NCBI RefSeq assembly: GCF_963921235.1
Contig: NC_086108.1
Coordinates: 53,942,001 to 54,006,000 of the forward strand
Length of the DNA stretch: 64,000 bases
Direction of reading: 5' to 3'
Source: Mobula hypostoma
Taxonomy: Eukaryota
The notes below the pieces were generated by a model. That model worked only from the letters and a program-made list of their open reading frames with translations. It did no database searches and had not been told where the DNA came from. Of the stretch, positions 1-64,000 are shown one piece after another; the first letter of the stretch is position 1, and each line of letters starts with the position of its first letter. Made by a program: the position numbers and the translations under genes.

Positions 1-11
1 CGTTTCTCCAC

Positions 12-85
12 TCGCCCTGACTTATTTTCAAATATGCCTCGACCTCGCCCTGACTTCATCTCAAATATGCCTCAACCTCGCCTCA
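12..85. repeat. Short tandem repeat, ~33-bp unit x2.3
   Basis: ctcgccctgactt..tcaaatatgcctc(g/a)ac occurs twice, followed by a partial ctcgcc. Confidence 0.7.
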
Positions 86-174
86 CAGCTGCATGCTTCA
101 ACCCTCGACTCAGCCTCGCCTTTGCTCACCTCTTCATTGTTTGCGGTGATGCAAACTATGTATGTTAAAATTAT

Positions 175-364
175 AAACGCAAACAACAGGAATTCTGCAG
201 ATGCTGGAAATTCAAGCAACACACATCAAAGTTGCTGGTGAACGCAGCAGGCCAGGCAGCATCTCTAGGAAGAGGTACAGTCAACTTTTCAGGCCGAGAC
301 CCTTCGTCAGTCCTGACGAAGGGTCTCGGCCTGAAAGGTCGACTGTACCTCTTCCTAGAGATGT
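175..364. mobile_element. Fold-back mini Penelope-like element (pLTR with hammerhead, inverted arms)
   Basis: ~51-bp inverted arms 260-310 / 313-363; 16-bp TSD tgtatgttaaaattat at 159-174 and 365-380. Confidence 0.85.
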
Positions 365-599
365 TGTATGTTAAAATTATTTTTGTTTTAAAGATATTAA
401 TTCATTGGATAGTGGTATACTTTTATGTTATTTGCTAATATGAGTAGAACGTCCAATGAACTCTTCAGTGCTTGCATTTAATGTACACTGAGTATATGTC
501 AACACAGCAGTTCACTGAGGTTAGAGAAGCTTGCATTTTTGTTTTCCTGAGCACCAGATGAATCAGTGATTAATGAACAAGTGAGGAATGACACGAAAA

Positions 600-1690
600 G
601 CTCAGTGAAGCATACAAATAGGATATTGGCCTTCTTACTCAGGGACTGGAGTTTAAAAATAGTGAAGCATTGTTACAATCATATAGTGTGTCTGCACCTG
701 CAATACTGTGTACAGTTTTGACATTACAGTTTTGAAAGGATAAACTGGCATAGTACATGGGCCAGATTAACTAGGTTGATTCCTGGGATGAGAGGATTGT
801 CCGGTCACAAAAGGTTCTGTGTTCCTTTAAGTTTAGAAGGATGAGGATGATATAATTGAAATGTCAAGACATGGGAACATATGAAATGGTAGATGTTTCC
901 ACTAGTGAGCAAGTCTCAGACAAGGATGCATACATACAAGGGACAGTCATTTAAGACAAAGTTGCATAGGACTCTTTCACAGAGGATGGTGTATCTTTGA
1001 AATTTTCCAAACCAGCAGGTTGTGGAGGCTCCAATGCTCATTATTTAAAGGGAATATATTTTTGAAAGATTGGAGAACTGAGAGCTATGTGAAACTGGCA
1101 CAGAGAAAAGGATTTGAGGCTTAGGGCAATTATCCACAAACAAAGTGAACGGTGCAGCAGCCCTGAAAGATCAAAAGACCGACTTTAGCTCCTATTTTCT
1201 TTGTTCTCAAGTCTTCTATCAAAAACTTGAGTATAGAGCACCATACTGACTTACGCACTATAGGAGGGATTTTATTCTGAAGGAACGCGGAGGAGATTCA
1301 CCAGTATGTTGCCTAGATTGCTGGAAGAGATTAAATAGGTTGAGCTTGTATTCCCTTAGTGAGGGAGGTTGATAGAAGAATATTAGATCATGAGAGGCAT
1401 AGATAGGGTAGATAATCAGAATCGTATTACTGTGATAGGGTATTGAAAACAAGAAGGCAAAGGCTTAGAGTGTGAGTAAGGCGTATCAAAGGATGTGAGA
1501 GCTAATCTTTTACACAAGTGTGGTTGATACCTGGAGTACATTGCCAGTGATGGTGGTGGAATGATAACAATGATTATATTTAAAGAAGCATTTCATCAGA
1601 CATTTAAATAGCAAGGCAGAGAAGACCCGAAATGGGATCAGTATAGACAGGCAAAAAGGTCAACATGGATGTGGTGGTACCAAGTCTTCA
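600..1690 (+). mobile_element. Two degenerate CR1 LINE 3' fragments
   Basis: Decayed CR1 ORF2 C-terminus (YCVQFW, RRFTRMLPGL-like) and 3' UTR motifs. Confidence 0.7.
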
Positions 1691-1706
1691 TTTGGGGCAT
1701 TATTGC

Positions 1707-2337
1707 GGGAGGAAAAGATGGCAGCACGACGCAGCGCGCGCAGCTCTCCGGTGAAATGATATCGTATTTGTAAGTAGGATGCCGCACACAATTCTGATTT
1801 GATGGAGACAGATGTGAGAAGCACAGAGGAACATCTGGAGAAAACTTCTGAAATGCCGGGTTCACTGCCACTGTTACTGTGCGATCGAGAATCTCCAGAG
1901 GGAAGGCCCCAAAATCCCCGGCTTTGCCTGCTGCTGGTGACCGAGGCTGGGGTCGAAGCGTTCGGCAGAGATGGTGCTCGGTACTCGGTGTCGGAGGGCT
2001 GATAGGAGGCTCGAAGTTTTCGGACGACTCAGAGTCGGCCTGTGGTCGGGCATGGCAGGGAGAGTTTTTCTTCCTTCTCCCGTCTGCATGAGATGTGGGA
2101 CTTCCGAGAGACTTTGAACTTTTTTACTGTGACCATGGCCTGTTCTTCATCAAGTTATGGTATTATTGCACTGTTGTAACTATATGTTATAATTCTGTGG
2201 TTTTTGTTAGTTTTTCAGTCTTGGTCTGTCCTGTGTTTCTGTGATATCACACCAAAGGAATATTGTATCATTTCTTAATGCATGCATTACTAAATGACAA
2301 TAAAAGAGGACTGTGTGTCCTCATAATCTAATCTAAT
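1707..2337 (+). mobile_element. Non-autonomous LINE-derived retroelement, copy 1
   Basis: Starts ggga..AAGATGGC, GC-rich body, ends AATAAAA + hairpin GAGGAC-tgtgt-GTCCTC + (TAATC)n; second copy at 48555-49214 (-). Confidence 0.75.
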
Positions 2338-2371
2338 TTCAATGTTATACAACTATGACCCACTCAAAATA

Positions 2372-4400
2372 ACAACACAAAAAATATCACAAACACTGCA
2401 GATGCTGGAAATCCATACAACACACACAAAATACTGGAGGAACTCAGCAGGCCAGGCAGCACCTATGGAAAAAAGTACAGTCAGGTTGAGACCCTTCACC
2501 AGGACTGGAGAAAAAATGCTGAGGAGTAGATTTAAAAGGTGGAGTAGGGGAAAGAGAAACACAAGGAGATAGATGAAAACGGGAGGGGGAGGGATGAAGC
2601 AAAAAGCTAGTCAGTTGATTGGTGAAAGAGGTACAGGGCCGGAAAAGGGGGAGTCCGATAGGAGAGAAGAGAAAGCCATGGAAGAAAGAAAAGGAGCACC
2701 AGAGGAGAAGATAAGCAGACAAGGAGATAAGGCAAGAGAGGGAAAAGGGGATGGGGAATAGTGAAGGGGGGGGAACAGAAATCGATGTTCACACTGGGAG
2801 CACCGAGCACAGCATATGACCCCAACAACACTCACAGGTGACGTGTCACCTCACTTGGAAGGACTGTTTGGGGTCCTGAATGGTAGTGAGGGAGGAGGTG
2901 TAGGGGCAGGTGTAGTACTTGTTCTGCTTGCAAGGATAACCGCCAGGAGGAAGATCAGTGTGGAGGGACAAATGGACAAGGGAGTTGCGTACAGAGTGAT
3001 TCCTGGGGAAAGCAAAAGTGAGGGGGGCAGGGGGAAGATGTACTTGGTGGTGGGATCCCATTGGAGATGGCAGAAGTTGTGGAGAATTATGTGCTGGATG
3101 CGGAGGCTGGTGGGGTGGTAGGTGAGGACAAGAGGAACCCTATCCCTGGTAGGGTGGAGGGAAGATGGGGTAAGAGCAGACATGCGTGAAATGGAGGAGA
3201 TGCGGTTGAGGGCTGCATTGATGGTGGATTTCCTTCATTCTAGAATGAAAAGCCTCATCCTGAGAGCAGATGCAGCGGAGATGGAGGAATTCAGAGAAGG
3301 GGATGGCGCTTTTACAAGTAACAGGGTAGGAAGAGGTATAGTCCAGGTAGCTGTGAGAGTTCGTGGGTTTATAATAGGCATCGGTAGATAAGCTGTCAAC
3401 AGAGATGAGTTCTCAACACAAAAAATATTATGATTCCCCTTTCTTCCTGATTTTCTTCCCTCTTTTATTGTTTACTCTAGACACGGATATAAGTCACATA
3501 GCTTTGTAGGCATAGTGCTTGCCACACTTGCAGAAATAAGTGCAGGGAGGCAGATCTGCGGAGAGGGCTGAGTGAACAAGGGAGTTACATAGAGAGCAAT
3601 CTCTGAAGAAAGCAAAATGGGGTAGGGGAAGGAGTGAAAGATGTGCCTGATGGTAGGATTCTGTTAGAGATGGCAGAAGTTGCAATCAATGAATTGTTGG
3701 TTATCACATCAGTGGAGGCATGTGGTGTGGTAGGTGAGGACAAGGGGAACCCTATTCCGGTTACGTTTGGGGAGGATGGGGTGAGGGAAATGGAGGAGAT
3801 GAGAGGAGAGCCTCAAAAGCAGTGATGGGAAACCCTGTTTTCCGAAAAAGAAAAGGGAACATCTCAGAGTTCAGGAATAGAAAGCCTCATCCTGAGAACA
3901 GATGTGGCAGAGGCAGAGGAACTGAGAGAAGGGAATATCAGTGTGCAGGAGCAGGCAGAAACAATGGGCCTACTGGGATGGTTAGGATTATGGATCTTGG
4001 GTAGGAGGTGGAAACAAGCAGTGGGGTGTGCAGGAACTATAAGGCTGGTGGCAGTACATGGGAGATCTCCAGAAGTGATGAGGTTGGTACTGCCTGATCC
4101 TTCTTAGTAGGGTATTATTTAAGGGGTAAGAGGTGGTAACTGAGTGCGGCTATCTAGCCTCAGCGAGGTAGATGCTAGACTATAACAGCATCACCTTTGT
4201 CAGTGGGTTTGATAGTGAAGTTAAAATAGGTACAGAGAGAGTGGAGGGCAATGCATTCCCAGGAGCTGAGGTTGGATAAAGTGAGTGAGACAGTTGATGT
4301 CCTATTGGCAGTAAGAGATGAAAAGATCCAGAGCAGGCAGAAGGTCAGAGTAGACTGTCCAAGAGGAAAAGGAGAACTGAAGGTGGGAGAAAGGGTCATC
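2372..4400 (-). mobile_element. Degenerate Penelope-like element fragments (pLTR, GIY-YIG and RT remnants)
   Basis: pLTR with decayed hammerhead at ~2478-2505; RDRVPLVLTYHPTSLRIQHII (2851-3183 -); IKPTDKGDAVIV (~4180-4220 -), the PLE RT 'KPADKG' motif. Confidence 0.8.
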
Positions 4401-5300
4401 AAACTGCTCAGCCTGCTTTAGGCGACCCAGATCTCTCCTTATAATTCAAGGCCTCCAATCTGTGCAACAACTTTCTTGATCTTTTCTGCACCTTTTCCAG
4501 CTTAACCACATTTTTCCTAGGTGTGGTGACTGGAATGCTCCAAGTGCAACCTAACTAACATTCTATACACACACAAAATGCTGGTGGAACGCAGCAGGCC
4601 AGGCAGCATCTATAGGAAGAAGTACAGTTGAAATTTCTGTTGTTTTTAACATGCTGCGTTCCACCAGCATTTTGTGTGTGTTGCTTGAACTTCCAGCATC
4701 TGCAGATTTCCTTGTGTTAACATTCTATACAAGTGTAATATCCCAATTTTGTACTCAGTGCCTTGGCCAATGAAGACAAGCATGCCATACACCTTCTTCA
4801 TCATCCTGCCTGTCTGTATTGCCACTTTCAGGGAACTGTGTACTTGTACCTTAAGTGTTCAACAGCACTCCACGACTCTGCCGTTCCTTGTATATGTTCT
4901 GCCCTGGTTTGAATGTATTGCTTCACATTTTGAGTTAAATTCCATCTACCAATCCCTTGCCTATTTTCCCAGTTGATCTGTATCCTGTTCTAATCTTAGA
5001 GAACCTTCACTGTCCACTATACCACCCATTTTGCTGTCATCAACAAGCTTACTGTCATCATGCCACTACATTCTCAACCGAATCATCAATACATGACAAA
5101 CAACGGGAGACTGAACACTAATTCCTGACGAACACCACTAGAAAGCCTTGAATATGAAAAACCTTCCACAGCTAGTTTACCTCAGATCCTGTGTACTCTA
5201 ACTTTCTGGACCAGTCTACCATGTGGGACTTTGTCCAAAGCCTTGTGAAATCCTGGTAGACACCTGCTGTCCTGCCCTCATCAATTCTTTTGGTCACTTT
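4400..5300 (-). mobile_element. Degenerate CR1 LINE fragment
   Basis: Reverse-strand CR1 RT C-terminal remnants (KFADDSK, DF-KAFDKVPH-like). Confidence 0.65.
4570..4717. mobile_element. Fold-back mini Penelope-like insertion
   Basis: Inverted acacaaaatgctggtggaacgcagca / tgctgcgttccaccagcattttgtgt; 14-bp TSD taacattctataca at 4556-4569 and 4718-4731. Confidence 0.8.
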
Positions 5301-5489
5301 TGGAAAAAAAAACAATGACTTCATTGTCACACACCATCCTGACTTAGGTCCTTATTGTGGTATTAAATTCCTGGAACTGAGCAGTTTCTCAGTTGCAGTT
5401 TGGGACTTTTTTTGGTCATGGTGTCAACATTTTTTGTTGTTTTTAAAAAATTTCTTCACTTTGTATAAATCATTCATTCACAAGAAATT

Positions 5490-6750
5490 ATATCATAGGC
5501 AACTCCAGCATTTGTCCAATCAAGAAAACCTTCACACGTTCTACCAGTCTGTTGTCGCCAGTACAATATTTTATGCAGTGGAGTGCTGGGGTAATGGCAT
5601 CAACACGGGTGATGCCAACAGGCTCAATAAACTGATTAGAAAGTTTAACTCTGTAATAGAATTCAAGCTGGACACTCTGGTGGCTGTGGTAGAAAAAGGA
5701 CCCTACGGAGAATCCTGGCAATTCCAGGCAATGTTTCTCACTCTCTGCATGCCACCTTGGCTGAACAGAGGAGCACTTTTAGTAATAGACTAAGACAAAC
5801 ACCGCCTAATGAAGGCATTCTTCTACTCTGGAAACTTTTTGGAGAGACATTTTTAATATTATCTCAAAAGTATTGAATACAGATATCTCTCCTCACCCTA
5901 TTACTGCTATCTTTGGATTACCTAAAATTTCCAGTAATCTTTCTCCTTCAGCCCGTAGAATGATTGCATTTCTTACTTTAATGGTGCAAAGATTTATCTT
6001 ACAATATTGGAAAGAGCTTAATGCTCCAACTACCTTTTTTTGGTTTTCTCAGATGATATTATGCTTGAATTTGGAGAAAATTAGAAGCAATCTTTATGAT
6101 TCCTCACTTAAATTTGAACAGACCTGGAGATCTTTTATTCAATATTTTCATTTAATGTAATTTTTTTTCTTCTTTTTTTTGCTCCATATTTATATTCCCT
6201 TCTTGTTTTTTTTACTGTTTTTAATGGAGGTCGGGTTTGAGGACGTGATTTTAAGTTCTTTAACTCTACTTGGTTCCAAGTTAGCCCATTGCTTTGCTTT
6301 GCTTTTAGTTTAGATGCACGGTGGATTTTTTTGGAGGTTTTTTTTGGGTTTTTTTCCTTTTCTCTATTGATATATATATATATATATAGTAGTATACTAT
6401 TATGTTACCTTATTATGTTATGTTTAAATTACATTGTTTGTATCATTCTTTTTTCTGTATTAATATCTCCTGTAATTTTATTATATTCTAACAGTGTATT
6501 AGTGCCTATATGGCTTACCTTTTTGTATACTTATTCAATAAAAAGATTTAAAAAGAAAGAAAGAAGGCATTCTTAATCTCGGCCATTAGCCTCCATAATG
6601 AGTCAACCTTTAGCCGGAGAAGTGATACCCTCACCCCGCCCGCCGTTAGACTGTTTAAGTTAACTTATTTTTTTATTCTTTCTTACTTACTGTGACACTG
6701 TCATTTCCTTTGAGATCAATGAAGTCTCTACCTTTCTCTTTATCTATCTA
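5490..6750 (+). mobile_element. Rex1/Babar-type LINE 3' fragment, interrupted by an L1-clade insertion
   Basis: LHTFYQSVVASTIFYAVECWG motif typical of the Rex1 ORF C-terminus; resumes after 6575 and ends in a (TATC)n-like tail. Confidence 0.7.
5823..6562 (+). mobile_element. 5'-truncated L1/Tx1-clade LINE
   Basis: ORF 5873-6160 (AIFG...ILQYWK...LNLEKIR...FEQTWRSFI) resembles the fish L1 ORF2 C-terminus; T-rich 3' UTR, AATAAA, A-rich tail; 12-bp TSD gaaggcattctt at 5811-5822 and 6563-6574. Confidence 0.8.
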
Positions 6751-6959
6751 AAACACATTGACACATTAACAATTCTGTGGCAAGTATACTTCACACATGA
6801 TTTCTTGTTTACCTTACTCGATGGGACTTTATTTAGATGCTGGAGATTCTCTGGTTCGAAGTTGATGACAGCAATCAAATTAATTAGAGGACGGAGGCTC
6901 AGTTTCTGAGTGTAATGAAAATTGAGTTCTGATCTCTACCATGCTTTTGAGTCCCTGAG

Positions 6960-7270
6960 CAAGAGCGACGGCTTGCGACCACTAGGGGGCACAGCCGCAC
7001 CTGGGGAAAGAATCTGACTCGTCACCGGGCAACCAAAACAATACTTCCGGTATCCGAGCGTCCCGCCTTCGGTCCGCCGGGTGAGGGGCGGTCGTCAGTC
7101 GTTGGATGGTGAGTGCATTTTACTCGGGCCAGCTTCGAGTAAGGGACGCAGCCGTGGGTTGAACGGCATGTCTACTGTTGGCTGCGAATATGAAAAGCGG
7201 TTTCTTGCAAAATGGCGCGAAAGTCTATACAACTGTCGATAAAAATGCATGAGGTGTCGAACAGGTCCGA
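6960..7270 (+). promoter_or_regulatory. CpG-rich promoter / first-exon region of the UBE2U-like gene
   Basis: Only non-TE CpG-dense patch in the window. It holds a CTCF-like CCACTAGGGGGCA (6979-6991), an RFX X-box GTCACC-G-GGCAAC (7021-7033), an ETS/GABP site ACTTCCGG (7043-7050), YY1 AAAATGGCG (7209-7217) and a strong donor ATG|GTGAGT (GT at 7109). Confidence 0.7.
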
Positions 7271-7964
7271 CTGTCTCTCAGCTCTCGAAGTCTGGTTGGT
7301 GGGTTACTTGGAGCTTGCAAATCACCTCTATGTGGCAGGTTAAGGGCAAGAGACTTAAAAAGGAGTTGATGGGCATTTGTAGGGGAGTGGCTTGGCTACA
7401 GGGAAATAAAGCTAGGAGCCAGTTTGGAACCAATCGGCCGAATAACCACCTTCCGCGTCATTCTCGGTATACAATAAGGTTAATCATGGTCTGGACTGTG
7501 AATGAGAGATGCTTACTGGAGGAGCAACAGTTTGGAACAAGGCACCATCCACACCCCACTTCAGTAAAACTTTCAATAACACTATCCCCAAAGAAGATCC
7601 TCAATAACCCCTTAACTAAATCCAAATATCCTCCGAAGTACCCCCTCCAAAGAAATATCTTGATTATCCACTCTTCAAAATAAACCTTGTTATCTCTACT
7701 CATAGAACAATCTAAATACCTTCAGCATAAAATTAGCTCCCTAAAAGCATAATACAACCATGAAAACTTACTTGATCCTCCTCCAAAATCACTGTCAATA
7801 CAACTCCTGAATTCACGTAATACCTTCTTATGAAATACCACACTCCACCCCATCACTTACGTCTATCCCAGTAATCACATGACAATTAGTGCTTTTGATG
7901 CCACACAAAACTATCTTCAATGATGATCCTGCATAAAATCACCTTAAATACCTATCCCCTTGTG

Positions 7965-9725
7965 AGGGGCAAGTCGTAACTTATGAGCCTGATTGAATTC
8001 TTTTGAGGGTGTGATCAAGCACTTTGATGAAGATAGAGCAGTGGATGTGGTGTACATGGATTTTAGCAAGGCATTTAATAAGGTTCGCTAAGGTACGCTC
8101 ATTCAGAAGGTCAGGGAGCAAGGGGCCCAGGGAGACTTGGCTATGTAGATTTGGAATAGGCCTGCCTAGAGAAGGCAAAGGGCAGTAGTAAATGGAGTAT
8201 ATTCTTCCCGGAGGTCAGTGACTAGTGGTGTTCTGGGACTCCTGCTCTTAGTGATTTTTATAAATGACTTGGATGAGGAAGTGGAAGGGTGAGTTAGGAA
8301 ACTTGTATATTACCATTACCAAGGTTGGTGGAGTTGGGGATAGTGTTACAATGGGACATTGACAGGATGCAGAGCTGGTCTGAGAAGTGGCAGATGGAGT
8401 TCACCCCAGAAAAGAATGAAGTGGTTCACTTTCAAAGGTCGAATTTGAAGGCAGAATACAGGGTTAATGGTGGGATTCTTTGGAGTGTGGAGCAACCCTC
8501 CACAGGGTCCTTGTCCATGGATCCTTCAAAGTTGCCGCACAAGTTGACAGGGTTGTTAAAGAAGGCCTTCAATCATTGAGGAATTGAGTTCTATAAAACC
8601 CCGGTTACCCAAAACTTGGAGTATTGTGTTCAGTTCTGCACACCTCATTATAGGAAGGATGTGGAAGCTTTGGAGGAAATTTACCAGGATGATGCCTGGA
8701 TTAGAGAGATTGTATTAGAAGGATAGGTTGGGTGGGCTAAGACTTTTCTTTTTAGAGTGAAGGAGGACGAGAGGTGTTTTGATAGAGGCTTAGATCAAGT
8801 GGATAGCCAGGGATATTTTCCAATGGCTAATATGACAGGGCAAAATTTTAAGGTGATTGGAAGAACGTATAGGAGGAATGTCAAAGGTAAGTTTTTTTTT
8901 TAAATACAGAGTGGTGGGTACATGAAACAGCCTGCCAGGGATAGTGGTAGAGGCAAGTACATTAAGGACATTTAAGAAACTCCTAAGTAGACACATGGAT
9001 GATAGAAAAATGGAGGGAAGACCTTAAAGTAGCTTACAAGGTCAGTACAACATCATGGGCTGAAGAGCAACATCAGCCTATACTGGCTGTAATGTTCTGT
9101 GTTCAATCATCCACAGTATATTCCCAAAATAATCTTCCATCTTAGTGTTCCCACCACAATCGCTCAAAGCCCCTACCCTGAATATTCTCGACACCAGGCA
9201 TCACAAGACTTTCAATTGCCCTATATGATCCTCAATATGCAAGAATATAGAGAGAGTGCAGAAAAGACTCACAAGGGTGTTGCTGGGACTGGGAAGGCTT
9301 GAGTTATAAGGCAAGACTGGATAGGCTAGGTCTGTTTTCCCCAGAGTAAAGGAGACTGAAGTGTGACCTTATAAAGGTTTATAAAATCATGGCACATGAA
9401 TAAAGTGAAGGACTACCCTGTATTTTTCCCAGGGTAGGAGAGACTAAACTAGAAGGCATGGGCTTAAAGTGAGAGGGGAAAAAAAAATTAAAGTGGAACT
9501 GAGAGGCAAGTTTTTCCGCATAGATTGTGCTGAATAAATGGAATGACTTGGTAGAGGAGGTGGTAAAGGTTGGTAGAATTACAATGTTTAAAAGACATTT
9601 GGACAGGTGCGTGGATAGGAAAGGTTTAAAGAGATATGGGCTAAATGCAGGCAAATGAGACCAGCTTAGTTAACCTGCTTGACAAGGATGTGTTGGGCCT
9701 GTTTCTGTGCTCTATAACTCTTTGG
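7965..9725 (+). mobile_element. Two degenerate CR1 LINE 3' fragments
   Basis: VDVVYMDFSKAF, DIDRMQSWSEKWQMEF motifs; CR1 tails at ~9100 and ~9720. Confidence 0.8.
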
Positions 9726-10594
9726 TTTGAATACTATTACCACGCTATCAACACATCCTGCATCACACAATGTGCACAGAAGCCTACTAAATATACCAGC
9801 TCAATACCGTTCCTAGTTCAGTGTCCTTGTGCTACCCTTAATATTTCCATCCCCACCGTAGAAAGCACCCTGACTACTCCTCCACATTATTCCACAATTT
9901 TCCCTCAATAACCCCTATTACCTCATATACACTCTATCACATTCAAGTCAAAGACAAAACAAATAGTGCCAACAGCAGAAAGCAAGCAAAGAACATGTGG
10001 AATATCAAATATCAAACCAGGAGTCCAGTAGTATTCAGATTAGTTCAGTTCAGCATGGCTGCACTAGCCAGTGCAGGTTGCAGGGCCAGTCTTCACCGAA
10101 GTGCCTGAGTCTGCATTGATCACCCAGATCAAACCACTCAGAAACAGCAAAAATAAAGAGGAACCAGAATCCAGAAACACAAGCAACATGAACCTCAAAG
10201 TCCCCTGAAATTAGTCCACAGCCTCACCAATCAATCCTTGCAACATGGAACTCAAGAGTCCAGTACTTTCCTCCAACAGCAGCTAGTGAGAGGGAGAGGA
10301 AGATCAGGCAAACAGCGCTGAACACCCACCCGTCCTGCGCTCTTGTCTTCATTGACTTCAACCTTGCTCAGTGCTCAGTCAGAGAGAAGCAATGGAGTCA
10401 ATAATAGGCTCGTGCTCTCACACCTCATTCGGAGAGAAACAGTGGAATTGATCATCAGCTTGAGGCCTGTCTCCTTTCCTCCAGGTCTCCAGGCTGCACG
10501 CTCAGCTCCAAACCTCAGTAAACTCCCTCCGTGACAGCAAAGAGCTGGATTGCTCAATCGACCCAAGAACACACCATTAAAATGTAACTCAAAT

Positions 10595-10722
10595 CACAAA
10601 CAAGAGAAAATCAGCAGATGCTGGAAATCCAAACAACTCACACAAAATGCTGGAGGAACTCAGCAGGCCAGGCAGCATCTAGGAAAAGCGTACAGTTGAC
10701 ATTTCAGGCCGAAACTCTTCAG
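10595..10722 (-). mobile_element. Mini Penelope-like pLTR fragment with decayed hammerhead
   Basis: acacacaaaatgctggaggaactcagcaggccaggcagcatct...gttgacatttcaggccgaaactcttcagca. Confidence 0.75.
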
Positions 10723-11544
10723 CATGTAGATCACAGGTTCCAATCACACACAGCTTAGTAGTAGAATCATATTTGAAAGAAGTAGTAGTAAAATAAGTAG
10801 ATTCATGACCTGTCAGCAGGATGTTGTCGTTGGCCGCGTTGTTCACTGGCGCCTTTCTCAATTCCCAATGTTCTCTCATATTGAAATCATAGTATCCTCA
10901 GTGCCCTTAACCAGCCTCTAGTGACCACTCAGCCCTCAGTATTCCCCTAATGCCCACTGCCAGTGACTCCAAGACCATACCCAGTGCTACTTAAATGTAC
11001 CCTAATGACACCTTTAATTTGTCAGCAGCCCAAAACTTTCTGTGACCATCTAAACTTGCTTTTCAGCCTTTCTAACCCACCCTCAACTGACTTGCCCTTC
11101 ACTTTCCTCAAGATGTTTGTGCAGCTGCTATCATCTCAGTGCCTTCAACACCTCACCTTAGTGCAGCCTTCGCAGTATCTAACTTCCACTTGCAGGAACT
11201 TAGATTTATGTTTGGATATGAAGTCTTTCAACTTAAGGGGACTTCACAATCATCAAACAATCAATTTAATGTTTGTAATGTAAACACTGCTAATAATATA
11301 AGCATTGAAAAATAGACAGAAGTATAGGCATATACTATACACTTTGATAATCTGTGTGGAACTTAAGCTTTTGAATGTTTTGAGTATAGGCTTAAAAGAT
11401 AGGCAAGAGAGTTGGCACTGAAAAGTGCAATTCAATCTTAACTGTTTTCTGAGCATATTATTAAAATTAAGATGTTGAAAGGATTTTGGTAGCATTTATT
11501 TGCTCAATGTTAATAGACTGTAGAACCACTAAAGGCAAAAAGTT

Positions 11545-11830
11545 AGCTTTATTTGTCACATGTACATTAAAACATACAGTGAAATGCATCATTTTTGCCA
11601 AATTAAATCAGCAAGGACTGCTGGGCAGCCCGCAAGTGTTGCCATGCTTCCAGAGCTAACATGGAATGTCCACTTCTCACTGACCTTAACTGTATATCTC
11701 TAGAACGTGAGATGAAACCGGAGCATCTGGAGGAAACCCGTGCATTCAGGGGAGAACATACAAACTCCTTACAGACAGTGGCAGGAGTCAAACCTTGACC
11801 TTACATCTGGATTTGTGAAGTGTTGCACTA
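11545..11830 (-). mobile_element. tRNA-derived SINE (V-SINE/HE1-like)
   Basis: Reverse complement of the ctgtaaggagtttgtatgttctcccc...gggtttcctcc...ccggtttc central domain. Confidence 0.7.
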
Positions 11831-11864
11831 AATATTTTTACACCTGTTTCGTTCTCTATTGCAG

Positions 11865-11899
11865 GTATGGAAAGCAAGGCCTGTTCTCAATAGTGAACA
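11865..11899 (+). other. Candidate short 5' exon of the UBE2U-like gene
   Basis: Good acceptor gttctctattgcag| at 11864; donor aca|GTAGGT at 11900 (weaker alternative ata|GTGAAC at 11893); non-repetitive sequence. Confidence 0.4.
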
Positions 11900-12073
11900 G
11901 TAGGTTTTGAATTCACAAAATTTGCGAAGTGATGCAATCATTTTTATGTGCTATAATGGTGACCTAGGAACAAGCCACTGAACTTGCACAAATTGCATAG
12001 ACAAGAGAATTTGTACAGGTATATTTCTTCCATGATACTCAGAAGGGCTCAAAAAAGATATTCATATATGTAT

Positions 12074-13455
12074 CAACACACATCAAAGTTGCTGGTGAAC
12101 TCAGCAGGCCAGGCAGCATCTCTAGGAAGAGGTACAGTCGACATTTCGGGCCGAGACCCTTCGTCAGGACCAACTGAAAGAAGGGCTAGTAAGAGATTTG
12201 AAAGTGGGAGGGGGAGGGGGAGATCCGAAATGATAGGAGAAGACAGGAGAGGGAGGGATGGAGCCAAGAGCTGGACAGTTGATTGGCAAAAGGGATATGA
12301 GAGGATCATGGGACAGGAGGCCTAGGGAGAAAGAAAAGGGGGAGGGGGGAAAAACGCAGAGGATGGGTAAGGGGTATAATGAGAGGGACAGAGGGAGATA
12401 AAGGAGAGAGAGAAAAAGAATGTGTGTACATAAATAAATAATGGATGGGGTACAAGGGGGAGGTGGGGCATTAGCGGAAGTTTAAGAAGTCAATATTCAT
12501 GCCATCAGGCTAGAGGCTACCCGGAGGGAATATAAGGTATTGTTCCTCCAACCTGAGTGTGGCTTCATCTTTACAGTAGAGGAAGCCGTGGATAGACATA
12601 TCAGAATGGGAATGGGACGTGGAATTAAAATGTGTGGCCACTGGGAGATCTTGCTTTCTGCCTACACATGCCCTTACACTTTCTCCCTTACCACCATTCA
12701 GGGCCCCAGGCAGCCCTTTCAGGTGAGGCGACACTTCACCTGTGAGTCGGCTGGGGTGATATACTGCGTCTGGAGCTCCCAATGTGGCCTTCTATATATC
12801 GGCAAGACCCAACGCAGACTGGGAGATCGTTTCGCTGAACACCTACGCTCTGTCCGCCAGAGAAAGCAGGATCTCCCAGTGGCCACACATTTTAATTCCA
12901 CGTCCCATTCCCATTCTGATATGTCTATCCACGGCTTCCTCTACTGTAAAGATGAAGCCACACTCATGTTGGAGGAACAATACCTTATATTCCGTCTGGG
13001 TAGCCTCCAGCCTGATGGCATGAACATTGATTTCTCAAACTTCCGCTAATGTCCCACTTCCCCCTCGTACCCCATTCATTATTTATTTATATACACGCAT
13101 TCTTTTTCTCTCCTTTTTCTCCCTCTGTCCCTCTCACTATACCCTTTACCCATCCTCTGCGTTTTTCCCTAGGCCTCCCGTCCTATGATCCTCTCATATC
13201 CCTTTTGCCAATCAACCGTCCAGCTCTTGGCTTCATCCCTCCCCTTCCTGTCTTCTCCTATCATTTTGGATCTCCCCCTCCCCTTCCCACTTCCAAATCT
13301 CTTACTAGCTCTTCTTTTAGTTAGTCCTGACGAAGGGTCTCGGCCCGAAACGTAGACTGTACCTCTTCCTAGAGATGCTGCCTGGCCTGCTGCGTTCACC
13401 AGCAACTTTGATGTGTGTTGAATTTCCAGCATCTGCAGATTTCCTTGTGTTTGCG
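12074..13455 (+). mobile_element. Penelope-like element, 5'-truncated with inverted partial copy (GIY-YIG endonuclease 3' end + pLTR)
   Basis: GIY-YIG frame 12661-13049 (VIYC...YIGKTQRRLGDRFAEH...VATHFN...H); inverted arms ~12074-12660 vs ~12861-13420; 13-bp TSD ttcatatatgtat at 12061-12073 and 13456-13468. Confidence 0.9.
13323..13358 (+). ncRNA. Minimal type I hammerhead ribozyme (PLE pLTR)
   Basis: AGTC-CTGACGA-AGGGTCTCGGCCC-GAAACGTA-GACT: stem I AGTC/GACT, intact CUGANGA and GAAA boxes, GUA cleavage triplet, palindromic ACGT in place of stem III. Confidence 0.75.
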
Positions 13456-13793
13456 TTCATATATGTATGTCAGTTTCAACAGCATAATGTCTTTCTACTG
13501 CAAATACTGTATTGTAAATTGGGTGACTATTATGATTAGATAACCAAGTGTGCATACAAATTCCATATGCATTTGGCCATTTAATACATTCTAATCTTTT
13601 ACTGTTATAACTTAGCAACAATATTGTTTATTTAAATATTAAGCATATTTGATTTAATTTGTTCATATAAAATTACTAGAAAATCTAATTAAAAATTTTT
13701 TTTTGATGCTACAAAGCTGGAGAAAATATAAAATGTCCTTTACATCGTCAAGAAGATTCTTCATTTGATGGGTACTCAACAACTGTGAAGCTC

Positions 13794-13859
13794 ATGCAGT
13801 CCAAGGCTTATTTGTTGCTGGAAAGGGAATATATTGAACTTCAAAAAGTTGGATTCTTT
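13794..13859 (+). CDS. UBE2U: UBE2U-like E2 enzyme, coding exon 1 (MQSKAYLLLEREYIELQKVGFF)
   Basis: Resembles the vertebrate UBE2U N-terminus (M-x-x-x-AYLLL-x-R); donor ttt|GTGAGT at 13860, phase 0; probable acceptor acaaag| at 13716. Confidence 0.85.
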
Positions 13860-13999
13860 GTGAGTTGAAATAGTTCATATTCATATTTTTATAGATTAGT
13901 CACTGCACAGAAAGATAGAAATCAATTCATCGTATCCATATTGTTCACGACCGCATCAACTCCAGCTCCACCCAGCAGGCCATTTTCTGTTGCTCTCAC

Positions 14000-14345
14000 A
14001 AACCTTTTGTGACAATATATATATCTAATTTGCCATGCAAAGGCACAATGAACCCACCTCCACAGAATGTATTCTCGATTCTAACCAAATACCGAACTAA
14101 AACAGTTCTCTTATTCCTTCAATTCTCTGTCACTTTATTTTTTACCAGTGAGGTCTTGCCCTTGACCTTCCACCAAAGAAAACCATTAAAGCCACAGTCA
14201 ATCAGCATACAGCTACCTTCTTCGATCCCATTATCCATGCTTTCCAGGCACATTATTTCATAAATTTCTATCAGATCTCCCCTCATCCTTCTCAAGTTGT
14301 TGCTCCTCAAATCTATTCTTATAATTGAAGTCCCTCATCTTGGGA
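14000..14345 (-). mobile_element. Degenerate CR1 3' fragment
   Basis: LRRMRGDLIEIYEIM on the minus strand (14119-14310). Confidence 0.65.
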
Positions 14346-16357
14346 AAGCGTTTTTTGGATTCCATTTGAATAGATTTCATTTTGTCATTTTCTTATCATT
14401 TGCATTCCTCTTATTTATTAACTTGATCTACTGATGCTTTATTCACTTCTGTTCATATTCCTGGTGTTTATTGGTTCTGTTTTTGTATTCCATCTTTTTT
14501 TTTGGTTTTTACTCTTGTCACTTCATTGTTTATTACATAATTCTGCCTTCCCATAATCTTCCTCCTATTCTTTTCCTCAAATGTTTTCCCAGCTTTCCAG
14601 CAGAGTCTAGTCTATTTCTGCCACTCTTTCAAAACTTATACTTTCTATCCATACAGTTCTTCTAGTAATGTTGAATGGCAGTGGGCAGACCAACATGAGG
14701 TGCATTACTGCCACCTGCTGAGCATCATTTTTCTTCCATAAAGTCCTTTCATATTTGTGTTACTATAACTCCACACAGTACCATGAGAATTAAAATCTCC
14801 TGATAATTAGCTAACAAGTTTCTACCATTCTATTGCATGATTAAAAAAGGAAAAAGCCATTGTAATTCTAAATTCGCCACTTATTTTTCCGTTTTGCAGG
14901 AACCTGACATTCGCCTTCCTCCATACAACTCCTATCACCCATATATTTGCTACCTCCATCTTCTTCATCACTTCCTGACTTCTCTATCCCCCCCCACCCC
15001 CGCCTGAGGCTCAGTCCTTAGCTTCACTGTTCCTGGCACCGCAACAATCCTCAGCCTATTCCATACAGCTTTCTGTACTAGGCATTAAATAGGTCAAGAA
15101 GTTTGTTGGTTTTGTGCTGCTTGATTGTTTTAATTACATGCCTTTCTGTGAATAAAATTATAATTAAGCCAATCAATGCAATATGGGAATAAATGCTTGT
15201 TGTCTTGGCCCTTGAAATTTAAGTTGAGTACGCTTCGTGTGAGGTTTAGGAAAGCAGATCCTTTATGCCATACAGGCAAACAATATTGTTTTTTTTCTCT
15301 ATGGATATGGACTGAACACAAAAGCCACAAAATTGGTACCAATTATGTCAGCATTCTGATTGCCAATTGTTTCTAACTTTCTACTGTAACCCCTAAATGC
15401 CTGTTTTTAACTGCTAATTTTCCTGCTTTCTAAATTGTACTGCCTGGCATCGCAAGCAGTATGTAGCATATAAGGAAGATGCAGAGTTGATTTAAGTAAC
15501 TAAAGTCTAAGAATAGGGTGGGAGAAAGGGGCGAGAAAGAGATTATAGGCACTTCCTCCAAATCTTATATCTCTAGTTGTTCCAGTAAAATTATAACAAT
15601 GCCATGTACGAAGCAAAAGGAAAAATTGCTCTGGTACGCCCTGTCACAAAAAGCAGGATAAATCAAAAAAGGCTCATTACCATCTAATCAATTTACCTAA
15701 CATAAAAATGATGGAAAAAGTCATAATTACTGCTACCAAGACGTACTTTCATGCCAGTGTAATTGGTCACCAATACCTAGTTTGGATTTCATCAAGACCA
15801 ACTGACTCCAGACCTCAAAGCTCCCTCTGAACTACATGTCGATCAAACAGTTAAATTTCACAGATGTGATAAGCACAATATCAAGAAAGCTTTTGACCAA
15901 GTGTAATATCAAGGCCTCCTGGTAAAGCTGAAGAAGGGGCATCAGACAGAAAGCACTCCTGTGCTTGGCGTCCTACCTCACATAAAGAAAGACTGTTGTG
16001 CTTATTGAATGTTCATCGTCACAGCCCCATGATATCACTGCAATATTTCCTGAGGCACTGGGAAGTCCAACAACTCAATAGTATCCAGAACAATGCACCC
16101 AACTTGATTGGCATTCCCATTGCCACCCTAAATATCCTTCCAGTACTCTTGTACCATACCTGTTGTGTGTGACATCTACAAATGGAATATAGTTAATGCA
16201 CTGACAATACACTACAAACACAAGTCATTTACCATTAAGAGCATGAAGGCAGCGGAAACACAAGAATATTACAAGATCACTTAATCTGGCCTGGAAATAC
16301 ATTGCCATTCCTACATTACCACTGGCTCTAAATCCTGGAACTTCCTAGCCAATAGTA

Positions 16358-16700
16358 CAGGCAGCATAGTAGCACAGCAAATGGAACTGTTGCTTCACAG
16401 CACCAGATACCTAGCTTTGACCCTAACATCCAGTGCTGTCTGCATGAATTTTGCATGTTTTCCCAATGAGCACATGAGTTTCTTTCATGAGTCCCAAAGA
16501 AATGCAGGTTGGTCGGCCACTGTAAGTTGTCCCTAGTGCTCTAGTATGCAAGTTAGTGCTAGAAGTTGTTGGGAGTGGGAAGAGGTATGAGTATATGGGG
16601 AGAATAAAAAATGGATTGATATGGGGTGAGTGTAAGTGGTTAACTGATGGTCAACACAGACTTCAAAGAGCCTGTTTTCATGATGTAGCTCTCCATGAAT
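16358..16700 (+). mobile_element. Old tRNA-derived SINE (V-SINE/HE1-like)
   Basis: Decayed A/B boxes, then tgcatg..ttttgcatgtt..gggtttc-like domain and tgtaagttgtccctagtg. Confidence 0.6.
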
Positions 16701-17895
16701 CTAAAATTGTGGAAATGCAGCTCAAGGTGGCTCATTATCATCTGATCAAGACAATTATGGATGGGCAAAAATGCTGGTGATGCTGGCATACCATAAAATG
16801 AATTGATAGAAAGAGGGGATTGAGGGAAGCAAGATGTTGAAAGATGGATAGTGTGGGCCCACCATTTTGTCTGACTGAGTATTGTGGTTGTTGGGCTAAT
16901 AAAGGCTATTGAGTCAAATGGCTACAGGCTACCACCTACTGGTGAAAGTTGTATGTGACCTGCATTGGAGAAGGAGAAATATTTTAATATGTGTGCTGTA
17001 ATGTTTCTGGATGTTAAGTCTGCGGTGATAGAAGCGCTATGAGTGTGTGATCCTTGAAGTAGTGATAAATGTAGTTGTACATATGAATGTTTGGTGCAAG
17101 TTGAGATTGATGGAGTCTAAGAAAATAGAACAGTACAGCACAGGTTATACACAATTATGCAGGTATATGTACCAACAACAGATGGAACAAATGAGGATAT
17201 AGATAAATTCTATGAAGAGCTTGAACAAGCAAAGAATGGATGCAAATCTCAAAATATTGTTATTGTCATGGGAGATCTAAATGCTAAAGTAGGACAAGGT
17301 GCTGATGGAAATACCATAGGAAAATTTGGACTAGGGGAAAGAAATGAAAGAGGTGAGAAATGGATAGAATGGTGCAAGATGGATAATCAGGTCATTATGA
17401 ATACCTACTTTAAAAACCATCCAAGACACTTGTGGACCTGGAAAAGTCCAGGTGATAACGTTAGAAATCAAATTGACTTCTTTACTATAAACCAAAGATT
17501 TAGAAACTCAGTGACTCAATGCAAAACATATCCAGGTGCAGACTGTAATAGTGACCATAACCCAGTAGTATGTCATGTAAAAGTAAAACTTAAAAAAATA
17601 AAGAAGCAAAAACCTGAACAATCCCTTGACTACTGGCAATTAATTGAAGAAGAAAACTTAAGACAAAAATTACAATTGAAGTAAGGAATAGATTTCAAAG
17701 TCTAGAAACAGAATCTGTTGAAGATGATAGCAATCTCGTAGAAATGAAGTTTAGCTCTCTAAAGGATGCCTTGGTAGAATCAGCAGTCAGTGATTCCTAA
17801 AAAAGAAAAAAGCACAAAGAATAAATGGATGACAGATGAAATCAAAAATCTAATGGAAGAAAGGAGATGGAAGAAAGCAAATCCTATAGAATATA

Positions 17896-20800
17896 TAAAC
17901 CCCATTTCCAGAAAAGTTGGGATATTTTCCAAAATGCAATAAAAACAAAAATCTGTGATATGTTAATTCACGTGAACCTTTATTTAACTGACAAAAGTAC
18001 AAAGAAAAGATTTTCAATAGTTTTACTGACCAACTTAATTGTATTTTGTAAACATACACAAATTTAGAATTTGATGGCTGCAACACACTCAACAAAAGTT
18101 GGGACAGAGGCATGTTTACCATTGTGTTACATCACCTTTCCTTTTAATAACACTTCTTAATCATTTTGGAACTGAGGATACTAATTGTAGATTTGCAATT
18201 GGAAATCTTGTCCATTCTTGCTTGATATAAGACTTCAGCTGCTCAACAGTCCGTGGTCTCCGTTGTCTGATTCTCCTGTTCATGATGTGCCATACATTTT
18301 CAACAGGAGATAGATTTGGACTGGCAGCAGGCCAGTCAAGCACATGCACTCTGTGTCTACAAAGCCACGTTGTTGTAGCCTGTGCAGAATGTGGTCTGGC
18401 ATTGTCCTGCTGAAATAAGCATGGACGTCCTGGGAAGAGACGTTGCCTTGATGGCAACATATGTCTCTCTAAGATCCTAATATACGCCTCAGTGTCAATG
18501 GTACCTTCACATACATGCAACTCACCCATGCCGTGGGCACTGATGCACCCCCATACCATCACAGGTGCTGGCTTTTGCACCTTTTGCTGATAACAATCTG
18601 GATGGTCATTTTCATCTTTGGCATGGAGAACTCAACGCCCGTTTTTCTGAAAACTAGCTGAAATGTGGACTCATCTGACCACAGCACACGGTTCCACAGT
18701 CTTTCAGTCCATCTGAGATGAGCTTGGGCCCAGAGAACTCGCCAGCGTTTCTGCATAGAGTTGATGTATGGCTTCTTCCTTGCGAAATACAGTTTCAAGT
18801 TGCATTTCTGGATGCAGCAACGGACTGTGTTGAGTGACAATGGTTTTCTGAAGTACAGGATTCCCCCGCCATCCGAAGGTAGAGCATTCCTATGAAACGG
18901 TTTGTAAGCCGAAATGTCGTAAAGCGAAGAAGCAATTACCATTTACTTATATGGGAAAATTTTGTGAGCGTTTGCAGACCCAAAAATAACCTACCAAATC
19001 ATGCCAAATGACACATAAAACCTAAAATAACAGTAACATATAGTAAAAGCAGGAATGATATGATAAATACACAGCCTATATAAAGTAGAAATACTTTTCC
19101 ACAATCATTACTGAACTGTTCTCTGTAGCGAAAATCTCATGCAAGCGCCGTCGGCAGAAAATCTCACGCAAGCGCTGTTGACATATACCTCCAGTAACCT
19201 TTAAGCTATGAATCTGCCAAATCATACCAAATAACACCTAAAAATACACAGCCTATATAAAATAGAAATAATGTATGTACAGTGTAGTATCACTTACCGG
19301 AATGGGGACAGCGCCAAGCAGATGGTGTGTTAGACTGAGTCGTCACAGGCTGGGTGGTGCAGTGGCCCCCACCCTCCGGGCCACCAACCGATACCGATCC
19401 CCGAAGCATGTAGGGGTCCAGCGGTAGCCGGGAGGTGCACAGCACATCTTTAAGAAAAAAGCCAAAACAAACATGCTAATTAATTAGGTGCTGCCCATAA
19501 TTGTCGGCCCAGATCAGTGCCGATTTCCGATTGCGTCGTCTCTGATCTGAACCGACATTTACGTGTTGGTGGCACCTAATTAATTAGCATGTTTATTTCG
19601 GCTTTTTTCTTAAAGATGTACTGTGTGTCTCCCGGCTACCTTTGCATTCTCCGCGAATCGGTATCTGTCCGTGGTCTGGGGGTTGGGGTGGTGGGACACT
19701 GGGGTGTCATCTCATCTGTTTCCATTAGAGCAGGCCGCTCACCTTCTTCTATCTCTGCCCGCCTTGATGTCGAAGGTCGAGGTTCGTCGTCTGCTGTGGC
19801 TGATGTGGAAGGCTTGCTTGACTGCTAAGCCTCGCGCATTTTTCTATTACACAGTTCTTTAATAAGGACTCAAATTATCCTGCAAATATCTCCTAAACTG
19901 ACGTACCCTTTCAAAATTAAAGTCGTACTTTATCATTACTCATTCGGTTTCGATTGTTAGCCATTTTTCTTCCAATTGCATCAGCTCTTCATCTGTCAGT
20001 TCTTGGTGATGGGATGCCAAAACCTCTTCAACATCATGTTCATCAACTTCCACAAGCCAAACTCACGTTGTCCTTACTTCGTTCACCACGATCGAAACGC
20101 TTAATTATGTCTAGTTTTACCGTAAGTGTAACACCCTTACGAGCTCTTTCAGGCTTTTCCGATACCATAGAACTCATCTTGCAAACGGCTGCTCACAGGC
20201 TCGTGTTAAAGCAATGCTGTTCCAAATCCGGGGGAGAGTGACTGGTCGGGGCGTGCTGCGTTTTATCGCGCGCTGATTTTTTCGTACGCTGGTTTTTTAT
20301 CGCGTGCTGAATTTTTGTTTCATAACAGTGAAAACACCTTCTGAAAGCGAAAGCAGACTACTAATGTAGGTCTTTCGTAACAGTGAAGTTTCGTAAAGTG
20401 AATGTTCGAAAAGCGGGGGACACCTGTACTCCCAAGCCCAGGTGGCTATAATTGTCACAGTAGCATGACGGTTTCTTAGGCAGTGCTGCCTGAGGGCTCG
20501 AAGATCACGCGCATTCAACAGTGGTTTCCGACCTTGCCCTTTACGCACTGAGATGTCTCTGAATTCTCTGAATCTTTTCACAGTATTATGTACTGTAGAT
20601 GTTGAAAGACCTAAATTCTCTGCAATCTTGTGTTGAGAAATGTTCCTTTTGAACTGACTAACAATTCTCTCATGAATTTTGGCACAAAGGGGTGAGCCAC
20701 GACCCATCCTTGCTTGCAAAGACTGAGCCTTTGATGGACGCTACTTTTATACCCAGTCATGATACCTCACCTGCTACCAATTAGCCTGCTTAATGTGGAG

Positions 20801-21068
20801 TCTTCCAAACCAGTGTTACTTGAATATTCTGTGCATTTTTCAATCTTATTTTAACTCTGTCCCAACTTTTGTTGAGTGTGTTGCAGCCATCAAATTCTAA
20901 ATATGCGTATATTTACAAAATACAATTAAGTTGGTCAGTAAAACTATTGAAAATCTTTACTTTGTACTTTTGTCAGTTAAATAAAGGTTCACGTGAATTA
21001 ACATATCACAGATTTTTGTTTTTATTGCATTTTGGAAAATATCCCAACTTTTCTGGAAATGGGGTTTG
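17896..21068 (-). mobile_element. Tc1 DNA transposon (DD34E, long IR/DR-type TIRs)
   Basis: ~214-bp TIRs (17896-18109, 20855-21068), each with aaaagttggga at both ends; TA TSD at 17894-95 and 21069-70; transposase pieces MGRGSP..HTH (20719-20429), WSDES, VMVWGC, QQDNARPH..SPNLSPVE (34 residues between D and E). Confidence 0.95.
18856..20426 (-). mobile_element. Internally deleted Tigger/pogo-like DNA transposon
   Basis: Termini cagg(at/tg)tcccccgc, TA TSD at 18854-55 and 20427-28; CENP-B-type N-terminus (RKGVTLTVKLDIIKRFDRGER, ~20177-20065) joined to a Tigger C-terminal acidic remnant (DVEEVLASHHQELTDEELMQLE). Confidence 0.85.
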
Positions 21069-23019
21069 TAAGTTCTTAGACAAAAGAGTTAAAAGCTTAT
21101 GTAAAAAAGCCAAAAAAGAATGGTTAAACCAGGAATGTGAGCAAATAGAAAGAATCCCTATTACTGATCCAAAAAGGTTACATCAACAAATCAAGAATAT
21201 CACTGGTTAAAAGCTCCTCTGTTCTTCAGGTGGATGTTTGAAAGCAAAGGGCGGTACCATTATCATGGAAAAAGATGAGATTGTGAACAGATGGACTGAG
21301 TATATTCAGGGATTGTTTGAAGATGATCGAGGCGAAAAACTAGAAATTAAGAAAAACATTGAAGGTCCAAGTATTTTAAAATTTGAAGTTCGTAATACAA
21401 TAAATAAGATGAAGAAAGGAAAGGCAGCAGGTCCTGATGAATTAGTAACAGAACAAATTATCGCCCTTGAAGATTATGGAATTGAAAAACTTACTGATTT
21501 AATCAATGACATTTATGAGACTGAAATAATACCAGAAGAGATGAAAAAAATCAGTATTTATCACTCTTCCTAAGAAACCTGGAGCAATAGAATGTGAATT
21601 ACATAGGACCATAAGTTTAATGAGTCATATCACCAAGATACTTATAAAAATTTTGATGACAAGAGCTAAAAGTAAGATACAAGCTGAAATAGGTAAAGAA
21701 CAATGTGGTTTTGTGAAAGACAAAAGTACAAGAAACGCAATATTGATATTAAGGATACTATCAGAACGAGTTATTCAAGTGCAAAAAGATTTGTTTTATC
21801 GACTACACAAAAGCATTTGATAAAGTGAAGCACAATAAGTTGTTTGAAATATTACAGGAAACTCTAGATCTAGATTCGAAAGACCTCTGCCTGATCAGAA
21901 ACCTGTACTGGGAACAAACTCCACTGTAAGAATAGGTGGAGAGGCGAGTCAGTTTAAGAAAATCAAGAGAGGCGTTAGACAAGGGTGTGTTTTCTCCCCT
22001 GATTTATTTAATGTGTACAGTGAAACAATATTACAAGAAATAAGAGACATCTTGGGAATCAAAGTTGGTGATAAAAACATCAATAATTTCAGATATGCAG
22101 ATGACACTGTGTTAATTGCAAGTACGGAGAAAGAACTACAAAACTTAATTGATATAGTTGTTGAAGAAAGTGCAAAAATGGGTCTATCTATCAATTACAA
22201 AAAGACAATGTATGGTGATATGCAAAAAGAAGGAGAATCCTATCTGCAGGCTGAGAATAAATGGGGAAGACATAAAACAAGTACAGTACAGAACTTTTGC
22301 TACTTAAGAAGCTGGGTGACATCAGATGGCAGATGTGACATGGACATCAAAAGAAGAATAGGGATGGCAAAAGACACCTTTACGAGAATGAAGAGTGTAC
22401 TGGCCAATACTAAACTAGGCATGACAACCCGCCTCAGAGTACTGAAATGTTACGTTTATCCAGTTGTGTTATATGGATCAGAATGTTGGACAATATCTAG
22501 TACCATGAGGAAACGAATTGAAGAATGTTTTTGAAATGTTTTTGAGAAGAATGCAATGAATATCATGGACAAAACGAATATCTAACGAGGATGTCATGAA
22601 CAGAGCAAACACAAAAAGAGAAATAATGTATGAAATCATGAAAAGGCAATGTAACTTCATTGGACATGTGATTAGGAAAGAGGAGTTAGAATGCACGGTA
22701 ATTATGGGAAAGATTGAAGGGAAGAAAGCAAGAGGAAGACAAAGATAAATGATGATGGAGACAGCAGCCAGAGAACTGGAAATTAATACCAATGAACTGA
22801 TCCACTTGACCGGAAACAGGAGTGTGAGGGCCATGGCGGTCAAAGCTCAAACCGGGCACGGCATCTGATGATAATGACAGCACAGGAACATGCCCTTCAG
22901 CCCACAGTGTTGTGTCAAGCCAATTACATTGTTAATAAAATGACTAGCTAAACTAACCTCTTCTGCCAACACAATGAACATATCCCTCCATTTTCCTCAC
23001 TCTCATGTACCTATCTAAA

Positions 23020-23540
23020 TGTTCCTGGGTATCAACATCTCTGAAGATCTATCCTAGGCCCAACATATTAATGCAAAGAAGGCATGACAGCAGCTATATT
23101 TCATTAGGAGTTTGAGGTGAATTGGTATATCACCAAAGACACTTGCAAATTTTTACAGGTGTATTGTGGAGAACATTTTAACTCGTTGCACCTCTGTCTG
23201 ATATGGAGGGGGCACTGAACAGGTTTGGAAAAAGCTGCAGAAAATTGTAAACTCAGCTGGTACCATCATGGATACTAGCCGCCTCAGGATCCAGAACATC
23301 GTCAAAAGGTGATACCTCAAAGAGGTGGAATCCATCATTAAAGACCCCCATCACCCAGGACATGTCCACTTCTCATTGCTACCATCAAGGAGGATGTACA
23401 GGAGCCTGAAGATACACATTCAGCGATTCAGAAACAGCATCTTCTCCTCCACCATCAGAGTTTTGAATAGTCGATAAACCCATGAACACTAACTCAGTCT
23501 CTTCTTACACTACTTATTTAATGAAAAAATATCTACTTAC
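23020..23540 (+). mobile_element. Rex1/Babar-type LINE 3' fragment
   Basis: FLGINISEDLS..., LYFIRSLR, FYRCIVENILT, IIKDPHHPGH-like motifs. Confidence 0.75.
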
Positions 23541-23544
23541 TGTT

Positions 23545-26500
23545 TCATAGAAACATAGAAAACCTACAGCACAATACAGGCCTTTTAGCCCACAATGCTG
23601 TGCCGAACATGTACTTACTTTAGAAATTACCTAAGGTTACCCATAGCCCTCTATTTTTCTAAGCTCCATGTACCTATCCAGGAGTCTCTTAAAAGACCCT
23701 TTTCTATCTGCCTCCACCTCCGTTGCCGGCAACCCATTCCACACACTCACCACTGTTTGTGTAAAAAAAACTTACCCCTGACATCTCCTCTGTACCTACT
23801 TCCAAGCACCTTAAAACTGTGCCCTCTCGTACTAGCATCTAAGCCCTGGGAAAAAGCCTCTGACAATCTGCTAATTAAATTTGCCAATGACACTACATTG
23901 ATTGGCCTAATCTCAAACAATAACGAGAAAAGAAAAATTATGTATAAGATGATGAGAGGCATTGATAGTGTGGATAGTCAGAGGCTTTTTTCCCAGGGCT
24001 GAAATAGTTGCCACAAGAGGACACAGGTTTAAGGTGCTGGGGAGTAGGTACAGAGGAGATGTTAGGGGTAAGTTTTTTACTCAGAGAGTGGTGGGTGCGT
24101 GGAATGGGCTGCTGGCAACAGTGGTGGAGGCGGATACGGTAGGGTCTTTTAAGAGACTTTTGGATAGGTACATGGAGCTTAGGAAAATAGAGGGTTATGG
24201 GTAAGCCTGGTAATTTCTGAGGTAGGGACATGGTCGGCACAACTTTGTGGGCCGAAGGGCTTGTATTGTGCTGTAAGGTTTCTATGTTTCTATCCACACG
24301 ATCAATGCCTCTCATCATCTTCTACACCTCCATCAGGTCACCTCTCATTCTCAGTCGCTCCAAGGAGAAAAGGCCAAGTTCACTCAATGGATTCTCATAA
24401 GGCATTGCTCCTCAATCCAGGCAACATCCTTGTAAACCTTCTCTGCACCCTTTCTACAGTTTCCACATCATTGCTGTAGTGAGGTGACCAGAACTGAGCA
24501 CTATACTCCAAGTGGGGTCTGACCAGGGTCCTATATAGCTGCAACATTACCTCTCCGCACTTAAACTCAATCCCACGATTGATGAAGGCCAATGCACCGA
24601 ATGCCTTCTTAACCACAGAGTCAACCTGCACAGCAGCTTTGAGTGCCCTATGGACCCAGACCCCTCTGATCCTCCACACTGCCAAGAGTCTTACCATTAA
24701 TACTGTATTCTGCCATCATATTAAACCTACCAAAATGAACCACCTCACACTTATCTGGGTTGAACTCCATCTGCCACTTCTGATCCCAGTTTTGCATCCT
24801 ATCAATGTCCCGCTGTAACCTCTGACAACCCTCCACATTATCCACAACACCCCCAACCTTTGTGTCATCAGCAAATTTACTAACCCATCCCTCCACTTCC
24901 TCATCCAGATCATTTATAAAAGTCACAAAGAGAAGGGGTCCCAGAATAGATCCCTGAGGCACACCACTGGTCACCGACCTGCAGCAGAATATGACCCATC
25001 TACAACCACTCTTTGCCTTCCGTGGGCAAGTCAGTTCTGGATCCACAAAGCAATGTACCCTTGGATCCCATGCCTCCTTACATTCTCAATAAGCCTTGCA
25101 TGGGGTACCTTATCAAATGCCTTGCTGAAATCCATATACACTACATCTACTGCTCTACCTTCATCAATGTGTTTAGTCACATTCTCAGAAAATTCAATCA
25201 GTCTCATAAGGCATGACCTGCCTTTGACAAAGTCATGCTGACTATTCCTAATCATATTATGCCTCTCCAAATATTCATAAATGCTGCCTCTCAGGATCAC
25301 CTCCATCAACTTACCAACCACTGAAGTAAGACTCACTAGTCTATAATTTCCTGGGCTATCTCTACTCCCTTTTTTAAATAAGGGAACAACATCCGTAACC
25401 CTCCAATCCTCTGGAACCTCTCCCATCTGCATTGATGATGCAAAGATCATCACCAGAGGCTCAGCAATGTCCTCCCTCGCCTCCTACAGTAGCCTGGGGT
25501 ACATCTTGTCCAGTCCCGGCGACTTATCCAATTTGATGCTTTCCAAAACCTCCAGCACATCCTCTTCCTTAATATTTACGTGCTCAAGCTTTTCAGTCCG
25601 CTGTAAGTCATTCCTACAATCGCCAAGATCCTTTTCCATAGTGAATACTGAAGCAAAGTATTCATTAAGTACCTCTGCTATCTCCTCCAGTTCTATACAC
25701 ACTTTTCCACTGTCACACTTCATTGGTCCTATTCTCTTACATCTTATCCTCTTGCTTTTCACATACTTGCAAAATGTCGGGGTTTTTCTTAATCCTGTCC
25801 GCCAAGGCCTTTTCAGGGCCACTTCTGGCTCTCCTAATTTCATTCTTAAGCTCCTTGCTGCTAGCCTTATAATCTTCTAGATCTCTATCATTACCTAGTT
25901 TTTTGAACCTTTCGTAAGCTCTTCTTCTTGACTGGATTTACAACAGCCTTTGTACACCACGGTTCCTGTACCTTACCATCCTTTTCCTGTCTCATTGGAA
26001 CATACCTATGCAGAACTCCACACAAATATCCCCTGATCATTTGCCACATTTCTTCTGTATGTTTCCCTGAGGATATTTGTTTCCAATTTATGCTTCCAAG
26101 TTCATGCCTGATAGCCTCATATTTCCCCTTACTCCAACTAAACGCTTTCCTAACTTGTCTGTTCCTATCCCTCTCCAATGCTATGGTAAAGGAGATAGAA
26201 TTGTGATCAATATCTCCAAAATGCTCTCCCACTGAGAGATCTGACACCTGACCAGGTTCATTTCCCAGTACCAGATCAAGTACAGCCTCTCCTCTTGTAG
26301 GCTTCTCTACATATTGTGTCAAGGAACCTTCCTGAACATACCTAACACACCCCAACTAAACCCCTCATTCTAGGGAGATGACATTCAATATTTGCAAAAT
26401 TAAATCTCCCACCACAACGACCCTGTTATTATTACACCTTTCCAGAATCTGTCTCCCTATCTGCTCCTCGATATCCCTGTTACTATTGGGTGGTCTATAA

Positions 26501-28065
26501 AAAACACCCAGTAGAGTTATTGACCCTTTCCTGTTCCTAACTTCCACCCACAGAGACTCAGCAAACAATCCCTCCATGACTTCCTCCTTTTCTGCAGTGT
26601 TTATCTCTGATCAACAGTGCCATGCCCCCACCTCCTTTGCCTCCTTCCCTGTCCTTTCTGAAACATCTAAAGCTTGGCAGTCGAAGTAACCATTCCTGCC
26701 CCTGAGCCATCCAAGTCTCTGTAATGGCCACACTATCATAGCTCCAAGTACTGATCCACGCTCTAAGCTCATCCGCTTTGTTCATAATACTCCTTGCATT
26801 GAAATAAACACATCTCAAACCATCGGTCTGAGCACGTCCCTTCTCTATCACCTGCCTATCCTCCCTTTCGCAATGTCTCCAAGCTTTCTCTATTTGTGAG
26901 CCATCTGCCTCCTCCTCTGTCTCTTCAGTTTGATTCCCAGCAGTTCTAGTTTAAACTCTCCCTAATAGCCTTTGCAAACCTACCCGCCAGGATATCGTTA
27001 CCCTGGGATTCAAGTGCAACCTGTCCTTTTCGTACAGATCAGGCCTGCCCCAAAAGAGGTCCCAATGATCCAGAAACCTTAATCACTGCCCTCTGCTCCA
27101 ATCTCTCAGCAACGTATTTATCCTCCACTTCATTCTATTCCTATTCTCACTGTCACATGGCAGAGGCAGTGGTCCTGAGATTACTACCTTTGAGGTCCTG
27201 CTTCTCAGCTTAATTCCTAACACCCTGTAGTCTGCTCTCAGGGCCTCCATCCTTTTCCTACCTATGTCGTTGGTACCAATATGTACCACGACCTCTGGCT
27301 GTAATTCTTCCCACTTCAGGATATCGTGGACGCGATCAGAAACATCACAGACCCTGGCACCTGGGAGGCAAACTACCTCTGTGTTTCCTTACTGCATCTG
27401 CAGAATCACCTATCTGACCCCCTAACTATAGAGTCCCCTATCGCTGCTGCCATCCTCTTCCTTTCCCTACCCTTCTGAGCCACAGGGTCAGACTCTGTGC
27501 CCCAGGTGCAGCCACTGTTGCTTCCCCCAGATAGGCTGTCTCCCCCCGCTCCCTAACATTACTTAAACAGGTGTCAAAGGGTACAGCCACAGGGGTACTC
27601 TCTAGCATCTGACTCTTTCCCTTCCCTCTCCTGACTGTTACCCACTTATCTGTCTCACGAATCCCTGGTGTAACTACCTGCCTATAGCTCCTCTCTATCA
27701 CCTCCTCACTCTCCCTAACCAGACATGGGTCATTGAGCTGCGCCTCCAGTTCCCTAATGCGTCCCTAAGGAGCTGCAGCTTGACTCGCCTGGCACAGATG
27801 TGGTCGTCCAGGAGGCTTTGAGTCTCCAGGATTTCCCTCATCTGACATCAAGCACAGAATACTGGCCTCACACACATTCTTTCTGTCTGTATTCTCCGCA
27901 GGCAACCTACCTCGCCTCGACCCGTAAATGCCTAAACCCCGTTAAGCCAAAGCCTTTCTACTGTCTCCCTCTACTCCTTCACCCATTCCTCTGACACCCG
28001 CTCTATAAAGCTGTCTCCTTTTAAACTCTTCTCACTGTTCTACCTGGCTGACGTCCACACGCTTA
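23545..28065 (-). mobile_element. Near full-length degenerate CR1 LINE (ORF1 SGNH esterase, ORF2 APE-RT)
   Basis: ORF1 VHIGTNDI (27289-27083); APE YFNARSI, ITETW, DLVLGNEP; RT YMDFSKAFDKVPH, GVPQGSILGP, KFADD; (TTCTATGT)n tail at 23545; interrupted at 23864-24290. Confidence 0.92.
23938..24292 (+). mobile_element. CR1 3' tail inserted antisense into the CR1 above, preceded by a Rex1 RT fragment (23864-23925)
   Basis: MYKMMRGID...; tail ttctatgtttcta; LIKFANDTTLIGLISNNNE immediately upstream. Confidence 0.8.
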
Positions 28066-28069
28066 GGCT

Positions 28070-28640
28070 CTGGCTCTTCCCCCTTCCTCTTGAGAATATT
28101 CTGCAGGCGCTCCGAGACTTCCTGGTCTCTAGCACGTGGGAAGCAACACAACATTCTGGCATCTCTTTTTTGGCCACAGAATCTTCTATTCCCCTAACTA
28201 TCAAGACTCCTATCACTATCACTCTGCCTGACTTTACCTTTCCCTGCTGAGCTTCAGAGCTGGCTACAGTGCAATTGGCCTGGCTTCTGCTGCTGCTGTG
28301 ACCTGATAGGCCATACTCCAGCAGTATCCAAAGGTGTATACATGGTGTTAAGGGGAATGGTCACAGGGGAACCCTGAAGTGACTGCTCTCTCCCTTCACT
28401 TCAGGTGGCTACCCATCTACCATATGAAATCTGCACTCTGGGTATTACCACCCAGTGAAAGTTTCATCTGTGAGGTTTTCAAGTTCTGGATGATCCTGAG
28501 TACATCCAGCTCTCACTCCCCTTCCATGACTTTGACAGTCAGGAACATTTCCTGCTGATGTAGTCATCAGGGAGACTGTTAGGTACCCCGTAATTCCACA
28601 TCTCACAGGAGGAGCATCACCACCTGAACCATCCTGCCTA
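28070..28640 (-). mobile_element. Older CR1 ORF1 fragment
   Basis: VIGVLIVRG (GDSIVRG-like) and Cys-rich N-terminal remnants on the minus strand. Confidence 0.6.
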
Positions 28641-28989
28641 CACTAAACTAAGGACTAAGGGAAAAAAGCTTAAATGTTCTTACCTGTGTCTTCTCTATGA
28701 AATCTCTGCATTTAGCACTCACTTAGGTCACTTACTCAGCCTCTTCTCATCAAATTTGTTATACTTTTGACTCCAACTTCTCAAGCCCATGTTCCACAAT
28801 GAAATCAAATGGTAACAAATGAATCAGCACCCTTAGCCCCTGCCTGTTCTCAACAAATCCTGTTAAGCTGAAGCTTGATCACTCTAATAGTGGCCCACTC
28901 CAACAATGGCTGCTCTGCTTACTCCTCCCTCCATTTTATTGGTTCAAGTAAAACTCACTCCCAACGAGACTTGTTCTTTTCAAATACTA

Positions 28990-30781
28990 GAGAGGTACTA
29001 GAGAGTACCCTAGTGGCTGTCCCCCTTAACAATAAGTATTCCTACTTGAGTACTGTTGGGGGGGGACAGCCAACCTGGGGGAAGCAACAGTGGTCATGCC
29101 TCTGGCAAAGAGTCTGGCCCTGTGGCTCAGAAGGGTAGGGAAAGGAAGAGGATGGCAGCAGTGATGGGGGACTCTATAGTTAGGGTGTCAGATAGGCGAT
29201 TCTGTGAACGCAGGAAAGAAACACGGATGGTAGTTTGCCTCCCAGGTGCCGGGGTCCAGGATGTTTCTGATTGCGTCCACGATATCTTGAAGTGGGAAGG
29301 AGAACAGCCAGAGGTCATGGTACATATGGGTACCAATGACATAAGAAGGAAAAGGGAGGAGGTCCTGAAAACAGACTACAAGGAGTTAGGAAAGAAGTTA
29401 AGAAGCAGGACCTCAAAGGTAGTAATCTTGGGATTACTGCCTGTGCCACGTGACAGTGAGTATAGGAATAGAGTGTGGTGGAGGATAAATGCATGGCTGA
29501 GGGATTGGAGCAGAGGGCAAGGATTCAGATTTCTGGATCATTGGGACCTCTTTTGGGGCAGGTGTGATCTGTACGAAAAGGACAAGTTGCACTTGAATCC
29601 CAGGGGGACTGATATCCTGGCAGGGAGGTTTGCAAAGGCTGTTGGGGAGAGTTTAAACTAGAATTGCTGGGGGGTGGGAACCAAACTGAAGAGGCGGTTG
29701 GCTCACAAATAGAGAAAGCTTGGAGACATTGTGAGAGGGAGGATAGGCAGGTGATAGAGAAGGGACGTGCTCAGACCGGTGGTTTGAGATGTGTCTATTT
29801 CAATCCAAGGAGTATTATGAAAAAAGCGGATGAGCTTAGAAGGTGGATCAGTACTTGGATCTATGATGGTGTGGCCATTACAGAGACTTAGATGGCTCAT
29901 GGGCAGGAATGGTTATTTCAAGTGCTGGGCTTTAGATGTTTCAGAACATCGGGACAAAGGGACATTGATAGGATGCAAAACTGGGCTGAGAAGTGGCAGA
30001 TGGAGTTCAACCCAGATAAGTGTGAGGTGGTTCATTTTAGTAGGTCAGATATGATGGCAGAATATAGCATTAATGGTAAGACACTTGGCAGTGTGGAGGA
30101 TCAGAGGGATCTTGGGGTCCAAGTCCATAGGACACTCAAAGCTGCCATGCAGATTGACTCTGGTTAAGAAGGCATACGGTGCATTGGCCTTCATCAACCG
30201 TGGGATTGAGTTTAAGAGCTGAGAGGTAATGTTGCAGCTATATTGGACCCTAGTCAGACCCCACTTGGAGTACTGTGGTCAATTCTGGTCGCCTCACTAC
30301 AGGAAGGATGTGAAAACCATAGAAAGGATGCAGAGGAGATTTACAAGGATGTTGCCTGGATTGGGGAGCATGCCTTATGAGAATAGTTGAGTGAACTCGG
30401 CCTTTTCTCCTAGGAGCGACGGAGATGAGAGGTGACCTAATAGAGGTGTACAAGATAATGAGAGGCTTTGATCATGTGGGTAGTCAGAGGTTTTTCTCCA
30501 GGGGTGAAATGGCTAGCATGAGAGGGCATAGTTTTAAGGAGCTTGGAAGTAGGCACAGAGGAGATGTCAGGGGTAAGTTTTTTTACACAGAGAGTGGTGA
30601 GTGCATGGAATGGGCTGCTGATGACGGTGGTGGAGGCAGAAACGATAGGGTCTTTTAAGAGACTCCTGGATGGCTACATGGAGTTTAGAAAAATAGAGGG
30701 CTATGGGTAAAGCCTAGGTAGTTCTAACTAGCTTTGTGGGCTGAAGGGCCTATATTGTGCTGTATGTTTTCTATGTTTCTA
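28990..30781 (+). mobile_element. Internally deleted CR1 LINE with open ORF1 esterase domain
   Basis: ORF 29056-29661: GDSIVR, PGAG, GTND, DKLHLN (SGNH blocks); ORF2 jumps from APE N-terminus to RT C-terminus at ~29950; tail tttctatgtttcta. Confidence 0.88.
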
Positions 30782-30829
30782 AATGGTTCCCACCCTGCAA
30801 TGATCTCACTCTCTCACTTGCTAATTCAA

Positions 30830-31370
30830 AAACCATATAACCATATAACAATTACAGCCCAGAAACAGGCCCTTCTAGTCTGTGCCGAACTCTTACTCTC
30901 ACCTAGTCCCACCGACCTGCACTCAGCCCATAACCCTCCATTCCTTTCCTGTCCATATAGCTGTCCAATTTAACTTTAAATGACAACATCGAACCTGCCT
31001 CAGCCACTTCTGCTGGAAGCTCGATCCACACAACTACCACTCTCTGAGTAAAGAAGTTCTCCCTCATGTTACCCCTAAACTTTTGCCCTTTAACTCTTAA
31101 CTCATGTTCTTTTGTTTGAATTTCCCCCACTCTCAATGGAAAAAGTCCATCCACGTCAACTCTATCTATCCCCCTCATAATTTTAAGTACCTCTATCAAG
31201 TCCCCCCTCAACCTTCTACGCTCCAAAGAATAAACACCCAACTTGTTCAACCTTTCTCTGTAGCTTAGGAGATGAAACCCAGGCAACATTCTAGTAAATC
31301 TCCTCTTTACTCTCTCAATTTTATTGACATCTTTCCTATAATTCGGTGACCAGAACTGTACACAATAATG
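30830..31370 (-). mobile_element. CR1 3' fragment, second family
   Basis: ORF 30903-31376 (YCVQFWSP...RRRLRGDLIEV); tail (TTATATGG)n. Confidence 0.85.
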
Positions 31371-32113
31371 ACTCACACCCGATAAGACTTATTCTTATTA
31401 AATGACTCCTGTCATGTAACAATGTCACACTCTCACTCTTGGTAGTCACCCATCTACTGTCTGAAACCTGCACTCAGGGTGTGACCACTTCAGTAAAAGT
31501 TCCATCTGTGAGGTTTTATTTATGAGATTCTTGCCTGTAAATGATACTTTTCACTTTGCTTGCTGCCATGTGTGAGCAGGTGGGGCAGTTGCTGAAATAT
31601 AGTGGTTTTCAAACTTCTAACAGTACCTCGGGAAAAGGTTGAGTGCTTCACTCCTGATGTTAGACCTTAAGATTAACCTCATTCAACTGCTGCTTTATTA
31701 TAGACCTAAGGTTGTCATTGGGTTCCTAAGCATAAATGCTCCATCTTCCCCTCCACCTAGGTACAAGGACAATTATTTTTTAACCTTTATGTTGCTGAGG
31801 GAAGTGATCTCAGCTGAGATACAGTGTATGGTCGACAGCTGTCCACCAATACCATATCTTATTGATCGTTCTTCTGAAACAAGGCAGATTAATAAATGCT
31901 GGTGGGTGATTTTATCTTTGAAGGCCTCATAACTGAACCAAAATATCCGCAGTTACCAACCACTTGAGTTTATCAGATGTTAAGTGCATAGCGGAAATGG
32001 GCAATGGAAAGAAATTTGAGGGTGGTTGTACATTGAGGAATCCAAATATCTGAATATGTCTTTGTAAGCACACAAGCACTTTATTAATAAAATATCATTT
32101 TATACAACTTTAG

Positions 32114-32195
32114 GGCATTTCTGCATACCCAGTTAAAGAAGATCTACTGGAATGGGTGGCCACAGTGCAAGGATTGAAAGATTCTCTTTGGGAAG
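32114..32195 (+). CDS. UBE2U: UBE2U-like coding exon 2 (GISAYPVKEDLLEWVATVQGLKDSLWEG)
   Basis: ctttag| ... g|GTAAG, 82 nt, phase 0 to 1; typical UBC-fold 'GISA-P---DL-EW---GL--S-WEG' segment. Confidence 0.92.
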
Positions 32196-32769
32196 GTAAG
32201 CATAGAACTAAACTTCTTTCATTTATCATTTCTGAAAATGATTGTGTGGTACAGAGCAAACAAAAATTATGCTTCCTGCATCAGCAGAAGTTGTCAATTA
32301 ATAATTTAAATGAAAAGACTAAACAAAGATCCTGGAAGTCTGTTTCAGATTTTCAGCTATTCTAGAATTACACTGCCTTTTTTTCTGTCTGCAGTTTTCT
32401 GCTCTAATGAATTTGAGCAGATTAACATTTTCTCTTTCTTCTATTGTTCAAGATTTCATTTTGAGGCTAATTGGGTAGCAGTTGGGGTTGAAATTGTAAA
32501 GGAAGTTCCATTCTGTAGTAAACAATTTTAACTATTAATTTCAGATTTTGAGGCTTTAAGCTCAAAAATCATTATTTTTACCCCCATGTTTTTCTATTAT
32601 TTTTCTCCCAAGCCTTCAGTTCTGAGGTTCTTACTGCAGGGTAATTGCTTTAGGAATTTATGTGTATTTTCATCTACAACAGTGTTAACATAATTCTCCC
32701 AATCTTGATCATTCATCTCTCTTTCTCCTTCCCCTTTATACTTGTTTTTATTTTCCCTACACATGCACA

Positions 32770-32915
32770 ATCTGTCTCTTTGTCTATCTGTCTGTCTGTC
32801 TGTCTGTCTGTGTGTCTCTCTCTCTCTCTCTCACACTCACACACACACACACACACACACCCACCCACCCACCCACCCACCCACACCTACCTACCTGCCT
32901 ACCTACCTACCTGCC
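32770..32915. repeat. Compound microsatellite (TCTG)n(TC)n(CA)n(CCCA)n(CCTA)n
   Basis: Directly visible. Confidence 0.95.
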
Positions 32916-32994
32916 TGGTATATGGAATTTTGTCCATGTTCTCCTGGACCACTAAATTCTTGATGTCTGTTTGCTGGGTTTGCATGGGCTGTTA

Positions 32995-34300
32995 TTTCAA
33001 GTTCAAGTTTATTGCTATCTGATTGCACCTATATACAACCAAACGAAACAACATTCCTGCAGACCACAGTATACCCACAATACATATATCGCATGCGGGA
33101 CATTAAACATAATATTATAACAAATTACTTGATAAAATATATCTCAAAGTGCAGGTGAAGTGCACAGCAGAGGTAACAGTAAACAGCTCACTGTCCTGGT
33201 GATGAGACCTCAGTGGTGGTAGGATATTCATTGGTCTCACAGCCTGCCAAAGAAGCTGTTACCCAGCCTGGCAGTTCTAGTCCTGATGCTCCTGTACACC
33301 ACTCCTGATAGTAGTGGGCCAAAGAGATTGTGGGATGGATGGTAGGGATACTCAACAATGCTTTAGGTCCTTCAAAAACACACTCCCAGTAAATAAGGGG
33401 GAGGGAGACCCCGGCGATTATCTTGGCAGTTTTTGCTATCCTCGGTATAATCTTGCAACTTCAGTATCACTCAATGATACAGCCGGACGAGACACTCGTT
33501 GTTGTTGATGAGGCCAGCTGCTGTTGTATCATCAGCGAACTTGATGATGCGGTATGAGCTGGTTTTGACAGTGCAGTCATGAATCAGCAGTCTGAACAAC
33601 AGTGGGCTGAGCACACAGCCCTGGGGTCAGCAGTGCTCATTGTGATGGAGCTTGAAATATTGCTGCCAACTTGGGCTGATTGGGTCTTGTCTGTAAAAAA
33701 ATACAAGATCCAGTTATATAGAGGTGTGTTGAGTCCTAATGATGACACACTAGCCTCTGAGGCGTGATCATGTTAAATTCCTGGCATATGAGGCATCATT
33801 TTCTAGATGGGACAGGACGGTGGGGAGGGACGAGGCTATGGCATCATCAATGGACTGGTTTGAGTAGTAGGTGAACTGGAAAGGGTCCAATGTAGCTGAA
33901 AGGTGGGATTTTATATGAACCATTACCAGCCACTCAAAGCACTTCCTGATTATTAAGGTCAGTGCCACTGGGTGGTAATCATTTAGCCAGTTACCATCAT
34001 ACTCTTGAGCACTGGAATGAAGACAGTTGCCTTGAAGCCTACAGGGACAGTCAGCTATTGCTAGAGATCTTAAAGATGTCCACTAAGACTTCTGTTAGCG
34101 AGGCAGCATCTATTAAAACCTCCATCAAAGTTGCTGGTGAACGCAGCATCTCTAGGAAGAGGTGCAGTCGACGTTTCAGGCTGAGACCCTTCGTCAGGAC
34201 CTCTGTTAAAACCTCCATTAGTTGGGCTGCACAATCCCTTAGCACCTGACCAGGTCCTGATTTCTGATCTTAGTAGGATGATAAACTTCAAGTCATCTTA
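32995..34300 (-). mobile_element. Degenerate Rex1/Babar-type LINE
   Basis: LRDCAAQL, ALTLIIRKCFEWLV, LDPFQF, KFADD on the minus strand; tail ttcaagttcaagtttatt. Confidence 0.8.
34126..34205 (-). mobile_element. Mini Penelope-like insertion with intact antisense hammerhead
   Basis: Reverse complement GGTC-CTGACGA-AGGGTCTCAGCCT-GAAACGTC-GACT at ~34176-34201; duplicated ttaaaacctccat at 34113-34125 and 34206-34218. Confidence 0.8.
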
Positions 34301-35518
34301 GTGTACTTCTGATACATCACTGAAATTGTCTTGTGGAACTCCATTGCTGAAGGGTGGAGAGCAAGTCTACCCCAAGTGACATCTGAAAATTGGATTAAAG
34401 AAAATACAATGTTAAAAATTGAGTCAAAGCTTATAGCAGAAAAATAATACTGTAAGATTTCTGAAGTGTTTCATGTTGCATAGAATAAATAATCACTGTT
34501 AGGAATAATAATATAATTAAAACCATGCTGTTTTTCTCTTTTCTGGTGTTCTGAATTAACATTGACAGGAATAAGTTAGATAAAAATTAAGATCTTCAAT
34601 TACTTAGTATACTGAAGTCACGAATGCAGTTCTAATTTAACATTGATTCCCATTTGATAATCCCTGCACAAAAAAAAGTTAAATATTTACATTGTCCTGG
34701 TATAATAAAAAATAGATTCTTCTTTTATAAAAGAATATTGAATTATTTCATAAAATATCAAAAGGAATACAGTCCAAGATGCTACTTTATTTTCTCATGA
34801 AGTTTAAATGAGTTCAAACCTTTCCCATTAATTCTGTCAATAAAGGGGCCAACCAGTTGGAAAATCCTAAAGTGTGCTATTGGCTGATCTCAGTGAGACA
34901 GCATCACATGTTTCAGCTCCTGATCATTGCTTATTAATCCCTGCTGGGATGTGTACAAGCTGGGCAAGGACAAGAATGGATTCAGTTGTGCTGATTTCCT
35001 CAGCTAAATAGTTAGAGAAATTCTTCTGTTGAACGGTAACATCACTTTGCATGTCAGAAGAAAACATATTAGTTGGAAAGAAATTGCACTTACAGAGTGA
35101 CCAAAGTTCTTGTAGTAATATGACTCATCTGGAAGTCATCTGGAAATTACCAGAACAGTAAATAAAGTCATGATCTATTAGTCATTTCTTCTTTGTCACC
35201 CCTTGAAGCTAAAAATATCTTGCTTCCACTGCAGCTCTGGAGGTTCTGAAGTATCCAGAATCCACATGTGTAGCATTTGGTGCTTGTGAGAAATTGATTG
35301 TGTTCGGTGAGATGTGCAGTCCTTCCACTGTTTGCACATATCCTCAGTAGTGCCATTCTGAGATTGCCTCCATTTTGTATTGTCACTCTTAAGATACTAT
35401 CACTAATCCATGAGAATGTTAGTTTTTTTTAGGTGACTTTGAGAATGTCCCTCGTGGAAGTCTCTTATCTTAATGGAGCTTGGAGTATAATGCTTATTTA
35501 AACAACCTAGTGTCATAC

Positions 35519-35556
35519 ATGATGATGATGATGATAATGATGATGATGTTGATGTT
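35519..35556. repeat. (GAT)n microsatellite
   Basis: Directly visible. Confidence 0.9.
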
Positions 35557-36085
35557 GCTTACCTATTGACACTTGGCTTGCATGACTAAAGCCTTGAAGT
35601 AGGAGGTGCTGGCCTGGAAGAGAATGCTGGCATTGACTTGATATTGCTGCTATTGTATTACAAGTACTTTGTGGAGACATCAAAGAATTCTCCAATGCTT
35701 TGGGGGATCATTTCTTCCATCCTCAACTTTCCATTACATGTTCTCAAGGGATCCAATGACATGTACCAATTGTTGTTGCTTGAATGAAATCACTGGAGAG
35801 AGAGTTACTGGTAGATACAAAGCAGCTTCTTTATTGGACAAAACAAGGTACAGCAGGCATACGGAGACCCTTCCGATGGAAAGATCTGCTGCCCAACGTG
35901 GGGCTTGATATTTATTTGCTACACACACAAAGGACAATTCCATATTTACGAAGTATAGACAATGCTTTCTTTTGAAGCTACATACAAACTTCACACTCCC
36001 CGGTTACATCCATCCCGCTGGCGCCAGCAGCATCTGGACTGGGCTTTTAGGAATCCATTGTTCCAAACTGAATCCACAATACATT

Positions 36086-36544
36086 GGCATGAACACCGAC
36101 TTCTCTAACTTCCGCTAATGCCCCACCTCCCCCTCATACCCCATCTGTTACTTATTTTTATACACACATTCTTTCTCTTACTCTCCTTTTACTCCCTCTG
36201 TCCCTCTGAATATACCCCTTGCCCATCCTCTGGGTTCCCCCCCCCGTCTTTCTTCCTGGACCTCCTGTCCCATGATCCCCTCGTATCCTTTTTGCCTATC
36301 ACCTGTCCAGCTCTTGGCTCCATCCCTCCCCCTCCTGTCTTCTCCTATCATTTTGGATCTCCCCCTCCCCCTCCAACTTTCAAATCCCTTACTCACTCTT
36401 CCTTCAGTTAGTCCTGACGAAGGGTCTCGGCCTGAAACGTCGACTGCACCTCTTCCTAGAGATGCTGCTTGGCCTGCTGCGTTCACCAGCAACTTTTGGG
36501 TGTGTTGCTTGAATTTCCAGCATCTGCAGAATTCCTGTTGTTTT
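36086..36544 (+). mobile_element. 5'-truncated Penelope-like element (end of GIY-YIG ORF + pLTR)
   Basis: GMNTDFSNFR* followed by pLTR; 11-bp TSD cacaatacatt at 36075-85 and 36545-55. Confidence 0.9.
36410..36445 (+). ncRNA. Minimal type I hammerhead ribozyme (intact core, GUC site)
   Basis: AGTC-CTGACGA-AGG-GTCTCGG-CCT-GAAACGTC-GACT. Confidence 0.8.
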
Positions 36545-37163
36545 CACAATACATTTATTTGTTATTTTACATGCTTAACATGAAGGACAATCCATATTTA
36601 CAAAGTATAGATAATGCTGTCTTTGAAACTGCATGCAAACTTCACACCTTCACACCAGCAACATCTGGACTGGTATTCCGGTATTCACAGCTTTTAGGAA
36701 ATGCATTGTTACAACTTAAAAATTGTCAATAAACAGAAGACTGGTGGCCAAAGCCATTTGCTACGTGTGAATGACCTAAACCCAAAAATTACTCTAACAC
36801 CAATATTGGTCTACTTGAAATCCTCTGAGTTAACAGTACGCCTATACTGCATTGAGCAACAGACTATCACATAACATTTATTGCTAAGGTACAGAGTCCA
36901 TAGCTGTTATTTATGCTAAGAGGCCTTCAGAACTAGTTCTAGAATGTGAGATCAGTGGTTCTGGGCCCTATGTTGAAATGGGCCCTTCCAGTAAATAATA
37001 CATCAAAACTCATGGTCTATCAAGGGTGGTGATCCCTTATACAAGCTTTGGAGAAATGGACAACCTATAGTTTAGTGTCTAATCTTAACTTTCAAACATC
37101 TGTGCTAATTCTTTCTTTGTACCAGAATTCCTTATTGACCAGAATATTTTTTGCTTCATTAAG

Positions 37164-37256
37164 GTGCTTCCCTTCAACTCTCCTTGAAGTATACAGAAGA
37201 GTACAAGTCAGTCCCTCCTACTATCACTTTCAATACAATTCCATTTCACCCCAATG
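37164..37256 (+). CDS. UBE2U: UBE2U-like coding exon 3 (GASLQLSLKYTEEYKSVPPTITFNTIPFHPN)
   Basis: cattaag| ... g|GTAAG, 93 nt, phase 1 to 1; PP and HPN motifs of E2 enzymes. Confidence 0.93.
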
Positions 37257-37685
37257 GTAAGTATCTGAAAATATTCCTGTAAGAACAAGGTATTGTCAGC
37301 AGTTTTCTCCAAATAACTCCATAAAGTTACTGAACAAATATAAGTTTTGAGAATAGCATTGGAAATTGCAGAGATAGTTGAAGACTGAGGTAATTAAATA
37401 CTTCATTGTGCAGAAGAAATGGAAGCTGGGAGGAGAAGGAAACATTGCTAGTGGAGACTAGAAGGATTTTGTGGAGTGCAGTTGTTCTGCAATGTGTGAT
37501 TTCATCAATAACAGTGAAGCACATAATTGAGTTTAAGTACTTTTAGTGAAGCAGATAAGTATGTAAGTAAGCCAATGGGAGAACTTGGTAAGATTGTCAT
37601 ATAATCTGTTCATGCATTGTGATTTCTTAATTTTTTAATGATTTATGTAAAATTCAGTGATTGTACTCATTTCTTTGTCTCCTAG

Positions 37686-37783
37686 TTGATGCAATCACAG
37701 GCAAGCCATGTGTCTACTTTCTAGATAATCCCAGGAAAGGGGATGAACATTACTCCTTGACAACCATCCTTCTTAGCATTCAG
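37686..37783 (+). CDS. UBE2U: UBE2U-like coding exon 4 with catalytic Cys (VDAITGKPCVYFLDNPRKGDEHYSLTTILLSIQ)
   Basis: ctcctag| ... cag|GTAGG, 98 nt, phase 1 to 0; TGT (Cys) at 37709-37711 in a UBE2U-like 'TG-PC--FLDNP' context. Confidence 0.92.
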
Positions 37784-37950
37784 GTAGGAGTGTAGTTAGA
37801 TGAGATCTCACCACTAACTCAGTTATTAAACTATAAGCATGAAACTGAGTCATACTAACCAGATAGGATTCAGCGTCTGTTACTTTTCTATATAGATACC
37901 AGCCAGGAACACAACTAGCCTCAGTATTAGAAACCCTATATTCTGCTCAA

Positions 37951-38047
37951 TAACACATACAAAATGCTGGAGGAATTCAGCAGGTCAGGCAGCATCTATG
38001 AAAAGGAATAAACAGCTGATGTATTGAGCCAAGACTGTTCATCGGGT
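37951..38047 (-). mobile_element. Decayed mini PLE pLTR fragment
   Basis: aacacatacaaaatgctggaggaattcagcaggtcaggcagcatct..., ending at a decayed hammerhead core. Confidence 0.65.
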
Positions 38048-38499
38048 GGGATGAAATTTATTGTTAGGATACAGTCACAAAATATTATTAGCATAAGTCC
38101 CTGAGTGGCATGGCCTGAAGATTGATGGTGTATAGGATGTTGTGCTGGAATTATGCTGCTGCAAGAACAAGCATGCAGTTCCTCTTCTCCCACAACCTCA
38201 GACAAAGGTTTTCCAGGGAGCAACACTGACAGGAGGGCCAGCCCCTAACCCACCACGGATTCAAGTGTACCTGGTGTGCCTCTGTTCTCTCTGGCACCTC
38301 CTCCCCTGGGGTGGCTGTAACATGTGACATCAGGACATGAGGGCCTGGTCTACACAACAACCTGGTCCATACAACTCCCCCACCATCGGTCTCTCCAATG
38401 AACCAATGAACAGCACTTGCAGTACTTTGTTTTACCTATGTCTATCAGGGTCTTACATTGACAAGAAAAGCATTTAAGACCAGCATTTACACCTTTTAT

Positions 38500-40090
38500 T
38501 GGACCCAGAGAGTTACTTGCAAAGCAGTGGTCCTAGTACTGACCCTTGGGGAATAGCATACTCCAGTCTGACAAGTAGTCATATTCTATGACATACTGTC
38601 TTAAGCTATTTTTTCCTCAATTCTTACATTAACCCTTCTTTCATGAGCCTCAGTTTTATTAAGCAGTCATTTATATACTTCCCCAAAGACCATAAAAGCA
38701 GCATAAAATCTAAAAAGACAACATCTACCGTATTCCCTTTGTCAATCTTCTCTGCTGCCTCATCTAAAAATTCTAGTAATTATTCAAATATGATCTACTT
38801 TAGATAAATTTGTACCAACTTTCCTTCAGTAACCCAAATCTCTGCAGGTACCTGATAACTTTTATTCCCTGATTATTGTTTCTGAAAACATTCCCATTGC
38901 CAGTGTTAAGCTAATTGGCCTATAGTTACAACATGTGCTCTCAAACAAAGGTGTCACATTTCCCACTTTCCAATCCTCTGGCACTTTGCCTGTATCTGTG
39001 GAGATTTTTATGATTATGCTAAGACCTTCAAATATTCTGATCTCTTCCTAAACTGTAATGCAAGCCATTTTCAACAAGGCAGTGTTTCCACTGTAAAATA
39101 GACTGACCATTACAGCACATCCTAGCTATGTTTTTACCCCATCTATTTCTTCTATCACCTCTACCTCCTCTTACTTGGTTAACACCTATACAAATTACTC
39201 ATTAATGTTCTAGCTTTGTCCTGCACCTCTTCTCACCCCATTCTTTACTATCCTCTTGTTTGTTCCCTGACACTGGAACATCTTTTGATTCCTTTTTATT
39301 TTAACTACCATTCTATTTCCTGACGAAGGGTCTCGGCCTGAAACGTCGACTGCACCTCTTCCTAGAGATGCTGCCTGGCCTGCTGCGTTCACCAGCAACT
39401 TTTATGTGTGTTGATTCTATTTGCATATTCTCTTTGTCCTCTGTGAATGTTCTTCACTTCTCCTTTCACTTGAGGAGTTAAACTGACATACATAATACGT
39501 ATTTTTCTGACCAAACCCACCTACCTTCCCCAGTCAGTACATAGAACTCAATTTCCTTCTTTGTATCCATGTGCACTTAGTCCTCACCATTTTAATATAA
39601 TGTTTCTATTATTGCCACATCACATTCCTGTAAGGCTATTTGTGCTTGTACTCACCAAACTTATTCACCAGATTGTGTATTTACATACATACACTCTAAA
39701 CCTACAGTCCTTCATAGTCTGCTCTTAGCTAAATGGCACTGCCTCATATTTAGTACTGTTCCACACTCTCATTTCCTTATTACCTTTGTTTCTATATATC
39801 ACCCCCATTGCCAATTTAGATTAAATCTACATTTACACCTGTGAACCTGAGGACATTGGTCCCAGTATTACTGAGGTACAAACTGTCCTTTTGTGTATCT
39901 GCTTCCTGACCTAAACTGGTCCCAGTGATTGATAAATCTGAAACTCTGTCTCCTGCCCCAAGTCTTAAGCCATGTATGGATTAGCCTTATCTTCCTTTTA
40001 CTATTTTTTTTTGGCATAGCAGTGGCAAGAATTCCTAAATAGCTACTCCCTTTGAGGTACTTTTTATCTTCCTCCCAACTCCAGCAAGTC
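38500..40090 (-). mobile_element. Highly degenerate CR1 (RT and ORF1 remnants)
   Basis: PQGSVLGP-like, RPISLT-like and FINHWDQF remnants on the minus strand. Confidence 0.55.
39319..39413 (+). mobile_element. 95-bp mini PLE beginning exactly at the hammerhead core
   Basis: cCTGACGAagggtctcggcctGAAACGTCgactg...gtgtgttg; 9-bp TSD attctattt at 39310-18 and 39414-22. Confidence 0.85.
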
Positions 40091-40101
40091 TGACCAAAGG
40101 A

Positions 40102-40970
40102 TTTCAAAGTTCAAAGTAAATTTATTATCAAAGTGCATATATGTCTCCATATACAATTCTGAGATTCATTTTCTTGCAGCGATACTCAATTCATCCATAG
40201 AATAATAACCATAACAGAATCAATGAAAGGTCCCAATGAAGGGTCTCAGCCTGAAACATCAGCTGCTTACTCTTTTCCATAGATGCCACCTGGCCTGCTG
40301 AGTTCCTCCGCCATTTTATGTGGGTTGCTTGGATTTCCAGCATCTGCAGATTTTCTCTTGTTTGTGAAAGACTGCACTAATTTGGGCATTTAACCATGTA
40401 CTGTACCGAAGTCAAAAAACTGTGCAAATACAAGGAGAAAGAAATAATAATTATGATAATAAATAAATAAGCAATAAATATCAAGAACATGAGATAGTGA
40501 GTCCATAGGTTGTGGAAACATTTCATTGATTGGATAAGTGAAGTTGAGTGAAGTTATCCCCTTTGGTTCAAGAGCCTGTTGGTTGAGGGGTATTAACTCC
40601 TTGAACCTGGTAGTGTGAGTTCTGACGCTCCTGTATCACCTTCCTGATGGCAGCAGTGAGAAGAGAGCATGTCCTGGTTGGTGAGGTTCCCGTTGATGGA
40701 TGCTCTTTTCCTGCGACAGCATTTCATATAGATGTTGTCAATGGTTGGGAGGGCTTTACTGTGATCGACTGGGTCAGTATCCACTACTTTTTGTGGACTT
40801 TTCATTCAAGGCCATTGGTGTTTCCATACCAGGCTGTGATGCGGCCAGTCAATATACTCTCCACTGCACATCTATAGAAGTTTTTCAAAGTCTTAGATGT
40901 CATGCTGATTCTTTGCAACCTCCTAAGGAAGTAGAGACATTGCTGTGCTTTCTTCATAACTGCACTTATG
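40102..40970 (-). mobile_element. Rex1/Babar-type LINE 3' fragment containing a mini PLE (40230-40364, +)
   Basis: KKAQQCLYFLRRL...NFYRCAVESILTG (40802-41038 -); tail ttcaaagttcaaag; PLE flanked by tgaaag duplication. Confidence 0.8.
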
Positions 40971-41088
40971 TATATATACTCTGCTGTATCATTAGTATAA
41001 AAGTCTGTCTCATGTCCAGGACCTGCAGAGTATTCCATATCCTCTGTGATGTCCTTTACCCTGACACCAAGCAGGACTCCAAGTTATT

Positions 41089-41310
41089 TTATTTTATTTT
41101 ATTTTAATTAGAGATACCGTACAGCGTTGAACAGGCCCTTCCAGCCCAAGGAGCCATACTGCCCGGTAACCAACCTATTTAACCCTAGTCTAATCACAGG
41201 ACAATTTACAATGATCAATTCATCTACTAACTGGTAGTCTTTGGAATGTGGGAGTAAGCTGGAGTACCCAAAAGAAACCCACGCATCCATGGAGAGGACG
41301 TACAAAATGG
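41089..41310 (-). mobile_element. tRNA-derived SINE fragment (V-SINE/HE1-like)
   Basis: Central domain plus (AAAAT)n tail. Confidence 0.7.
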
Positions 41311-42499
41311 TTGTAGAAATTCCTCTTCAGCTGCTTTTTTACACTTTGCTCTTCCTACTTGTTTTGTCTCTAGCCCTTTAGTGCAGTGACTCTGCACAAT
41401 ATTCCTTGAAATATTATCATCTCCAATTTGATAGTGGCACACACATTCTACACATTTTGTCTCTTCCTGCTGCTCCTTCTTTTAGCTTGCTTCATTAGCA
41501 GATATCAAGTGTTTATTAAAATGCCTTCATTTTTATAAATGCAGCCATATCTGCGCTATACCTTGTAGCATTTTATGACCTTGTCTAAATTCGTTGTCTT
41601 TATTTGCTTTTTACTACTGTTACCTATTATCTCTGTATTCGAATAAGATGTAATCACCTATGATTCCAGCAGAGGGAGCCATTGTCTGATTTGCAAATCC
41701 AAAAGACCAGCCTGCTCCCTGAAATATTCTTATTTCTTTTCTCTTTCCAACATACATTTTTGATGGGTCAGGACTTCAAACCATGTCATACTTTTTATTG
41801 GAAAGATATCCATTATTTTTAATTCACTTTTTTGAGTGGACTTTGTCAGAAATCCAGCATTTAATAACCATTTTTAACCGCCCTTTGGAAGGTGGTGATG
41901 AGCTGCCCTCTTGAACTGCTGCACACTTACACATTACTAATAGGCAAGGAGTTCCAGGACTGTGATCCAGTTACGATGAATGACTAGAATGTATTCCCAG
42001 GTCAGAATGGTGTGTGATTTGAAAGGTAATCTGCAGGTAGAATGTTTTCGTATATCTGCTGCCCTTGTCCTTGGCGATAGAAATCACGGGTTTGGGAGAT
42101 GCCACCAGAATACCATTTATAGATGGTCCCTCTTGCAGCCACTATACAGCAGTGATGAAGGGAATGAATGCCTAGGGATGCCAATCTCATGGGTTACTTT
42201 GTCATTTATACAGAATATTACATCACAGTCCTGGTAATGCTCACGTAGCCTCTTTCGCTCATTTTGGGATATAACAAGTCATTAGGGAAATATTATTTTC
42301 TTTCATTCTTACTTTCCTTTTTCAGTCTTTTCACATTTCTCCCTTCACTTTTCTACTGACAGCATTAACAAATACTTTAATATAGTTGCAGTTACCAAAG
42401 TACTGTAACTCTTCTGGTAACATGAACATCTGAATGTCTACAGAATTGCCCTGTCAATACCAATTTTTTTCTTCAAGCATTATATATGCTTGCACTTCC

Positions 42500-42787
42500 C
42501 ATTTTTAAAAAAATTATTGAGGTGCAGTGCGGAACAGGCCCTCTCGGCCCTTCGAGCCACACCGCCCAGCAACCCCCGATTCAACCCTGGCCTAGTCACG
42601 GGACAATTTACAATGACCAGTTAGACTACTGACTGTTTCATCTTTGGACTGTGGGAGGAAACTGGAGCACCCGGAAGAAACCCATGTGATCACAGGAAGT
42701 ATGTAAAAACTCCTTATAGACAGTGGCGGGAATCGAACCTAGGTCGCTGGTACTGTAAACGTTGGGCTAACCACTATGCTACTGTGA
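42500..42787 (-). mobile_element. tRNA-derived SINE (V-SINE/HE1-like), well preserved
   Basis: On the minus strand: A box TAGCATAGTGG, B box GGTTCGATTCC, central domain gggtttcttccgggtgctccagtttcctcccaca, 3' gaagggcc..gggcctgttcc. Confidence 0.8.
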
Positions 42788-42967
42788 ATAAATAAAAATA
42801 AGTTTAACTTAGATTGGGTTGAAAGCTCAGTTTTCAAGCTAGCAGAATGAGGACTAGACTGAGATAAATCAACTCCCTTGGAATTTTAATTAGTCTGGCA
42901 GCTTCTTTCTGAAATTCTTAATTATGGGAAGCTTTATTCCAAGTTGTGCTGTAACCCTCCCAATTAG

Positions 42968-43097
42968 GTGATGTTGTCCAACCCAGTACTGGAAAATCCA
43001 GTCAATATGGAGGCTGCCAAGATGTTAAAGGAGAATCCACCAAGATATCGAGAAATGGTTTTGGAATGTGTCAGAACCTGCAGGCAGCTCAAAGCGA
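42968..43097 (+). CDS. UBE2U: UBE2U-like coding exon 5 (VMLSNPVLENPVNMEAAKMLKENPPRYREMVLECVRTCRQLKA)
   Basis: caattag| acceptor; VMLSNPVLENPVN-EAA is characteristic of UBE2U; donor gcga|GTAAGA (phase 1) chosen to fit the next exon. Confidence 0.88.
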
Positions 43098-43109
43098 GTA
43101 AGATCAAAT

Positions 43110-43655
43110 AATTCAAAGTTCAAAATAACATTTATATAAGCACATACATGTAACAATATACTACCTTTAGATTTATTTTCTTGCTGGCATTTAGAGGAAA
43201 ATAAAGAAATACAATAGAATTTATGAAAAGCTATATAAACAAAGTCTGACAAACAACCAATGTGCAAAAGAAAATAAATTATGCAAACAAAATGTAATAC
43301 TGAGAAAATAAGTTGTAAAGAGTCCCTGAATGTGAGGCTGTAGGTTGAAGAATCAGTTCATAGTTGTGGTGAGTGAAGGTATCATGTTGATTTAGGAGTC
43401 TGATGGTTGTAGGGTAATAACAGTTCTGAGCCTGGTGGTGTGGAACCTAAGGCTTCTGCACCTCCTGCTTGATGATAGTAGCGAGAAGAAAGCATGGTGT
43501 GGATGGTGGGAGATCTTTGATGATGGATGCTACTTTCTTGTGGCAGCACTCCATATAAATGTGCTCAATAGTTGGGAGGGCTTTGCCTGTAATGGTCTGG
43601 CTGTATCCACCATTTTCTGTAATCTTTTCCATTCCTTAGTGTTGATATTTCCATA
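43110..43655 (-). mobile_element. Rex1/Babar-type LINE 3' fragment
   Basis: ITGKALPTIEHIY..ASIIKD; same ttcaaagttcaa tail family. Confidence 0.75.
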
Positions 43656-44281
43656 CGAGAAAATGGCTTACCAGATCTGGTTTCCACAACTTTGGGGTTG
43701 CGAGGATGGAAAATCGTCCATCATTCAGGATATCCCTATTTGAGCGCTGTCCAATGACAGTCTGAAAAAGTAACAGTTATGTAGCTACTATTGGGGACAC
43801 CGCACCCCACCCCATTCAGTAAAATGGGTGTCAACGCTCATGTTTAGAATCCCAGTGTTTCTGGCCATTTTGAAAGCTAATTTGACAAACACTATAGAGC
43901 TGGAAGTGCTTATGTCAGAATAACCCTCAGTAAATTAGAAGAAAATGGGATGAAATAAAGAGAAGTGGTGAAGAATGCAAACAACTATAAATTACATAGA
44001 TCAAATGTGTGTGTGTTTTGAAAATAATTTATGCAGATCAAAGATTTTTACCCAATAGAATATGTTCATGCTGCATTTGGCAGTCATTGGTTTACGTTCT
44101 GTAATCTGCATGCTTCACATTTAGGATGCTGCGGGGATGGTAATTTCTTTGAAGATTCTAACCTGGCAGCTAAATTTGGTAATGCTAGCTGGAGATTTGA
44201 GGAAACAGGAAATAAAATGTGACAATGTTATTCTTTGTCTGGATGGTAGAGTCTCTCAAGTTTGTTTATGATCCTCAACAG

Positions 44282-44354
44282 CTGGAGTGAACTTCGCAGT
44301 TGAATGTTTTCCTGTGGCTCACTTTCAAAGCCAAACTTACAGCAAACCGCGGAG
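44282..44354 (+). CDS. UBE2U: UBE2U-like coding exon 6 (TGVNFAVECFPVAHFQSQTYSKPRR)
   Basis: cctcaacag| ... ag|GTGAGT, 73 nt, phase 1 to 2, open; the only candidate found that bridges exons 5 and 7 in frame. Confidence 0.7.
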
Positions 44355-46619
44355 GTGAGTAGATAAATGGAACCAGGTATAAGCAATGAGTATTCAGATA
44401 TTCAAGACACACACAACAAAGTTTTTTTGTAAATGCAATATATTGTTTGAAGTGGCAACACATGTTACATTTTCTCTCAGTCACCAAATACTTCCTCACT
44501 TAGCATCTCCATGCTGTCAAATCCTCTTGGCTTTTAAACTTACTGAAGATCTTCCTCTGCAGTAGAGATCTCTTTACCACCTATTTTGATAAACTCAGTA
44601 TTTTTGAATTTCCAGATTTTTTAAACATGAAAAGTCAGCAGGAAAATGAAAGGCGAATTCTGAAAAATCAGCAGAGAAACAGTTCTTATTTTGAACAACA
44701 GTGAAAATCTAGGAAAATATGAGGGTATCAGTGAAAGCAGATGTGTTACCAGGAAATGAGAAGCAGGTCAACATGATGGAATATTTCAGAATGGAGTCAA
44801 ATAATTATAGACAGCAACAGAATTGTGCAAAATATTGAAATTAATTATTAAAATAAATAACAACATCTGTGCAAAATGACCTAGTTTTCATAACTCAGAA
44901 TGTCCAAATTCTTTGGACTGCTTGAGGTATGATAAGCCCTGTAGAATGTAATGGACTTAACTAGATTCCTAAAATTTGGTGTACCTCAATAGGCAAATTC
45001 AAAACTTACATTTGAGATAAACCTGACAGAAAAAAATGGCCAAAGTCTATGAAGAACAACTACTTTTAGAGGAGTTATGTGGGGTTTTTTTTGTGTCAGA
45101 GAGAGATGGAGTCTGATTAAAGTGGTTAGTGTCAGTATGACTTTTAAACGTTTACTATGAACGTTTGTATATTCAGAAACAGATGAAATTAATTTCACTG
45201 TTGATATAAAACTAGGAAAGACAATGAAATCTAGTCAGAAATCAGAGAATGTGCAGACTAGATGTGCAAGTGGGTAAAGAACAGCAGATGAAACCATGCA
45301 GATTGTAAAAACAATTGAGATGAATACTTGCTAATAAGTGTTGAAGTTGTCTAAATTGAAACAGAATCAGGCTTCAGAATTTAGGGACAATGCCAGACAG
45401 GTCTTGCCAATGGAAAGCAGCAGTCAGCAAAGTCAATGGGAATATTGTGGTGTATTGCCAAAACAGTACAATTGAAGGGATAAACAGCTATACCTCTCTG
45501 GGTTGAACATAGAGAATGGGTTTGCTTCGAGAATGCCCAAGATCATTAGAAAGACATTTACTGAATTTTGGCAATTCAACCATTAATGAAAACCTGATGG
45601 TCTTCAAATGGCCAGGCGTAAATGACTGCACTAATATGACAACATGCCATAGATGTAAGAATAATTAATTGGTATTAGCAGCTATATAGTATGTCAAAAA
45701 TATTTCTTCCAAATGATTGTGGATAACTTGAACCCAATGGCTTTCATGGATTGATGCAATCCATTCCATGCTACTGAAGTGTAACCATTGGTTAAACATC
45801 CATGAAGTATAATTTCTGAGTCCTGAAAGTAGGTCTTCAACAACATGATTTCAATCAAATAGAAGGATTTTTATGAGACTGGAGCCAGAAGATTCAATGG
45901 ACATTTGGTTGTGTCTTATTTTTTCTCCTTAAGACTTTCAGTTCTGTTGATTTATAACTTTCCTTTATTTCTTGCCAAAAGATATATATTCATTAACCAT
46001 CAAAAACTTTCCTTCAGATATCATAGTGTAATTTCCAGAGATGGGGAATATTTTGGACAACCCATCTTTGGAATTTAGGTACATTTCACAGTACTTCTAT
46101 GGTGTTTGGAAGTTGCTGTTTGACTGCTTTAATTATGCTGTTAATTATACTGGAAAATCCAGCACATTGTTAATCAAATATTCAGCTGCTTCACTTCAGA
46201 AAAGTATGAAGAAATGACTTTTTCATCATTTACACATGATCACAATTTATTTATTTTTAAATATGTATGGTATTTATTTAAATTTTCTTTGATTTCAGTA
46301 TCTATCCTTTAGTAGTCTTCTAAGAACGAAACACCTGGGTGACCAGCATAATCTTATCTTAACATGTGATCTCATCTTCAGAAAAACACTGGAAAGTGCT
46401 TCCATGTGTTTGTTATAAATAATGATCAATAGGTTTTCCTTAAATATCTCAGATTTCAGTAAATGCTGAGCATTAGCAGACCTTCAGGTTCTTACTGCAT
46501 TCTTCTCTTCCATCTAAATCGTTGCTTCAGGTTATTTGTGATCCAAAGGAAATCAAAGGGAAACTTACAGAAAAATAATCATTTTATGTGTGTGATTAGC
46601 TATTGGAGGAAGGTGTGTG

Positions 46620-47210
46620 TGTGCGCTCAACATGATGTTGGTGAGGCCACATTTGGAATATTGTGTTCAGATTTGGTGTCCAAGTTATAGGAAAAATGCT
46701 ATTAAGATAAAAAAATAAGTTAGAGCAGCTTTACAAGGATGTTGCTGGGACTTGAAGGACTGAGTTATGGAGATAGGTTATGTAGGTTGGAGAATAGAAT
46801 AAGGAGTGATCTTGCAGAGGTGAAATTAAAATTGAAAAGCCTATTATTTGTCCATGCTGCCCAAGACTCCTACCTAAGCTGAGGGTATAGGGTGAATGTG
46901 CACAGTCTTTTTCCCAGAGATGGAGAATGAAGAACTACAAGACAGGTTTAGGGTTGAGAGGGTAGAGATTTAGAAGAAACCTGAGTGGCAACATTTTCAT
47001 CCAGAGGGTGGTCAGTATATGGAACAAGCTGCCAGAGGCACATCCATTAACAACATTCAAAATGTACTTGAACATATATGTATATAGGAAAGCTTTAGAG
47101 GGCTATGGGCCAAACACCAGCAAATGGAAACAGTTTAGATGGGAATCTTGGTCAGAATTGACCAGTTAGGCTGAGGAACCTGTTTCTATGTGGTATGACC
47201 CTATGATTAT
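46620..47210 (+). mobile_element. Degenerate CR1 3' fragment
   Basis: LVRPHLEYCVQ, FTRMLLGL motifs; CR1 tail. Confidence 0.75.
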
Positions 47211-48554
47211 TTTTGAAATCCACTCAATCTTGAACTTGCTGTTTTTGAGACTTCCAGTGTGTGCAAGCTTTTAAATGCAATGTGCACAAGACATTAATAT
47301 TATTGATCAGGGAAGCCAATTCTGCTGGTATTGGTTGGGAGGCCAGTCATGGTTTTGTTCAAATTCAAAATTATACAATTTTCACTTTTTAATTTTACTA
47401 CTATTTCACTAATGTCAGCCAGATCACGGAGACAGTAAAGAGACATTTTAAAAATCAAAATACACACCAATCAAATATACCCATTATCTAATTAAAACAA
47501 GAATTTGTGAGCGATCTTAAAGTGGTCAAAGTAGCAAACCAGAGGCAGATGAAGGAGTTGTGGGAGAGACACAAAGAAGAGAAAGGCTGTGGGGATAAAG
47601 ATTTAAAGCATTACTTTCTTTTCGGTGAAGGATCTGCCAGTCTGTTCTTATTTTTTTGGCATGAACATGCAGAACCAACTTTTCTACATCCCAAATTATA
47701 CTGTTACAGGATTTAGCTTACTCCTGAATGGTCACAATGCAGTCATATTTTCCTGTTGTGCTTTAAAAATTAAAATTACAGCTTCTCTAATCACACAGGC
47801 GAAGAACAGTGCAATGTGGAACTGAGATATGCAGATCCAGAAGTTTAATCTATGCAAGTAGCAATCATCAAGGAGTTGGGTTTTGTCCAATTTTTCCTTT
47901 CTTCTGGAACCGTTTCTGTTCTTGCAAAGTTCTGCATACCTACTGCCATTCACAATCTTCTATATAGCAGTTAAAAAAAATAGAAAATTTAGATTTCATC
48001 CTCAGAACTCTTCATGGATTTTTGGATTCCTCAGTCCACTCTCAATTCCTCTGACTGTATACATTTGACCGTTTTTTTGTTTCTTACATTCTCACTGAAG
48101 TATTTTCATAACCACTTTTGTCTTTCTCAAAAATCTTCCAAGAAATATCTCTAATGGTATCCATTGAAGACTTTGACTTGGTGTATAGGGTTTTGCATAA
48201 GGATAGATTGTTGGAGTGCTACTGGTGATTGTAAATAAAGAATGCAGAAAAACAAATTGTTGATCAACAAAGGGATCTGGGTGTCACTTACGCACTGAAG
48301 GCAATCATGCAGGTGCAGCATTTAAGGTACATACTGTAAGTTGTATGCTGCCTTTTTGCAAGAGGTTTTGAGTATAAGGATATCATAAAACAACAATGCA
48401 GGGTCTTGGTGGGATCAGACCTGAACTACTATGTGCATTTTAGTCTCCTTACCTCTGAAGGGATATAATTACCATTGAAGGAATATAACAAAAGTTCACC
48501 AGGTTGATTCCTGGGATAGTGAGTCTGTCATGCAAAAAGGTAAACTGGGCCTAT

Positions 48555-49214
48555 ATTAGATTATGAGGACACGCAGTCCTCTTTTATTGTCATTTAGTAT
48601 TGCATGCATTAAGAAATGATACAATGTTCTTCCAGAATGATATCACAGAAACTCAAGACAAACCAAGACTGAAAAAACTGACAAAAACCACATAATTATA
48701 ACATATAGTTACGACAGTGCAAAGCAATACCTTAATTTGATAAAGAACAGACCATGGGCACGGTAAAAAAAAGTCTCAAAATCTCTCAAAAGTCCCATCA
48801 TCTCACACAGATGGTAGAAGGAAGAAAAACTCTCTTCCTGCCATGAGCTTCCAGTGCCGCAAACTTGCCGATGCAGCACCCTGGAAGCACCGGACCACAG
48901 CCGACTTTTGAGTCTGTCCGAAAACTTTGAGCCTCCGACCGGCCCTCCAACACCGAGCACCGAGCGCTTTGACCCCGGCCCAGGCAATAGGCAAAGCCGA
49001 GGATTTGGGACCCCCCCCCCCCCCGGGAGTCTCAATCGCACAGTAGCAGCGGCAGCAAAGCGGGCATTTCAGAAGTTTCTCCAGGTGTTCCTCCGTGCTT
49101 CTCACATCTCTCTCCATCAAATCAGGATTGTGCACGGTACCTACTTACAAATACGATATCATTTCAGAGCGGCCGCATGCACTGCGTCGCACCACCATCT
49201 TCTCCTCCCCTCCC
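48555..49214 (-). mobile_element. Non-autonomous LINE-derived retroelement, copy 2
   Basis: Reverse-complement homolog of 1707-2337 over its whole length, including the hairpin and (TAATC)n tail. Confidence 0.8.
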
Positions 49215-49340
49215 TATTCTCTTGACTTTAGAAGAATGATTGATTTCAATAAAACATATAAAATTCTGATAGAGCTTAACAGAATAGATGGAGGGAGAAC
49301 TTTTTCTTGTCATGGAGATCTAAAACTGGGTTCACAGGAT

Positions 49341-49630
49341 CGGACAGCACAGTAGCATAAAGTTTAGCACAACACTTTACAGTACAGACGACCCAGGTTC
49401 ATTTCAAACTGCTGCCTGTAAGGTGTTTGTACATTCTCCCCATGACCGCGTGGGTGTCCTCCAGGTTCTCTGGTTTTCTGCCACTGTCCAAAGACATACC
49501 AGTTGGTTGGTTAATTGGTCATTGTAAAGTGCCCCATGATTGGGCTCAGATTAAATTGTAGGATTGCTGGGCAGCATGGCTTGAAGGGTCAAAGGGCCTA
49601 TTCCATGCTGTATCAATAAATATATAAATA
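49341..49630 (+). mobile_element. tRNA-derived SINE (V-SINE/HE1-like)
   Basis: Decayed A/B boxes, central domain and AATAAA-rich tail. Confidence 0.7.
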
Positions 49631-50116
49631 AATATGGGGTGTAATGTGTTGGAATGAGATGAGGAAAAATTTCACTACTCAGAGTTGTGAATCTGTGGAA
49701 CTTTCACCACAGAAAGTTGTGGAGGCCAAATTACTGAATATATTTAAGGAGGTAGATTAACTTCCAGACACAAAAAAGGGATTTGGGAAGAATGTGGGAA
49801 TGTGACTGAGATAATGGAGCAACAATAACTGAAGAGGGGAACAGACTAAAGGGGCAAAATTGCTTACCCCCACCTCTATTTTCTATGTCCTGTTAATATT
49901 TCATTCCTAGCTTTCAATTGATTTTTTTGAATTTGCTTTTGATTTTATAATAGGTGAAGTTTTATAATCATTAGTCACCTTTGCTCAGTTATTAATAAAA
50001 TAACTATCCACACTTTTCTCACTCATCAGTTATATTTTGCAATGTGTGTATCATTTTAACATAAGTTAAAGTAAGTAAACTCTGACAAAGGCATTAATAA
50101 TTGTGTCTCATTGCAG

Positions 50117-50202
50117 AATTAAAATGATTGCTTTCGATGAATATCACAAGACGTGGACTGAAATTGCCACATCAAAATCAAATGAGAGCTGCAAAGATTC
50201 AA
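50117..50202 (+). CDS. UBE2U: UBE2U-like coding exon 7 (IKMIAFDEYHKTWTEIATSKSNESCKDS)
   Basis: cattgcag| acceptor, phase 2; 'IK---F-(D/E)Y--TW--IATSK' matches the UBE2U C-terminal extension motif; donor caa|GTACAG is weak. Confidence 0.82.
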
Positions 50203-52206
50203 GTACAGTGATATATTCATTATGATCCACCCTTCCACCCACTTATTTTGTTAACCATGTTATTGGTGCTGAGTAGTTAAATGAGTTAGTATCTTTCCTT
50301 TATACTTCTTGGGTGGGCATTTGAAATCAGACTTTGCTGCAATAAATATCAAATCTGTAATGAGTTTTTAGAGACATTCAAATCAAATCTCTAGATAATT
50401 TGAATACACATTGTAAATTTAAGCCTGAATAAGTTCTGAAAACAGAGCCAGAATTATCTTGAAAAGTGAAGGGTGATTGCAATACCATTCTGGTGTGAGG
50501 AATGCTCCTGGTCCACCTGGCTTAACAGGAAGGATCTTGTTTAAAGTTATTGAAAAGTATTGCCAATACATTTCCCATTGGTAGATTATAAATTTTCAGA
50601 AGTGATGCTTTAACAGATGTTACATAACTACTGTATATGTTCATGGTGACTAATATTAGTGCATGGCTTAGACACCGTGCCAAGAAATCTAAAAATAAGT
50701 TGCATTAAACACTGGGACCAATACCTCAGCAGACTTACTGAAAAATTGAAATGCAGTGCATAAATTTATTGGATATAAAATAGAATCAGTGTATTGTCGT
50801 TTTAACTGTTTGTTTTTACTTATAATTTCTGCTTCAGAGCTCTTTATTTTCTGTTAGACTTCTGTTGTATTGCAATTCTATCTGACTTAAAAATCTGTTT
50901 TTTCGCTTTTTTTTTGGTTTGCCTTCTACATTGTCTTCTGAACTATTGCTGTTTCATTAATATGCTCAGATTCTATTCTTACCTCTTTGAAAGACCAGAG
51001 AACATGGTAAGGTGAAAACTAATATGAACAAGGTGAGATACAAGAATTGGCTTCAAATGGCTGGAAATCTATATAAGTAGCACCATTAAAGGAATGGGTA
51101 TCTGGCAATAGTTTAGGCCAGTTAGAGTCATTGTTAGAGAGTTACAATGCAGGAGTACTTAAAGCAAAAGAGCTAGGCTGTTAGTGTTGGGAATAAATTT
51201 TTGCCTGGAAGCTATTTGGATCAGTCATTCACATATTGGGGGATGGGGAGCTGTGAGGGCAAATATACCTGAACCTAGTTTAGACTAAATCATACCTCCC
51301 TTGCTGATTTTTAACTGCTTTTACAAACAAAATCTTTTTGACAGGCCATACATGCCACCTGGCTGTACTTAAGGATCTTGTATATTGGCATAAATGCTCT
51401 GAGAACTTATAGCAAAATAGATGGTTGGAAAGGACATGGAATTGCTGCAGTATGTTGGCCATAGTTCCCCTAATTGACGTTACTTACAAATACTGATTAT
51501 CTCACTAATTGTGTTCTGGGGAACTCAATATATCCCTAAAGTCATACTTCTGCCAATCATACTGTATGTATTGTATTGTGAAGCATCCTGGTAGATTTAG
51601 CAACAATTAAATAAATTTGTTGGTCAATGTGAAATTTACACGATGTATCTATCAAAGAAATAAAACGCAGCATATTATACCTGCGATTTATTTTAATTTA
51701 ATCTGGATGTATTGAGAACAGAGTTATGCTCAACAGGCAGGAGTGTTCACCAATATCTTTTAACCTCTTGCTTTGGCAGCCTGAGGTAGCCACCTGCTTC
51801 AAGCAGGCTTCAATTATACCAGTGCCATAAGAAGAACATGGGAACCTGCCTCAATGATTATTGTCCAGTAGCACTTACATCCACTGTGCTGAAGTGCTTT
51901 GAGAGGTTGGTGATGAAACATATCAACTCCCGCCTGAGAAGCAACTTGGAACCACTCCAATTTGCCTACTGGCACAACGGGTCCACAGCAGATGGAATTT
52001 CATTAGCTCTTCACTCAACCCTAGAACATCTGGATAGCAAAGATACATACATCAAGGTGCTCTTTATCAACTACATCTCAGCATTCGACACTATCATCCC
52101 CTCAAAACTAATCATTAAGCTTCAATATCTTGGCCTCAATACCTCTTGTGCAACTGGATCCTCAATTTCCTCACTTGTGGATCCTAGTCAGTTCAGATTG
52201 GCAACA

Positions 52207-53575
52207 GCATTCCAGAGTCAGGTGCAGAGCACTTCGAAGAAGTTACTTGCAGGTCAGCGAAGCTTGTACAAAAGGCGAGCTTCACGGATGTTCGGACGTT
52301 CCAGAGGTCCGTTCAGCGCCAGGAGCAGAGTACTTCAAAGAGATTACACGCAGGTCATTGAAGCTTTTTATAAAAGGAGAGTCTGGCGGGCACTTGGATA
52401 TTCCAGAGGTCCAATCAGCATCAGGAGCAGAGAACTGCGTATTAAATAAAAGTATAGAAGGGGCAAGTGGGGCAGCCATTGTTCGGAGTAGGCCAGCGGT
52501 GAGAGTAGGAGCGTCAGGCTTTGACTCAAGAAGCTTCGAAAGAAACAGGTTAGAAGATTTGGTCTTAGTTGCCCATTGTACAGTGCAAGCAGGATGGCAT
52601 ATATGACAGTGGAATGCTCTTCCTGTAGGATGTAGGAATTCATGGAGCCTGATAGTCTCCCTGATGACTACACCTGTGGGAAGTGCAGCCAATTCCAGCT
52701 CATGAAAAACTGCATTAAGGAGCTGGAGCTGGATGAACTTAGGATCATCCAGGAGGCAGAGCGACTTTTAGATATGACTTTTGAGCAGGTGGTTAAGCCC
52801 AGAGTGCAGAATTCTGGGAGTAGATGGGTGAACACTGAGAGAGGTAAGGGGAGAAGGGTCCCCCTGTGGCCATTCTCCTAAGCAACTGGTATAACCCTTT
52901 GGATACTACTGAAGGGGATGGCCTATCTGGGCAAGGCAGTAGCAGCCAGACCAGTAGCACTGTGGTCGGCTCTGAGATATACCTCAGGCTACTGTGGGAA
53001 GCAAGGGAGGAGATTGCTGAGCCTCTGGCGATGATCTTTGCATCATTAATAGGGATGGGAGAAGTACCATAGGATTGGAAGGTTGCAAACATTGTTCCCT
53101 TGTTCAAGAAGGGGAGTAGAGATAACCCAGAAAATTTTAAACCAGTGAATCTTACTTCAGTGGTGGCAAGTTGTTGGAGAAGATCCTGAGAGGCAGGATT
53201 TATGAGCATTTGGAGAGTCAGCATGGCTTTTCAAGGGCAGGTCATCCCTTACGAGCCTGAATGAATTCTTTGAGGATGTAACAAAACACATTCATTAAGG
53301 TAGAGCAATAGATGTAGTGTATATGGATTTCATTAAGGTATTTGATTAGGACCCCCATGCAAGGCTCATTCAGAAGTAATGAGGCATGGGGGAAGGAGAC
53401 CTTGCCTTGAAGATCCAGAATTGGTTTGCCCACAGAAGGCAAAGGGTACGTGGAGCTTAGAAAAATAGAGGGCTATGCAGTAGGGAAATTCTAGGCAGTT
53501 TCTAGAATAGGTTACATGGTCGGCGCAACATTGTGGGCTGAAGGGCCTGTAATGTGCTGTAGATTTCTATGTTCT
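52207..53575 (+). mobile_element. Multiply deleted CR1 (5' UTR repeats, ORF1 Cys-rich N-terminus, RT piece, tail)
   Basis: ECSSC..DYTCGKC..ELDELRII; YLRLLWEAREEIAEPL; tail tttctatgttcta. Confidence 0.8.
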
Positions 53576-54454
53576 AACATCTCCACCACAATCTCCATCA
53601 GCATAAGTGCACCACAAGGCTGTGTGCTTATCCCCGTGTTCCACTTGCTTTATACTTATGACACTGAGGCAAAGCAGAGCTGCAAAGCCATATTAAGTGT
53701 TGTAACACCATTGTCGTAGGCCAAATTAAAGATAGTGATGAATCAGCACATGCGAGGGAGATTGAAAATCTGGCTGAGTGATGCCAGAACAACAACTTTT
53801 CACTCAATGTCAACAAGACCGAGGAACTGATTATTAACTTCGGATGCGGAAACCGGAGGTCCATGAGCCAGTCGTCACTGAAGGATTAGAGCTGGAGAGG
53901 GTCAGCAACTTTAAAATCCTTGAGTGTTATCATTTCAGAGGATCTGTCCTGGGCCCAGTATGTAAGGGCAATTATGAAGAAAGCATGACACCATCTCTGC
54001 TTCCTTAGAAGTTTACAAAGATTTATCATGACATTAAAATTTTGACAAACACCTTGACTGAAAATCCTACAAAAAGTAGTGGATATGGCTCATAGGTAAA
54101 GCCCTTCCTACCATTGAGCTCATCTACATGGAGCGCTGTCACAAGAAAACAGCATCCATCATCAAGGACTCCCTCCACTCAGACCATGCTCTCTTCTCAC
54201 TGCTGAGGAAGAAACCACAGGAGCCTCAAGATCCATACCACTAGATTCAGGAACAGTTATTACCCCTTATCCATCTGGCTCTTGAACCAGAGGGAATAAT
54301 TTCACTCAACTTTTCACTCGCCCCATCAGTGAACTGTTTCCACAACCTACAGACTCAGTTTGAAGGACTCTTCATCTTATGTTCTTGATATTTATTATCA
54401 TTTTTTTTTTCTTTCTTTCATATTTGCACTTTGGTAGTCTATCTATCTTGTGTT

Positions 54455-54681
54455 GGGCACGTGGCCAAGTGGTTAAGGCGTTCGTCTAGTGATCTGAAGG
54501 TCGCCAGTTCGAGCTGGCAGCATGTTTGTGTCCTTGAGCAAGGCACTTAACCACACATTGCTCTAGTGTCTGTGAGGAGTGGCGCCCCACACAGACTTTC
54601 AATCTGCGCCTTGTAAGGTATGAAAATGCCCAACGCAGGCCTCTCGTGGTCTGAGTCGACATTCTCTCCCTCCCTCCCTCC
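54455..54681 (+). mobile_element. tRNA-derived CORE-like SINE with (TCCC)n tail
   Basis: A box TGGCCAAGTGG, B-box-like AGTTCGAGC, gtgtccttgagcaaggcacttaacc (MIR/CORE-like); flanking duplication ctatcttgt. Confidence 0.75.
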
Positions 54682-54822
54682 CTATCTTGTTGGGTGCAGT
54701 CTTTCATTGATTCTATTGTGTTTCTTGGATTTGCTGTGTATGCCCACAAGGAAACGAATCTCAGGGTTGTACATGGTGACATATATGTACTTTGATAATA
54801 AATTTACTTTGAACTTTGACAG

Positions 54823-54904
54823 CGCCCAGGCCCTGCCTTAATCTTCAAGCAATATATTGCGGAGAAGAGGAATTACAAAAGGAAATTGAAGCACAGAATA
54901 AAGA
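54823..54904 (+). CDS. UBE2U: UBE2U-like coding exon 8 (TPRPCLNLQAIYCGEEELQKEIEAQNKE)
   Basis: tttgacag| ... ga|GTGAGT, 82 nt, phase 1 to 2, open and in frame with exons 7 and 9. Confidence 0.65.
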
Positions 54905-55369
54905 GTGAGTATTCATCTGACTTCAATGACTTTGCACTTAAATGTACAGGTACACTTTTATAGGAGGCTACATAGGTTATTTGTATTATATAATTTAAGG
55001 TGGGAATATGTGATTTAATGTTTCCATTTGCAGAACTCTGGTCTGAAGACCGTCTCCCAATTAGTATCTTGAATATGTGACGGTGAAAGCAGGAAAGATC
55101 AAAAGTACTTAGAGCCTGTGCAATGATGGTCTATTTATCTTATAAGTGGCCTAAGTAAGATGCAAATTAGAAGTCTTCTCATGATGCAGTTGGAATGCCT
55201 GAGCTGCAGTCCTGTTGCTCAGTGGAACGGAAGCCTCAAAGTGGACCCTAATGAAAAAGAAAAACATGTTGTTGTGTCATATCTCTTTGATTTAGCACTG
55301 CCTTTCCTCTTAGTGCTTTGAAGTAAGCTGCTCCATTAGGCAGGCTGTAGCTCTACACTACTTGTAGAA

Positions 55370-55600
55370 GGTCATTATTAAATGTTATTTATTTTCCTTC
55401 TAAGGGGATATCGGAATGTTTGATATCTTTAGATGCTGAGAAGGCTTTCGATCGGATTGAATGGAATTATTTATTTAAAACCTCAGAAAAATTTAATTTT
55501 GGGCCTGATTTTATTCAATGGATTAAATTACTTTATTACTTTATGAATGGCGGTGCTGGCTCAAAGGGCCGAATGGCCTACTCCTGCACCTATTGTCTAT
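55370..55600 (+). mobile_element. L1/Tx1 RT fragment followed by a CR1-type tail
   Basis: ISLDAEKAFDRIEWNYLF..FNFGPDFIQWIKLLY; then gggccgaatggcctactcctgcacctattg. Confidence 0.7.
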
Positions 55601-55850
55601 TGTCCAATATTGGTGATGCTAACGAAAATTCTTATCCTACCCATTGGTACTCTCAGCTGACTATGCATGACATTAAAGCAAGAAAAAAACTTTTTCCCCT
55701 CGTTATATGATGTCATTTTATCTGTCTTCAGGTGGAACTAATGGACTCTGATGTTTCTTTACCCTGCACTCAGATCACATGATCTGCCTTTGAGTTTTGT
55801 CTGCATATATAGTAAGCACTGTATCGCAAACTCAACAATGAAAGTACTTG

Positions 55851-55998
55851 CAACACTGGACTGCTACTGAAGGGTCTCAGCTTGAAACGTCGACTCTATT
55901 CTTTTCCATAGATGCTGCCTGGCCTGCTGAGTTCCTCCAGCATTTTGTGTGTGTTGCTTGGAATAATAGCATCTGCAGATTTTCTCTTATTTGTAATC
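55851..55998 (+). mobile_element. Mini PLE pLTR insertion (hammerhead 5' box damaged)
   Basis: gaagggtctcagcttGAAACGTCgact...; 9-bp TSD aagtacttg at 55842-50 and 55999-56007. Confidence 0.8.
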
Positions 55999-56199
55999 AA
56001 GTACTTGAATATTTTCTTCAAATTACTTTCAGCTACAACTTTCATACCTCATTTAGTTCAAGAATAATAGAAATAGGAAAGCAATGACAACAGTGTCTCA
56101 GCATGGAATCAGACTCTTTGGCCCATGAAATCCACATTGATCATGAAACAGTCATTTACACTATTTATATTTTATGCTTCCCACATCGCATCAGTTCTG

Positions 56200-56410
56200 G
56201 GCCCATGACACACGAGGGGCAATTTACAGTTGCTAGTTAACCAACCCAATGACCTATTTTTGGATGCTGGAGAAAACTGGAACGAACACCCGGAGGAAAT
56301 CGGTATGATCATGGGGAGACCATGCAAATTTTACACAGACAACAGTGGAGGTCAGGATCTAGCTTGGATCACTAGAGCTGTGAGGCAGCACTCTCTTAGC
56401 TGTGCCACTA
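56200..56410 (-). mobile_element. tRNA-derived SINE fragment
   Basis: Same central domain as the other V-SINE/HE1-like copies. Confidence 0.6.
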
Positions 56411-56429
56411 CATTTAAATGCCCGAATGT

Positions 56430-59400
56430 AATGCATTGGTTGGATAACACTTGGAGTATTGTGAGCAGTTCTGGGCCCCTTATCTAAGAAGGAATGTGCT
56501 GGCATTGGAGGTGGTCCAGAGGAGGTTCACATGAATGATCCCAGGAATGAAAGCGTTACTGTATGGAGAGCGCTTGATGGCTCTAGACCCGTACTCACTG
56601 GAGTTTAGAAGAATGATGCAGAATCTCATGAAACCTATAGAATATAGAACAGATAAGACTGGAAGTGGAGAGGATTTTTTCTAAAGTGGAGAAGTCTAGG
56701 ATCAGAGGGCACGGCCTCAGAATAGGAGGATATTCCTTTAGCAGAGTAGAGCTACTTGGACTTGATGTTTCAATCCCTATGGTAAGTCAGTACTCTTGAG
56801 GTTGGCAGTGGGCTTGGAGTGGTGACAAGGAGGGAGGGTAGGTACCTCATCGGGGTCATCAGGTGGGCACCCTCCTTTGACGTTTCGTTGATAAGCCCAC
56901 GACATCTCCAGAGGGCTCAACAGTGCTACCTGGTGTCCCAGATACACCCCCCTCAGTTCCATACTCTCCTGTCTTCATCTTGCGGCCCAGTTGTTGTCTT
57001 TCCTTTTAATCCAAATCCAATTGCTGCTTTCTTCTGCTGCATTTAACAAGGACTTGATTGCTTGTTGGAGGGAGTGACCCCTCACCTCCATCTTCCTCAA
57101 TAGACTGGTCGTAGATGTAGCTATGATTCCCCTGCATCCCACTACTACAGGGAAAGTCTTGGTCTTCCAGCCAATCTGGGCAGCTTCAATTGCCAGTTCA
57201 GAATACTTGGTCTTTTTCCTCTCATAAGCTTCTTCGACACCATCTTCCCATATGCCAGCTTGGTTGTTGTGGACCACAGGACCACATCTGACCGGTGTGT
57301 TGTAGCCGCAATGTCTGGGAGAAACACAAGCTTTTTTTCCAAGTCCACGTCCATTTTCCAATCCCAAGCAACCTGCAGAGTGCTTACAACTTTTGATGTT
57401 ATATGGCGCTTTAGAGGTTGCCCTGCTGGTACAAATCGTGTATGTGGACATTTCCTGCCGATGTTTGTGGGAGAGCATTTGTGGTGATTCACCTCTGTTC
57501 CAAAATTGATGCCAGCTGTCTGAGAACTTGCTTATGCCGCCAAGTGTACAGCCCCTGGGTGAGGCTTGTGGTGCATTCTGTTAAAATGTGCCTTAGTGAT
57601 CCAGGTGCTTGACAAAGAAAGCAAGCGGGGTCTTCTCCCCACCACTGGTTCAGGTTCTGGGGTGTTGGTAGGAGGTCATAAGTGGCTCTGATGACAAAAC
57701 TTAGCTGAGATCCCTCCACCTCCCAGATGTCACGCCAGCTAAGTTTCCTCCTTTCCAGGCTCTCCCAATTAGTCCATTGGTCCTGCTTGGCCATTGAGAC
57801 GGCCCTGGCGTTTCGCTCGGCCTCCTCCTGTCTTCTCAACTCCTCCACCACAACCCGTCTCTTCTGCACTGATGTTGCCTTGTGCCACTGAGGAGCTTTT
57901 GGGACAAGCCCAAGCCCGGCTCTCCCATGTTGGACTTGGCCAACCACATCCCTGAAGCAAAGAGCAGACTTAGCACTCTGAACGGCATCAGATGGGGTTC
58001 ACTTCCTCCCCGTTGCCACACGGGGGGCCGTTGTTCGAATAACAGTATCTTCAGATTCAGTGAGGGTCATGACCAACCTTGCTTTGGTGCATTTGAATTC
58101 TTCCTCAAGACTTGCAATTGGTAATTCCAATTTGCCGTTCCCATACAGTCCAACAGGACTTAAGCATCGCGGAAGTCCAAGCCACTGTTTTACATGTGTG
58201 CTGATCATTCTTTCGAGCTTTTCAACCTTGCTGATGGGGATTTCATACACTGTTAAAGGCCACATGAGTCTTGGAGTATGCCGAACTGGAAGCACCACAG
58301 CTTGAGTTTTCCTGGCAGTAAGGTCTTGTTGATGCGAGCTGTGTACATGATGGTATCCTTTAGTTGTTTAAACTGCTCAGTGTCCTTGAGCTTAGCATCA
58401 TACCATCGGCCCAAGCTCTTCACTGGCATTTCTGAAGCAATTGGGACAGGTGTCCCGTCAATCTGAAATCTTTTATCGGTGACTTGACCTTTGACAATGG
58501 AGATGGTTCTGCACTTGCTGGACTTGACCTTCATCCTCACCCATGTGGTGTTTTGATGAAGCTTTTCCAGAAGTCTCTTGGTGCAGGGGACAGTTATCGT
58601 CAGTATTGTTATATCGTCCATATAGGCTCATATGGGTGGTAACCGTTGACCAAACTGTAGCCTTTTTCCTCCCACAACCCATTTTGAGGCTCTGATAATG
58701 AGCTCCATTGCCATAGTGAAGGCCAATGGGGAGATGGTGCACCCTGCCATGATGCCTACTTCCAGTGGTTGCCACGTTGTGGTGAAGTCTGATGTTGTGA
58801 GACAAACTTGCAGATCCTGGAAGTAGTGTTTTACCAGATTTGTTGTTGTTGCAGGCACCTGAAAGAATTCAAAAGCAGTCCACAGTAGGAAATGAGGAAC
58901 TGATCCATAGGCGTTGGCCAGGTCGATGCAGATCCTTTCTTTCTTTCTTAGCCATCTGGATTTGATGCCATATGATGAGGGTATGTTCAAGGCATCCCAA
59001 GAAGCCTGCTATGCCAGCCTTTTGGATTGACATATCAATGAAATGGTTTTGTTTCAGATACTTTGTAAGTCTTTGCACCAACATGCTGAAAAAGATCTTG
59101 CCCTCTATGTTCAGAAGGTTTATTTGGCAAAATTGATCAATGGTGGACGAATTCTTTTCTTTTGGGATCAGAACTCCCCCCGCTCTTCTCCAGGCTTTGG
59201 GGATAACTTGCTTTTTCCCACGCGACCCTCACATTTTTCCAAAGGAATTTCAGAACATCCGGGGTGTTCTTGTAGACACAATAAGGAACACCGTTAGGGC
59301 CTGGCACTGTTGCCGATCTTGCCTTCTCCACTGCCTCTTTCACCTTGCTCAGCTTGGGAGGGCTGATGTTAAATTGATGCTGTGGGAGTGAGATTGGTGG

Positions 59401-60070
59401 GATGTCAGCTGGGACAAGTATCGGTTCATCTTTTTGCTTATCAGTGTGGATGATTCTGAGATGTCTTTCAACCTCCTATTTTGATACTTCCAAGTATCCA
59501 CTTTTCTTTTTTGTGAAAATGCCTTTCACATATTTAAAGGGATCTTTGTAGAAGTCTGTTCTTGCTTTTTCCTTCTTTCTGCGTCGTTTCCTTAAATTCT
59601 CTGCTCTGCACAGCTTTGAGAGCCTCTGCTTTAGGTCCTCTTGAAGGAGGTTGATGCCCTCCCTTTCTTCGGCTGCTGCTTTTTTCCACAACTTGCTCAG
59701 GCCTCTTCTTTCTTTAACAAGTCATTGGATTTCCTGGAGATGACAGGACTTGGGGGGAGGAGGCATATCTTTCCTGCTGATTTGTTCCTTCACTCCAGAT
59801 TTCTCCTATCCGCAGCTGTAGATCAGGGAACATAGATGAGGGTTTTCTTCAGCCAGAGAATGATAAATTGCCGCAGACAGCTGTAGAGGCCAAATCATTT
59901 GGTATATTTAAGGTAGGTATTGCTAGGTTCTTGATTAGTAAGGGTGTCAAAGGATACAGGTAGAAGATAGGAGAATGGGGTTCAGAGGGACAATAAGTCA
60001 GCCATGCCAGAACGGCAGAGCAGACTTGATGGGCCATTTGGTCTAATTCTGCTGACATGTCTTACGGTCT
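56430..60070 (+). mobile_element. CR1 3' fragment split by an RLE element (56430-56741 and 59828-60070)
   Basis: HLEYCEQFWAP..RRFT before the break; resumes gaacatagatgagg..ttcttcagccagag. Confidence 0.7.
56742..59827 (-). mobile_element. 5'-truncated R2-superfamily (Hero-like) non-LTR retrotransposon, RT + CCHC + restriction-like endonuclease, frameshifted
   Basis: PGPNGVPY, GFLGCLEH..WHQIQ, DLANAYGSVPH, GIMAGCTISPLAF, MDDITIL; CFLC..HILTEC..YTWRHKQVL; RSDVVLWS, AYERKKTKY, VVVGCRG. Confidence 0.88.
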
Positions 60071-61139
60071 TTTTTTTCTGAAATTATTTATCCCTAATCT
60101 CATTGTAAACAATGACAGTGTAAAGTAAAAAAATGCATATTGTTCAATACAACTGAGCTCCTGCTTGTTTTGTAGTTTCTTCTGCAAGTATGGCAATATC
60201 TAGTACAATCTCTGAAATTTGAATTTCCTCATTTTTTTCTAAATCAAAACAAAAACCTTCATCTTTTGATGGTAACAATCTCAGATTTTACATTCTGTAC
60301 GCTCATCTTTTTCTGTACACATTTTTATGCACTCATCTTTTTCTGAACAAATTGATTTCCCAAATCACAATTGCAATAAGTAAAATTTCTTTCTTCGTGC
60401 CCAATATTTTCTTCCCTCATTCACTTTTCTGGTCAAGGTACAAGAAAAGCCATTTTTATCTGACATTTGGTAGTAGTCTGTTCTTTCTAGCCTCTAATTT
60501 CTTTCATAATATATTATGTGCTTCTTTTCTGGATACTTTTGATTATGACCAGTTTCCCAAGAATTAAATACACAAAATTGTGTTTTCTTCCTTCTACCCA
60601 GAAAGTCACGATTTGGAAATTAAAATATCTCAGTTTCATACTTTAGTACATTCATTTCCAGCTTTTACTTCTTCAGTCTTTCTGCCTTGTATTCTTCACA
60701 CACTTAAAACACAAGCTTAGTGTTGTATAATTAGTTCTTTTTCTCAATTCCATTGCTTCATTTAGACAGAGTCATCAGATAGGAAAAGAGGCATGCATTA
60801 TAGAGCCTATATTTCCCAGGTGCTATTTTATAAAGTTCATAAAAACTGTCATTATACAATGGAAATTTCTGTTGAAAATCTCCATACAGCCATAGCTTTC
60901 ACTGTGAAGACTACTCTGACAGGAGACCCTGAAATAATATCTCACTAAACATTTTAGGATTATCGAGGCTTGCTGCATATTTTTGAGACTAATGGAATCT
61001 CTGAGAATACCAGGAACAGAATGGAAGATCAAAAAAAAGGGTAGATTTAGGTTGGAATTAGGAAATGATAAACTGCATTGGAAGAAAAAGCAACAAAGGT
61101 AGAAGATAATATTAACCATGAAGGACAAAAGGACTAAAC

Positions 61140-61720
61140 TCGAGATCCTGCGGATGCTGGAAATCCAGAGCAAGAAGCACAGATGCTGGCAGAACTCAGC
61201 AGATCAGGTAACATCAATGGAAGTGAATAAACAGTTAACATTTTGGGCCAAGACCCTTCATCAGGACTGGAAATGAAGGGGGAAGAAGCAAGGATAGGGC
61301 AAGGGGGAGGAGAACATGCTAGAAGGTAATAGGCAAAGCCAGGTGGGAGGGGTGGATGAAGTAAAAGGCTGGGAGGTGATAAATGGAAAAGTCAAAGGGT
61401 TGGAGAAGAAGGAATCTGATAGGAAAGGAGATTGGCTCATGGGAGAAAGGGAAGGAGGAGGGTACCAGTGGGAGGTGATAGGCAGATGAGGAGAAGAGTT
61501 AAGAGGCCAGAATAGTGTAATGAAGAAGAGGGAAGGGGAGGGGAAAAATTATGGGAAGCTGGAGGACTCAGTGTGCATGCCGTCAATTTGGAGGCTACCT
61601 GGAAAGAATATGAGGTGTTGCTCTTCCAATTTGAGTAGCTTCACCATGGGGCACGTGGACTGACATGACTGAACAGGAATGGGGATAGGAGTTGAAATGG
61701 TTGGCCACCAGGAAATTCCG
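61140..61720 (-). mobile_element. Older Penelope-like 3' fragment (pLTR + GIY-YIG end)
   Basis: Decayed hammerhead at ~61235-61268; VANHFNS and LGSLQ-like remnants on the minus strand. Confidence 0.75.
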
Positions 61721-62189
61721 CTGATGCCTAATCAAGAAAAATTGTTGCAATGAATCACACTCCTACTGTCCATCCTTTTTTTTCGACTTTGCTGCAAAAT
61801 ACTTACTTCGCCAACAGTACAAAATGTGTGAGCAGTATTTCTTCAATATAACCTTCACATTAAAGGTACAGGTTATAGGAGCTTCTGCTAATTTCCATTT
61901 ACCAATGACCAGAAACATGAATAGTTACAGAAGGTACAGGAGCAGGTTAGAGGCTAGTAATTTTGTGGCAAGTGCCTCACCTCCTTCCTCTTTAAAGTCA
62001 TTTCAAGACCAGATCAGGAGTACACTGGAATATACTCCATTTGCAAGTTTATATGTACTACGTCGACTCAGTCCTTCCTATGCAAGGCATAGAAGGCATT
62101 ATATGTAGCTCCAAAAAAAAAAATCAATGAATGCTCTGAAACCTGTCACATGACCTACTGCTAGTTGATCAAATGTGATCAAGGCTCTA

Positions 62190-62630
62190 GAAATATAGAA
62201 CAGGTACGGGCCTTTCACCCCACAATGTCTGTGCTGAAGTCAATGCCAAATCAAACTAAATCTCTTCAGCCTGTTCAAGATCCATATCCCTCCATTCCCT
62301 AGATATTTGTGTATCTACATATATAAAAGCCTCTAAGTACAACTATCATATCTGCTTCCACCTCTACCCTTGGCAGCCTTTTCCAGGCGGCTACTATTCT
62401 CTGCATAATGACATTTTCCCTCTCTCACCTTAAATTCATGTCCTTTAGAATTTGACATTTCTACCCTGGGAAGAAGATTCTGACTGGCTATGACTCTCAT
62501 AATTGTATAAACTTTCTCTGCAGCAGTTCCTTCCGCTGCAGAGAAAGGAACCACTGCTCAGACCAATAAAGCCAAACATAGCTTCTTTACTGCCTTATTG
62601 TGGCCACTTTCAGGGAGCTATGGACCATCC
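62190..62630 (-). mobile_element. Degenerate CR1 3' fragment
   Basis: VYTIMRVI..KGHEFKVR on the minus strand; tail tctatatttctag. Confidence 0.65.
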
Positions 62631-63359
62631 TAGAAATAGATAAATAGACGATACAATTTTAAATAACCATGGAAATTAGTACTTCATCAATAAGGACTGT
62701 GGAGTACCCTCCTCAAATTCAGCTGTGTGGAGAAATTGAAAAATACAAGGGGAAAGGCCTTACACTCAACATATTCATTTCAGTTTCTTGAAACTTTCTG
62801 GTCTCTCTTCTTTTCAATGAGTAAAATTTCCTGTGAGTTTATTTAAACTGCAGAATTGTCTTATGCTCTGAATGTGTAGAGTTGAACTGCCAGAAAGGGT
62901 GAAGGGAATTCAAAACCTAGCGGCAACACTGACAATCATAAGGTTTATACGTGTGATTTTGCTCATTTTGCTCTCATGGCTTTACTGCAAATTTTCTCCA
63001 AAGTGAAAAAAATTAAGATGGTAGTGTTAAGATTGCAGTACAGCTGTAGGGATCGATCAGGGAACAGCAATGTAGTAGGTGCTGCCAGAGATCTGCATGC
63101 ATTTTTATCTTCATTATAGGCTGACTGAAATGAATGGAGAATAGTTATAACGTCCTGAAATACTAGGCATCATAATGATAGTCTTGCAAGAATAGTACCA
63201 ACCCAGACACTGCTAGCTGTATTAACGAGTCTATCCCTTTCATTCATTCAGCGCCTTATATTGGCAAAGTTAAATATTTCATTTCCTGCTGAAAATCTGA
63301 AATAAAACAGAAGATGTTGTGAACAGTAATGTAAAGATACCCAAATAACATATTTTACT

Positions 63360-63566
63360 CATAAACACAAAATAATCTGCAGATGCTGGGGTCAAAGCAA
63401 CACTCAGAACACGCTGGAGGAACTCAGCAGGTCGGGCAGCATCCATGGAAAAGATCGGTCGACATTTTGGGCCGGAACCCTTCGTCGGGTTCCGGCCCGA
63501 AATGTCGACCGATCTTTTCCATGGATGCTGCCGACCTGCTGAGTTCCTCCAGCGTGTTCTGAGTGT
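63360..63566. mobile_element. Fold-back mini Penelope-like element (second subfamily)
   Basis: ~81-bp inverted arms 63399-63480 / 63487-63567, loop ttcgtc; 14-bp TSD taacatattttact at 63346-59 and 63567-80. Confidence 0.85.
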
Positions 63567-63744
63567 TAACATATTTTACTATTGTGTTGGAGGGATTAAT
63601 ATTGGCTAACTTAAAATAAGGTATTATTTATGAGCCAGAGGAAGCCATTCACTCCTTCAAGCCAGGTCTGATTAACAAGATTATGGCTGATCTGACTTTA
63701 AACAGAATCTTGACAATCTGAATGCTCTCATCATATTTACATAG

Positions 63745-63863
63745 ATTTGATGAGATTATTTATGGAACATTTGGTAAAGAAAGGATGACTCAAGTAACAA
63801 TGAACAAGAAATTGGAACGGATCAACCGCTTGAAGAAGAGCTACATTATGGACAGATTCTCTG
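63745..63863 (+). CDS. UBE2U: UBE2U-like coding exon 9 (FDEIIYGTFGKERMTQVTMNKKLERINRLKKSYIMDRFS); gene continues beyond window
   Basis: tttacatag| ... g|GTGAGT, 119 nt, phase 2 to 1, open, unique sequence. Confidence 0.7.
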
Positions 63864-64000
63864 GTGAGTTGTTTGATAGTTTCATCCATGAGTGAATGGC
63901 TGGATTTATGCAAGGAGGTTAGTACTCCTTTATTACTTTATCTAATGAGATGACTTTTCTTCTTTATAAAAGGTATTGCTGATAGTTTGTCAATCAGCAG

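Follow-up and report, generated by a model that had tools for sequence, protein, structure and literature searches.

Short hammerhead-associated repeats in Mobula hypostoma read as 5'-truncated ends of a Neptune-clade Penelope-like retrotransposon

A stretch of 64,000 nt from Mobula hypostoma (GCF_963921235.1, contig NC_086108.1, 53,942,001-54,006,000, forward strand; hereafter, the window) carries many copies of one pLTR-type repeat with hammerhead sequence, which raises the question of whether these are a mini-element amplifying separately or remains of a Penelope-like element (PLE). We counted 17 arms at 13 loci in the window (Table 1), or one locus per 4.9 kb, close to the "about 12 copies" and "about one per 5 kb" of an initial annotation of this DNA. 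Positions are given relative to the first C of CUGANGA (rel 0), which is 36414 in the reference copy, 36075..36555 (+).

Table 1 Repeat copies and associated features in the window
Locus	Feature	Position	Strand	Exact TSD (bp)	Details
159	Inverted insertion	159..380	.	16	190 bp between TSDs (159-174, 365-380); left arm (-) from tail end as far as rel 0..+2; right arm (+) from rel -4..-2 as far as about +50
2382	Long decayed copy	2382..4064	-		Tail, hammerhead with 8-bp deletion, 3' UTR, EN, Cys linker, RT thumb as far as about 3400; a further RT piece at 3509-4064
4556	Inverted insertion	4556..4731	.	14	148 bp between TSDs; no CUGANGA; left arm untailed, 5' end ambiguous (+20 or +28); right arm +61 to tail
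10597	Short copy	10598..10722	-		About +5 to tail; decayed core; 6-bp duplication
12061	Inverted insertion	12061..13468	.	13	1382 bp between TSDs; left arm 12074-12659 (-), untailed; right arm 12660-13455 (+), tailed; hammerhead complete in both
12061	GIY-YIG endonuclease C-terminal coding remnant	12663..13049	+		88% identity to Mobula hypostoma Neptune-type protein
34113	Short copy	34113..34218	-	13	Rel -3 to about +87; 80 bp between TSDs; hammerhead complete
36075	5'-truncated copy	36075..36555	+	11	459 bp, rel -329 to tail, between TSDs
36075	Pyrimidine tract	36384..36413	+		76-92% C+T in five long arms
36075	Minimal type I hammerhead	36409..36446	+		From sequence, architecture as in PMC4209133; helix I 5' arm 36409-36413, CUGANGA from 36414, extra A, 4-bp helix II, GAAA; helix III palindromic, loopless; predicted cleavage after 36441
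36075	~35-bp tail	36508..36543	+		Between 3' end A (36507) and 3' end B (36543-36546)
37953	Old short copy	37953..38046	-		About -1 to end A; 5' edge uncertain; no TSD
39310	Short copy	39310..39422	+	9	Rel -2 to end A; 95 bp between TSDs; helix I 5' arm cut, core intact
40230	Short copy	40230..40364	+		Rel -3 to tail; decayed core; 6-bp duplication
55842	Short copy	55842..56007	+	9	About +5 to tail, between TSDs
61134	Long copy, third sequence type	61137..61722	-		About 590 bp, from EN tail as far as 3' end; no TSD
63346	Inverted insertion	63346..63580	.	14	207 bp between TSDs; broken core; left arm from tail as far as -1..+2; right arm from +8 as far as end A

The repeats and their parent element

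Insertions are at most 210 bp long at 9/13 loci in the window, and for these the description as tiny holds; it fails for 36075, 61134, 12061 (1.38 kb, encoding a GIY-YIG endonuclease; PF01541 match at 12486-13046, E 3e-5) and 2382, which extends into RT-thumb/EN coding sequence. The four annotated inverted duplications are genuine, with arms identical at 51/54 (159), 30/30 (4556), 528/560 (12061) and 79/80 (63346) positions. The 61134 copy also looked inverted at first, but this was discounted because the query sequence itself contained an inverted arm. The arms have two classes of 3' end, 35 bp apart: the tail end accounts for 10 of the 17, end A for 5, and 2 are internal, and exactly one arm is tailed in 4/4 inverted pairs. 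At 55842 we noticed, post hoc, a 17-bp filler that resembles a collapsed inverted arm, in which an end A hexamer adjoins a hexamer of rel -5..0.

The eight flanking duplications of 9-16 bp that had been reported were all found, far beyond chance: among 1500 random intervals searched identically, 7 reached 9 bp, 1 reached 11 bp and none reached 13 bp. These target site duplications (TSDs) are AT-rich, as had also been claimed (80% A+T vs 59% for the window). Only 6-bp matches, often given by chance (P 0.14), flank 10597 and 40230, and a flanking duplication was looked for and not found at 2382, 37953 and 61134.

Judged by sequence, the repeats derive from the 3' end of a Penelope-like retrotransposon of the Neptune clade by 5' truncation, and probably do not form a separate family. 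The terminal sequence is common to the short arms and to long copies with EN/RT remnants in the same window, and the closest proteins are ray Neptune-type ORFs with a C-x4-C-x2-C linker. This linker is found in the 88%-identical protein P0001 (one Cys has decayed at 2903-2935 in the 2382 copy), and homologues have an RT followed by an EN. No full-length or partial-tandem (pLTR-ORF-pLTR) active copy was found in the 64-kb window. Derivation from a PLE and insertion by its enzyme, as first annotated, are upheld, as are the element's minimal hammerhead and the inverted partial copies as traits of the repeats. Inverted arms, a one-sided ~35-bp tail and minimal hammerheads are already published PLE traits. 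The available portions of PMC8557442 and PMC3846280 describe Neptune-clade EN+ PLEs with the same C-terminal GIY-YIG, Cys-rich RT-EN linker, terminal-repeat hammerhead, 5' truncation, inverted partial copy, optional 30-40 bp tail at one end and variable TSDs; the sharp 5' edge at helix I seen here is not reported in those portions.

The label "hammerhead-carrying" applies only in part. The core, GAAA, NUH and all three helices are kept in 4/14 scored arms (12061L, 12061R, 34113 and 36075), whereas the whole hammerhead occurs in 1/12 short arms (34113 only), and the three arms left unscored (4556L, 4556R and 63346R) have no CUGANGA. Across nine close copies the hammerhead pairs are 90.7% paired (18-47% in slid controls), with two-sided changes at 0/10 pairs in these little-diverged sequences; RNAalifold likewise gave a two-sided change at 0/21 pairs. 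An Rfam search returned no match at the gathering score and no hammerhead family, and a bacterial sRNA match (E 0.007) was rejected as chance-level. The lowest-energy monomer folds of the longer copies were not hammerheads, a result without bearing on a ribozyme that works as a dimer with help from protein. As in minimal PLE hammerheads (PMC4209133), there is an extra base after position 9, a helix I of 4-5 bp and a palindromic, loopless helix III needing a dimer, and most genomic copies there, as here, are single or opposite-strand pairs 100-700 bp apart. Unlike those (G-C), the commonest helix II closing pair of the predicted hammerhead here is G-U (6/9 copies).

Crowding of 5' ends at the hammerhead start

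Beyond the earlier reading, most short copies break off at the hammerhead start. The 5' ends of 10/17 arms fall inside a 12-nt zone at about -4..+8 of the hammerhead core start, two lie further 3' (+20/+28 and +61) and five lie at -329 or beyond; none of the 17 arms ends between -6 and -328, though such copies would be easy to detect. The cleavage site (+28) is the 5' end of one arm at most (4556L, ambiguous). At 159 and at 63346 the two arms both stop inside the zone, whereas those of 12061 both run past it (three pairs, not significant alone). Under simulated exponential truncation, crowding of this kind had P<1e-5 to 0.0009 for all arms and P 0.0003 to 0.014 for the strictest set (5/8 loci with TSDs of at least 9 bp in the zone), for a sample of 13 loci in one window with breakpoints placed by hand where microhomology or chance made the alignment overshoot (159L, 159R, 39310) and soft at 10597, 55842 and 37953.

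It is unlikely that ordinary random 5' truncation explains these ends, with the cluster an artefact of detection and of upstream subfamily divergence. Upstream sequence does differ between subfamilies (3-11/25 bases identical) and heavy 5' truncation is known for PLEs (PMC8557442), but at 159, 34113, 39310, 55842 and 63346 the 5' edge is set by the TSD or the fold-back junction and not by alignment fading, and both the strict simulation and the empty interval from -6 to -328 argue against this explanation. Short arms match the sequence upstream in any long copy at no more than 13/25 bases, whereas long copies of one type match each other at 20-23/25; the short arms are thus cut and not merely diverged.

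Contigs of a related genome were also inspected. There, position -4 ranked with the best-supported loose ends: 222 contigs support it at an agreement of 0.39, much like the 0.41 of the true tail end, and one head-to-tail joint falls on -4 with one extra G. The consensus of these -4 loose ends is similar to what lies upstream in the third subfamily (61134 type); part or even most of the 222 contigs may therefore be long copies of other subfamilies, the same confound that favours random truncation. Depth steps (2.4x, 5.9x) were rejected as support, being confounded by local identity.

Upstream of the edge, the pyrimidine tract ends in YAG at rel -5..-3 in 4/5 long arms, a combination that presumably reads as a 3' splice site and also as an initiator-like element. 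Among ray proteins, the terminal sequence is in frame in four host gene models, and at the protein level the start of P0019 fits an acceptor at rel -6, those of P0018 and P0017 lie near -13 and near +45, and in P0022 the terminal sequence is the N-terminus of the model. The start of helix I is a boundary in another PLE too, since the intron of D. virilis Penelope ends at the 5' end of helix I (PMC4209133).

A template-end model and its alternatives

We consider it probable that the insertions are one-by-one products of the RT/GIY-YIG protein, with 5' run-off at the base of hammerhead helix I. The protein would nick both strands of AT-rich DNA, a nick stagger of 9-16 bp giving the TSD, and TPRT would be primed by each of the target strands and would begin at two internal sites lying shortly 3' of the hammerhead of the upstream pLTR, with the RT likely running off the 5' end of its RNA template at the base of helix I. 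One primed end would yield a solo copy of 80-135 bp, and two primed ends joined via 2-3 nt microhomology would yield a fold-back. The breakpoint at the hammerhead start thus likely marks the start of the RNA template. A transcription start at the initiator-like site is quite possibly what sets this edge, and an intron boundary is a possible, lower-ranked cause; that the RT stalls, or a nuclease stops, at helix I with protein bound to it is conceivable if somewhat unlikely, and any other cause is improbable.

The competent RT start would be at the upstream pLTR-ORF junction, because the enzyme assayed in vitro requires RNA 3' of its start sites, a requirement known from a Poseidon element and assumed to carry over to Neptune. 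From such an upstream start, the first product would therefore be a short, strong-stop-like cDNA, and the short copies would be those inserted without continuing. Because they have no RNA downstream of the start sites, they are probably dead on arrival.

Retroviral minus-strand strong-stop DNA is a short first cDNA that ends at the RNA 5' end, and in L1 twin priming two primers yield an inverted insertion. Both are functional analogies only: no tRNA primer or integrase is involved here and, unlike in L1 twin priming, both arms copy the same stretch. We tentatively suggest that the short copies may be a genomic fossil record of a Penelope strong-stop intermediate, which would reach a fixed boundary at helix I and could be extended into a long copy only after a jump to the downstream pLTR.

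PLEs nick and extend both strands at AT-rich targets from two internal RT starts that bound the tail, and uncleaved RNA is the dominant substrate in vitro (PMC11167929). PAc (Poseidon, Anolis carolinensis), the element found active in vitro in that paper, resembles the present one in its two RT starts bounding a tail ~90-130 nt after the hammerhead, in priming of both strands at AT-rich targets and in hammerhead cleavage that is apparently unused. It belongs to another clade, its ORF begins in the hammerhead whereas the matching frame here hits a stop within the tail, and its start site is AC-rich whereas end A here is GU-rich.

An independent, PLE-dependent SINE- or retrozyme-like mini-element, about 95-135 bp from the hammerhead and with master copies of its own, is rather unlikely, although the copies are dense, similar in size and alike in their 5' edge. 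Published work describes both non-autonomous PLE derivatives and retrozymes derived from PLEs (PMC8557442; bioRxiv 10.64898/2026.07.22.740005), and a joint in the related genome from +106 back to -4, at a depth of 310 vs 54-76 for the other joints listed in that run, could be a tandem unit. In the window, however, 0/9 TRF rows involve the repeat and no same-strand units are adjacent, no insertions among the 13 loci share both junctions, and the short arms, in at least three sequence types, belong to the same types as the long ORF-linked arms. The best-resolved group of the tree (93/98 support) mixes three short and three long arms, in a one-window tree where 9/12 inner branches are without resolution. 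Moreover, 11/12 short arms have no whole hammerhead, and the short copies end before any RNA downstream of the RT starts. The MITE-looking, retrozyme-like, separately amplifying class of the initial annotation is not borne out on account of the missing tandem units, the unique junctions, this shared typing and truncations that mostly cut into the hammerhead; its proposed check, in which identical junctions would mark a mini-element and unique ones one-off events, gave unique junctions in the window but 5' ends that crowd in one 12-nt zone. Animal non-LTR retrozymes (PMC7229834; bioRxiv 10.64898/2026.07.22.740005) are also non-coding, PLE pLTR-related and equipped with a type I hammerhead, but they have head-to-tail arrays of 150-450 bp units, complete hammerheads and circular RNA, none of which is seen here. 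Pattern scans for relatives in viral, metagenome and genome contigs gave 0 loci; 72 viral loci (16-mer) and one bacterial locus were rejected as chance, their matches being only 18-24 nt.

Fold-backs formed by cDNA self-priming at the mirror of helix I, or from hammerhead-cleaved RNA, are very improbable. The cDNA could form the 4-5 bp mirror, yet self-priming expects the second arm to restart near +33, and the observed restarts are at -4..-2, +8, +61 and about -667 (0/4); for cleaved RNA, the possible +28 end of 4556L is set against at most 1/17 arms ending at the cleavage site and the dominance of uncleaved RNA in vitro (PMC11167929). That a DNA transposase moved the inverted copies as MITEs is hardly credible, their short, palindromic, non-coding, TSD-flanked appearance being outweighed by 13-16 bp TSDs, unequal arms (one tailed), unique structures of 148, 190, 207 and 1382 bp that are not uniform, and a sequence that is a retroelement 3' end.

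Implications for Penelope-like element replication

The later steps of PLE replication are called unvalidated in PMC11167929, and the repeats touch on how an internal RT start leads to a partial-tandem copy, on intron retention and on the role of the hammerhead. Templates differ in what they predict: a circular template gives no fixed stop, a cleaved one a stop at +28, and a linear one with strand transfer a sharp edge where the RNA has its 5' end. With a family of this density, these models can be tested directly on public ray assemblies, and if the edge is absent genome-wide the finding reduces to ordinary truncated PLE debris. If the short copies do record a strong-stop intermediate, this would explain the tail and favour strand transfer on a linear template rather than the copying of a circle made by the hammerhead. 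Intron retention would also be explained if the boundary is a splice site (5' end spliced, 3' repeat unspliced), and a jump that lands on another short template would offer a route to retrozyme arrays.

Copies, ends and element identity

BLASTN and local alignment recovered 17 arms of one repeat at 13 loci of the 64-kb window (1 per 4.9 kb). The initial annotation had listed about 12 mostly tiny copies, which holds for the nine loci of at most 210 bp and not for the four long ones. Its eight flanking duplications are all present and exact (9–16 bp); with equal slack, duplications of at least 9 bp occurred in 7 of 1500 random intervals and of 13 bp in none. Their A+T content is 80%, versus 59% window-wide. 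Flanking matches of 6 bp at two loci are at chance level, and no flanking duplication was found at 3 of the 13 loci. Four insertions are inverted, as had been proposed.

Counting from the initial C of CUGANGA in the 36075 copy (36414 = 0), 3' ends lie at about +125 to +135 in 10 arms, at +89 to +93 in five and internally in two. The 35 bp separating the two classes is the tail of a Penelope-like element (PLE), found on exactly one arm in all four inverted insertions; locus 55842 may be a fifth such insertion, noticed post hoc. PLE traits described in published reports include a tail on one side only, a partial copy in inverted orientation, 8–10 bp target-site duplications (TSDs) and 5' palindromes (PMC8557442; PMC3846280). 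The Anolis PLE PAc is reported to act in vitro on AT-rich DNA, nicking both strands and extending them; reverse transcription (RT) begins at two internal sites delimiting the tail, requires RNA downstream of both and uses uncleaved RNA (PMC11167929). Fold-backs, tails and AT-rich TSDs are thus expected products by these accounts, and most of the finding is PLE behaviour already known. The fold-back junction of locus 4556 (4630–4657) contains, besides a palindromic octamer, a piece resembling the tail and the TSD's first six bases, suggesting an extra template switch. In most copies (36478–36525 or the corresponding positions) the tail is predicted to form a stem with the sequence before the shorter 3' end; this stem would place that end in its loop and has no covariation support.

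The right arm at 12061 encodes an endonuclease (EN) domain of the GIY-YIG type; its identity is 88% with a protein of Mobula hypostoma and 84% with one of Hypanus sabinus, making a myliobatiform ray the probable source of the window. These homologues combine RT, a C-x4-C-x2-C linker and EN, and such a linker is given as a mark of Neptune/Nematis (PMC8557442). We count the element as a probable new ray representative of an already known clade. The 2382 copy retains remnants of RT-thumb, linker and EN; behind it, a more diverged RT piece (3509–4064, minus strand; 71% DNA identity to that copy) could represent either an earlier PLE insertion or a partial tandem.

The window also holds a Tc1/mariner-like element (17888–21076; 222-bp terminal inverted repeats, 97%; DDE_3 remnant) nested in an RTE-like LINE, whose endonuclease (17121–17684) and RT (21848–22534) pieces flank it, and CR1-like LINE pieces, with ORFs, in a large inverted arrangement (24406–30710; arms 86–92% complementary). 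A broken non-LTR element at 56975–59008 (minus strand), with RT-like and restriction-like endonuclease-type frames, resembles a HERO/R2-group element; one scanned frame had no Pfam match.

A 5' edge at helix I

On the ORF strand, a predicted hammerhead follows a pyrimidine-rich 3' UTR; it matches the minimal PLE hammerheads described in PMC4209133, with an additional base after position 9, a short helix I and a palindromic helix III that has no loop. Four of 14 scored arms have the complete predicted motif, and three further arms lack its core, leaving one complete hammerhead among 12 short arms; calling the repeat hammerhead-carrying, as the initial annotation did, overstates this. No covarying helix pairs were detected across nine copies of low divergence, and an Rfam search gave no match.

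The 5' ends of 10 of the 17 arms fall at about -4 to +8, giving an edge that sits on helix I's 5' arm, and those of five arms at -329 or beyond.

5' ends of short arms (L and R, left and right arms of inverted insertions)
Arm	5' end	Breakpoint
159L	0 to +2	set by TSD or junction; aligner had overshot
159R	-4 to -2	set by TSD or junction; aligner had overshot
34113	-3	
39310	-2	set by TSD or junction; aligner had overshot
40230	-3	
37953	-1	soft
63346L	-1 to +2	
63346R	+8	
10597	about +5	soft
55842	about +5	soft
4556L	+20 or +28	3' of cluster
4556R	+61	3' of cluster

Exponential truncation, modelled with the observed mean and with means of 60 and 100 nt, gives such clustering a P of <1e-5 to 0.0009 when all arms are counted. 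Restricted to the eight firm-TSD loci, five of which fall within a 9-nt window, P is 0.0003 to 0.014. We regard random 5' truncation as unlikely, retaining it because the sample is one window. Over the upstream 25 bases, short arms share at most 13 with any long copy (the 39310 row being off by one base), versus 20–23 between long copies of the same type. At most one arm ends at the predicted cleavage site (+27/+28). In the literature searched, mostly open-access text, we met no description of 5' ends fixed at helix I.

Run X1 and a proposed separate family

In X1, a sequencing run from a related genome, 114,276 contigs matched 36065–36565; of the four runs compared with this segment, two yielded zero reads. 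Among the best 12 of 709 loose-end rows, the tail end has 375 contigs (agreement 0.41) and -4 has 222 (0.39), the low agreement suggesting mixed flanks; the consensus at -4 resembles sequence upstream of the 61134 type, so some or even most of these ends may come from long copies of other subfamilies. One head-to-tail joint, a single observation, leads from +106 to -4 (36520 to 36410) with one G between; its depth of 310 is about five times that of the other joints (54–76, among 12 listed of 64 rows), and a short tandem unit is possible. No relatives were found in the scanned viral, metagenome and genome contig collections.

A separate retrozyme- or SINE-like family is quite improbable. Animal retrozymes are reported as tied to PLE terminal repeats (pLTRs) and present in one chondrichthyan (bioRxiv 10.64898/2026.07.22.740005), and the published ones, as described, are arrays with complete hammerheads (PMC7229834; bioRxiv 10.64898/2026.07.22.740005), unlike the repeats here. 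The window holds no tandem unit, all insertion junctions are unique, hammerheads are broken in all but one of the 12 short arms, and the best-resolved group of a tree with 3 of its 12 inner branches resolved mixes short and long arms, all of which speaks against the retrozyme-like class first suggested. A MITE is very unlikely, given size, arms and TSD.

What may set the edge

We infer that the PLE protein would prime one or both nicked strands at two start sites, a single cDNA yielding a solo copy and two cDNAs joined by 2–3 nt of microhomology a fold-back. If downstream RNA were required, as it is by PAc, the usable start would be the upstream pLTR-ORF junction and the first cDNA would be short; short copies would then be first cDNAs inserted without going on and, having no downstream RNA, should be inert.

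At the edge, YAG follows a 76–92% pyrimidine tract in four of five long arms, which we take to fit both initiator and splice-acceptor consensus. The D. virilis Penelope intron is described as ending where helix I begins on its 5' side (PMC4209133) and as lying 46 nt after the start, with most transcripts spliced (PMC2377424). The absence of a common first exon from short copies counts against a plain spliced template, and an acceptor at -6 fits one of four ray gene models and not the other three (protein sequences only). The pLTR end is in frame in these four Mobula models (P0017, P0018, P0019 and P0022; GALNT16-like, STARD3NL, an unnamed protein and CoA synthase), hinting at exonisation or an annotation artefact.

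The edge may be set by a start, a splice boundary or a stall. The element itself is ordinary, and its 5' edge is one testable mechanistic footprint.
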